A DNA stretch of 45,837 bases from the IMG/VR virus record IMGVR_UViG_3300038318_000164, positions 1-45,837 of that record; one strand, given 5' to 3'. Shown here one piece after another: positions 1 to 45,837 of the stretch. Origin of the DNA: a virus. Its lineage: Duplodnaviria; Caudoviricetes. The notes beneath the pieces were generated by a model. It saw only the letters and a program-made list of their open reading frames with translations. It did not search any database and was not told the origin of the DNA. The position numbers and the translations under genes are program-made. Every line of letters starts with the position of its first letter. Position 1 is the stretch's first letter.

Positions 1-751
1 CTACCAGCACTTGCCCATCCTTATCTTTTACCTCTTGACTAATAACAAAGTGACCTCTAAGTCCTTCATCCCTATCCGGGTCAGGTTCAAGTCCTCTATC
101 TCCCTTTATGAAATACCAAACTCCTTGTGTAGTGTGATATTCTACTTTTACAACTTCTTTCTTTACCCCATCAGGTAAATATCTGGTGATAGAATAAACT
201 CTTAATACAGCTTCTAATATAGTATGGTCGGCATCTGCCCAGAATGGAATAATCTCCTCTGATGGAATTCTTTTAAAGCTTAGTTCTCCTAAATTATTGT
301 AATATACCTGTACCCAAGCGATTCCATTAATAATAGCATCTCTTCCGACGTTCTTTAACATCTTTAAGAATTTTTTGTTAATATACCCAGCCAAAGCATT
401 TGAGAAGTTCTCGTCATCACATTGGATACTTAATTCCTTACTAAGTAGATAATTGACTTTCTGATTTGTTAATTTACGCATGAATGGATGGGCAAGCTTA
501 CTATTACTTAGATTGGTAACTTCTTGTTTAACGCCCTTTCTATCTATATAGTAACGTTTTCTATCTTTGATGTCATTATCATTCATGTAATAATCTTGTG
601 CTTTGAGCATTAGTTTTCGCTTCTCACTATCTTGCCATTCGTTAATCATTGAAAACAAAAACTCTTGCTGTGGCTTTCCAAGATTGGTCAGTTTGGTTAT
701 CTTGTTTTTAATATCCCTCATTGCAGAGGTTTGATAATTGTTTAAAAACAT
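1..751 (-). CDS. Phage portal protein, SPP1 gp6-like (runs off the window edge)
   Basis: Not in the ORF track. I translated the first ~100 codons: MFLNNYQTSAMRDIKNKITKLTNLGKPQQEFLFSMINEWQDSEKRKLMLKAQDYYMNDNDIKDRKRYY...SNSKLAHPFMRKLTNQKVNYLLSK. AGGAGG RBS upstream; lies downstream of terL. Confidence 0.85.
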   Translation of the reverse strand, partial: MFLNNYQTSAMRDIKNKITKLTNLGKPQQEFLFSMINEWQDSEKRKLMLKAQDYYMNDNDIKDRKRYYIDRKGVKQEVTNLSNSKLAHPFMRKLTNQKVNYLLSKELSIQCDDENFSNALAGYINKKFLKMLKNVGRDAIINGIAWVQVYYNNLGELSFKRIPSEEIIPFWADADHTILEAVLRVYSITRYLPDGVKKEVVKVEYHTTQGVWYFIKGDRGLEPDPDRDEGLRGHFVISQEVKDKDGQVLV

Positions 752-775
752 ATGGTAGCTGCCTCCTTTTCTTAC

Positions 776-787
776 TATTATATAGAA
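776..787 (-). promoter_or_regulatory. Phage-type promoter motif TTCTATATAATA upstream of portal
   Basis: The same motif recurs in 7 intergenic gaps. Confidence 0.55.
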
Positions 788-859
788 CTTAGTTGTTTAA
801 CGATTATTATACTTAACAACTTGAAAAACCGACTTTGTACAATCGTTTGTACAAGGTTT

Positions 860-1114
860 TTATTGACCTCCCCATATATTAGGTCGCCTCATTTTCTCAC
901 TTAATCTTGCTATAATGTAATCATAGTTATTTCTATCATGAGGTATGGAGCAATTGCTGCAATCCTTTATCCCATTATCTAATATAGTATAATTCCCTGA
1001 ACACTCTGTTAGATATAAAGGGCAATAACAGAATAAACAATTCATTTCCTCCAAGCCCTTATGACAAGGATAATATTCACATTTTTTGTTACTAAAGTAT
1101 TTGTAATTATCCAT
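860..1114 (-). CDS. Cysteine-rich small domain (zf-like) protein
   Basis: CEYYPCH...NCLFCYCPLY...KDCSNCSIPH pattern. Confidence 0.8.
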   Translation of the reverse strand: MDNYKYFSNKKCEYYPCHKGLEEMNCLFCYCPLYLTECSGNYTILDNGIKDCSNCSIPHDRNNYDYIIARLSEKMRRPNIWGGQ

Positions 1115-1123
1115 CTGTTCTCC

Positions 1124-2425
1124 TTACCAGCTAAAGTTAGTTGAATTTAATTCTTCTGTTGCATATCTTAATGCGTCCATTAAATGGTTATATTCATCTA
1201 TTGGGTCAGTGCTTGGCTTCCCTGTATCCTTATCTGTATCCCATACATAGTTACTCAATTCTACTATAGTATTAACACAGGATGGATGAACATATATCTT
1301 GTAATCCTGCAGCTTTTGTATTCCTGCTTTAACTGAGCCTTTGACTTTCTTTGCTCCGAACATTCTATATAATCCAAGGTCTTTTAATTCATCAATTGTT
1401 TTAGGGTCTGCCGAGTCTGCACATATTCTTGCCTTCTCAAATCCTTTATACTTTAATGTTGCATGTATATCCTTGTTCTTCATATGGGTTTTATACACTT
1501 CGTCATAGATGAATATCTTCTTCTCTTTCTCATCGGCCAGTAATGCAATGAATGCTGTAGGGTCATTGGTATATCCAAAGTCAATTCCATGAAGTTGCCT
1601 ATATTTAGGAGAGTCGTCTCTATCAAGTTGACGTTTCATATACTCAGCATCAAAGTCAAGTTCCTGCCAATTCTCAAATACAAGTCCTTCTGCGATACCC
1701 CATTCTCCAAGTCCTTCTATACTATATCTTCGAGGATTCTCTTCTTTCATCTTTTCGAATATACGGATGTCATCATCTCCAAGGAATTCGTTACAATCAT
1801 AATTCTTTGTTTGTGCTAATATATCTCCATCCTTACTTATTTCATTTCTGGCCACCTTATCGAAGAATCGACTCTTGAGCCATATCTTTTCACTCCAAGG
1901 GTTAAACGTAAGTGTGTGCTGTTTAAATAATGGTTCAGGCATTTCACCTCTTATAGACATATCAACTTTGTTAAAATCCTCTTCATTTGTACATTGGAAT
2001 GCTTCCTCCCACCATACCCAACATAACTCCCCATCTTCTACTGTAATAGATGTTATTGATTGAGGGTCATCTAATCCTCTGAACATTATCTTCTGTCCTG
2101 AAGGTATATAGGTTAATTCAAGAGGAGATTTCGTTGCTTTCCATAGATGGGAAACCCCCATTCTATTTATAGCCCATTTAAGCTGAGCGAAGGTACTATC
2201 TCTATGTGTATTGTAATACCTTCTAATTACGAGTGTACAAGGTTTTAATCCATAAGTGTGCCAGTACTTCATCATATTATATGGAAACCAGAAAGAGGCG
2301 GTTGTAGACTTCTTACTACCTCTGCCTCCTTTAAGCACTCTGTAACGCCCTTTGAAATTCCAAAACTTCTTATATCCTTTACCTATTAATTTAGGTAAGC
2401 TCTTTTTTGTAACTAAATCAGGCAT
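1124..2425 (-). CDS. terL: Terminase large subunit, PBSX family
   Basis: Walker A GGRGSKKS, WWEEA Walker B, nuclease motifs GIDFGYTNDPT and NHLMDALRY. Confidence 0.95.
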   Translation of the reverse strand: MPDLVTKKSLPKLIGKGYKKFWNFKGRYRVLKGGRGSKKSTTASFWFPYNMMKYWHTYGLKPCTLVIRRYYNTHRDSTFAQLKWAINRMGVSHLWKATKSPLELTYIPSGQKIMFRGLDDPQSITSITVEDGELCWVWWEEAFQCTNEEDFNKVDMSIRGEMPEPLFKQHTLTFNPWSEKIWLKSRFFDKVARNEISKDGDILAQTKNYDCNEFLGDDDIRIFEKMKEENPRRYSIEGLGEWGIAEGLVFENWQELDFDAEYMKRQLDRDDSPKYRQLHGIDFGYTNDPTAFIALLADEKEKKIFIYDEVYKTHMKNKDIHATLKYKGFEKARICADSADPKTIDELKDLGLYRMFGAKKVKGSVKAGIQKLQDYKIYVHPSCVNTIVELSNYVWDTDKDTGKPSTDPIDEYNHLMDALRYATEELNSTNFSW

Positions 2426-2428
2426 TGC

Positions 2429-2725
2429 TCATCTCCTCACCCCTTTATTAGAATTAAAGTAATATTGTCTTTGTTTATTCTTCTTTTGTTTGGTTGTTAA
2501 GACTTCTCTATATTTAGAGTCTGTTGTTAATCGTCTTGCCGCTTCTATCATAAACGGTTTGTTTGGGATTGTTTTCTTTTGTAGTAGTCTAATAATAACA
2601 TAACAGGTTGATAGTTTTTTAAAGTGTCCATGATTTTCATAGTTACCTTCGGTATTGACTACAATATAATCTCTTTGATTTTGTAGTATCTTATATTCAT
2701 CTATCACGCCGACAACTCTGCTCAT
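2429..2725 (-). CDS. Hypothetical phage protein
   Basis: ORF with RBS between terS and terL. Confidence 0.65.
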   Translation of the reverse strand: MSRVVGVIDEYKILQNQRDYIVVNTEGNYENHGHFKKLSTCYVIIRLLQKKTIPNKPFMIEAARRLTTDSKYREVLTTKQKKNKQRQYYFNSNKGVRR

Positions 2726-2743
2726 CTATTCGCCCCACTTTAT

Positions 2744-3292
2744 CTATTCTTCTAATTCATCTTCCCCAGTAAATACAACAGAACCATTCATGTTAATTGT
2801 TTCTTCGTTAAATCCTTGCATTTTGTTTAATTCCGCTACTGCATCTGTTATACCTTTATTGTTTACTTGGGATGCTCTTCTGGATTTACGTTGTTTTAAC
2901 ATTAACTGAACCAGCATTGCAGCTTTGTCAGGATTCTCCTGTATTTGTTTCTGTAACAACTCCAGCTCTTCCTCTGCTGCATCTTCTATTCTGTTTAAAT
3001 CTTTCTTGTTTATATCTATTACATACCTTAGAGTTTCAATGGATTGTTCTCTTGTCCACATTGTCTTCTTTGTTTCTTCTTCTCTCATGTTGTACAATAA
3101 TTCCTCGTATCGTTGTTTAATCTTAGCATTCTTAAACAATTTTGATGCTTCTGTATCTATACTATTTCTCTTCCAAGTCTTCTTAGAAGGATAAGCTTTT
3201 AGGTAAGCTTCGTATTGAGAAGAACCTTTTAACAATTCTTGTATAAATACTTCTTGGGGTTTTGTTAATTTGTTTACTCTTGCTGATGCCAT
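2744..3292 (-). CDS. terS: Terminase small subunit
   Basis: N-terminal LTKPQEVF...AYLKAY...ASKLFKNAKIKQR HTH pattern; position upstream of terL. Confidence 0.8.
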   Translation of the reverse strand: MASARVNKLTKPQEVFIQELLKGSSQYEAYLKAYPSKKTWKRNSIDTEASKLFKNAKIKQRYEELLYNMREEETKKTMWTREQSIETLRYVIDINKKDLNRIEDAAEEELELLQKQIQENPDKAAMLVQLMLKQRKSRRASQVNNKGITDAVAELNKMQGFNEETINMNGSVVFTGEDELEE

Positions 3293-3322
3293 TCTATCTT
3301 ATCCTCCTTTCTTATATATATT

Positions 3323-3499
3323 CTAATTCATATCTTCTTTTATATCTATTAGTTCTTGTATTAATTCTGATGCTTGTTCTTTTGTTAATTCATCTAAGTC
3401 TTCTTTTGGTTCTAAGTCTATATCTTTATATAAATCTAATATATAATCCTTTTGTTTTTCTGTTATCATTGTTTCATTTATATATCTAAATTTGCTCAT
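3323..3499 (-). CDS. Small acidic hypothetical protein (58 aa, not in ORF track)
   Basis: MSKFRYINETMITEKQKDYILDLYKDIDLEPKEDLDELTKEQASELIQELIDIKEDMN with AGGAG RBS. Confidence 0.65.
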   Translation of the reverse strand: MSKFRYINETMITEKQKDYILDLYKDIDLEPKEDLDELTKEQASELIQELIDIKEDMN

Positions 3500-3514
3500 A
3501 TTAGGTTATCTCCT

Positions 3515-3970
3515 TTACTCAATTCTATCTATTCCATATTCTACTGCACATTGATGTTCTATTTTACATCCTCTCGCATTTTCCCACCCTGGAACAAAAT
3601 AGGCTATATCTGCTTCTGCTAAGTATTCTAATGATTTAGCTAAATAATGCAATGGTTTTTTATCTGGCCCAAAATCATCAAAGAATGTTTCTAATACTTC
3701 AACTTCTTCTCCAAGTATATCTTTTGTTATATTAATAGCTTCATTTCTTTCCCTTAATATCTCCTCATCTGTTTTACCATTCATGGGTTGAGATATAAAT
3801 AACTTTTTCATTGTCTTTTTCTCCTCCTCGATATTTTCCATTAGCTTGGTCTCTTTATTACCGCAATATATACATGGTTCTTGTTCTCTCTGTTCACTTG
3901 CTGAATATTGATTTCCTTTACACTTTGGGCATTTATATCTATACATCTTATCCCTCCTCAGCTTGTACAA
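3515..3970 (-). CDS. DUF4406-like protein with N-terminal zinc-ribbon extension (internal start likely at 3811)
   Basis: MKKLFISQPMNGKT...GWENARGCKIEH; CPKC..CIYC N-terminus; internal GAGGAG RBS. Confidence 0.7.
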   Translation of the reverse strand: MYKLRRDKMYRYKCPKCKGNQYSASEQREQEPCIYCGNKETKLMENIEEEKKTMKKLFISQPMNGKTDEEILRERNEAINITKDILGEEVEVLETFFDDFGPDKKPLHYLAKSLEYLAEADIAYFVPGWENARGCKIEHQCAVEYGIDRIE

Positions 3971-4003
3971 ACTTTATTTTCTTTAACATTTTCGCGCCCA
4001 CCT

Positions 4004-4297
4004 TTACGCATATACTATTTGACTTTCTTTTACTCCAGCTAATTGCTTTTCATTATCCTTAGCTACTACTATAATGGTTTGAGCCTTATTCTTTGTTGTT
4101 CCCTTTATACGCAAGCTGTTTTGTTTTAGTTGTAACGGGAATCTTTGAAGTAAGATAGCTAAGTCTTTTATCAGCGGTTTTACATCTTCTTGTTTATTTA
4201 CTACTATGAATACTACTCTATGCTCTAATGATACCGGAGCTAATTTATCGAATAGTTGTACAGCTTGTTCCTGCTCTGTGAAATAATACATTCCCAT
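4004..4297 (-). CDS. Hypothetical protein
   Basis: ORF with GAGGAGG RBS. Confidence 0.65.
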   Translation of the reverse strand: MGMYYFTEQEQAVQLFDKLAPVSLEHRVVFIVVNKQEDVKPLIKDLAILLQRFPLQLKQNSLRIKGTTKNKAQTIIVVAKDNEKQLAGVKESQIVYA

Positions 4298-4310
4298 TTC
4301 CTCCTCAATA

Positions 4311-4343
4311 TAAAAAGCCTCTCAATAGGTTTGAAAGGCTTTT
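4311..4343 (-). terminator. Rho-independent terminator/attenuator
   Basis: AAAAGCCUUUCAA/UUGAGAGGCUUUU 13-bp stem (one G-U pair) ending in a U tract. Confidence 0.65.
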
Positions 4344-4381
4344 GAGTGTTCGAAGTTTGGGTATACTTATCCCTCAATATT

Positions 4382-4410
4382 ATTATATAACATATTTACT
4401 TATTGTTCAA
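4382..4410 (-). promoter_or_regulatory. Sigma-A type promoter
   Basis: TTGAAC-17 nt-TATAAT with the shared AATATGTTA spacer end. Confidence 0.7.
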
Positions 4411-4418
4411 CTGTTATT

Positions 4419-4757
4419 TCAGATTAATTGGAATAAGTTCAAAGCGTAACAGTTCATTGCTACTCTATATACAATTTCCCTTCTTATTACATATCCATTA
4501 GGTTCTTCAGTATGTAATAGTTCTTCACATACCCATCTATAATGTCCAGCATTGCTTAGTCTCTTTCTATGATGGTCAGCTTCGAAATAAAATTCTTTCA
4601 TCATTATCTCATGACTTGTCCCCTTGAAGAATTCTAATGCTTTATCAATTGCTTGCTTCATTCTTATTTCCGTATCTAATTTACTTCGACTAATATCTTT
4701 ATAGGTGTATAAACACTTTTCGATATATCGATACTGCCAATTTTCGATAATCCTCAT
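4419..4757 (-). CDS. Putative late transcriptional regulator (RinA/ArpU-like)
   Basis: YIEKCLYTY...AIDKALE...EFYF...RREIVYRVA pattern; position before the packaging genes. Confidence 0.45.
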   Translation of the reverse strand: MRIIENWQYRYIEKCLYTYKDISRSKLDTEIRMKQAIDKALEFFKGTSHEIMMKEFYFEADHHRKRLSNAGHYRWVCEELLHTEEPNGYVIRREIVYRVAMNCYALNLFQLI

Positions 4758-4767
4758 TCCCTCACCT

Positions 4768-4965
4768 CTATTTAGTTTTTTCGGTTTCGTTCACTTCCCT
4801 TTGCTTAACCTCGAATAATGGTTTTAATAGTGATTCTGCCATAAACTTTTTAAAGCATATTGCTCCAAAGCCTATTTCTATAGATTCAGGGGCCTTTAGC
4901 TTTCTTCCACATCTCTTACAGATATCGCTTCTTCGGTGATTTCCTTGATTTTGAATATTTTCCAT
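4768..4965 (-). CDS. DUF6011-like zinc-finger protein (start reassigned to MENIQ)
   Basis: CKRCGRKL...SIEIGFGAIC; GGAAGGTGG RBS. Confidence 0.7.
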   Translation of the reverse strand: MENIQNQGNHRRSDICKRCGRKLKAPESIEIGFGAICFKKFMAESLLKPLFEVKQREVNETEKTK

Positions 4966-5101
4966 TATCGCCACCTTCCTTTCTGTAACAGGTATAACTA
5001 CATTGTATTTTCCCTTTAGCCCTATACATATGACAAGGAGCAGGGATAAATTCCTTGCCACAGTAACTACATTTCTTGAATCCTAAATTCGACCATACCA
5101 T
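4916..5101 (-). CDS. Small zinc-finger protein
   Basis: CSYCGKEF...CSYTC. Confidence 0.55.
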   Translation of the reverse strand: MVWSNLGFKKCSYCGKEFIPAPCHMYRAKGKIQCSYTCYRKEGGDNGKYSKSRKSPKKRYL

Positions 5102-5112
5102 ATCTTTATCCC

Positions 5113-6051
5113 TTATAAAACTGAAGCTAATATAAATTCAATGGACATATCCTGTTCAATAGCTCCAGTTTTTATTCCTTTCTCTGTTTCTCTTATAATT
5201 CTTATTGCTCTTACTAATTCGCTGATATTGTAATGAACACCTTTTTCTTTTGCTAACTTTACCTGCCAAGGGGTCAACCCAGTTCTCTTAGTTATCTCAG
5301 CTCCTTTTCCAGCACCTTGAACCAATAACATTGACCTGAAGTTTGTATACAATAAACTGATAATACCAAGAGGACTTTCATTAACTGCCTTTAATTCCTC
5401 CAATAATGTATAACTTCTATTTATTTGACGTTTACATATTGCATCTATTAATTCAAATATAACATCTTTAGGAGCTATATATATTAGTTTATCCTTAACC
5501 GCTATCTCATAAGCTGTATCTATATCACAATTTTTTGCATTAGCTAAATGCTTTAACTTATCACATTCTAATAATATCCTACTATAGTTACAATCACATA
5601 GTTCTGCGAATTGTACACCTTTCTTTACATCTAACCCAATTTCTTTCTTAATATGCTTAGCCAATACTTTGGGAATAAGTTTTTGAAATTCTGTAATCAT
5701 ATCTGTATGATGCTTATAGAATTTACTCCTCTTATCTAAGTTACTATATACTAATATGATTATGTTATCACCTTGTACAACTCCATTATTTAGGCTGTCC
5801 CATATCTTCTCTTGAGCTAAATAATCTTTATCATCCCGAATAACATAACAGCTTGGCTTATTGATAAACGATTGATTTTGTAATTTTCCGAATATGGAAC
5901 CTATACTATCAACTCTTTTAGGTTTCACATTCATTATTTCTGCTATCTTATCAATATAGATATTCATTATAGCAATTTCTTCGCCGGTAAAGATATAAAG
6001 AGGTTGTAGAGTTTTCTTAACCAATTGCTCTTTGAGTTCATGTAATTGCAT
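5113..6051 (-). CDS. holA: DNA polymerase III clamp-loader delta subunit-like
   Basis: PLYIFTGEE N-terminus, ECDKL, C-terminal IKTG; cluster with dnaX and holB. Confidence 0.8.
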   Translation of the reverse strand: MQLHELKEQLVKKTLQPLYIFTGEEIAIMNIYIDKIAEIMNVKPKRVDSIGSIFGKLQNQSFINKPSCYVIRDDKDYLAQEKIWDSLNNGVVQGDNIIILVYSNLDKRSKFYKHHTDMITEFQKLIPKVLAKHIKKEIGLDVKKGVQFAELCDCNYSRILLECDKLKHLANAKNCDIDTAYEIAVKDKLIYIAPKDVIFELIDAICKRQINRSYTLLEELKAVNESPLGIISLLYTNFRSMLLVQGAGKGAEITKRTGLTPWQVKLAKEKGVHYNISELVRAIRIIRETEKGIKTGAIEQDMSIEFILASVL

Positions 6052-6111
6052 TTTTCAGCGGCTCCTTTCTTCTCATATTCTTGGCAGACCGTTCTATCTT
6101 CTGGTACATAT

Positions 6112-6852
6112 TCACCACAGAGGACGCGCTGGTCTTTGCACCTCATGGCTTTCTATGCGTTCCTTTGCTATCTTAAAATATTTATCATCAAGCTCTATGC
6201 CAATGAAGTTACGGTTGGTATTCACACAAGCCACCCCTGTTGTGCCTGAACCCATGCAATTATCTAAAACTGTTTCTCCTTCGTTGGTATATGTCTTGAT
6301 TAAATACTCGAATAAGGCTACTGGTTTTTGGGTTGGATGAAGCCTATTTCTTCGATTGGCGTTGCTTTTTACTATCAGTGATGTCGGATACCTTCTCCCG
6401 CTTTCGTTTTTACAGCTAACAGCAACTTGTTTACCCCAGTTTTCACTTTCTCGTAAAGAAAACCCATTATCATAAGGCTCTCCTTTAGTGAACTGTGGAT
6501 TGTATACAGGTAGTCTTTTGTAAAAAACTAATATGTTTTCATGTCTTTTTAATGGCCTTCGTTTAGCATTCAAATGTCCAGAAGCTGCTATTTTATCCCA
6601 TATCCATTCATATTTGAACCACTTTATGTTACTCATAACCAACATACTAGTAAACGGTTGACTTGCTGTCAATACGATAGCGCCATTATCTTTAATAACT
6701 CGCTTATATTGTTCCCACAATGGTTCCAAAGGAATTATTGTATCCCACTTGTTGGCCGTCATTCCATAAGGCAAATCACACAAAATCATATCAACCGATT
6801 TGTCTGGTATGTCTTTCATCAGTTCAAGACAATCGCCATGAAGTAGTTTCAT
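6112..6852 (-). CDS. DNA amino-methyltransferase (N6A/N4C, beta class)
   Basis: Catalytic DLPY motif, HPTQKP, SAM-binding DNCMGSGTT. Confidence 0.92.
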   Translation of the reverse strand: MKLLHGDCLELMKDIPDKSVDMILCDLPYGMTANKWDTIIPLEPLWEQYKRVIKDNGAIVLTASQPFTSMLVMSNIKWFKYEWIWDKIAASGHLNAKRRPLKRHENILVFYKRLPVYNPQFTKGEPYDNGFSLRESENWGKQVAVSCKNESGRRYPTSLIVKSNANRRNRLHPTQKPVALFEYLIKTYTNEGETVLDNCMGSGTTGVACVNTNRNFIGIELDDKYFKIAKERIESHEVQRPARPLW

Positions 6853-6853
6853 T

Positions 6854-7696
6854 TTATCCCTCCTTTATCCATATCCCTCTCATTTCCAATATCCACATAT
6901 CAATTGTAGAACTTTTATTTATGCCTGTAATATTGATTTGAGATAGGTACTTACTTGTTATAGCTATGCTATCTCTATATTGCTGTATAGGCTTTGTATC
7001 CATTTTCTTTCGACACATATACATTATAGTTCTAAGAAATAATGCTATATCCCATCCACCGTCATTTTCTTTATAGCTTAATTTTAATCCAATCTTGAAT
7101 GCATTTGCCCCATTTACTATTCCTATATTATCTACCACTGTTTTAGCGAAATCATAGAATGTTAATATATCATATCTTACCAGCGTATCCACTTCCCCAG
7201 GAACAGTACAAATATTTGAAATGATTTCCTGCTCTTCCTTTGTTAACTTATATTCTTTATCTTCTGCATACTTCAGCAAATCTGTCGGAGTATAAGGGTC
7301 TATATTTAAGACTGTTCCTCTACTCTTTAGGGTTGCTAATGTATTATTAATATCTTGTAAAGTCATTATAAAATAGGCTTTACGTGGAGGTTCTTCTGTA
7401 ATCTTTAGTAGTGCATTTTTTGCAGCTGGACTCATCTTATCTACGTCAGCTAATAGATAAACAATTGGCTCAGTTTGTTTATAAGCTAAGTCGATGATTT
7501 CTCTTACATCGTCTACTTTAATATTACTATTAATTAAATGAGCATCTAAGGCTTTGGCAATATAGCGGGCTATTGTTTTTCGCCCGCTTTGTTTATTGCC
7601 ACAGATGATAGTAAATCGAGGAAATCCAGCTTCAATCATTTTATCTATTCTTGTTAGAAGTCTTTCCTGACCTATCATCTTTATTCCTCCTGACAT
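6854..7696 (-). CDS. holB: DNA polymerase III clamp-loader delta' subunit-like
   Basis: Degenerate Walker A GNKQSGRKT, NALLKITEEPP, TLKSRG. Confidence 0.8.
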   Translation of the reverse strand: MSGGIKMIGQERLLTRIDKMIEAGFPRFTIICGNKQSGRKTIARYIAKALDAHLINSNIKVDDVREIIDLAYKQTEPIVYLLADVDKMSPAAKNALLKITEEPPRKAYFIMTLQDINNTLATLKSRGTVLNIDPYTPTDLLKYAEDKEYKLTKEEQEIISNICTVPGEVDTLVRYDILTFYDFAKTVVDNIGIVNGANAFKIGLKLSYKENDGGWDIALFLRTIMYMCRKKMDTKPIQQYRDSIAITSKYLSQINITGINKSSTIDMWILEMRGIWIKEG

Positions 7697-8727
7697 AATA
7701 AAATTATAGTAGCTTCAATTAATGGTTTAGGGCTTGGCTCCCATTTAATATCTGCATTTAACTTAATGATTTCTGCTAATAATTCCTTAACAAAATCATA
7801 GGTTTCATCATCCCAAGCATCTAACCTATCCACATAAGTTGATGGTATTTGTAGATATTCAAATCCTCCAAGTAAATAATACTTATAAGCATCTAATACA
7901 AAATAGCTGTATTGTTTAATGAATTGCTTTAAATCTATTCCACTTCTATGAGCTTCTTCTATAATGGTAACAGCGTCTCCTGCCCTCATATCTATGATAG
8001 CATCGGTTAAATCAAACATTACATCATAATCAATAGTTCCAAGAGCCTCTATAACGTGCGGTACAATAATATCAGGACTGAAGCTAAGACATTTGTCCAG
8101 TAAAGTTATTGCATCCCTCATTCCACCATCCGCTAATTTAGCTATGTAGCCAAGGGCTTCTATGTCATAAGTAATTGCTCCATCTGGGCCGCCATCATTT
8201 AATATTTCTTCATTCTCCATATCAAGAATATGTTTTAACCTATTAACAATGGAGTCATGAGTAATGCGTTGGAAGTCATATCTTTGAACTCTTGAAATGA
8301 TGGTTGCTGGTATCTTTTGGGGGTCAGTTGTACAGAAGATAAATATTGTCTGAGCTGGCGGTTCTTCTATTAACTTTAGCATTGCATTCCAAGCTCCAGT
8401 TGATAACATATGGCACTCGTCTATAATATAAACTTTGTAAGGAGCATCTAAAGCCTTAAATTTAGCATTCTCAATGATTTCCCTTACATTGTCCACTCCA
8501 TTGTTTGAAGCGGCATCAATCTCAATTGGGTTTCCTTTTCCTGCATTAATTTCGTTTGCAAATATTCTTGCGCAAGTGGTTTTTCCAGTTCCAGCCCCAC
8601 CTGTAAATAAATAACAGTTTTGATGAGTGTTTGTTCTTAATTGCTGCTGCAATATCTGTTTCACTGAATCTTGCTCTACCACATCATCAAAGGTCTTAGG
8701 ACGATATTTTATAGCAAGTGCTTTCAT
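7681..8727 (-). CDS. dnaX: DNA polymerase III subunit gamma (short DnaX)
   Basis: KYRPKTFDDVV, GGAGTGKTT, EIDAASNNGVD, IIDECHMLS, GGMRDA. Confidence 0.95.
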   Translation of the reverse strand: MKALAIKYRPKTFDDVVEQDSVKQILQQQLRTNTHQNCYLFTGGAGTGKTTCARIFANEINAGKGNPIEIDAASNNGVDNVREIIENAKFKALDAPYKVYIIDECHMLSTGAWNAMLKLIEEPPAQTIFIFCTTDPQKIPATIISRVQRYDFQRITHDSIVNRLKHILDMENEEILNDGGPDGAITYDIEALGYIAKLADGGMRDAITLLDKCLSFSPDIIVPHVIEALGTIDYDVMFDLTDAIIDMRAGDAVTIIEEAHRSGIDLKQFIKQYSYFVLDAYKYYLLGGFEYLQIPSTYVDRLDAWDDETYDFVKELLAEIIKLNADIKWEPSPKPLIEATIILLCQEE

Positions 8728-9083
8728 TATTTACTACCTCCAAACATTTTATCCAATATGTTTTTTAATTCTTCCGGCATTTCCTGATGATTCTGACACT
8801 GCTCACAATTACCATCGCAGGTATCTTCTTCATCAATATCTCCCATCAGGTCTCCAAATAGATTAGCTAAAATAGTCTCAATTGGATTTTCTTCTTTAAG
8901 TTTAGCTACTTCACTAAGCTCTGTTAACAATTCAGAAGTTGTAGAACCATCTAACTCGGCCATTCTTTCTATAATGGTTAATAGTCCAGACTTTGCAGCC
9001 ATCTTGCTTCCTCTTACTTCAATGGTTACCTTACCTTCTCTGTTCAGTTCGAATAATACTTTTGCTTCCAGTGCTTTCATCAT
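8727..9083 (-). CDS. Hypothetical protein
   Basis: Translationally coupled ORF; CDGNCEQC. Confidence 0.6.
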   Translation of the reverse strand: MMKALEAKVLFELNREGKVTIEVRGSKMAAKSGLLTIIERMAELDGSTTSELLTELSEVAKLKEENPIETILANLFGDLMGDIDEEDTCDGNCEQCQNHQEMPEELKNILDKMFGGSK

Positions 9084-9249
9084 TTTGAATCCTCCTCAAT
9101 TTTTCTTTTTGCTCTCTTTGTTTAAATACACAATTAGCATGAATAGTTCTCCAACCACCTTTATGTCTTTCAAAGTGGCCATCTCCTACTTCCACGGTTT
9201 TACCACAGTAATAACAGGTGCCTTTATATTTATTCCTCATTTGCTTCAC
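9031..9249 (-). CDS. Small zinc-binding hypothetical protein
   Basis: MRNKYKGTCYYCG...HANC. Confidence 0.6.
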   Translation of the reverse strand: MKQMRNKYKGTCYYCGKTVEVGDGHFERHKGGWRTIHANCVFKQREQKEKLRRIQNDESTGSKSIIRTEQRR

Positions 9250-9574
9250 CTTCTAAATATTCTTGCAGCTGCTTAAATAACCGCTCATCTATTATATAGA
9301 AATTTTCAGGATTATTTAAACCTCCAAAGTTAAAAACTAACGACCAATATGGTTTTCCCATAGCAAAGGCTTCTTCTTTAAGTTTATCTATCCAATCTCT
9401 TTTAATACTCATAGATTGTTTTTCCGTCATAGCTGTTTTACATTCTATACAGAAGTGTTGCGTGCTGACATCCCCCTTAAAAAAGGGCGTTGCCCCGCTG
9501 TTTGGTTGCCTTTTTCCTTTCAGGCTTTTTGCTACTCTTGACTCCTGCGTTTTGCTGTACTTTCTTGTATTCAA
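9230..9574 (-). CDS. PD-(D/E)xK nuclease, Holliday-junction resolvase-like
   Basis: QE..VA...SGA...KGDV...IECK motif. Confidence 0.65.
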   Translation of the reverse strand: MNTRKYSKTQESRVAKSLKGKRQPNSGATPFFKGDVSTQHFCIECKTAMTEKQSMSIKRDWIDKLKEEAFAMGKPYWSLVFNFGGLNNPENFYIIDERLFKQLQEYLEGEANEE

Positions 9575-9959
9575 TATTATTGATAACTCCTTTCTGACCT
9601 GCTATATTTAATAATTGTTGAGCTTTTCTTATTACCCATGGGTCTTGTAAGGGTAAGAATGCTCCAGTACTGGCATCCCAATCTTTAAATGCTTCTGCAA
9701 AACATATCCGCTTTGCTATATCAGGATTATCCCTTTGCAACTGTACGAGCTCCCTACCCCATTCATCAAATTGCCTATCAGTAATCAAATTAGTATCCAT
9801 ATCATAATAGAGTTTACTATGAATAAGCATTTGTAGTCTTCGCCGTTGTATTAGTTCAGCTATTGGTAATTCTTCGTCTGTATATTGACCCGGTTGGATA
9901 AATGGATTCCTATTATCTTTTAAAGAGCTCTTCTTTGACTGAGCATTAAATAATGCCAA
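9477..9959 (-). CDS. Stand-alone NAD-ligase domain Ia-like protein
   Basis: LIHSKLYYDMDTNLITDRQFDEWGREL resembles LigA Ia YY..D...D.EYD. Confidence 0.65.
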   Translation of the reverse strand: MALFNAQSKKSSLKDNRNPFIQPGQYTDEELPIAELIQRRRLQMLIHSKLYYDMDTNLITDRQFDEWGRELVQLQRDNPDIAKRICFAEAFKDWDASTGAFLPLQDPWVIRKAQQLLNIAGQKGVINNIEYKKVQQNAGVKSSKKPERKKATKQRGNALF

Positions 9960-9963
9960 TATA

Positions 9964-10641
9964 TCACCTTCCTTGCTCTTGCCCTCTTTTGATATAATTT
10001 AAAGTGGCGATTAATGCTTTAGCTTGAGATATTGCATTAGTATAAATAATGCTACTTTTCTTTACTTCTGTTGCTATTAATGGAATTACAATTTCTGGAT
10101 TCTGTAGTTCATTGACCATTATACGAACTATTAATGAAGTGCATGTATTTTCATTCTTTCTTTTTCCGGAGCTACCAACCATTGCTCCAAGTAATCCAAA
10201 TGTTAATCCTCCAACCGCTGTGGCTAACCCTTTTCCTTTTACAATACTATTTCCATCTTCGTTTAATTCAAATTCTCCTAAGTCATTATAGTTATAAACT
10301 TTAGGTTGACCCTTCCTACCAACTATAACTGCGAACTTTTTATTGATATCATCTACATAAAAATGATTGTGCGTTCCTAATTTAAGATGCTTACTAATAT
10401 TGAAGTCCATATCTGTTAGCTGTTCTTCGATTGTTTTGGGTTTAACCTTAATCACAGCTGCAGGCTTTGAAGCCTGTTTTTTCTTTTCTACCTTGATTTT
10501 AAATATTGGTATTAGACCAAGTCCTGAAAGAATTAGAAATGTAAGACCTATCATCATCTCCTTTGTTGAAAACATTGCAATTGCCCCAAGTAACCAAAAC
10601 CCTGCCCATACTATAGCGAGTATTCTAAATGCTCTTTTCAT
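9964..10641 (-). CDS. Membrane protein with two N-terminal TM helices
   Basis: Hydrophobic N-terminus; AVGGLTFGLLGAMVG glycine zipper. Confidence 0.65.
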   Translation of the reverse strand: MKRAFRILAIVWAGFWLLGAIAMFSTKEMMIGLTFLILSGLGLIPIFKIKVEKKKQASKPAAVIKVKPKTIEEQLTDMDFNISKHLKLGTHNHFYVDDINKKFAVIVGRKGQPKVYNYNDLGEFELNEDGNSIVKGKGLATAVGGLTFGLLGAMVGSSGKRKNENTCTSLIVRIMVNELQNPEIVIPLIATEVKKSSIIYTNAISQAKALIATLNYIKRGQEQGR

Positions 10642-10716
10642 TAAATTTACCCCCTTAAAATTTTATGAGTTAGGCAGGAGTGGTTACCTGCCTTGACTTA
10701 TTATATAGATTTTTTC

Positions 10717-10923
10717 TTAATATTCGATACTTTTTACAACATCTTTTATGATTGCTAATCCACTATCACATGCTATATTCACTTCTCTTTGATATCCATG
10801 ATTCCAATGAATTATGACTGTATCTTTATCCTTTAATTCTAAATGGCTAATCCCTTCACGGGTCAGGCTTAGGGTTTCCCCTAAGCTCTTAACTAATTGT
10901 TCCTTAGTAACTCCTGCTTTCAT
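10717..10923 (-). CDS. Hypothetical protein
   Basis: ORF with GAGGAGG RBS; NIACDSGLAIIKDV motif. Confidence 0.65.
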   Translation of the reverse strand: MKAGVTKEQLVKSLGETLSLTREGISHLELKDKDTVIIHWNHGYQREVNIACDSGLAIIKDVVKSIEY

Positions 10924-11072
10924 TATTCATCCTCCTCTAAGTATTCAGCTTCGCCAAATAATTCTTCCAATAGTTCCGGGTCTTCGAATGGGTCACAATC
11001 ATTGCATTGTCCTACTAAATATTCTGCCTCCGTTTGCAGCTTACCGCAGTTCTCACAATAATGTTTTTCCAT
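10923..11072 (-). CDS. Small zinc-ribbon/acidic protein (49 aa, not in ORF track)
   Basis: MEKHYCENCGKLQTEAEYLVGQCNDCDPFEDPELLEELFGEAEYLEEDE with AGGAGG RBS; fills the gap exactly. Confidence 0.65.
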   Translation of the reverse strand: MEKHYCENCGKLQTEAEYLVGQCNDCDPFEDPELLEELFGEAEYLEEDE

Positions 11073-11680
11073 TAGTCTATCCTCCTATCTTCTAAATAAA
11101 CTTCTTCCTCAATAGCACTTTTGATAATCCAGCCAGTCCATTTGATTTCCTTTAGCTGCTCCTGCATATCCTTAACAGCCGCTTTCAATTCTTCATCAGT
11201 TTCAAATGGATTAGTGTAATTATGTCCACCACATTCCGGGCCAATCCCAAAGAACTTACTTACATTATTAGTGAGCTGTTTTCCACATTTCATACAATTA
11301 TGAGTAATCTCTTCTGTAATTTCACCCCATAGTTCCATCTGAACCATTCCTCGAGTTTCTTTAAGTTTTCTACCTACCATGATTCTCATTGGCATTGGTA
11401 CTCCATTATTCCATTTATCATGGAAATCGAATTCAGGACTTGCAGGCTTTGTCATATACTGACGAACCTTGATTTTATATATAGGTGAGCCCTGAATCTC
11501 TTGTACTGGATTTTCGCTTGAAATAGTAGGCCTTTGTTCTGTGATTTTAGCGCCTTTATTAAGTACTATGGTTAACTCTCCATCAAATCCCTTAAAAGCT
11601 TGTACAGCCGCTTTTAAATCATTGTACATTATACCATTTATCTCTAATGAACCTTTATATCCTTCTAATAGATTAATCAT
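11072..11680 (-). CDS. Hypothetical protein with DUF6011-like zinc finger
   Basis: CMKCGKQLT...GIGPEC. Confidence 0.65.
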   Translation of the reverse strand: MINLLEGYKGSLEINGIMYNDLKAAVQAFKGFDGELTIVLNKGAKITEQRPTISSENPVQEIQGSPIYKIKVRQYMTKPASPEFDFHDKWNNGVPMPMRIMVGRKLKETRGMVQMELWGEITEEITHNCMKCGKQLTNNVSKFFGIGPECGGHNYTNPFETDEELKAAVKDMQEQLKEIKWTGWIIKSAIEEEVYLEDRRID

Positions 11681-12320
11681 TCAATTCTCTCCTTCCCATT
11701 GCGTGTTTACCTTCTGTAAAACCACTTTCATAGGCATTATGGTCGAATGAGTCTTTGATAAGCCTGCTTACATTTCTTGACTTGGCTCCTTTGATAAAAT
11801 CGCTATACTCTTCTTCTACTTCCTTAGGAGTTATTATCATAAGCGCTTTACACTGTTCTTCGAGCTTTGATTTGATACCTGTCATAAAACCTAACACATA
11901 GCTGTTATATACACCGGAGCGTTCTCCTGTTTCTCTCCATCTTTTATGACCCTCTCTCTCAGCCAGTTTATGACCAAGTTTGAATAAGAATCTAAATACT
12001 TCTTTAGCCGCTTCTGCATCTGTACTATATCCATAAAATGCTATGCTTCTTTTACCGTAACTGAATGTCTTGCATCTGAAGTTATCTGCTATAATTGTAG
12101 CTAATTGGAATTTCCAAGCTTTACCTGCTCCAACTTCCTCAACCGCAATTTCAATCTTATCCTCTTGAGCCATTTCATCTTCAACATCTATTGCAGTAAT
12201 TCCATGTTTTGCCATCAACCTCTGAGCTGTTAACGCCGCTGACTCCGCCTCTGCTGCACTTGGGTTATTTAGGGATAAAGCTAAGCACTTTCTGATTTTG
12301 TCAATAATCTTTTCATCCAT
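11673..12320 (-). CDS. DUF2786-domain protein
   Basis: IIDKIRKCLALS...EAESAALTAQRLMAKHGI. Confidence 0.8.
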   Translation of the reverse strand: MDEKIIDKIRKCLALSLNNPSAAEAESAALTAQRLMAKHGITAIDVEDEMAQEDKIEIAVEEVGAGKAWKFQLATIIADNFRCKTFSYGKRSIAFYGYSTDAEAAKEVFRFLFKLGHKLAEREGHKRWRETGERSGVYNSYVLGFMTGIKSKLEEQCKALMIITPKEVEEEYSDFIKGAKSRNVSRLIKDSFDHNAYESGFTEGKHAMGRRELND

Positions 12321-12374
12321 TTTCTTTTCCTCCTAAAGTTTTTTGAGTTTTTATTACCTATCCTTATATTTAAT

Positions 12375-12403
12375 ATTATATAACATATTACTCCAGAAGT
12401 CAA
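12375..12403 (-). promoter_or_regulatory. Sigma-A type early promoter
   Basis: TTGACT-17 nt-TATAAT. Confidence 0.8.
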
Positions 12404-12406
12404 CAA

Positions 12407-12646
12407 CTACTTTGTTAGCTCTTTAATGAAACCGATTCTTTCCAGCTCCTGCAGGAATTCCTTATCGTTACTATAACTTATTTGTTCATTTTTAAATATC
12501 ATTACTCTTCTTGCTATATTATTCTTATAGGCTTCCACATTATCATATCTTGTCCAGTCCTCTAATTTCAATTGCACAATAATATCTCTTTCGTCCTGAC
12601 CTATATATGTTCCACCTTCAACTAATTCTATTTTAATCATTGTCAT
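12407..12646 (-). CDS. Hypothetical protein
   Basis: ORF with GGAGGG RBS. Confidence 0.6.
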   Translation of the reverse strand: MTMIKIELVEGGTYIGQDERDIIVQLKLEDWTRYDNVEAYKNNIARRVMIFKNEQISYSNDKEFLQELERIGFIKELTK

Positions 12647-12758
12647 CCCTCCAAGTTTTTATAGTTGCCCGTTAGGTCGATAGCTCATCCTTTAATCTTA
12701 TGCTACTGCTAATTGTTTTGCTCTACCTCTGTACCATTTGAGCATTTGTACTATCTCT

Positions 12759-13085
12759 TCATTTGTATTCAAACATTAATTTCTTGTCATTCCAAAACCT
12801 GGTTGCCTGGTGTATCATTTGTTTGAAGTCTTCATATTTCTTGGGTGTAACACAATATCCTTCTTTTGCTGCTTTGCCAATGACTTGGTGTAAATTATCA
12901 ATTACTGTTTTTACTATTGCACCTGACTCTGTTTCAAATACTAAGTGTGCTTTTGTATTCCTAATTAGCTTTGCTCTTTCACCAAATGTAGTGTGTCCGC
13001 TACCACATCTAAATACTGTAAATTCCTGCCCTATTTTTGCTTCAATTAAGTTACCTGCATGATTTACTAAGAATGTGTTTGTCAT
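12759..13085 (-). CDS. Hypothetical early protein
   Basis: ORF with AAGGAGG RBS directly behind a promoter. Confidence 0.7.
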   Translation of the reverse strand: MTNTFLVNHAGNLIEAKIGQEFTVFRCGSGHTTFGERAKLIRNTKAHLVFETESGAIVKTVIDNLHQVIGKAAKEGYCVTPKKYEDFKQMIHQATRFWNDKKLMFEYK

Positions 13086-13148
13086 CTTCTTTTCCTCCTT
13101 GAGTTTTTATAGTTTTTTAAAGTGTTTTTAACTTCTTTCCTTAATAAT

Positions 13149-13177
13149 ATTATATAACATATTCTTAGAAAAGTCAC
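13149..13177 (-). promoter_or_regulatory. Sigma-A type early promoter
   Basis: GTGACT-17 nt-TATAAT. Confidence 0.7.
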
Positions 13178-13210
13178 ACACTATTTTAAACAACTTGCGC
13201 TTTCTGAAAT

Positions 13211-13234
13211 AAAAAAGAGGCTTTGTCAGCCCCT
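13211..13234 (-). terminator. Rho-independent terminator after recA
   Basis: AGGGGCUGACAAAGCCUCUUUUUU. Confidence 0.75.
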
Positions 13235-14360
13235 AATTTATTAAAGATTTTATCTTGTTGTATATTTCAGTGAATAGATATTCATTTTCCTTCAGGTATT
13301 CTATAACATTAGGCTTACCTTGGAGTTTAATTAATTCGCCAGTATCATCTTCCATAATCTCCCCAGTCTCAATATCAATAATAGAAAACCAAGCTCCAGC
13401 CTGCTGGATAATACCGTATTTTAATGCTACATCTACAGTATCAGCTATAATATCAATTCCGCTATCATATTTTAATGTATAGAATCCAACTCTTCTATCT
13501 GGTTTACAAACTTTGGTTTTCGCTATATTTATCATTACCAAGTTACCTGCAGGTGATTCAGCACTTCTTCTTAACTCATTTCCCTTTTCATCTATATATG
13601 CTCCTTTTTGAAACATTAACCTTACACTACAATTATGCTTCCAGCCTTTACCTCCAGTTGTAATCATTCCACCATAAGGGCTGTTCATATCTTCACGCAT
13701 CTGATTTATTCCAATTAAAGTACAATTATATTTAGTACATAATAATTCTGCTTTCTTAGAGAATAATGTTAAAGCTGCTGCTATTCCGCCATAAGTCTTT
13801 TCTTCCATACTCTTTTCATAAGCTTGAGCTGAAAGCATTACCCCTAAACTATCTATAACTACTAATCCTACCTCATCTGTATCTATCATTTGTAAAAGCA
13901 TTTCAAATATCTGTTCTGCCGTTTGGCTTTGAGGTTTAAGTAATATCAATTTATCTATGTCTACTCCAAGCTTTTGTGCCCATTCTTCATCTAATGTATT
14001 TTCACAGTCGGCATATACGATTTGTTTTGGGCCTCTTGCCTTTATATAGTCCAACCTTGATTGCTGTTCCTTCTTTTTCTTATCAATAGCCTCAAGTTCT
14101 GTTATTTCATTTTCCCACTCTTCTTGAAATAACTTTTGAGCATTTGCCACTATATCAAGAGCTGTGGTTGTCTTACCACCATTTTCTTCTCCAGCAAATT
14201 CAACGATTCTACCTCTTGGTATTCCACCATATAGCATGTAGTTAGCTCTTGGACTACTGAATGGTATTTTCTGTGTTTCTATCCTTGGTATACCTCTTGC
14301 CGCAATTTCTTCCTTGTATTGTTTATTGAAATCCTTAATTAATATATCCAATTTGCTCAT
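13233..14360 (-). CDS. recA: RecA-family recombinase
   Basis: GGIPRGRIVEFAGEENGGKTT, VIDS, INQMRE, TTGGKG. Confidence 0.93.
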   Translation of the reverse strand: MSKLDILIKDFNKQYKEEIAARGIPRIETQKIPFSSPRANYMLYGGIPRGRIVEFAGEENGGKTTTALDIVANAQKLFQEEWENEITELEAIDKKKKEQQSRLDYIKARGPKQIVYADCENTLDEEWAQKLGVDIDKLILLKPQSQTAEQIFEMLLQMIDTDEVGLVVIDSLGVMLSAQAYEKSMEEKTYGGIAAALTLFSKKAELLCTKYNCTLIGINQMREDMNSPYGGMITTGGKGWKHNCSVRLMFQKGAYIDEKGNELRRSAESPAGNLVMINIAKTKVCKPDRRVGFYTLKYDSGIDIIADTVDVALKYGIIQQAGAWFSIIDIETGEIMEDDTGELIKLQGKPNVIEYLKENEYLFTEIYNKIKSLIN

Positions 14361-14361
14361 A

Positions 14362-14940
14362 TTAATCTACCTCACATGTCAAATATTTTCTACTTGCTAA
14401 ATAATCGCAGGTATGAACAAATTTTTCATCTTCCTCCTGTGGTTTCGGTAGTATCTCTTTACCTAATCGATAATCTAAATTCCATTGACCCATATGACTT
14501 CTTATAAGTCTTTGAATATTAGTTACTTGTTCTCTTAATTCATCCAAATCCCCGCAATCTACCTCAAATTCAAACTCTTCAAACTTCTGTTCAATAAAGT
14601 CTGCAGCATATAGTGGGTGCTCTGTTACCGTATAATTTGAACCATTATTTCCCTTTTTAATACTATCATGAAGTATTAATGCTGCTATAATTTCATCTTT
14701 AGGTAAATGGCTATTCTGCTCCAAGCTTAGTAAATCATTAGCTATCTTAACAGCTGCTTTTGTATGTTTAATTAGCCCACCTTCTCCTAAAGTATAAGCG
14801 GGGTGAAATTTTCCGGTTGTACTTGCAGGCATTTCGAAGAAATAATCCGGAGCCTCTTCTACACAATACTCTACAAATTCTTTTAATAATGCATCCTTGA
14901 TAAGATCAATTTCATTTCTTAGTATTGCAACCTTATCCAT
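14362..14940 (-). CDS. HD-domain phosphohydrolase
   Basis: PASTTGKFHP, GGLIKHT, ILHD, SHMG, DYLASRK. Confidence 0.85.
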   Translation of the reverse strand: MDKVAILRNEIDLIKDALLKEFVEYCVEEAPDYFFEMPASTTGKFHPAYTLGEGGLIKHTKAAVKIANDLLSLEQNSHLPKDEIIAALILHDSIKKGNNGSNYTVTEHPLYAADFIEQKFEEFEFEVDCGDLDELREQVTNIQRLIRSHMGQWNLDYRLGKEILPKPQEEDEKFVHTCDYLASRKYLTCEVD

Positions 14941-15491
14941 TATTGACCTCCTATTCTTCCTGAATCTACTCTTGCAACCTCATACTCTACCATACGTCTT
15001 GATATTACCTTCTTAATGCTTTGTAGTGTTTCGTTAGCTGCTTCCATTCGGAGTTTAATTTTCTTATAAGCTCTTTGATAAGCCATATGGACTATATATT
15101 CATTCTGCGTAGCTAACTCTGCAGCAGCTGTTTTATCTGCTATGGTTCCAGTAGACTTATCATAAATTTCATTATATAGTTCTTGCTTAATCGCTTTTGC
15201 AACATCTTCTTTTACTCCAAGGGCTTCTTGAGCCTCTCCGGTAAAGTATAATAAAACTGGGATATTTAAAGTGAAATCATCTAACTCTCTATCGGTTGGA
15301 GGATTGGCCGTATCATTTAGGATATTACGAATAAATTCCATATATTCATCCAATGGTTTACAGTAATTGGAAACTAAATGGTTTACAATGGAATCCACTA
15401 TATCACTATTGGTATCAATTCTCTTTTGTAATTGCCTTATTTTTCCAACTTCTATTTCGCCACTTAATGCTATTTCATTACCCTTTGCCAT
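14940..15491 (-). CDS. Helical/coiled-coil protein in the recombination cluster (start reassigned to MAKGN)
   Basis: GGAGGGAGG RBS; located between recU and HD/recA; a recombination-mediator role is inference only. Confidence 0.55.
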   Translation of the reverse strand: MAKGNEIALSGEIEVGKIRQLQKRIDTNSDIVDSIVNHLVSNYCKPLDEYMEFIRNILNDTANPPTDRELDDFTLNIPVLLYFTGEAQEALGVKEDVAKAIKQELYNEIYDKSTGTIADKTAAAELATQNEYIVHMAYQRAYKKIKLRMEAANETLQSIKKVISRRMVEYEVARVDSGRIGGQ

Positions 15492-15999
15492 TAGCCATCT
15501 CCTCCCTCCAATATTCTGCAGCCCATTTCTTAACATTTCTAATAAAGGTATCTGCGTCATAGTCATAGAAGATTCTTTTCTTTCTTCCAGGGACTACAAA
15601 ATGTTTTACTTTTGCTTCCTTAATATCTTTTACATTTAATGATTTAGCCCCTTCATCCCGAATTCTTTTTAGTTCTTGGATTGGAACAAATGCTGTAATA
15701 TCATGCTCTATAAACCAAACAATTACTCCTGCTATTACTCCTGGGATTTTCGCTTTCTCCACCATTCCATCCCATTGGTCTTTTGTAATTCCTGCATTAA
15801 AATTTAGGGTATTACCAGAGAATGCTTTACATTCAAAGTAATATTGAAATGGGTATCTATATACGCCAAAGTCGCATATATTTCTTATTCCAGCATAACC
15901 CGCCATCGGGTCGGGAAAGCGGTCAAGAGAAATATCAGAATGTTTTAGAAAGGCTTTTTTTATTTCCTCTTCGAACTCCTTTCCTCTACTTACTCCCAT
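15478..15999 (-). CDS. recU: Holliday junction resolvase RecU-like
   Basis: RGKEFEEEI, CDF, FECKA. Confidence 0.75.
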   Translation of the reverse strand: MGVSRGKEFEEEIKKAFLKHSDISLDRFPDPMAGYAGIRNICDFGVYRYPFQYYFECKAFSGNTLNFNAGITKDQWDGMVEKAKIPGVIAGVIVWFIEHDITAFVPIQELKRIRDEGAKSLNVKDIKEAKVKHFVVPGRKKRIFYDYDADTFIRNVKKWAAEYWREEMANGKG

Positions 16000-16796
16000 T
16001 ACTTTCCCGCCTTTCTGCAGGATGTTTTATAATTACAATATTGACAAGTCTTCTTTGAAACATCTTCCGGCTTTGGCGGAGGTATTAATCTTTTAACATA
16101 TCTATCACATTCCTCAATTTTTGAAATAATATAGTCATATTTCATATCATCAGTTACTTCCAAGATAAATGCTTTCTTATCACAATTATCCCTATTTTCA
16201 TATAGAAACATTACCTGGTTAATTCCGAAGCAGGTTGCATAGGCTGTTCCTTGAGGTATATGCTCTTCCGCTACCCCTTGTCGGGATTGCCATTTATAAA
16301 TAGTTTCGGTTTTGATTTCAAGGATATAGTATTGTCCTTTATATTTGATAATACCATCACATAGGAAGCTCATATTTAAGTCCTTATGATATAGCTTAGT
16401 TTCAAATCCTTGTTTCTTAACTATTTCTAAATAATCAAGACCTCTCATTTTTACAAACTTTGCAACATCTATATATTCGCAATCTATTCCAAAGTCTTTC
16501 ATTTTGGTTATGGCACTTTGAATATGTTCATGTCGGGCGCTTCCCGATTCACAAATACCTACTAAACAAGCATTACTTCTTTCATTATCTACTTCTGCTC
16601 CAGTCACTTGAAAGTACATATTTCTAATACAAGCCATTGAGGATGGTTTATAGCTTTTAGAAGGTTTACGTGCTTCAAGTGAATCTTGCTTTTCAATAGA
16701 TGCCTTGAGGTCGGCCAAAAATTGCTCATTTACTGGCATTTGTGTTGTAGCCGCCTCAATTAATCTATGGATATTTTTAAGACTCTGTCTCGCCAT
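15999..16796 (-). CDS. Cas4-like PD-(D/E)xK exonuclease
   Basis: PSSMACIR, CDGII, LEIKT, Q..AY, C-terminal CQYCNYKTSC Fe-S ligands. Confidence 0.8.
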   Translation of the reverse strand: MARQSLKNIHRLIEAATTQMPVNEQFLADLKASIEKQDSLEARKPSKSYKPSSMACIRNMYFQVTGAEVDNERSNACLVGICESGSARHEHIQSAITKMKDFGIDCEYIDVAKFVKMRGLDYLEIVKKQGFETKLYHKDLNMSFLCDGIIKYKGQYYILEIKTETIYKWQSRQGVAEEHIPQGTAYATCFGINQVMFLYENRDNCDKKAFILEVTDDMKYDYIISKIEECDRYVKRLIPPPKPEDVSKKTCQYCNYKTSCRKAGK

Positions 16797-17880
16797 TGCC
16801 CATCACTCTATCATCCTCTAATAGAGCTACTATCTGTGTTATTTTTCCTGATGTCATCTTAATTGCTTTTTCGTGTCCATACCATAATTCAACAACTTCT
16901 TCTGGTTGAGCTGAGATTTGAGATTTCAATAATTCAATATCAGCGCAGCATGTAAATGGTTGGAAGTTCTCACTTCCTTGATATTTAATAAGCTCTGTAC
17001 CATTACTTCTCTTACTACTAAATATAACTCCATCTTTTGTGAATGTTAGATACACAGCATTCTTATCATAAGTTGCTACGAATAATGCAAGTCTATCTAA
17101 TAGATTTAGAACCGCTCCCTTTGGCAGTTTACAAACGCTTTTAAACTCTGTTTCAAGATAAGCATTAATTGCTTCTGATGGATAATCTTCGATACCTTCT
17201 AATTGAGAACCAAACACGATTACATTATTAGTACTGAATAATATCTTATTTCCGGATACCTGAACTGTAATCTTTTCTTCATCCATCAAAGCCAATAATT
17301 CCATAAGCTCTGCAGGCAATAATACCTTATCTGGGAACACTTTAATATCAGTACTGCATACTTTGAATGTATCTGTTGTAAGTACCTTGTCATCGAAATA
17401 ATATCCAGTTAGACAAGGTATTTCCATTGTTTGTGCGAGGGCCGCCTTATTAGCATTTAATAATACTTTTACTGTGGATAGATTGATTTCTGATTTTTCA
17501 ACCGTAGTATCAAATTTGTATTCCGGGAACTTAATTAATTGTCCTTCTTCGTCAAGAGGTAATTCAATACTATATGTACCATTACCTTTAACCTCTAAGC
17601 TGTTCTCTTTTAAAGTAAGTGTAATTGTTTCAGTAGTAGTCTTGGCCACCAACTTACTAAATATATCTGTTTGTACAACTACATAGAAGTCATCCCCTTC
17701 AATATCCTTCTCCATTACCTTTAGAGTGTTTGTAGCATCTGTTGTAATGAGTGTAAGAACTCCTTTCTTTAATACTATGGCCATAAGTCCTGTGATAGGA
17801 ATCATCTTATTATTAGATGCTCCTTTAATAGCCTTTGAAACCATTTCTTGCAACTTCAATGTTTTGAGTTTAAGCTTCAT
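16777..17880 (-). CDS. dnaN: DNA polymerase III beta sliding clamp
   Basis: 367 aa; LITTD, FPEY, LTGYYF...TTDTFK, EDYPS pattern. Confidence 0.8.
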   Translation of the reverse strand: MKLKLKTLKLQEMVSKAIKGASNNKMIPITGLMAIVLKKGVLTLITTDATNTLKVMEKDIEGDDFYVVVQTDIFSKLVAKTTTETITLTLKENSLEVKGNGTYSIELPLDEEGQLIKFPEYKFDTTVEKSEINLSTVKVLLNANKAALAQTMEIPCLTGYYFDDKVLTTDTFKVCSTDIKVFPDKVLLPAELMELLALMDEEKITVQVSGNKILFSTNNVIVFGSQLEGIEDYPSEAINAYLETEFKSVCKLPKGAVLNLLDRLALFVATYDKNAVYLTFTKDGVIFSSKRSNGTELIKYQGSENFQPFTCCADIELLKSQISAQPEEVVELWYGHEKAIKMTSGKITQIVALLEDDRVMGNGETES

Positions 17881-17898
17881 TTGATTTGACCTCCTTAT

Positions 17899-18609
17899 TT
17901 AATTTTGAATTTGTTTATTATCATGAGTGTAAAGTGTTTTTGACTTACCTACTGGTTTTCCATTCTCATACTTTGAAACAGCATAAACAACTTTATATGT
18001 TATTGGTAGGATTACAATTTCATATCCCGTTTTGATTAATACTTGCATAATCAGCATTACTACTAAATTATTTATCGGCATTTGCCCTAAGAAAGCTATT
18101 GGTAGAAAAATTAAACTATCTATTACTTCTCCTGCAAAACTTGATATGATAGCTCTCCATCCGAAGCCCTTATGGTCTATTGGATGCTTCTCTTTCATTC
18201 TCTTAAATACCCTATCGTTAACGAAGTCTCCAATCACAAATGCTGACAGTGATGCAAATAAGATTCTTGGAGTGTTTCCCAATACTGTTTGGAAAGCTTC
18301 TTGATGAGTCCAAAACGAAGGAGCTGGTGTTACAATAACTAAACTAAATACAATTACCATAAATAAGTTTGCTGCAAATCCCATGTAACAAGTTAACCTA
18401 CTCCATCTATATCCATATACCTCGGAGAATAAATCTGATAAGATATAGGTTATTGGGAAGATGAATACTGCTCCGGTCATTACGATACCGAATGGTAGTA
18501 AAACCTGCTTTGATGTTATTATGTTACTGATTAATAAACTTACCACAAATAATAGTGTTAGGACTAATTGTAAAAAACTAATATTTTTGATGTTAGATAA
18601 TTTTTTCAT
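17899..18609 (-). CDS. yhhQ: Queuosine-precursor (preQ0/preQ1) transporter, YhhQ/Vut_1 family
   Basis: SNIITSK, FPITYILSDLFSEVYGY, RILFASLSAF, GEVIDSLIF; multi-TM. Confidence 0.9.
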   Translation of the reverse strand: MKKLSNIKNISFLQLVLTLLFVVSLLISNIITSKQVLLPFGIVMTGAVFIFPITYILSDLFSEVYGYRWSRLTCYMGFAANLFMVIVFSLVIVTPAPSFWTHQEAFQTVLGNTPRILFASLSAFVIGDFVNDRVFKRMKEKHPIDHKGFGWRAIISSFAGEVIDSLIFLPIAFLGQMPINNLVVMLIMQVLIKTGYEIVILPITYKVVYAVSKYENGKPVGKSKTLYTHDNKQIQN

Positions 18610-18626
18610 TATACTTTATCCTCCTA

Positions 18627-19091
18627 TTAATAAATTTCTTTGGACTGGTCTTGGTATTCTTTAAACAATACCAAACAATCTTGTCTATTTTTTTCTTTGA
18701 TTTCCAAGATTGTTTCATCTTGAAGTCCATCTTGGATAAAGTTATAAATGAAATCATCTCTAAATCCAATTTCTTCTGCATCCGCTGGTGTGCATCCATA
18801 ATATACGGTTTTGATATTAGCCCATATAATAGCGGATAAACACATTGGACAAGGATATCCAGTTGCATAGATAACACATCCAGTTAAATCATGAGTTCCT
18901 TTTACCTTGCAGGCTTCTCTAATTGCATTAACTTCTGCATGAGCTGTTGGGTCGTGGTCGCCTAATACTGAATTTGATGTTACTGATAAGATTGTTCCAT
19001 CTTTATCAATTACAGCTGCTCCAAATGGGCCACCTAAGTTTTGGTTCATTGTTTCTCTTGCTCTTTTAATTGCTAATTCCATTACGTTCAT
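18627..19091 (-). CDS. guaD: Guanine deaminase (cytidine-deaminase fold, GuaD type)
   Basis: GGPFGA, DPTAHAEVNAIR, PCPMC, GFRDDFIY, C-terminal Tyr. Confidence 0.85.
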   Translation of the reverse strand: MNVMELAIKRARETMNQNLGGPFGAAVIDKDGTILSVTSNSVLGDHDPTAHAEVNAIREACKVKGTHDLTGCVIYATGYPCPMCLSAIIWANIKTVYYGCTPADAEEIGFRDDFIYNFIQDGLQDETILEIKEKNRQDCLVLFKEYQDQSKEIY

Positions 19092-19227
19092 CTTATTCTC
19101 TCCTTAATTTTTATTATTGGTTTTATTTGACAATAATGATATTTTAAGGAGGTATTGGTTTTTTCATTGGTGTTTCCTACCTTTCTTCATATTTTATTTA
19201 TATAAAGAGGCTTTTTATCGCCTCATA

Positions 19228-19258
19228 TATTATATAGAACTTTTTATTCTTTTATAAA
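19228..19258 (-). promoter_or_regulatory. Phage-type promoter
   Basis: TTTATA-14 nt-TCTATATAATA. Confidence 0.55.
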
Positions 19259-19959
19259 GCTGGGTCAATAATATTATTTAATTGAAAAGCTATTGCTCTA
19301 TCGATACAGGTTCCACATGTGCCACATGGTTTATCTCCACCTTCGTAACAGCTCCAAGTTAATTGATAGGGAGTTCCAAGTTCTAATCCTTCTCTAACTA
19401 CTTCAGCCTTTGTTAGGTTAACTAATGGAGCTCTTAAATTTACCTTTTCATAGGTTCCAATATTAATAGCTTGCCCAATAGCATTTGTAAACTCCTCACT
19501 ACAATCAGCGTAGGCTCTTCCAGCTGAATCATCGGCATGGGCTCCTAAATAAATATCCACCATATCATTAGGATAAATAGAAACTGCCAATGACGCCACT
19601 GCGGATAGCATTAATCCATTTCTAAATGGAACATAAGTTCTAACCATTCCTTCTCCATTTTTCGCTATCTGCTCGGCATAACTTTCATGTACTATCTCTT
19701 CTGTACTCTGAGATAACAGTGGACAGTTGCTATATTTGAATATTGCGGATAAATCTAATTCATAATGCTTTACCCCATAATATTCAGCTATCTTCTTAGC
19801 GCATTCTAATTCCTTGCTATGTTTCTGTCCATAGAAAACAGATACAGTTGAAACATTCTCAATTCCTAACTCGTCTATTGCTATTGAAATGCAAGTGGTA
19901 GAATCTACACCACCACTGCTTAAAACAAGGGCTTTTTTATTCACTTTATTTTCCTCCAA
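19252..19959 (-). CDS. queC: 7-cyano-7-deazaguanine synthase
   Basis: SGGVDS PP-loop, YGQKH, YVPFRN, TWSCY...CGTCGTC. Confidence 0.95.
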   Translation of the reverse strand: MEENKVNKKALVLSSGGVDSTTCISIAIDELGIENVSTVSVFYGQKHSKELECAKKIAEYYGVKHYELDLSAIFKYSNCPLLSQSTEEIVHESYAEQIAKNGEGMVRTYVPFRNGLMLSAVASLAVSIYPNDMVDIYLGAHADDSAGRAYADCSEEFTNAIGQAINIGTYEKVNLRAPLVNLTKAEVVREGLELGTPYQLTWSCYEGGDKPCGTCGTCIDRAIAFQLNNIIDPAL

Positions 19960-19966
19960 TTCTTTT

Positions 19967-20878
19967 TTAAAATAAGGATAATCTCTTCGGCCCTGGGATA
20001 TACTTAATATTAGAAGCCTTTTCAGATAAATATCTTAGATGATACCTCAGCCTTGCTTTATAATCAACTTGTAATTCATCTAAGGTAAAACCATACTTAC
20101 TAATTGTTTTTTCAAAGGCGTCTTGATGAGTTGGAGATAAATGGGAATAATGCTCAGGCAAGCGTTTCGCTTTTTCACTAATAGCTATAATTCCAACATC
20201 AGTAGTTATATTTCCGTTTGCTCCTGTCATTATCCAGCTTGTGCTATCAGCACTTGTTATTGGGTAAGCCTCAAGTAAACTAAATGATGTCATTCCAAAT
20301 GCATGCACCTTAACTTTTGGATTACTTGATTTCATAATGATATTAAAACAACTATCCAAGAATGATTTCTTCGTTGGCATTGGTTTTCCTACCATACCTC
20401 CAAGGGCTATGTAAGGAATTGGTTGTCCATTATCATCTCTCCATTCAAGAGCCTGTTCTAAATAACGATAAGGTTCTCCGACGTGGAAAGTATATAGAAG
20501 ACCTTCAGGCTTTTTCATTCTTGGTCTCATATATAAATAGTTTTCCCAAGTGGCTGCAGCTGCTTCCTCAACTTGTTCAGGAGTATGCCCTTTAATAATA
20601 TCTCCAGGGATAACGTCTATCTGCCCGTATAGTTCAATATGCTCTGAATAAGTGTTAATGAAATCAATATATTCATCAACATCTATTGACTTTTGTTTTG
20701 TCCAAGCTGTAAACGCTCCGCTATCGATAAATAATTTTTTATTAACTGGTTTGTTTTCCAATAGTTCAATGAACTTAGAAAACTTCTGTCTTACATAAAA
20801 GTAACTCATTAAAATATTTCCTGGTTCATCAAATACTATATCCGTAAATGCTTCTGAACCTGCAAAGTATAAATCCAA
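19967..20878 (-). CDS. dpdA: DNA 7-deazaguanine transglycosylase (TGT-fold DpdA)
   Basis: FIDSGAF, DVIPG, FH.GE, IALGG, VHAFG, SADSTSW; adjacent to queC and polA. Confidence 0.8.
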   Translation of the reverse strand: MDLYFAGSEAFTDIVFDEPGNILMSYFYVRQKFSKFIELLENKPVNKKLFIDSGAFTAWTKQKSIDVDEYIDFINTYSEHIELYGQIDVIPGDIIKGHTPEQVEEAAAATWENYLYMRPRMKKPEGLLYTFHVGEPYRYLEQALEWRDDNGQPIPYIALGGMVGKPMPTKKSFLDSCFNIIMKSSNPKVKVHAFGMTSFSLLEAYPITSADSTSWIMTGANGNITTDVGIIAISEKAKRLPEHYSHLSPTHQDAFEKTISKYGFTLDELQVDYKARLRYHLRYLSEKASNIKYIPGPKRLSLF

Positions 20879-20900
20879 TACATCTACCTCCTCTCTGACT

Positions 20901-20931
20901 TATTATATAGAATTATTAGTCTAATTGTAAA
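20901..20931 (-). promoter_or_regulatory. Phage-type promoter for dpdA
   Basis: TTTACA-14 nt-TCTATATAATA. Confidence 0.6.
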
Positions 20932-23228
20932 GGTTCACCATACCATCTCTCGGTAATCTCTACATCGCATTTACTTGGAACGACTAAGTCCTTTGCCGCG
21001 TCTATCATTAATTGAGAGAATCTTTCTGCTACTTCCTTAGCATTTTCTTTTGGACATTCTCCTATTAATTCATCATGTATTGGTAATAATAATCTAAATC
21101 CTAATTCTTTTAACTTCTTATCATTACCGATTAAAATCATAGCAAGCTTTGTTTGGTCGGCCGCTGAGCCTTGAATTCTACTATTTACACATTGACGGGT
21201 TGCTTCTGCTATATATCCACCATTGTCCTTTATTAGAATTCCTTCAGCCTTGGCCTTAGCCTTAATAGCTTCTTTCTCTTTTCGGCTGTACGCTCTATTT
21301 AGAATATTTATATATTTCTGCTTAGTAGCTTCATCCACTTCTAATGGATTATCATCGAATTCATCTTCATCATCAAATAATGGGTCAAAGTCTTTTGGAG
21401 CTCCTCCAATATAAGTGAACTCATATGGTTCAAGCTGCATGTTTGGTAGTCTTCTTTTTCTTCCCCAAACTGTTGTTACAAAGCCATAATCTCTTGCCAT
21501 ACCTTCGCTTTCTTCCATAAACCTTTTAAGTCCAGGGAAAGAAACCATAACTTTGTCATAAATCTCTTGAGCTTTTTTCTTAGTAACCCCTAAGTCTTCT
21601 GCAATAGCTGCTACACCCTTACCATAACAAACACCAAGTACAATTGCCTTTGCGGCTCCACGTCTTTCCTTACCTTCAGGGTTTCTTGTTCCATCTTCCC
21701 TAAATTCTTTACATTCATCATAAGGCATATTATACGCAATAGATGCAATTTCTACATATAGGTCTTTGCCTTGCTTATAAGCATTTATCATTTTTTCATC
21801 TTTAGACATATGAGCTATTAATCTTGGCTCTTGGGCTGAATAGTCACTTGATATTAATACATATCCTTCACTTGCCCTAAACATTTGTCTTATCTCATCG
21901 TTATGGGATGGAATATTCTGCATATTAGGGTCGGATGAACTAAATCTTCCAGTATCCGCTCCTATCTGGTTAAAGCTTGCATGTATCCTTTTTGTTTTAG
22001 GATTTACAATGGTTGGCATTTTATCAATATAGGTACTTAATAATTTAGCTATTCCTCGATATTCTAATATAGCCCTAGCCACCGGATGGTCAATCTTGGT
22101 TAAGACTTCTTCTCCGGTTCCTCTTGGTTTTTCTTTATCCACAGGTTTAATTTCAAGGACATCATATAACATTATTGCTATCTGAGTTGGGCTTGATATA
22201 TTTACCGGATATTGTAATTTATTAGCAGCACCTTTCTTCTCTCTATAATTATCTAAGGCTTCGCCAAATTTGTCACATTCTTTATAGAATTTATCTTCTG
22301 CTTCTTTCAATTTTGCATTGTATTCCTTGGATAACTTTTCTGCAAATTCAAAATCAAATGCTATCCCGGTATCTTCCATCTCTGCTACTATGTTGATTAG
22401 TGGCATTTCTATATGATTAAATACAAAAGCAGGGCCAGTTAAATCTCTTTCAATGCAAATTGGGTCATTCTCTGTTAGGAATGGTCTTTGGAATTCATAT
22501 AACTCATAGGTTATTTCCGCATCCCTTGCTGCATATAAATATCCGGTATTAACTGGAATATGAGTAAACGGGATACCTTTGAATAAACTATCAAATGTAA
22601 ATGCATCTCCTTCACCTTTTAAACAGTATTTCTTATGAAGCGCTTTCAAGTTGTTTTTAGGCTCGTTTTCATTTAATAATCTTGCTGCTATATATCCATC
22701 CCAGTGAGGTACCAATTCAACTCCAAGTTGATTTTTAATTACTCTAATATCAAATTTAGCATTGAACATAATTACCTTGATTTTACTATCAACTATTCTT
22801 TGCATTTGCTTGGTTGCGAATTCATCTGATACCTGATTATCTATTTCAATTCCAGTTACATAGCTTACATGATGAAGTGGAATGTACACCGCTTTATTTC
22901 CGGGTGTATAAAGACATAATCCAGCAAGCGTACAAGTTATAGGGTCAAGGCTATTAGTTTCTGTATCAATGGAGATTACTCCATTCTTAATGCATTCATC
23001 TATATACTTTTCAAATTCAGCTTCATTCCTAATTATATCATAACTATCTGCATATTTTCCTAAGTTCTTGTTTACCATAGCACTTATGGTTGAGATTCGC
23101 TCCAATAAGCCTCCGCCACCTTTTATTGTTATCCCCACATTGGCTTGAGCTGTTTTTGAAGCTTTCTTTGCTAATAAAGAATCTCTCGCTTTGGTTGCCC
23201 TCGGCGAGAGATTAAATAATCCGCTCAT
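20916..23228 (-). CDS. polA: Family A DNA polymerase (3'-5' exonuclease plus polymerase, no 5'-3' exonuclease)
   Basis: DTET, FNAKFD, TGRFSSSDPNMQNIP, DYSAQEPR, KAIVLGVCYG, IQGSAAD, HDE. Confidence 0.95.
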   Translation of the reverse strand: MSGLFNLSPRATKARDSLLAKKASKTAQANVGITIKGGGGLLERISTISAMVNKNLGKYADSYDIIRNEAEFEKYIDECIKNGVISIDTETNSLDPITCTLAGLCLYTPGNKAVYIPLHHVSYVTGIEIDNQVSDEFATKQMQRIVDSKIKVIMFNAKFDIRVIKNQLGVELVPHWDGYIAARLLNENEPKNNLKALHKKYCLKGEGDAFTFDSLFKGIPFTHIPVNTGYLYAARDAEITYELYEFQRPFLTENDPICIERDLTGPAFVFNHIEMPLINIVAEMEDTGIAFDFEFAEKLSKEYNAKLKEAEDKFYKECDKFGEALDNYREKKGAANKLQYPVNISSPTQIAIMLYDVLEIKPVDKEKPRGTGEEVLTKIDHPVARAILEYRGIAKLLSTYIDKMPTIVNPKTKRIHASFNQIGADTGRFSSSDPNMQNIPSHNDEIRQMFRASEGYVLISSDYSAQEPRLIAHMSKDEKMINAYKQGKDLYVEIASIAYNMPYDECKEFREDGTRNPEGKERRGAAKAIVLGVCYGKGVAAIAEDLGVTKKKAQEIYDKVMVSFPGLKRFMEESEGMARDYGFVTTVWGRKRRLPNMQLEPYEFTYIGGAPKDFDPLFDDEDEFDDNPLEVDEATKQKYINILNRAYSRKEKEAIKAKAKAEGILIKDNGGYIAEATRQCVNSRIQGSAADQTKLAMILIGNDKKLKELGFRLLLPIHDELIGECPKENAKEVAERFSQLMIDAAKDLVVPSKCDVEITERWYGEPLQLD

Positions 23229-23977
23229 TAAAACTTATCCTGATTTCCTACGGTTCTGCGTCTACCTGTGGGGCGGGAAGTAGGCGCTTTATCTTCTGTC
23301 TGAGCAGATGCTGGGATTCTTCTTCTACCTACAGGAGCTTCATTTGTAGGCTCTCTTTTTGAAGTTGAATTTCTTCTATCATTTTTTGGGTTTCTTTCTG
23401 GCGGAGCTTGTTCTTCAACATCTTCTTCAAAGTATCCATTATCTAAGAAAAACTCCAATTCTTCATAAGATTTATCAAGAATAAGTGTTCCTAATAATTC
23501 TGGTACTTCTGGTAGGTCTTCTAAGGTTACATCATCTGTATCCAATGCATATGTTTCATAAGTAGTTTTAGTATCTCCCTTTTTACCATTTCTTTCAATT
23601 TCAAACGGAGTGGATACTAAAGGGTTATATCTTGCACAAAGACTGGATAGTTTACTAAAGAATGTTTTTCCTCTATCCCAAATCTTAACTTCTTCGGATT
23701 CTACATCGTACAGGATTACGAATAATCTTGCAAGGACTCTGAACCTGGCCGCACATAAAGGACAATCATCCAATGGTTGGTTATATTCTCTTAAACAGTT
23801 AACATAACGCTTCTTACCATCTACTTCAATTTCATGTACTGCATAACCTTCAACATCATCAATTGTATTATACATAAATCTTACAGTTGCTACATCTTTG
23901 TCATTCTTCAAGGAGAAGAATCCTCCACCACCTTGACCTCCGTAATTCTCAACTTCGTTAACATTAAATCTTGCCAT
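23228..23977 (-). CDS. Single-stranded DNA-binding protein (gp32-like)
   Basis: FFSLKNDKD..VRF, CPLC, IERNGKKGD..TTY, disordered tail; adjacent to polA. Confidence 0.65.
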   Translation of the reverse strand: MARFNVNEVENYGGQGGGGFFSLKNDKDVATVRFMYNTIDDVEGYAVHEIEVDGKKRYVNCLREYNQPLDDCPLCAARFRVLARLFVILYDVESEEVKIWDRGKTFFSKLSSLCARYNPLVSTPFEIERNGKKGDTKTTYETYALDTDDVTLEDLPEVPELLGTLILDKSYEELEFFLDNGYFEEDVEEQAPPERNPKNDRRNSTSKREPTNEAPVGRRRIPASAQTEDKAPTSRPTGRRRTVGNQDKF

Positions 23978-24101
23978 AATTTGTTTCCCCTTTCGTTTTT
24001 AAAGTTTTTGTATTAGTCAGCCTATCGGCTTGAACTCCGTGTAAATTAAATGATTTCCTAAATAACCAAATTGATATTCTTTGCATTAGCTTTCTTATCA
24101 T
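23964..24101 (-). CDS. Small basic hypothetical protein (45 aa, not in ORF track)
   Basis: MIRKLMQRISIWLFRKSFNLHGVQADRLTNTKTLKTKGETNYGKI with GGGGGA RBS behind a promoter. Confidence 0.4.
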   Translation of the reverse strand: MIRKLMQRISIWLFRKSFNLHGVQADRLTNTKTLKTKGETNYGKI

Positions 24102-24123
24102 CTGCTGAAATCCCCCCTATGAT

Positions 24124-24154
24124 TATTATATAGAAATTTTCTTAGAATCCTAAA
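24124..24154 (-). promoter_or_regulatory. Phage-type promoter
   Basis: TTTAGG-14 nt-TCTATATAATA. Confidence 0.55.
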
Positions 24155-24732
24155 GCTAATGGCATTAATTTTTCTCTTAACTTCTTTCTCATATTACTTA
24201 GGGTCATGACGCTAACCCCCATCATCTTAGATATTTCAGAATTGCTCCACCCATTTAAGATTAAACTGCAATATTGAAGTTCTTTCTCAGTTAAGTTATA
24301 TTGAGTTAGTGTATCCATAATTTCATCATCCTCGCAAGTAGCCGCTACTAAATCAAATCCATTTTCCACCATAACCTCATAACTATCTGAAAAGAATAAA
24401 GCCTTTCTCTTTTGAGTATTAAGTGCTTCTGTCTCTTCCCTAAATTTATTCATTAAGGTCGTTGTAAAGTATGTACTGAAATTAACTTGGCCACTTTTAT
24501 AGGTTTGTAAGCACATATCTAATTTCTCTAAGGAGAAACTTGCAATATCTTCATTGGTAAGTCCATAATACTTGGCCGAAATATTGATAATAAGCTTATA
24601 GGTTTTTTCAAATGCCAAAGCCAAGAGAGAGGGGTTTAAACTCTCTCTGTAGGCCTCAGCTATCTGCTCCAAGTTCATATTACGAGTATCCTCAATTATT
24701 AGTGTTGAAAGCATATTAAGTGTTCTTAACAT
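24142..24732 (-). CDS. Phage-encoded sigma-70 family factor (regions 2 and 4)
   Basis: Region 2 FSTYFTTTLMN; region 4 LTEKE...GWSNSEISKMMGVS...LREKL. Confidence 0.8.
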   Translation of the reverse strand: MLRTLNMLSTLIIEDTRNMNLEQIAEAYRESLNPSLLALAFEKTYKLIINISAKYYGLTNEDIASFSLEKLDMCLQTYKSGQVNFSTYFTTTLMNKFREETEALNTQKRKALFFSDSYEVMVENGFDLVAATCEDDEIMDTLTQYNLTEKELQYCSLILNGWSNSEISKMMGVSVMTLSNMRKKLREKLMPLALGF

Positions 24733-24779
24733 CTGTTTTCCCCCTTTAAAGTTTTCAGTTGTTTGAGTTTTCCAAGTTA

Positions 24780-25487
24780 CTATTTAGATGCTTTTCCAGC
24801 TTGCTTATTCTTCTGGAATTCTAAAGAAGCATCTAATAGTTTTGTTATTTTCTCTTTGTTTTCTTTAGTCTCTTCATCAAAATGAACTCTTGCATCAAAC
24901 ATATGATTCGTTTTCTTAAACTGTGTTAAATCTTGAACTGCCTTTGAACGCATCCATAAGGTAATACCCTTTTTGTTAAAAGTAAAGGCCATATACATTT
25001 TACCATCTACTTTTAAACTTCTAAAACTTGGTACCGTAGCTTTAAATACTTCTGTTCCTCTTTCAACCGCCAATTGTTCAATAAAAGCTTTTAATGGATG
25101 GTCACCTAAAATAGTTTCACGTTTTTGCTTTGATGCCTTTTCTGTCTTAGTTTTCTTTTCAGACTTTGTTTCTTCCTGCTTAGGTTCTTCTGATGCTGGT
25201 TCCTCATTAGCAGGCTCTTCTTGCTCTGCTGGAGTCTCTTCTTTTTCCTCGGCAGGTTCTTCTACTGTTTCAGTAGCTTCTTCCTGTATAGCCTCTTCAG
25301 CTACTTCTTCTGATTGAGGTTGTTCTTCTACCACTTCATCTTCCATAGGTTTCCACCATCTTTTTAGAGTTGCAGGACTAATCTTTCTTTCTTCTCCTGA
25401 TTCCTCTAATCTGATAACAACTTGTTTTTCATTCCCACTAACTAATTCTGCAATCTGACCATTTCGTACGGACTTATACTTTTTCAT
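24780..25487 (-). CDS. Early protein with long acidic E/P/A linker
   Basis: Two folded-looking ends joined by a low-complexity linker; directly behind a consensus promoter. Confidence 0.7.
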   Translation of the reverse strand: MKKYKSVRNGQIAELVSGNEKQVVIRLEESGEERKISPATLKRWWKPMEDEVVEEQPQSEEVAEEAIQEEATETVEEPAEEKEETPAEQEEPANEEPASEEPKQEETKSEKKTKTEKASKQKRETILGDHPLKAFIEQLAVERGTEVFKATVPSFRSLKVDGKMYMAFTFNKKGITLWMRSKAVQDLTQFKKTNHMFDARVHFDEETKENKEKITKLLDASLEFQKNKQAGKASK

Positions 25488-25551
25488 TTTAATACCTCCA
25501 TAAAGTTTTTTTAGTTTTGATAAGTTATTGTTAATCTCTTATCTTAATAAT

Positions 25552-25580
25552 ATTATATAACATATTATAAGCAATGTCAA
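25552..25580 (-). promoter_or_regulatory. Perfect sigma-A promoter
   Basis: TTGACA-17 nt-TATAAT. Confidence 0.85.
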
Positions 25581-25587
25581 GTCTTTT

Positions 25588-26583
25588 TTAAAACAATTCC
25601 TGAAGATTTTCAAACTCCTCTTTTTCTAAATCATTAATGTCTTTTCCTTCAGGAACAATATAAGAAGTAACTAATTTACTTCCATTTAAAGCTTTCTTTA
25701 ATCTTGCAGTGGCTCGTTGGCCGGCAATATCTGGGTCAAGTGCGGTTATTATCTTCCTACATCCAAGTTTTCTAAGCTGGTCATATTGATATTCAGTTCC
25801 TAATCCTAATAGAGCTACAGCTGGTTTTCCATAGACGTAACAAGTTAAAGCATTTAGTATTGATTCACATACTATAACTTCCTTTGCATCTTTAGGTAAT
25901 TCGTATAATCCATAAACTGGTTTATTAATTCCCTCCGGATAATGGAAGAATTTAATGTCAACACTTCTTCTTGCTATAAATAAAGTATTACCATTTATAT
26001 CTCTTACCGGGAATGTTAAACATCTTAATACACTTTTGACTTTTCCAAACTTATCTTTCAATTCAAAATGATTGTCATATCCCACATCAAATTGTTCTAT
26101 CACTTCATCCGTTAATCGCCTTTTATACATATAAGGATGATAATATCTGTATGAATCCAATTCCTCTTCTGTAATATAGTTGTTGGTTATTTTATTATTA
26201 CCCCTTTGCAGGTCAAGTATTATATCTTTTCTATTTTCTATAGAGATTGTTAAGAAGTTCTTTATTAGCCATTCTCTTCCAAATACACCATCATCATCTT
26301 TTCCAAAGCAATGACTTATCATCTGCTCCAAAGTAGCGGTATACCCGCAAGTAAAACAGTGAACTGTTCCTGCGGGCACCCCTTCTTTATTTACCGTTGA
26401 TATACCACATGATGGTTTTCTTTCCTGACCTTCAGCGTGAATTGGACAATTAAACTGTATATTTCTTGGCCCTGGTTTAAATTCTGCAAATCGCTGAATA
26501 CCGTTTAAAGCCAATTGTGTTTTGAGTTCATTTAGAACTTCCAGCTCTCCCGCTAATATTGGATTTTTATTTACATAAAACAT
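25588..26583 (-). CDS. dnaG: DNA primase (CHC2 zinc finger plus TOPRIM)
   Basis: CPIH...HCFTCG, VCES, DPDIAG, KDIND. Confidence 0.9.
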   Translation of the reverse strand: MFYVNKNPILAGELEVLNELKTQLALNGIQRFAEFKPGPRNIQFNCPIHAEGQERKPSCGISTVNKEGVPAGTVHCFTCGYTATLEQMISHCFGKDDDGVFGREWLIKNFLTISIENRKDIILDLQRGNNKITNNYITEEELDSYRYYHPYMYKRRLTDEVIEQFDVGYDNHFELKDKFGKVKSVLRCLTFPVRDINGNTLFIARRSVDIKFFHYPEGINKPVYGLYELPKDAKEVIVCESILNALTCYVYGKPAVALLGLGTEYQYDQLRKLGCRKIITALDPDIAGQRATARLKKALNGSKLVTSYIVPEGKDINDLEKEEFENLQELF

Positions 26584-27869
26584 TAAAACACATCCGTTCC
26601 ATCGTTGAAAGAATTTTTAATTTCATCAGCTTTCTTTTGTCTCTTTTCCGGCTTAACTGCATCTTCACTGGATGGGATATAATTGAATTGTCCTTTATCA
26701 ATATCCCAATAGTAAATCAGTTTTCCGCCGTTTATACCATCTCTATGTTTCTTAATTCCAAATTCAAGTCCTGCTCCGGTTTGTCTTAATGCTATTACTT
26801 TAGTAGCATTTTGGGCAATACCATCGCTATCCCTAATATTTTCAAGTTCCGGTGTTCCTTCGCTATCTGCATCTTTTACCCCGCCTCTATTTGATTGGAC
26901 AACTACTAATATAGGTATTCCAAGTTCAATACTTAAAGCCATTAAATCCTCACTGATATTAGTCAAGGAAATTGTTTTATTATCTCCTTTTTTGTATCTT
27001 TCATCTGTAAGGTAGGTAATACCGTCAATACCTAATATATCTAATTTATTAGTTTGACAAAAATGCTTTAGCTTAGTTACTGTTACCTTCTTTTGAAAAT
27101 CCAACGGAGTTGCTACAATAAATGGATTCTCTTTTGTTTTTAAGTCATTAATGTACTGTTCATAATCTGGTTCTTCTTTACCCCAAACTAAATTCCTATT
27201 TGAGAAATTCTTTAATAAGGTATCAAATCTATAACCTATTTTTGTTGGGCTCATCTCAGGGCTTATATATCCTACTCTATTTCCTATTTGCCAAGCATGA
27301 GTTAAAGTCTTTGTCAATACCCATGATTTACCTTGGCCAGTTCTTGCAAAGAATACTACAAACTCTTCACCTTTTGCCCATCCATTCAAGATGTCGTCAA
27401 GTTCTTCAAATCCAGTAGTTATATACCAAGGATTTTTTGCATTCATCTTTTCTAAATAAGTTTGGTATCTCTCATCGGCTTGACTAATTATATCTGTTCC
27501 CTCCGTAGTTGCAGCTATTTGTAGATTAGGAAGTTGTGAATGTAAATATTCCACCGCATCATTAGCATTAGTCTTTAGTAGCTCGGCCACTTTCTGTACA
27601 ACTTCAACTGATTTATAATACAGATGCTCCTCATATAAAGTATCTAAGAGATATTTATCTGACTCCGCAACCTCTATAAGATTAAAGTCATTAAACTTAT
27701 CTAAAAATGTTGCTTTATCAGGTACTTTACCATATTTGTTAAAATGGTCTATTATGAAATTAAATTCAGGTTCATAGCCAACAAAGTATTCTTCCGTAAG
27801 AGCATTCTTAGTAATTAATTGGATATCTCCGGTCTGTATTACTTTATTTAATATTTGCAATGTAATCAT
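26583..27869 (-). CDS. dnaB: Replicative helicase, DnaB-like
   Basis: ARTGQGKS, SPEM, IDGITYL, QSNR, DSDGIAQ. Confidence 0.9.
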   Translation of the reverse strand: MITLQILNKVIQTGDIQLITKNALTEEYFVGYEPEFNFIIDHFNKYGKVPDKATFLDKFNDFNLIEVAESDKYLLDTLYEEHLYYKSVEVVQKVAELLKTNANDAVEYLHSQLPNLQIAATTEGTDIISQADERYQTYLEKMNAKNPWYITTGFEELDDILNGWAKGEEFVVFFARTGQGKSWVLTKTLTHAWQIGNRVGYISPEMSPTKIGYRFDTLLKNFSNRNLVWGKEEPDYEQYINDLKTKENPFIVATPLDFQKKVTVTKLKHFCQTNKLDILGIDGITYLTDERYKKGDNKTISLTNISEDLMALSIELGIPILVVVQSNRGGVKDADSEGTPELENIRDSDGIAQNATKVIALRQTGAGLEFGIKKHRDGINGGKLIYYWDIDKGQFNYIPSSEDAVKPEKRQKKADEIKNSFNDGTDVF

Positions 27870-28558
27870 CTGATACCCCTCCTATCTGCTCCTACAAATT
27901 TAACAGGGGTGCTATCATTCCAAACCCTACTTGCAAGTCTATTACCAAGGGCATCTTGCAATTCATCTTGATCTAAATTTCCTGTGTAAATATTGGATAA
28001 CTGATTTAGCTTTCTTTGGTCGATGTACGTAAGTAAGTTAGCGTGGTCGAAATCTCCAAGTTTTGTTGCAGCTATATCATCCCATATAACCAAATCCACT
28101 GTCATAAGCCTACTTTTTAGTGTTTCAAAATCTTCATCCTTCCGACTTATTCCCTCTTTAATTTTTGTAAGGAATGTTGGAACATGAATAAAGATTCCTC
28201 GACATCTAAATCCATTACCTGCCCATACACTATCGAAGTATTTTTGCATTAACTTTATTGCCCAACTTGTTTTACCATTACCAAAGTTATCACTATAAAT
28301 ATAAACACTTTCTCCATTTTCAACGAATGCCATTATATCATCCTTGATTTCCTTTAGGGTTATAAAGGCTTGGACATCTTTTTTAGATGGAGTTAATAAA
28401 ACGCTATATTGCTTATTCCTTGGTATACCACTGTTTTGCATTAGGAAGTCCATTTCCATATACCTTATACAACTTGCATTGCATTCTGGACTTCCATATT
28501 TTCCACACGCTGATGTATACCAACATTTGTTTTTATCAAATATATATTCATACGCCAT
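27866..28558 (-). CDS. DnaC/IstB-like AAA+ helicase loader
   Basis: GNGKT, LVIWDDI, YTGNL, RLASR. Confidence 0.85.
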   Translation of the reverse strand: MAYEYIFDKNKCWYTSACGKYGSPECNASCIRYMEMDFLMQNSGIPRNKQYSVLLTPSKKDVQAFITLKEIKDDIMAFVENGESVYIYSDNFGNGKTSWAIKLMQKYFDSVWAGNGFRCRGIFIHVPTFLTKIKEGISRKDEDFETLKSRLMTVDLVIWDDIAATKLGDFDHANLLTYIDQRKLNQLSNIYTGNLDQDELQDALGNRLASRVWNDSTPVKFVGADRRGIR

Positions 28559-28857
28559 TAGTTCACCTCATCATTTATATGATTCTCCATAATGGCAATT
28601 GTTTTATTATATCCATCCCGTCTGCGGGATATCATTGAAATAAATTCTTTGATATCCCTTTCATCTTCTGCCAACCAATATCCTCCTCCATCTGTTTCCT
28701 TTGAACATATTGGATAGGTCATTCGCAGTTCGGATATAATTTGTTTTAAATGTCTAAATGATAACCCAGTGAAATTCATAAGCTCTTTGCTTGTTATTGC
28801 ATCTTCTCTTTTTTTAGGTATTAAGTTTAGTACCTGTTCTTGTATATCAGTTTTCAT
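28558..28857 (-). CDS. Winged-HTH protein
   Basis: AITSKELMNFTGLSFR...ISELR...GGYW. Confidence 0.65.
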   Translation of the reverse strand: MKTDIQEQVLNLIPKKREDAITSKELMNFTGLSFRHLKQIISELRMTYPICSKETDGGGYWLAEDERDIKEFISMISRRRDGYNKTIAIMENHINDEVN

Positions 28858-28886
28858 TTACTAAATCCCCCTTTAAGCTTGTTACC

Positions 28887-28917
28887 TATTATATAGAAAT
28901 TATTCTGTTTTTATAAA
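28887..28917 (-). promoter_or_regulatory. Phage-type promoter
   Basis: TTTATA-14 nt-TCTATATAATA. Confidence 0.55.
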
Positions 28918-31164
28918 CTAATTACAGACAGAATAGGAACAATTTCTGCAAGTAACACAGCCACCTTCTACAGCAAGAGGTTCCCCACATTCAGGGCATT
29001 CAATCGTATGAATTTTATATTTTGTATCTGGTTCTATCTTAATTTCTGGTTCATTAGTTGCAGCATCTTCTTCCATATGATTAATAAGCATTTTGCCATC
29101 TTTTACAGCTTTTTCAAGTGTTCGTGCTATTGCATAGGGACAACTTGAGCCAGGGCTTACATTCTTACCTCTTGCTTTAGCTGAAGCATAGGATGGACAA
29201 ATATCAACACTCTTTAATTGGTCAATAATACTTTCAATGGAAATTCCTCCACGTAGAGAATGAGATATTAATCTTGATACAGCCTCTTGATTACTCCTGC
29301 AGGTTCCACTACTTCCTTTATTTGTAAAAGTCTGAATAATATTTCCATCTTTATCCCAATTAACTGTTAAATAAGCATTTCCGCATCCCGTTACTATCTT
29401 ATATGTTTTACCAACACACTCTTCCGGAGCTTTGATGACTTCCCCTCTTTTTAGTTCTGGAGTAGCTTCTTCTTTATCGGTAGTAAGTATTCCAGTTCTA
29501 AAACAATTATCTCTAAATAATGTTACACCTTTGAGCCCATGCTTCCAAGCTTGTATATATAGGTCAGCCACCTGCTCAACAGTAAAGCTTTCAGGAACAT
29601 TTATAGTAGAACTAATAGAAGCATCAATATACTTTTGCCAAACTCCTTGGGTCTTAATTCTATCTATATAAGATATAGTTGCAGTAGTGTTAAAATAATC
29701 TGGTAATTGGGATTCGTCTTTAAGATTGAATTTATCCATGAACTCTTTAACAATTGGAGTGAATACTTTATAGTATTTATCTTCACCATGTAAAGATTCC
29801 GTCTTTCTTGTATAAGAAATTGAATACATTGGTTCCAATGCTGTACTCACTCCTAACATTGTAGCTATTGAACCAGTCGGCGGTACTGTTAGGATTTGAC
29901 TATTTGCTAACCCCTTTTCTTCAATTAACATTAGGGTTTCTTTAGAAGCATTGGTTTGTAAGAATTCACTTTGCATTACAGCTGATTTATTATATTTAGG
30001 ATATACCCCATAAACATCTGTCAACTTTGCGGATTCTTGCAAAGCTGTATTAATTAATACCTCTCCTATTTCATTTGCTAAATCTAAGGATTTCTGATTA
30101 CCATATTTAATTCCCATTTTGATTAATGCATCATGCCAACCAAAACACCCTAAGCCAATTTGTCTAAGTTCATTTACACATTCTTGCTGTTGTTTTAATG
30201 GGTGCAATGGTAATCCTTCATGCAGTACTTCGTTAAGAGCTCTTACTGCAATAGATACAGTTTGTTTAAATTCCTCTAAATTAAACTTTGCTTCATTAGT
30301 AAATGGATTATTAACAAATTCAGATAAGTTAACGCTTCCAAGCAAACAACTACCATAAGCAGGAAGTGGTTCTTCCGCACATGGGTTTACTCCTGCATAT
30401 TCAATAGAATCATCTTCACTAAATAAGTTCCAGCCCTTAATTCTATCCCAATAAAGCATTCCGGGTTCAGCCATTTTCCAATTGCTTTTAGCAATTAGGT
30501 TTAGAACTTCTCTTGCTTTAACGACTTTAACTATTTCTTCTCCTGTGGTATCCCTTGCATATTTTAATTCATAATCTTCATCATTTAAAACTGCTTTCAT
30601 AAAATCATCTTTAATTCTAATTGAGATATTTGCCTTTGTTACCTTATCCGGATTATTCTTAACATCTATAAAATCCAATAAGTCAGGATGGTCACAAGAT
30701 ATGGAAATCATTGCAGCCCCTCTTCTTCCATTTTGACCTATCAATTCTGTTGTTAAAGAATATAAATCCATAAAGGATACGCTTCCGGATGTTTCTCTTG
30801 CTGCATTATTTATCTTTGCTCCCTTTGGGGCAAGATTAGAAATATCTATTCCAACTCCTCCACCATAGGAGAATGTTCTTGCCATCTCAGCTGCACAGGT
30901 AAATATTGATTCAAGATTATCTTCCGGTGGAGCCAATACATAACAATTACTGTATGTAATCTTTTTACCTAATTTATGAAGTCCTCTATTTGCTAATATT
31001 CTTCCACCAAAGATGAATTTCTTTTGTTTAATTATTTCAGCCAATTCTTTATTTCCGCCTGATACCCTTTCAAACCACTCTTCTAATGTCTCGTTCTCAT
31101 ATCTATATTTTTTATTCCAAATATCTTGAGATAATTCTTGTGGTAACCATTCATTTAACTCCAT
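28918..31164 (-). CDS. nrdJ: Class II adenosylcobalamin-dependent ribonucleotide reductase with C-terminal TSCPD/zinc-ribbon domain
   Basis: SNCY, RRGA, NPCAEEPL, CLLGS, PPTGS, ISSTIN, KGVTLFR; no nrdB/nrdF partner in the window. Confidence 0.9.
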   Translation of the reverse strand: MELNEWLPQELSQDIWNKKYRYENETLEEWFERVSGGNKELAEIIKQKKFIFGGRILANRGLHKLGKKITYSNCYVLAPPEDNLESIFTCAAEMARTFSYGGGVGIDISNLAPKGAKINNAARETSGSVSFMDLYSLTTELIGQNGRRGAAMISISCDHPDLLDFIDVKNNPDKVTKANISIRIKDDFMKAVLNDEDYELKYARDTTGEEIVKVVKAREVLNLIAKSNWKMAEPGMLYWDRIKGWNLFSEDDSIEYAGVNPCAEEPLPAYGSCLLGSVNLSEFVNNPFTNEAKFNLEEFKQTVSIAVRALNEVLHEGLPLHPLKQQQECVNELRQIGLGCFGWHDALIKMGIKYGNQKSLDLANEIGEVLINTALQESAKLTDVYGVYPKYNKSAVMQSEFLQTNASKETLMLIEEKGLANSQILTVPPTGSIATMLGVSTALEPMYSISYTRKTESLHGEDKYYKVFTPIVKEFMDKFNLKDESQLPDYFNTTATISYIDRIKTQGVWQKYIDASISSTINVPESFTVEQVADLYIQAWKHGLKGVTLFRDNCFRTGILTTDKEEATPELKRGEVIKAPEECVGKTYKIVTGCGNAYLTVNWDKDGNIIQTFTNKGSSGTCRSNQEAVSRLISHSLRGGISIESIIDQLKSVDICPSYASAKARGKNVSPGSSCPYAIARTLEKAVKDGKMLINHMEEDAATNEPEIKIEPDTKYKIHTIECPECGEPLAVEGGCVTCRNCSYSVCN

Positions 31165-31178
31165 TTATCCATCCTCCT

Positions 31179-31298
31179 CTATTCTATTATCTTATCTTCA
31201 CTCTTATAACATACTCGGCCACATAATTCCAATTTCTTTAACACTCCAACTGGAGTTATATTATCTAATATTTCAATGCTTGGCTTAATTATTTTCAT
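31179..31298 (-). pseudogene. thyX: N-terminal remnant of flavin-dependent thymidylate synthase
   Basis: MKIIKPSIEILDNITPVGVLKKLELCGRVCYKSEDKIIE-stop; CGRVCYKSEDKI is typical of the clostridial ThyX N-terminus. Confidence 0.7.
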
Positions 31299-31633
31299 TA
31301 TTCATTCTCCTCTCGATGTAAACTTCTTTCTGCTTCAAAGCCGTTTGGATATCTTTTCATTAGCTTGTCCACATTCATCTGCATAATCTCTTCTATGGTA
31401 TATCCTAAGCCCTCTGCCATAATTGCTATATACCAGCAAATATCTCCAAGTTCTTTTGCAAGATGCTCTTTCTTTAATTCATGTCCTTGGAATAAATGTT
31501 TCTTAATATGGTCTGCAACCTCTCCACTTTCTCCAGTCAATCCAAGGGCTCCATTTAATACTAAATCTTTAGGCTCTAAAGTACTCGCTGTTCTTAATGC
31601 TGCTTTTTGATAATCATTTGCTCTCATTTTCAT
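31298..31633 (-). CDS. MazG-like nucleotide pyrophosphohydrolase
   Basis: GLTGESGEV, KELGDICWY, N..KL..RYP. Confidence 0.9.
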   Translation of the reverse strand: MKMRANDYQKAALRTASTLEPKDLVLNGALGLTGESGEVADHIKKHLFQGHELKKEHLAKELGDICWYIAIMAEGLGYTIEEIMQMNVDKLMKRYPNGFEAERSLHREENE

Positions 31634-31901
31634 CCATCTCCATTTCTACTAATTCCATAATACAATAATTTGCTAAATCAAATAAGGTGTCCTTAATACT
31701 TTCATCTGATACCTTTTGAGTGGCTCCACTCTTTAAGGTCTTCAGGCGGCTAAACTTATCATAAATCCTAATTAGAATCGCGTTGTCGAATTCCTTTCTC
31801 ATTTTAGCAAAGGAATCTCCATAGTCATGATTCTTTCTTTCGTACAAGTCTGTCATACTTTGGCAAATCTTGGCATGGGTTTCTACTTTCTTATTTGCCA
31901 T
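31614..31901 (-). CDS. DUF1599-like nucleotide-modification-associated protein
   Basis: KNHDYGDSF, RIYDKFSRL, ESIKDTLFDLANY. Confidence 0.85.
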   Translation of the reverse strand: MANKKVETHAKICQSMTDLYERKNHDYGDSFAKMRKEFDNAILIRIYDKFSRLKTLKSGATQKVSDESIKDTLFDLANYCIMELVEMEMDENESK

Positions 31902-31958
31902 ACATTCTCCTCCTTTTAAATTTATGAGTATCTATTAATTATAATACATAATTAATCT

Positions 31959-32813
31959 TTAGAATTGTAATAAATTGCCATTTTCATCCTTAGCTAAATT
32001 TTCTTCAAATTCTTTCTTTTCTTCTTCTGTCATATTAACAACAGCTTCTACCTTTCTTCCGAATGTATTATCAAACTTTGGTTTACTAAAATTATTTTTC
32101 TTATCTTTCTCCCAAGCTGCAATGATTTGCATATATCCTCCGGCAATAGCATTGTTTATTTTATCTAAAGCTACTGAAGCACTATCTCCAGCGAAATTTC
32201 TTAAATCATCTAATATAATTTGCCATTGATTAGGTTGGAGTCCTTTCTTTAGTCTAAGATTAAAATACTCTAATAATTTTTCCCTAATATCTTCATTTTG
32301 GGTAAAAGCATTTATCATTCCTCTCATAGTAACTATATCTTTAGCCTTCTTTGTTTTTTTAGTAGTAGTTTCTATAATAGGTTTGGATTTTGGTGGTGTT
32401 TCATCTTTAGATGTATATTCTTTTTTATTATTAATTATTTTAGTATTATCAGTAAAGTTTTCTTTCATAGGGTATTGAAGATTTCTTTCATACCCCGTTA
32501 AAATTTCTTTCATAGGGTCATTAAGAATTCTTATATACCTATTTTGAATCTCTTTACTGTTTTCTTTATATATCATATCTACACTTATATAGCCATTTTT
32601 TTGTAAACTTGAAATCCAATTAGATACAGATGTTTTAGAAACCCCATATAATTCTGCAAAGTAAGCATTGCTTGCCCAACAATAACCTTTTTCATTACAC
32701 AATGCAGTTATTTCTGCATATAATAATTTAGCGTTAGGAGTTATATTTTTATCATATCTAATGGTTGCAGGTATTATGGCGTAATAACCTCTATGTAATG
32801 TAGTTTCTTCCAT
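31959..32813 (-). CDS. Phage replication initiator (N-terminal HTH)
   Basis: YYAIIPATIRYD...AKLLYAEITALCNEKGYCWASNAYFAELY; internal iterons. Confidence 0.85.
   Translation of the reverse strand: MEETTLHRGYYAIIPATIRYDKNITPNAKLLYAEITALCNEKGYCWASNAYFAELYGVSKTSVSNWISSLQKNGYISVDMIYKENSKEIQNRYIRILNDPMKEILTGYERNLQYPMKENFTDNTKIINNKKEYTSKDETPPKSKPIIETTTKKTKKAKDIVTMRGMINAFTQNEDIREKLLEYFNLRLKKGLQPNQWQIILDDLRNFAGDSASVALDKINNAIAGGYMQIIAAWEKDKKNNFSKPKFDNTFGRKVEAVVNMTEEEKKEFEENLAKDENGNLLQF
32459..32518. repeat. Iterons / putative replication origin inside the initiator gene
   Basis: TTTCTTTCATA x3 at 32459, 32482, 32504 (22-23 bp period; two copies extend with GGGT), next to an AT-rich tract. Confidence 0.7.
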
Positions 32814-32838
32814 ACCTTGACCTCCTATGAATTATAAT

Positions 32839-32936
32839 AATAAAAGGTATGGTTACTTGAGTTCGCGGCTCGTTCACCATACCTTTTATTGATAATCAGT
32901 ATTTACTTATGGTATCAGTACCACGAATACTGATTA
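32839..32936 (-). promoter_or_regulatory. Structured 5' leader of the initiator gene (two hairpins)
   Basis: 15-bp perfect inverted repeat 32839-32853/32876-32890 and 11-bp inverted repeat 32893-32903/32926-32936. Confidence 0.65.
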
Positions 32937-32943
32937 CCTCTAT

Positions 32944-32972
32944 ATTATATAATCTAACATATTTTAAATCAA
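32944..32972 (-). promoter_or_regulatory. Sigma-A type promoter
   Basis: TTGATT-17 nt-TATAAT. Confidence 0.7.
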
Positions 32973-32979
32973 GAAGAAT

Positions 32980-33246
32980 TTATCTTCCTTGCTTCAGTAT
33001 TTCTACTACATCTTGAACTTGCTTATCCACTTGAGCATGCACTTCATCCCAAAGTAATTCTCTTTCTTTTTCAAAGTTAATACCTCTCTCATCCACTAAA
33101 TCCACCGGAAACTCTCTTTTCTCTGCAAATTCAAATGTATAGAAAGTTTCATTCAATTTAACACTTATACGGCTATGGGCTTCAATGGAAGTAGTAACAG
33201 CTTGGCTCTGATATTCAGCTGGTTGCTGTTTTCTTTTTGCTGCCAT
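32980..33246 (-). CDS. Hypothetical protein
   Basis: Coupled ORF with RBS. Confidence 0.65.
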   Translation of the reverse strand: MAAKRKQQPAEYQSQAVTTSIEAHSRISVKLNETFYTFEFAEKREFPVDLVDERGINFEKERELLWDEVHAQVDKQVQDVVEILKQGR

Positions 33247-33247
33247 T

Positions 33248-33673
33248 TTATTCCTCTTTTCTCTTGAGCTTGGTTACTCTTAAAGTAACAACTTCTTTTT
33301 TAGTTTGGCAATTAGCTAAGGCTGCAGCATCAATCTTTCCATTGTAAATAGCATTTTCAAGAGCGTCCATATCAACATACTCTTTCTTCTTCACTATTCC
33401 GGGAACTTTCATTTCTTTTAGCTTTGCAATTAAAGCCTCTTCAATGAAGTCTTCTCTTTCTGAAACTGAACAACTAGCTTTGATATCATCTACAACAAAT
33501 TCTCTAAGCCCAGCTCCTAACATAATTGTCTTAATTCCTTTGTTATCCTTATCTACCAGCTTCTTATATGAATCCATTTTTGACTTATTGGCTTCATATA
33601 TTGGAAGTAATTGGGATAGCTTTTCTTCCGGTGCTCTAACATCTTCGACTAATGAAATTTGTTTTCTTACCAT
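33248..33673 (-). CDS. Hypothetical coiled-coil phage protein (start reassigned to MVRKQ)
   Basis: AAGGAGG RBS before 33673; KEYVDMDALENAIYNG. Confidence 0.65.
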   Translation of the reverse strand: MVRKQISLVEDVRAPEEKLSQLLPIYEANKSKMDSYKKLVDKDNKGIKTIMLGAGLREFVVDDIKASCSVSEREDFIEEALIAKLKEMKVPGIVKKKEYVDMDALENAIYNGKIDAAALANCQTKKEVVTLRVTKLKRKEE

Positions 33674-33704
33674 TATTTTATCCTCCTTAAATTTTAGGTT
33701 CAAA

Positions 33705-33735
33705 TATTATATAGAATATTTAATCATTTTGTAAC
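33705..33735 (-). promoter_or_regulatory. Phage-type promoter
   Basis: GTTACA-14 nt-TCTATATAATA. Confidence 0.55.
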
Positions 33736-34034
33736 TTGTTTTTATTTTTAAGGGCTCTTTTTCCTCTTTCACCCCAGAACTGTGCATTATAATCTCCCAT
33801 AATTCCAGCTCTACCTCTTGGAATCCATTTTTTGAATTTCATCAATTTAGGTAAATCAGCTTTATCCCAATAACGAGTACCTCTCTTTCCTTGCTGTGTA
33901 TAAGCAGGTAACTCCGGTGTATCTTTTGGTTTTTCATACTTCGGGTTATTATACCACTTATACCAATTATTTAATGTAGGAACGGAAATATCCAGATGCT
34001 GCGCTACCTTAGTTGCTGTTAACATATTATTCAA
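33720..34034 (-). CDS. MerR/excisionase-like HTH protein
   Basis: LTATKVAQHLDISVPTLNNW...GTRYW. Confidence 0.7.
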   Translation of the reverse strand: MNNMLTATKVAQHLDISVPTLNNWYKWYNNPKYEKPKDTPELPAYTQQGKRGTRYWDKADLPKLMKFKKWIPRGRAGIMGDYNAQFWGERGKRALKNKNKLQND

Positions 34035-34731
34035 AGCTTATCACCTCCTCAATCCTTACAATCTTTCCTTCAAAGCCTAAATTTGATATATCACCTAATT
34101 TTTTAGTTTTAGGGTCAAGCTTATCAATATCTACTATAAATTCAATAATATTTCCATTGATTGGAACATATTGATTATTAGCATCAGTATGTATGTCCAT
34201 TTTTATATCTCCTACCATAACGTAAAATACAAAGCCATTATCTAAAGTTATTTTTAACTCTTTACCTACTTCAGTTGCATAATAGCTTCCAACTGCTACT
34301 AAATATCTTCCATTAAATACCCTGAATCCTTTTTCATTTGTAGTAGCCAATTGCTGTAAATTCCATTGTTTAGATGTTTTATCCTTTATTTTTCGATAAT
34401 CCATATAAGTTTTAAATTCTCCGGTAGCTTCAGTGGGAAGTTCCAAAGTATTATAGGTGTACAACTCCTTATTTGCTTGTACATCAATTATCTCTTCTTC
34501 AATACCTATTTGGTAAGGCTCGGCCGATACTTCAGTAAATATCGGCTTGTACATAGTTACTGCTTCTAACTCTCTTTCTACGTTCCTATTCACTTGCCAT
34601 ATTAGATAACCAAATACTATTAATAGCATGGTCATTATTAAAATAAATTGACGCTTTTGAGCTTGGACTCTCCTTATCTTAAAGTTCCTCATTTTCTGTT
34701 TACATGCTGCACATTCTTCATAATTATACAT
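34027..34731 (-). CDS. Membrane-anchored protein, possibly a cell-wall-acting 3D-like domain
   Basis: Single TM helix; FKTYMDY, RYLVAVGSYY, GDIK, IIEFIVD. Confidence 0.5.
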   Translation of the reverse strand: MYNYEECAACKQKMRNFKIRRVQAQKRQFILIMTMLLIVFGYLIWQVNRNVERELEAVTMYKPIFTEVSAEPYQIGIEEEIIDVQANKELYTYNTLELPTEATGEFKTYMDYRKIKDKTSKQWNLQQLATTNEKGFRVFNGRYLVAVGSYYATEVGKELKITLDNGFVFYVMVGDIKMDIHTDANNQYVPINGNIIEFIVDIDKLDPKTKKLGDISNLGFEGKIVRIEEVISFE

Positions 34732-34744
34732 TCTCTTTTCCCCC

Positions 34745-36412
34745 TTAGTTTAATAAGAAATCAATAACCTGTTCTCTATTATTATCCATTTTTCCATCAA
34801 CCAGCATATCTGCCATAACGCCTTTTTTATAAATCAATTCTTCGATTCTTTCATCAATGGTATCTTTACAAACTATAGTGATTATATTTACATTTGACTT
34901 AGTACCAATTCTATGGGCTCTATCTTCAGCTTGTTCTTTATTAGCTCTATTCCAAGGGCTATCTAAAAAGATTACGGTTGTTGCTGCGGTTAAGGTTAAG
35001 CCTGTTCCCATTGCTCCAATTGTTCCGATGATGCATTTACAATTCTTATCGTTTGTAAATCTATCCTGCTCAGCAACTCTGTCCTTTGTTTCTCCAGTGA
35101 TTATTGCAGGATTAAATCTTTTTAGTCTTTCATAAGTAGGGGTAGTCATATCTGTCCAGTTACTAAAGATTATACACTTTTCACCATTCTCAACTAACTC
35201 TTCTACAATTTCCTCAAGTCTATCAAGTTTTGCACTTTCTTTTATTTGACTACTTAATATTCCAGTAAAGCCAGTTGCTTGTCTTAATCTAATTAGTTGT
35301 GCCAATGGATTATTACTAATTTTAATCTTATCAATCTGTTCCTTGATTTCGGCTTTAACTTCATTATATATAGCAGTTTGAGCTTCACTCATTTCTACAT
35401 ATTCGGTAGTATGGATTTTATCTGGTAAATCAAGTACATCTTTCTTTAATCTTCTTAACATTAGACTATCCAAATTCTCTTGTAGTTCTCCTAAATTTCT
35501 ATATCCAACTACTTCATATCCGCCATATCCTCCCATTACACAATAATGCTTTTTGAATTGGTAGAATGAGTGCTTCTCAAATCCCAACCACTTGAGTACA
35601 ATATATAAATCAAGAGGTGTATTCATTAAAGGTGTCCCAGTCATTGCTATTCTTGTTTCAGGCAATATCTTCAGGATTGCTTTACCTTGCTGTGATGCTG
35701 GATTCTTACATTTATGGATTTCATCAATAGCTACCATTCCGATTATTCCCTTATCACAAAGCTCTTTAATCTTATCGCAAATCCCTTTATCTCTAAGACT
35801 TTCTACATTAGTGATAAGGAAGTAACTGTCAGGTAGGTTATTTAGGTCTGCTAATTTGTCTTTGCTTGAGCCTACAACGGCTTTACCTTTACCATTATAT
35901 CTTGTTCCTAATATCCAACTACTTTCATTACTATGGACTCTAATTTCGGCCTGCCAGTTCCATTTCAATCCATTAACTCCGCAAATGATTAAGCAATGCT
36001 TATATTTTTTAATTAATTTCTTTGCTACCGCTATATCAATTACTTGTTTTGTTTTACCAAGGCCTTGTTCATCACCTAATAAGAATTTATCATATTTTAA
36101 TCCGTATTCAAATCCTTCTATTTGATGGCTAAATGGAGTGGTCTTAAATTCGAAGCCCTTTGGTAATTTAATAGCTTTTTTCTGTTCCGTAGCTTTATAA
36201 TTACCAGTTAATGTAATTTCTCTATTTCCCATTTGACTAATTAATGTCATAAGCTTCTTTGCAGGTACTTCCCATTCCTTTTCATTCGCATGCCAAAACC
36301 TACTTGATTGTGTTCTCATTATTCCAACTAATTCGGCATCATATGGAAAGCTTATAAAAGCACTTAAATCTCCATTAACTTTTTCTGCTTCTTTAATCGT
36401 AATGTTAACCAT
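34745..36412 (-). CDS. SNF2-family helicase
   Basis: DEQGLGKT, DEIH, TGTP, LRRLKKDVL, QAEDRAHRIG. Confidence 0.93.
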   Translation of the reverse strand: MVNITIKEAEKVNGDLSAFISFPYDAELVGIMRTQSSRFWHANEKEWEVPAKKLMTLISQMGNREITLTGNYKATEQKKAIKLPKGFEFKTTPFSHQIEGFEYGLKYDKFLLGDEQGLGKTKQVIDIAVAKKLIKKYKHCLIICGVNGLKWNWQAEIRVHSNESSWILGTRYNGKGKAVVGSSKDKLADLNNLPDSYFLITNVESLRDKGICDKIKELCDKGIIGMVAIDEIHKCKNPASQQGKAILKILPETRIAMTGTPLMNTPLDLYIVLKWLGFEKHSFYQFKKHYCVMGGYGGYEVVGYRNLGELQENLDSLMLRRLKKDVLDLPDKIHTTEYVEMSEAQTAIYNEVKAEIKEQIDKIKISNNPLAQLIRLRQATGFTGILSSQIKESAKLDRLEEIVEELVENGEKCIIFSNWTDMTTPTYERLKRFNPAIITGETKDRVAEQDRFTNDKNCKCIIGTIGAMGTGLTLTAATTVIFLDSPWNRANKEQAEDRAHRIGTKSNVNIITIVCKDTIDERIEELIYKKGVMADMLVDGKMDNNREQVIDFLLN

Positions 36413-36452
36413 TGTATTTCCTCCCCGCTTTTTAACAAGTTTTCTGAGTTCC

Positions 36453-36734
36453 TTAATATTTGATATTTAGCTGCTTCCAAAATCTCTTTATATCTCCGTA
36501 ATACTCAAACTTGGCATAATCCATTTTGTCGATTTGGTTAGCTTTATATTGAACCAGTAATTGAATCAATGCTTCCTTTTTCCATTTACTCATTATCTTA
36601 TAAACTGAGGGATGTACAAATCCAAACCCTTGAATAATTTCCATCAGCTCTGCCTTATTTTTTGTCTTAAGAAAATCTACCAATGGTTGTACTGACTCTA
36701 TACCTTTTCCAAACTCTTTAAATTTCTTTTTCAT
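36453..36734 (-). CDS. Hypothetical early protein
   Basis: AAGGAGG RBS, first gene after a promoter. Confidence 0.7.
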   Translation of the reverse strand: MKKKFKEFGKGIESVQPLVDFLKTKNKAELMEIIQGFGFVHPSVYKIMSKWKKEALIQLLVQYKANQIDKMDYAKFEYYGDIKRFWKQLNIKY

Positions 36735-36784
36735 TTTATTTCCTCCTTCAAAAGTGTTTTAAGTGAGGTTCTGCCCTCAATAAT

Positions 36785-36813
36785 ATTATATAACATATTA
36801 AACAATAAATCAA
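36785..36813 (-). promoter_or_regulatory. Sigma-A type early promoter
   Basis: TTGATT-17 nt-TATAAT. Confidence 0.75.
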
Positions 36814-36822
36814 CTCTTTTTG

Positions 36823-36863
36823 AAAAAAAATAAAGCCCCTAAGTTATATTAAGGGCTTTATTT
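36823..36863 (-). terminator. Terminator ending the late/lysis operon
   Basis: AAATAAAGCCC/GGGCTTTATTT stem followed by a long U tract. Confidence 0.8.
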
Positions 36864-36873
36864 GAATATAATA

Positions 36874-37215
36874 TTATTTAATTGTATTTTCTGCCACCGG
36901 TACTTTTGTTTTTTCATTTGCTTCAAGGTATTTTTTCATCTGCTCGACTGCTTCTTCAATCAGCGAATCAATGGTTTTCGGAGTTAATATAAATTTAGCA
37001 ATTGCTGGTAGTTTCTCATAGAGCCAAGTCGTTACCGCTGCATATTTTAATTGCCCAGTACCTCCACCAAACTCAGCTTCAGCTTTTGTTACTAAATAGA
37101 ATAGGATTTGTTTAGCATAGTATCCATAACCCTTTTTCACTAATACTATCAATCCAATTATTAGAATAACGACTACCAAGATGCTATCCCAATAAGTTAC
37201 TAAGAAGTTTAACAT
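36874..37215 (-). CDS. Holin-like membrane protein
   Basis: N-terminal TM helix; AEAEFGGGTGQLK...IEEAVEQMK; next to the endolysin. Confidence 0.7.
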   Translation of the reverse strand: MLNFLVTYWDSILVVVILIIGLIVLVKKGYGYYAKQILFYLVTKAEAEFGGGTGQLKYAAVTTWLYEKLPAIAKFILTPKTIDSLIEEAVEQMKKYLEANEKTKVPVAENTIK

Positions 37216-37229
37216 AATTGTTCTCCTCT

Positions 37230-38222
37230 CTAAATTATTTGGATATCCTTTTTAAACATCCAGCTTACAATTTCTTTCAATAATACTTTATCACCGCTTA
37301 TCTGTTGAACAGTATAAGTATTATTCTTTACCCAAGATGGAACACTTTGACCAGTTGCATAGGTGTTTCCAATTATCTTTACTTTAGAACCTACCTTCAA
37401 TGTAGGAACGGTATTTCCAGTTTGTACAGGAGTTCTGGACTCCTTGGTAATATAAGTGTCAAAGCCTGCAGCTTTTAACTTATTTGCCATTGCATCTGCA
37501 TTAGCCTTTACTCCAAATGCTCCAGCTTGTACTTTATAAAGGTTTCCTACCTTTACCATATAGGTATCAAAGCCAGCTTTCTTAATCTTAACTTCTAAGG
37601 CATCTGCATTAGCTTTGTTACTAAATGCTCCAGTCTGAACTCTATATAATACTTTTTCATTAGGTGATGTTTCAGGAACTATATTTAATAACTTATTAAC
37701 TCTATTTGCAATATCTCCATGTAGATTGTAAAGATAATCTCCAGGGCAAGATTTATTAGCAAACCAACGATGAACAGTCATGTTTTGTTTATCTACTTGG
37801 CCAATTAAAGACTTATCACCTTTCCATTTCAGTTCTTTAATATCATTGCGCTTACAGATATCTGCACAAAGTTTAATAATAGATTCATATGCAGCAGCTG
37901 TTACTTTATATGGATGGGTAGTATCACTTGCTACTTCAATAGTAATTGCTCGGTTATCATTTGCAGCTGAAGAAGTACACCAAGAGCGATCTTTTTCTTC
38001 TACATACATTCCGACCCTTCCATCAGGGCCAATACCATAATTGGAGCTGGCTTGACGAGAAGTGGGAGCAAATACATTAGCAATAGTTTCTACAGAAAGT
38101 TGACCAACTACGCAATGAATTGTAATCGTATCAATTTTATTTTTTCTTGGACTTGTCTTATTAGGAGAAATCCTTGTATAAGATACTAAAGAACTATTAC
38201 TCATCATCTTCACCCTTTCCAT
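37230..38222 (-). CDS. Endolysin: Amidase_2 plus two SPOR-like repeats and a C-terminal SH3-like domain
   Basis: ITIHC, ITIEVA, HRWFANKSCPG; LY(R/K)VQ.GAF..KANADA repeated twice. Confidence 0.92.
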   Translation of the reverse strand: MERVKMMSNSSLVSYTRISPNKTSPRKNKIDTITIHCVVGQLSVETIANVFAPTSRQASSNYGIGPDGRVGMYVEEKDRSWCTSSAANDNRAITIEVASDTTHPYKVTAAAYESIIKLCADICKRNDIKELKWKGDKSLIGQVDKQNMTVHRWFANKSCPGDYLYNLHGDIANRVNKLLNIVPETSPNEKVLYRVQTGAFSNKANADALEVKIKKAGFDTYMVKVGNLYKVQAGAFGVKANADAMANKLKAAGFDTYITKESRTPVQTGNTVPTLKVGSKVKIIGNTYATGQSVPSWVKNNTYTVQQISGDKVLLKEIVSWMFKKDIQII

Positions 38223-38289
38223 TGCTTAATTCGTTTAATGTTTCCTCTGTTATTTCTTCATTCTCTTTTAATTCAATATCTTTAACCAT
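38197..38289 (-). CDS. Small acidic peptide upstream of the endolysin (30 aa, not in ORF track)
   Basis: MVKDIELKENEEITEETLNELSNGKGEDDE with GAGGAGG RBS. Confidence 0.5.
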   Translation of the reverse strand: MVKDIELKENEEITEETLNELSNGKGEDDE

Positions 38290-38551
38290 AATTATCCTCC
38301 TCTTGTTGATTAGGGGTTGTTCCTTTTCGAATCTTTATTTGATTCTCAGCTTTTGCTTTACTATAGTAAAAGCCGGTAGCGGTAGCAAGTTCTGCAAAGA
38401 CCGCTGGAATTAAGTACATAAAAGGGGATAAATCATTTGTTTTCCAAATCATATATCCAGTAAATATTGTTACAAGTATAGCAGCTGCGGAAACTCCAAT
38501 AAAGATTTTCTTTGAAAATTCCATTTTCTTTTTCTTCTTATATCTTGCCAC
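38282..38551 (-). CDS. Two-TM holin-like protein
   Basis: MEFSKKI, two TM helices, FYYSKAKAENQIK. Confidence 0.7.
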   Translation of the reverse strand: MARYKKKKKMEFSKKIFIGVSAAAILVTIFTGYMIWKTNDLSPFMYLIPAVFAELATATGFYYSKAKAENQIKIRKGTTPNQQEEDNYG

Positions 38552-38562
38552 CTTATCACCTC

Positions 38563-38937
38563 CTATTTTACATAGTGCCCTACAGCCTGTTCCTGCAGGA
38601 ATTTAGTCATTTCATCACTGGCATCTCTATAATAGACAAGGGCTTCTTCCATCACCCCATTGACTTTACCTTCTTTAATGGCCACTGAATTAGCATAAGA
38701 TAATTTTCCAATTGCTTTAATCATTCGCATTGTCAATAAATTCTCTTGTTTGCGAGCTTCCGCTCTTGCATTACTTTCAGCTTCTTTCTCTTTCTCCTTT
38801 TCTTCTTGTCGCCTTTTTTCTACTAATTGTAATTCATCTCTCTTTTTGTCATGTTCCATATGCCTGTGCTGAATATACCAAATTATTAGTGCCGAAACAA
38901 TAGGTGAAAGAAAAGCTATAATTTCCAGTTCTACCAT
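38563..38937 (-). CDS. Membrane-anchored coiled-coil protein of the lysis module
   Basis: N-terminal TM helix; GKVNG.MEEA. Confidence 0.65.
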   Translation of the reverse strand: MVELEIIAFLSPIVSALIIWYIQHRHMEHDKKRDELQLVEKRRQEEKEKEKEAESNARAEARKQENLLTMRMIKAIGKLSYANSVAIKEGKVNGVMEEALVYYRDASDEMTKFLQEQAVGHYVK

Positions 38938-39028
38938 ACTTTGTCCTCCCTTATTCAGTTATCTTATCTCATAATAGACAACTCCTTTGCCGACCCACCC
39001 ACCCTACTATTTTAGATACTTGGTTTTG

Positions 39029-39154
39029 TTACTCTGTCAATTCTGCAAGGTCAAGAGCTATAAGTTCTTCTTTTACAGCTTCTTTTAAGATTGCAGGTAC
39101 TTGTGCATAAGTCTTTCTACCAGCAATTATAAGAGCTACATATACTATAACCAT
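39029..39154 (-). CDS. CD1375-like small protein (start reassigned to MVIVY)
   Basis: VYVALIIAGRKTYAQVPAILKEAVKEEL; GAGGAGG RBS. Confidence 0.75.
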   Translation of the reverse strand: MVIVYVALIIAGRKTYAQVPAILKEAVKEELIALDLAELTE

Positions 39155-39194
39155 ATCTATTCCTCCTCTCATTATTGTAAAGATTAACCATAAT

Positions 39195-39362
39195 TTAGCC
39201 AACATAAGGTTCACCAACGAATTCCTGATATTGTTCAGCAGTTAATTCGCCACGTACTACATATTCTTTTAGGGCCAATTTTACCTCGTCTTTAATCTGT
39301 GTAGGAACTTCTTCAAAGGTTTTCCTACCTGCTACAATTAACGATGCATATATCTTTGCCAT
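39195..39362 (-). CDS. CD1375-like/XkdX-like small protein (55 aa, not in ORF track)
   Basis: MAKIYASLIVAGRKTFEEVPTQIKDEVKLALKEYVVRGELTAEQYQEFVGEPYVG; AAGGAGG RBS. Confidence 0.75.
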   Translation of the reverse strand: MAKIYASLIVAGRKTFEEVPTQIKDEVKLALKEYVVRGELTAEQYQEFVGEPYVG

Positions 39363-39375
39363 TAGCTTTTCCTCC

Positions 39376-39645
39376 TTACACTATTATCATTTCAAATATC
39401 TCTGTCATTGCCATTTTATTGTTTAAGTCTGCCTCCACTAATTTATCAAGCTGTTCATTTAATAAGGCTATATATTCATCTTTATCATATTGAATCTCAT
39501 GATAACTGAATAGGTCTTGAACTGGATTACCTTTAATATCCTCAAGTATAGGGGTTATGTCATTTCTTACATACACTGTATCCTTTCCTACGGTTAATTG
39601 AACCGCCTGAGTTGAACTCCCTTGTCTTATTCCCATATCTTTCAT
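39376..39645 (-). CDS. Tail-fibre-associated hypothetical protein
   Basis: TVYVRNDI...YHEIQYDKDEYIALL plus coiled coil; GGGAGG RBS. Confidence 0.65.
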   Translation of the reverse strand: MKDMGIRQGSSTQAVQLTVGKDTVYVRNDITPILEDIKGNPVQDLFSYHEIQYDKDEYIALLNEQLDKLVEADLNNKMAMTEIFEMIIV

Positions 39646-40765
39646 AAGGCATTACCTCCCTTTCTTTAATTTGCTTTTGATAATATTCATCTAAATAAGT
39701 TTGAATAGGGTCAATGTATTTTTTACTTAATCTATAACTACTGCACCATATTAACCACCCCTTATAAGAATTAGCTGAACACCATTCTGAATAATTTAAT
39801 TTATGACCTTGGCTACATTTCTTTCTAATTTTTAGCATTTGTTTCTTAAATCTTTTACAAGTAGATTTTCTTAATAATTTGTAACCATAGAAATGTCTAT
39901 AACCTACAAAGTCTATACCTCTAATTGCGGTTGGGAACACCTGCCAATTATCTTTGATTTTTAACTTGAGTTCATTATCCAAGTATATATCCATTTCCCG
40001 TTTTAATTGGTGTAAATATTCTTTCGAATGATGTAGAATAACTATATCATCCATATATCTAACAACATACTTAACTCTCTTTACCTCTTTTAGCCAATGG
40101 TCGAAATATGCTAAATAGAAGTTTGCAAGAAACTGAGATAAATATGAACCTATTGGGACACCTTTATTTTCTGGAGTACTTTCTATTATTTTATCTAAAA
40201 TACTAAGTAATCTTTTATCCTTGAATTTCTTTCGTATCAATCTTTTTAAGATACTATGGTTAATGTTTGGATAGAACTTACCAATATCAACCTTTAAGCA
40301 ATATTTAGTACCTTCTTTATCTTTCATATATTTATCTAACAAAGATGAAGCTTTATGAATACCTCTACCCTTTATTGAAGCGCAGGTGAATGTTGTAAAC
40401 ACCTGCATGAATATATGCTCAACCTGTAACATGATAGCCCATTGAATAATTCTGTCTGGATAGTAAGGTAATTTACATAATTCTCTTTCTTTACCTTTGT
40501 CATTTATCACTGAAATTTCATATGTGCTAACTTCATAAGTTTCTTTTTTAAGCATCTTCTGAATCTCACTTAAATAATAATCTTCGTTAGCATCCACCAT
40601 TTTAACTTCTTTATAGTAGGTCTTATCTTTTCTCGCATTTTTATGTGCGAGTTTTAAGTTTTCTATATCATATATTTTCTCATATATGTTTCCGTATCTT
40701 TTAATGTTCCTGACCTCCATTGATGTTTTTTGATGTTGAACCTTCCTTATTGAGTACCAGTACAA
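39560..40765 (-). CDS. DGR reverse transcriptase (true start probably 40705 or 40720)
   Basis: KRYGNIY, GKEREL, YPDRIIQWA, GRGIH, LKVDIGKFYPNI, GVPIGSYLSQ, RYMDD, GIDFVGY. Confidence 0.95.
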   Translation of the reverse strand: MYWYSIRKVQHQKTSMEVRNIKRYGNIYEKIYDIENLKLAHKNARKDKTYYKEVKMVDANEDYYLSEIQKMLKKETYEVSTYEISVINDKGKERELCKLPYYPDRIIQWAIMLQVEHIFMQVFTTFTCASIKGRGIHKASSLLDKYMKDKEGTKYCLKVDIGKFYPNINHSILKRLIRKKFKDKRLLSILDKIIESTPENKGVPIGSYLSQFLANFYLAYFDHWLKEVKRVKYVVRYMDDIVILHHSKEYLHQLKREMDIYLDNELKLKIKDNWQVFPTAIRGIDFVGYRHFYGYKLLRKSTCKRFKKQMLKIRKKCSQGHKLNYSEWCSANSYKGWLIWCSSYRLSKKYIDPIQTYLDEYYQKQIKEREVMPYERYGNKTREFNSGGSINRRKGYSVCKK

Positions 40766-40824
40766 CTTTTTTACTTTTTATGTTTTGGCAAGAGCCAGGG
40801 TAATGGTTGCACGTGGGTCAATAT

Positions 40825-40968
40825 TAAAAACATTAAGTGCGTGCCGATATTAGCATTCGAATTCGAAGTGGTATTATTCACTTGCAAATAGAAAGTTCCC
40901 GTATTCGAAGTATTACTCCAATTACTGCCAAAATTCGTAACACAGGAAGAATTCAAATTCGTATAATC
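40825..40968 (-). repeat. DGR template repeat (TR)
   Basis: 144 bp, ungapped alignment to 40998-41141; rich in AAT codons; 23 mismatches, all at TR adenines. Confidence 0.95.
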
Positions 40969-40994
40969 TAACTCCCATTACCCAAATTATTAAC

Positions 40995-43007
40995 TTATAA
41001 AAACATCAAGCGCGCGCCGAGATCAGCATTCGAATACGAAGCGGCATAATACACCTGCAAAAAGAAAGCTCCCGCATTCGAAGTATGACTCCAATCACCG
41101 CCAAAATCCGCAACACAGGAAGAATTCAAAGCCGCAGAATCGCAGAAGTAAGTACTATCCGAACCAGTTACTTCTTTTGCAATAAACCCAGTCTTAGTTG
41201 TTCCTTGAGGTTTACTCATATAGTTTCCAATATTAGCGCTTACTCCTTGACCATTATCCATATACCCTGCACCGGTATCATTAAAATTATCTGTAGCTGT
41301 CAGCATATTCCAAGTAGAGGTGGATACTAATCCATCAATCCATTCACGAACATTTCCCCAGAAGTCCTCAAGCCCAAATAACTTCATTTGTTGTTTACCA
41401 GTTGTTTCTCCCCAATCCATACCTCTTTGATTAGTACTACCAGTATTGGTCGCTGCACTATTCCCATCAACAAAACCTCTACCAATTACAGTTTGAGAAT
41501 CCAAGTTTCTATATTTTAATATATACATAGCTTGTCTAAACGTTAGTTGATAGAATCCACTCTGGTCATACCCTGCTCCATTAGCCCGTGCCTGAGTTCT
41601 GAATATTGCAATAGTTTGTGAAGCTGTTGGTGCTTTTCCTGACCAAGAACGTAATTTTGAAGCATCTGTAAATCCTTTATAAGCCCCAAGATAAAACTTT
41701 TCTTTTCGAGTAGTTCCTCGGGTATGCGCTAAATATTCAAATTCTGGGTTATCAGGGTCATCTGTCATTTTTACAGTTAATGTATTTCCAACTGTTGTTA
41801 TCTTTACTCCTCTTCTTGGAAAAGCTACCATAACATCCCCAACAGCTGTAGAAGCTAAATTAACAGTGTTCCCATCAATATCCTTTGTATAATCATTAGG
41901 GTTAAGCTTTACCCCTTCAACCCCATCTTTTAGAATTACTGGATAATGACCAAAGAATTCATCCCATACCGCAGAACCAGCTGTCATACCAACCGCATCA
42001 TCTGCATACGTGATACAAGTTGCTGGATTACTGTTAGATAGGTCAATTATAGCAGTCATTACTTTATAAGGTTGGGGTGTTCCTGAAAGCCTATTTGCTA
42101 CATTCTCATTAACTGCGTTTTTATCACTATAAGTGAATAACTGGAAATAATAAGTTTGACCATTAGTTAATCCACTTATTTCAAAACCATTAGTTGCATA
42201 AGCATCTTTTACTTTATTATCGAGAATAAGTGTTCCATCCTTTACATTTTCAGGATAGGAACCAGCCTTTTGAATAAGCTTAGTACCCGCCCAAGTTGCA
42301 AGTAATTGTCCTTCTACAATTGTATCACCAGGGTCTTCCCAACTAATTGTTAATTTACTATTACCTACTTTAATCTTTGGGTTGATTACATTATTAGGGG
42401 CAATGCCTCCTCCTCCGGTTTCGGTATCAATCCAATTCCCACTCCCATCATCAAATTGTAGAATATCATTGAAGTATCTAAAACCATGAACTCCTTCTTC
42501 ACTTGCAATCATTGCTTGGCTATGGATAGTTATAATATTAGATATTTGGTTCACTTGCTCAATGGTAGGAACAGCTGCAGGATTTACTTCAAGTGTAACT
42601 TGAGATGAGTTATCCACCTTTGTATTCAATCTGAAAGTTACCCCTGAAACGGTTGAACCACTAAATGGGGGCATATAATCTGGAGTAGTTGTTATGCTAA
42701 TAGCATATAAAATTTCAACCCCATCTGAATCCTCCGCAAATAGTCCTACTCCTCTAATATAATATCCTTCTGTTAATTCTATGTTGTTAATTGCCCCTAA
42801 TACCTCAACCATAGTTGTATCAGTTCTTGAAACTTTAGAAACTAAGGTTTCTTGCTTGATTTGGTACATCGTTAATAACTCTTCAAGATTAGTATTGGTA
42901 TAGTCATAATCTGATGTGCAAATCTTTGTAAAGGTTGCGGTAGATGTTCCGGCAATTAACTTTGCCATTAACTCTTGACCTTTGTTTGTTATAACTAAGT
43001 TTTGCAT
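40995..43007 (-). CDS. Tail fibre / receptor-binding protein with Fn3-like region and C-terminal C-type-lectin fold; DGR target
   Basis: Tail-fibre N-terminus VITNKGQELMAK...GLFAED...ILYAI; Fn3-like GLTNGQTYYF; GLEDFWGNVREW...GARL. Confidence 0.88.
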   Translation of the reverse strand: MQNLVITNKGQELMAKLIAGTSTATFTKICTSDYDYTNTNLEELLTMYQIKQETLVSKVSRTDTTMVEVLGAINNIELTEGYYIRGVGLFAEDSDGVEILYAISITTTPDYMPPFSGSTVSGVTFRLNTKVDNSSQVTLEVNPAAVPTIEQVNQISNIITIHSQAMIASEEGVHGFRYFNDILQFDDGSGNWIDTETGGGGIAPNNVINPKIKVGNSKLTISWEDPGDTIVEGQLLATWAGTKLIQKAGSYPENVKDGTLILDNKVKDAYATNGFEISGLTNGQTYYFQLFTYSDKNAVNENVANRLSGTPQPYKVMTAIIDLSNSNPATCITYADDAVGMTAGSAVWDEFFGHYPVILKDGVEGVKLNPNDYTKDIDGNTVNLASTAVGDVMVAFPRRGVKITTVGNTLTVKMTDDPDNPEFEYLAHTRGTTRKEKFYLGAYKGFTDASKLRSWSGKAPTASQTIAIFRTQARANGAGYDQSGFYQLTFRQAMYILKYRNLDSQTVIGRGFVDGNSAATNTGSTNQRGMDWGETTGKQQMKLFGLEDFWGNVREWIDGLVSTSTWNMLTATDNFNDTGAGYMDNGQGVSANIGNYMSKPQGTTKTGFIAKEVTGSDSTYFCDSAALNSSCVADFGGDWSHTSNAGAFFLQVYYAASYSNADLGARLMFL
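40998..41141 (-). repeat. DGR variable repeat (VR)
   Basis: Last 48 codons of the 670-aa gene; A>G x15, A>C x4, A>T x4 relative to TR (manual count). Confidence 0.95.
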
Positions 43008-43020
43008 TATTTATCCTCCT

Positions 43021-43638
43021 TTAATTTATTATATACTCAAGCGTTTTACTTAGGTTTGAACCAGTATAGAAAGACCCTTGAGCTAAATACTCTTGCAACA
43101 ACTCTGATGTAATAGTAAAATTACGTATTCCTGCTTTATACGAAGCTGTATACACTGTCCCAGTAGCTTCATAAGTTAAATTATTAGTGGTGATGATTTG
43201 CATATTTACCGGAACAATTGAAATTAAGGTTTTCAAAACTTCATCTAATTTTCCATAAACCCCAATCCTCATATCCAACTTTAATTCATAATTATCATAA
43301 ATCACCTCAATATCATAATTGTTTGACCCTAATAGATTGTTCAACCTACCTTTCAATTCTCTTAATGTGAATGGAGGGAGGGAAGACAGTCTATTTATTA
43401 ACCTCTCTCTCCTAAATTGTATACTATCTGACTGCGGATTTGCTATTATATTTAACATTCTTTCATATACTTCCAAGCCTCTTACATTAGAAGTTAATAT
43501 AAACTGATTCTCTTCAGCTTCGGTAGTTAAATTATCCAGTTCATCAAACATTACATTTTCGGTATTAACCAGCTGGTCTGTTTCAAGAACATCTTTATAA
43601 ATTATAGGATAATATTTAGCTAAATTTGTTTTATTCAT
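43021..43638 (-). CDS. Baseplate wedge protein (DUF2313/YmfQ-like)
   Basis: NQFILTS...YERML...RRERL...PFT...IVPVNM; downstream of baseplate J. Confidence 0.8.
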   Translation of the reverse strand: MNKTNLAKYYPIIYKDVLETDQLVNTENVMFDELDNLTTEAEENQFILTSNVRGLEVYERMLNIIANPQSDSIQFRRERLINRLSSLPPFTLRELKGRLNNLLGSNNYDIEVIYDNYELKLDMRIGVYGKLDEVLKTLISIVPVNMQIITTNNLTYEATGTVYTASYKAGIRNFTITSELLQEYLAQGSFYTGSNLSKTLEYIIN

Positions 43639-44776
43639 TTAATATCACCTGTCCTAATATTGGCAACTCTTGTAAAGCCGCTGTTTGAATTAGAGTTAAG
43701 TCTTGAGGAAGTCCATTTATAGTTGTATCCGTAACATTCGCAATTCCTGCAACATTTAGTATTGCTGCATTTATTCTGGATATGTAAACTCCAAGAATAT
43801 GTTCATTAAAGTCATTCGGGATTCCCCATTGTCTTCTAAGGCTTAACATATATTCTTCAAGAGCATCCTTGATTGGCTGTTCAACTTGAACTTTTGTATA
43901 CCCTGTCATTAAAGATATATTAGCTGCAATGTTTATGCTTAATGGTTCAGGGGTTGTAATAGTTACTATATGACCAATCGGAGCTAAACCTAATCCAGTT
44001 CCTTGAGGGGTTGGGTCTATAATATTTTGAATAACTGTTATAAAATCTGAAGTAATAGGATTAAAGGAAGCATCTATAACACTACACTTAACAGTTCCTC
44101 CACCGTCCCAAACTGGATAAATCTGAACCTCTCCAACTCCTTCGATATTCTTTAAGTTCTCATCATATTGCGCAAGGTTTCCTCCAAATGGTTTATCATT
44201 TAGGGATAAGAAATATCTTGCTCTTAAATCATCATCTGTTTCAACATCTCGAGCTGGGATAATCAAATCTGTCATTATAGCTTGGCTTAATCCTTGAATA
44301 TAATTAATAGGTATTAAATTACCTACATAGGTATTTCCAATTGTTCCTATGATTTCACAGGTCAATTGATAACTCCCTGGTACAACTTGTTCATCTACTT
44401 CATAAGGAGCTGTAACTACATAATTTAGACTTTCATTATCTGAGATGGTAGAAAATCTACTACCTATTTCAATATTCAATGGATTACCATTCTCGTTAGT
44501 GAATATTCCTTTTTTTACAGCTGCGGTAGCTTCAAATCTTTTAATACCTTGTTCAGCAACTCTTAAATCTAAATATTTCTCACTTGCAGTTTCAGCAAAA
44601 GTATCCTGTAACACTCTTCTTAATCGCATGTAATACTCAGATAACTCATAACAAGCTGGAGCCAAAGCATCATAGATAATACTACCTTCTCTTTTATCAA
44701 TTGTATCAGGAACTCTTGCTAATGCTTTTTCCATTAGATATTCAAAGGTATATTGTTCTAAATAATCTCCAATCAT
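43631..44776 (-). CDS. Baseplate J/gp47-like protein
   Basis: DKREGSIIYDALAP, ETDDDLRAR, FGGN, PVWDGGGTV, APIGH. Confidence 0.93.
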   Translation of the reverse strand: MIGDYLEQYTFEYLMEKALARVPDTIDKREGSIIYDALAPACYELSEYYMRLRRVLQDTFAETASEKYLDLRVAEQGIKRFEATAAVKKGIFTNENGNPLNIEIGSRFSTISDNESLNYVVTAPYEVDEQVVPGSYQLTCEIIGTIGNTYVGNLIPINYIQGLSQAIMTDLIIPARDVETDDDLRARYFLSLNDKPFGGNLAQYDENLKNIEGVGEVQIYPVWDGGGTVKCSVIDASFNPITSDFITVIQNIIDPTPQGTGLGLAPIGHIVTITTPEPLSINIAANISLMTGYTKVQVEQPIKDALEEYMLSLRRQWGIPNDFNEHILGVYISRINAAILNVAGIANVTDTTINGLPQDLTLIQTAALQELPILGQVILNE

Positions 44777-45177
44777 ACTATTTTCACCTCCGTGCTAATA
44801 TTTGCTGAGCCAACTACTGAATTTACCGTAAAGCTTGCAATCATTCTATCTATTCCAACTTGCTCTGTAACAAAATCTGTTATACTTAGGATTCTATCAT
44901 CTGCAAGAAGTGCTTCGGTTATGGTTCTTTCTAAATCAGATATGATAAAATCATATTCTTGTCCAATTAGTCTATCTAATTCAACTCCATATTGGGAACT
45001 ATATATTACATAAGCATATCGTTCTGTATAAAGAATTTTCATAACCATTTGCATTATAGCTTCTTCATTATCTATCTTGCTACCAATACGTTTTCTTTCA
45101 AAATCTAATCGGTAAGTTAATGAGGGTTGAGTTATTACCTCTAAATTAGTTAAATCTACTTCTTGTTCAGGTATCAA
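44773..45177 (-). CDS. DUF2634/XkdS-like sheath-initiator baseplate protein
   Basis: ILYTERY..IYS..YGVEL, ITEALLADDRI. Confidence 0.85.
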   Translation of the reverse strand: MIPEQEVDLTNLEVITQPSLTYRLDFERKRIGSKIDNEEAIMQMVMKILYTERYAYVIYSSQYGVELDRLIGQEYDFIISDLERTITEALLADDRILSITDFVTEQVGIDRMIASFTVNSVVGSANISTEVKIV

Positions 45178-45587
45178 GTAATTCCCTCCTCTCTTTCAAG
45201 AACATAAAACATCTGTCCTTGGTTTACGCGTAATACTCTTACTTTATCTCCTACAATTAATCCTCGCCATAGTAGAATATCGGGTAATGCTGAAAGGGTA
45301 TTCATTTGCGGGATTGTATGGGTATGAGGCCCTTCTCCTGCAGGTGAAGTAGTATGTTGAGGTATTACATGTAAGTGTTTGTTTTCTTCTCTTTCAGGTA
45401 TCTTAATTACTGTTTGTTTTACCAATGCTGATAAAATTAAGAATTTTTCGTCTACTTCAAATCTATTATCAATTTTTATTTTTAAGGGAGAAACTGAAGT
45501 TACTACCCCAAATAGTAAGTCTGTTGTTTCCCCCGACGGAGCTTTGCCAGCATCCTGCATAATCTTTATTAATTTATTTCCTGCCAT
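45174..45587 (-). CDS. DUF2577/XkdR-like baseplate spike protein
   Basis: GVVTSVSPLKI, H-x-H tip motifs, GLIVGDKV...GQMFYVL. Confidence 0.85.
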   Translation of the reverse strand: MAGNKLIKIMQDAGKAPSGETTDLLFGVVTSVSPLKIKIDNRFEVDEKFLILSALVKQTVIKIPEREENKHLHVIPQHTTSPAGEGPHTHTIPQMNTLSALPDILLWRGLIVGDKVRVLRVNQGQMFYVLEREEGIT

Positions 45588-45837
45588 TATATACTCACCT
45601 GCACTTCCAATTGCATTGTATGCAAATCATTTTGAAATGTATGAGAGCAAGTAGTAACCATGAAATATTGATTAATGGCTACTCCCTCTTTTTGTAAATC
45701 ACTGATTCCAAGGACTACGCCACTACCAGCTGCCACCCTCAGGTCTCCAAGACAATCTAATTTTAATTTCTTAGTTACCCTATTCTTTAGCTTTAAAATC
45801 ATTTCAGCTCTTGCTCGAATTTGAGCGGCATTTGCAT
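45587..45837 (-). CDS. XkdQ/YqbQ-like baseplate hub protein, C-terminal part only
   Basis: CLGDLRVAAGSGV...CSHTFQNDLHTMQLE; 5' end lies outside the window. Confidence 0.75.
   Translation of the reverse strand, partial: ANAAQIRARAEMILKLKNRVTKKLKLDCLGDLRVAAGSGVVLGISDLQKEGVAINQYFMVTTCSHTFQNDLHTMQLEVQVSI

Follow-up and report, generated by a model that had tools for sequence, protein, structure and literature searches.

A conserved terminal Leu-Phe tag on DpdA, PolA and ligase-Ia of a Dp-1-like phage, probably docking on the phage-encoded beta clamp

Gene content of the locus

The window, i.e. the whole stretch of 45,837 nucleotides analysed here, derives from a phage of the Dp-1/phiCTP1/Flasso-like type, whose genome codes for a beta clamp and for the loader subunits. 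A replication module comprising clamp, loader, PolA, primase, helicase, ligase-Ia and RecA is common to this phage and to Dp-1 (Streptococcus), Flasso (Bacillus) and phiCTP1 (Clostridium), whereas the presence of QueC, a transporter and a deaminase distinguishes the window from them. In phiCTP1 a tagged methyltransferase occupies the place of dpdA. All the features given below with coordinates lie on the minus strand.

The dpdA gene (19967..20878) encodes a DNA 7-deazaguanine transglycosylase of the DpdA1 type, 303 residues long (phrog_887, E 1e-53), with a TGT fold according to Foldseek and 38-41% identity to the DpdA of Dp-1, MS1 and Flasso. The precursor supply genes, assigned by profile matches and devoid of the terminal motif studied here, lie at 17899..19959 and encode a queuosine-precursor transporter, a deaminase and QueC. 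QueC scores above the NCBIfam cut-off and the precursor transporter is adjacent, linking 7-deazaguanine precursor genes to dpdA; FolE, QueD, QueE and QueF were not identified within the 45.8 kb of this incomplete contig.

The beta sliding clamp, the likely partner of the tag, is encoded at 16777..17880 (Pfam beta domains). Its structure model (pLDDT 92) superimposes on the best four bacterial beta clamp matches with TM values of 0.82-0.84. Alignment to the B. subtilis clamp indicated that the hydrophobic pocket residues T169, V174, P234 and I238 are retained, the roles of the pocket residues being taken by us to be those of the E. coli clamp. By column counts in the alignment, the residues of the LF subsite are hydrophobic or kept, the His and the P-M-R edge are replaced, and the C-terminal edge is acidic (E355-D356-D357). 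Profile matches identified the loader subunits delta (5113-6051), delta-prime (6854-7696) and DnaX-like (7681-8727). Residues 60-63 of delta (QSFI) are likely to be the clamp plug, as judged from a loose alignment match and a plug position that is presumably that of E. coli delta.

Conservation of the terminal motif

Five LF motifs at protein termini had been noted in the window sequence, and all five were found at the genes concerned, whose identities were upheld. With 62 genes and an LF frequency of 0.0032, C-terminal LF is more frequent than expected by chance (3 seen, 0.20 expected, P=0.001), while N-terminal LF is not clearly so (2 seen, 0.8 expected, P=0.19). Only three of the five motifs are conserved in relatives, at the C-terminus of DpdA and at the N-termini of PolA and ligase-Ia.

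DpdA ends in KRLSLF (residues 298-303, 19970..19987), which, according to the homologue alignment and the structure model, terminates a coil tail formed by residues 290-303. In the predicted structure (overall pLDDT 94.7) this coil lies outside the barrel at low confidence, with pLDDT values of 74 and then 65. Conservation of the tail, on which the original prediction depended, was borne out: LF forms the extreme C-terminus in 112 of 120 homologues (54-97% identity) with variable adjacent positions, and L302 is invariant in the 75 aligned sequences (75/75). LF is even retained at approximately 30% identity, in the DpdA of E. coli, Pseudomonas, Vibrio and Rhizobium phages. In proteins in which DpdA is fused to another domain L[F/I] persists at the junction in 7 out of 8 cases, so that a free C-terminus is unnecessary for the tag, which was lost in one DpdA-QueC fusion (L178).

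When the N-termini of PolA (gene 20916-23228, tag MSGLF at 23214..23228) were compared, 70 out of 83 different sequences had L[F/W] among residues 1-8, including QKGLF in Dp-1, QNSLF in Flasso and MALF in phiCTP1; most of the other 13 show LL, FF or LS-F. The ligase-Ia gene (9477-9959) starts with a TTG codon, preceded by a ribosome-binding-like site, and its product begins with MALF (9948..9959). Among 24 homologues LF is located at the N-terminus in 11 and, in a K/R-rich context, at the C-terminus in 13; judged by these sequences, the tag of ligase-Ia is portable, changing ends between relatives.

The two other motifs could not be retained as clamp motifs. The C-terminal NALF of ligase-Ia (9480..9491) is encoded where this gene and that of the resolvase (9230-9574) overlap by 98 bases, and is uninformative, because the resolvase ATPFFK codons in the overlap largely dictate it; it is present only in the three sequences having this overlap. 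The LQELF of the primase (gene 25588-26583, motif at 25591..25605) is the end of the primase domain, the phrog_47 match extending to residue 327 of 331, and is attributed to chance, since LF closes a single one of 65 different C-terminal pentapeptides.

Over 102 families at 164 clamp loci, 12 families carry the tag in 54-100% of their members, compared with 47 of 1453 members in 89 other families. The tagged families include C5 and N6/N4 methyltransferases, a SAM methyltransferase, a glycosyltransferase-like family, DUF5591, DUF6884-like and ParB-like proteins, as well as a 169-aa family for which no match was found in the ESM Atlas. Among representatives of the precursor families the tag occurs in 2/28 transporters, 0/18 deaminases and 2/33 QueC proteins, and a predicted terminal tag is absent from the Gat-QueC of phage 9g. 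In relatives the tag marks methyltransferases and many other enzymes that are likely DNA-acting or DNA-modifying, and not precursor enzymes. A candidate further clamp client, overlooked in the original prediction, is the N6/N4 DNA methyltransferase of the window (6112..6852, Pfam N6_N4_Mtase), which ends in RPARPLW; terminal L[F/W] is present in 3/5 members of its family.

Other terminal motifs were considered and set aside. SSB and DnaB of relatives have a terminal F in 60/87 and 48/57 cases, respectively, within a separate, acidic motif. An acidic C-terminal Phe tail of the SSB type does not fit DpdA, with its basic tail that is kept even within fusion proteins. The LALGF of the sigma factor, which might have been a T4-like clamp tail, is not conserved (C-terminal in 0/22).

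Co-occurrence with the clamp and chemistry of the motif

A relation between the tag and a phage clamp, proposed as a check of the original prediction, was found in a survey which leaves out DpdA2-4 and bacterial DpdA. Among 20 named DpdA phages, hand-picked out of 245 records, an L[F/W] end is present in 13 of 14 with a clamp, 9g, CAjan and Dp-1 among them, versus none of 6 without. Among 75 tree representatives the tag occurs in 63/68 with a clamp versus 0/7 without, a count confined to loci with a defined clamp status; 16 metagenome loci and most genome-contig loci fall outside it, and some of these (L241, L246, L248 and L265) end in LF. These figures correspond to about three tagged clamp lineages and three untagged clamp-less lineages, separated by long branches. 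The dpdA gene adjoins the clamp gene in 9g, JG054, VpKK5 and others, and Allegro, a phage of the same species as Rosebush, lacks clamp and tag alike. Exceptions are phiSM, where a clamp is accompanied by a tagless DpdA of which no relatives were found among viral contigs, and loci L262 and L219, where DpdA ends in LGL and LI.

The motif had originally been assigned to the QL[S/D]LF type. The terminal LF on a flexible end agrees with this, but the consensus is basic (KKxLF or K/R-K/R-x-x-L-F, i.e. basic-x-L-F), and the canonical Gln, four positions before Phe, is found in only 7 of 61 distinct DpdA tails and absent from 54. This position is Arg in the window and Gln in Dp-1 (QRRLF) and Flasso (QGKLF). 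In 61 Dp-1-like pairs the residues preceding LF have a mean charge of +2.4 and those of the clamp end one of -2.6. The Queuovirinae have acidic DpdA tails and clamps retaining a terminal Arg, and in one lineage DpdA and PolA alike carry LW and the clamp end is different. A basic tag departing from QL[S/D]LF, together with an acidic pocket edge, suggests tuning to the phage clamp.

Docking of DpdA on this clamp was predicted from the outset, and a model of the clamp with DpdA residues 274-303 agrees weakly, its score being 0.40 compared with 0.02 for the best control; giving no interface, the model does not locate the peptide to the pocket. At least 82% of the contacts were common to the runs, with a partner pLDDT of at least 40. 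The pass mark was reached by 116/157 solved pairs and 2/215 mismatched pairs, but at scores of 0.60 or less by only 18/157 solved pairs and by both passing mismatches; the pass may also reflect likeness to known structures, because beta clamp-peptide complexes have already been solved.

Proposed role of the tag and its alternatives

What is observed is that the tag is conserved, that the DpdA tail is loose, that the partner has a beta-clamp fold, that tag and phage clamp co-occur, and that many enzymes likely to act on DNA, but not the precursor enzymes, carry the tag. On this basis we consider it probable that the terminal basic-x-L-F is a conserved portable tag on DpdA, PolA and ligase-Ia, which binds the phage beta clamp at its hydrophobic pocket. 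The phage loader would place clamps onto replicating phage DNA, where the N-terminal tag of PolA would occupy one clamp pocket, and DpdA and the methyltransferases would use the second pocket or clamps remaining behind the fork. Docking would keep DpdA on newly copied phage DNA, and the 7-deazaguanine base would replace guanine soon after synthesis. The acidic edge of the clamp is the likely counterpart of the basic residues preceding LF, so that the phage clamp would be favoured over that of the host.

Tethering is likely an aid to efficiency or targeting and not a catalytic requirement, because 9g DpdA works without its clamp and the DNA of Rosebush is modified to a high degree. Plasmid DNA in E. 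coli cells lacking the phage clamp is modified by 9g DpdA, with 790 dPreQ0 per million when alone and approximately 45,000 dG+ with Gat-QueC, and Rosebush DNA contains 28% dPreQ0, compared with 1.7% in the tagged Dp-1 (PMC6884629).

The same plasmid modification, together with the 9g DpdA end QDLF-DE, which is near the bacterial consensus, would also fit a tag that binds mainly host DnaN, or that does not discriminate between the clamps of host and phage, and gives no preference for phage DNA. The clamp-less DpdA-like proteins of the SfI/RothD type, which end in QLAFE[V/I] or a near variant at 79/80 loci, point the same way, as this end resembles a host clamp motif. In the clade of the window, however, the tag is basic, lacks Gln and matches the acidic phage clamp edge, and LF tags follow the presence of a phage clamp, which makes this explanation improbable. 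We judge equally small the probability that the tag addresses another replication hub (PolA, helicase, SSB or loader), or that the basic tail binds DNA with LF as an anchor. The DpdA tail is indeed K/R-rich, and co-occurrence cannot separate the hubs in the Dp-1-like clade because their genes accompany the clamp there; yet PolA itself is tagged, the clamp model passed its controls, if weakly, and the Queuovirinae, which have PolB and acidic tails and show no loader annotation over the stretches read, retain both clamp and tag. Finally, terminal hydrophobic residues frequently pack back onto the protein, the primase LF being of such a kind, and the tail pLDDT of 65-74 is not below 50, but a structural role of LF in barrel or dimer packing of DpdA, or a degradation signal, with the other motifs as coincidence, is very improbable in view of the occurrence of the same motif, at one terminus or the other, in 12 families unrelated to each other, its change of ends in ligase-Ia and its persistence inside fusions.

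Docking on the phage clamp has parallels in known systems. Bacterial beta-clamp clients likewise have a short LF-ended peptide at a flexible terminus and a partner of the beta-clamp fold, several of them sharing one tag in a toolbelt; in the system proposed here, unlike the clients described in PMC9690074, the clamp is phage-encoded, Gln is mostly absent, the tag is N-terminal on PolA and the presumed clients are base-modifying enzymes. Dnmt1 with PCNA and the T4 alpha-glucosyltransferase with gp45 resemble the proposal in that a sliding clamp recruits a DNA-modifying enzyme to new DNA, although the rings are PCNA or gp45 and not beta; the T4 interaction is disputed, as it was not reproduced with C-terminally tagged enzymes (bioRxiv 10.64898/2025.12.06.692756). 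The Queuovirinae DpdA1 enzymes (9g, CAjan, iggy), for which preQ0 insertion after replication was shown experimentally (PMC6884629, PMC10516641, PMC10484667), are homologous to that of the window (approximately 32-34% identity), with a terminal LF and a clamp gene beside dpdA, but differ by their acidic tail and by PolB in place of PolA. The word "clamp" is absent from the main text of these three papers. We found no published description of a clamp tag on DpdA; the Dp-1 interactome (Sabri 2011) may bear on this.

A broader reading, held tentatively and at somewhat less than an even chance, is that of a private modification toolbelt, in which the acidic-edged clamp and the basic LF tag would recruit DpdA, methyltransferases and tailoring enzymes only to DNA clamped by the phage loader. 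If true, it would explain why such phages carry a clamp and how self DNA is marked at replication, and the tag could be used to spot DNA-modifying enzymes that are yet to be discovered from their sequence, for instance in the tagged 169-aa, DUF6884-like and ParB-like families. Base-modifying enzymes would then join the list of beta-clamp clients, and a route would be suggested by which a PolA phage gets processivity from a beta clamp. As the tag consists of two residues, the idea is testable in CAjan or 9g, where dpdA genetics exist. DpdA has so far been described solely as acting after replication, and the tag bears on whether it spares the host DNA and on how it may reach new phage DNA in time against restriction.

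Gene content of the window

The record, whose 45,837 bases make up the entire window, is a partial phage genome encoding a beta clamp (16777-17880), the loader subunits DnaX-like, delta-prime and delta, PolA, SSB, primase, helicase, RecA and a ligase-Ia domain protein. Its modification genes are those of DpdA, QueC, a queuosine-precursor transporter, a deaminase and an N6/N4 methyltransferase. The four best matches of the clamp model (pLDDT 92) were bacterial beta clamps (TM 0.82-0.84), and TGTs are structural matches of the DpdA model. Among 50,697 annotated phage records searched, the clamp matched 7, representing five phages (phiCTP1, FA88, Flasso, Dp-1 and MS1). Near DpdA relatives come from contigs of fermentation metagenomes and from bins labelled Clostridiales or Tissierellaceae, so that a Firmicutes host is likely.

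A zinc deaminase (18627-19091, minus strand), which we take to resemble guanine deaminase, lies between QueC and the precursor transporter and occurs in many relatives; it could clear the guanine that DpdA releases. The window also carries a diversity-generating retroelement (39560-41134, minus strand), composed of a reverse transcriptase with a YMDD motif (39560-40765), a template repeat (40852-40961) and a variable repeat (41025-41134) that closes gene 40995-43007. All 16 mismatches between the repeats fall on template adenines.

The DpdA tail and the presence of a phage clamp

The original prediction was that DpdA (303 aa, 19967-20878, minus strand) docks on the phage clamp through its terminal LF. 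This ending proved conserved, being present in 112 of the 120 homologues listed among the 1278 matched; the others end in LI (4), LFDI (2), LY or LL. All 75 rows of an alignment have L302 and 72 have F303, positions 300-301 vary, and the tail consensus is K-K/R-x-S/K-L-F. Residues 290-303 are modelled as coil, with pLDDT values of 74 and 65 against 94.7 overall. With two long non-fusion rows put aside, 7 of 8 DpdA proteins fused to QueF-like or QueC-like domains (loci L022, L026, L027, L028-L030, L032 and L178) keep L[F/I] where the domains join; L178 has lost it.

The expected correlation with a clamp was also found in 20 named DpdA phages (18 of 60 rows spread over 245 records, plus Dp-1 and Flasso), scoring the tag as L[F/W] at most 4 residues from the C-terminal end and the clamp by a phrog_947 search of whole phage records. 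The tag was present in 13 of 14 clamp phages: Dp-1 (QRRLF), Flasso (QGKLF), CAjan (VMELF), 9g (QDLFDE), JG054 (IQELF), a Stenotrophomonas phage (QMELF), ZHS (KQSLW), MiCath, RHEph06, 83AMN, VspDsh_1, Yong-L2-223 and VpKK5. None of the six clamp-less phages (Cracklewink, Allegro, Sour, Megan gp3, RothD and SfI) has an LF end. The sole exception among the clamp phages is phiSM (L071), in which a ParB-like protein adjoining DpdA ends in VNLF and is a possible adaptor.

DpdA cores stripped of their tails, thinned at 75% identity and restricted to loci whose clamp status could be set, were placed on a tree. Of these 75 cores, 68 come with a clamp (63 tagged, 2 fusions, 3 without tag) and 7 without, none of the 7 being tagged; the L046 and L078 records, scored clamp-less, are only 57-77% complete. 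Since the pattern represents only about three lineages on each side, the co-occurrence is consistent with docking and statistically not decisive. In clamp-less enterobacterial prophages, DpdA-like proteins of the SfI/RothD type (L066:384-1136, L064:471-1223 and L089-L168) end in QLAFE[V/I] or a close variant at 79 of 80 loci, possibly a host-clamp motif.

Other proteins bearing the motif

All five LF motifs originally proposed, on DpdA (KRLSLF), primase (LQELF), PolA (MSGLF) and the start (MALF) and end (NALF) of the ligase-Ia protein, were found in the window. A C-terminal LF occurs in 3 of 62 genes against 0.20 expected (P=0.001), and LF within the first six residues in 2 of 62 against 0.8 (P=0.19). 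These counts by themselves say little, and each motif was therefore compared across relatives. The primase LF was rejected as a conserved tag, being kept in 1 of 65. Of 83 distinct PolA N-termini, 70 have L[F/W] within the first eight residues; in 9g, CAjan and JG054 PolB begins D-A-[I/L]-G-[F/L]-F-W.

Among 24 complete ligase-Ia homologues (26 minus one false match and one cut-off row), LF is N-terminal in 11, 8 of which lack a C-terminal LF, and the remaining 13 all have a K/R-rich C-terminal LF. The three with LF at both ends, including that of the window, terminate inside an overlapping resolvase gene, which makes NALF uninformative. By switching ends between relatives, the motif appears to behave like a docking peptide. 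SSB (23228-23977, minus strand) and DnaB (26583-27869, minus strand) have acidic ends with a Phe (QDKF and TDVF). Such an end recurs in 60 of 87 relatives for SSB and 48 of 57 for DnaB and may be a second shared docking motif.

Grouping 2911 ORFs from 164 loci that have a Dp-1-type clamp gave 102 families with at least 3 representatives, and in 12 of these 54-100% of members carry a terminal L[F/W]; several of the annotations are weak matches under Pfam cut-offs. They are ligase-Ia (23/23), DpdA (58/65, C-terminal), PolA, C5 (4/5), two N6/N4 (5/6 and 3/5) and SAM (6/6) methyltransferases, glycosyltransferase-like (9/10), DUF5591 (2/3), DUF6884-like (4/4) and ParB-like (16/20) proteins, and a 169-aa family without assigned function (9/10). 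One further family reached 3/8, and the other 89 sum to 47/1453. The window N6/N4 methyltransferase (6112-6852, minus strand), which sits among the clamp loader genes and ends RPARPLW, belongs to the 3/5 family; relatives end in SRLF or ISLF. Judging by family and position, the tagged families probably act on DNA. The 169-aa (L011:13605-14111), 132-aa ParB-like (L289:5361-5756, in loci without dpdA) and DUF6884-like (L005:5986-6483, adjoining dpdA) families are candidate DNA-modification enzymes. In phiCTP1 (L049:24299-25799) the place that dpdA has in relatives is taken by a gene starting MIVDLF and by a DNA methyltransferase gene starting MKNRLF.

Precursor families mostly lack the tag (QueC 2/33, deaminase 0/18, transporter 2/28), and the same holds for the precursor enzymes of Dp-1, Flasso, CAjan, 9g and JG054. 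No tag was found on the Gat-QueC of 9g, which counts against the idea.

Proposed clamp binding and its consequences

Modelling the clamp with DpdA residues 274-303, a kind of complex already solved, gave scores of 0.33, 0.42 and 0.40 against 0.02, 0.02 and 0.01 for controls, weakly supporting binding; the model output gave no interface. Runs shared at least 82% of contacts, with partner pLDDT 40-44. Of 157 solved pairs 116 attained the model mark, as did 2 of 215 mismatched ones; only 18 of the 157, and both mismatches, did so with scores of 0.60 or under.

Aligned to the B. subtilis clamp, window TTDTFKV falls on ATDSHRL and DYPSEAI on NYPDTTS. At the pocket sites, assigned by E. coli clamp numbering, the LF subsite remains hydrophobic, Phe or Tyr replaces the His that contributes to Gln binding in 100 of 111 clamps, and the P-M-R edge becomes L-L-E-D-D. 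In 61 DpdA-clamp pairs the tails are basic (mean +2.4) and the clamp ends acidic (mean -2.6). In Queuovirinae the tails are acidic and the clamp ends bear Arg. Of the six least basic tails, four pair with clamps ending IPE or ISE, and L037, L040 and L041 have LW on DpdA and PolA alike. These patterns are lineage-level and are no test of co-evolution. In 32 delta subunits a loosely conserved hydrophobic pair at 62-63 is preceded by Asn or a basic residue (phiCTP1 NSLF, Flasso KGLF, window QSFI). The putative tag would work like the motifs of established beta-clamp clients but is set apart from them, as it mostly lacks their Gln and its binding is putative.

For phage Mu, papers on MuC and the clamp have reportedly been published. 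Full-text literature searches outside subscription journals found no report linking DpdA or a phage modifier to a clamp, and the word 'clamp' is absent from the main text of the DpdA papers covered, PMC6884629 included; neighbouring literature includes PMC9690074, PMC13229309 and PMC7824862. The T4 alpha-glucosyltransferase-gp45 precedent is contested in a preprint (bioRxiv 10.64898/2025.12.06.692756). According to PMC6884629, 9g DpdA modified plasmids in E. coli without the phage clamp, so tethering is unnecessary for activity, and the share of modified G is 28% in Rosebush, 32% in CAjan and 1.7% in Dp-1, so the tag is no predictor of modification level. The 9g tail might have used host DnaN in that assay.

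Taken together, we regard the motif as real, conserved and portable, and probably a phage-tuned clamp-binding tag. That host DNA is excluded from modification is the least supported step and seems doubtful; if clamp binding holds, modification would, on a somewhat better than even estimate, be coupled to replication.
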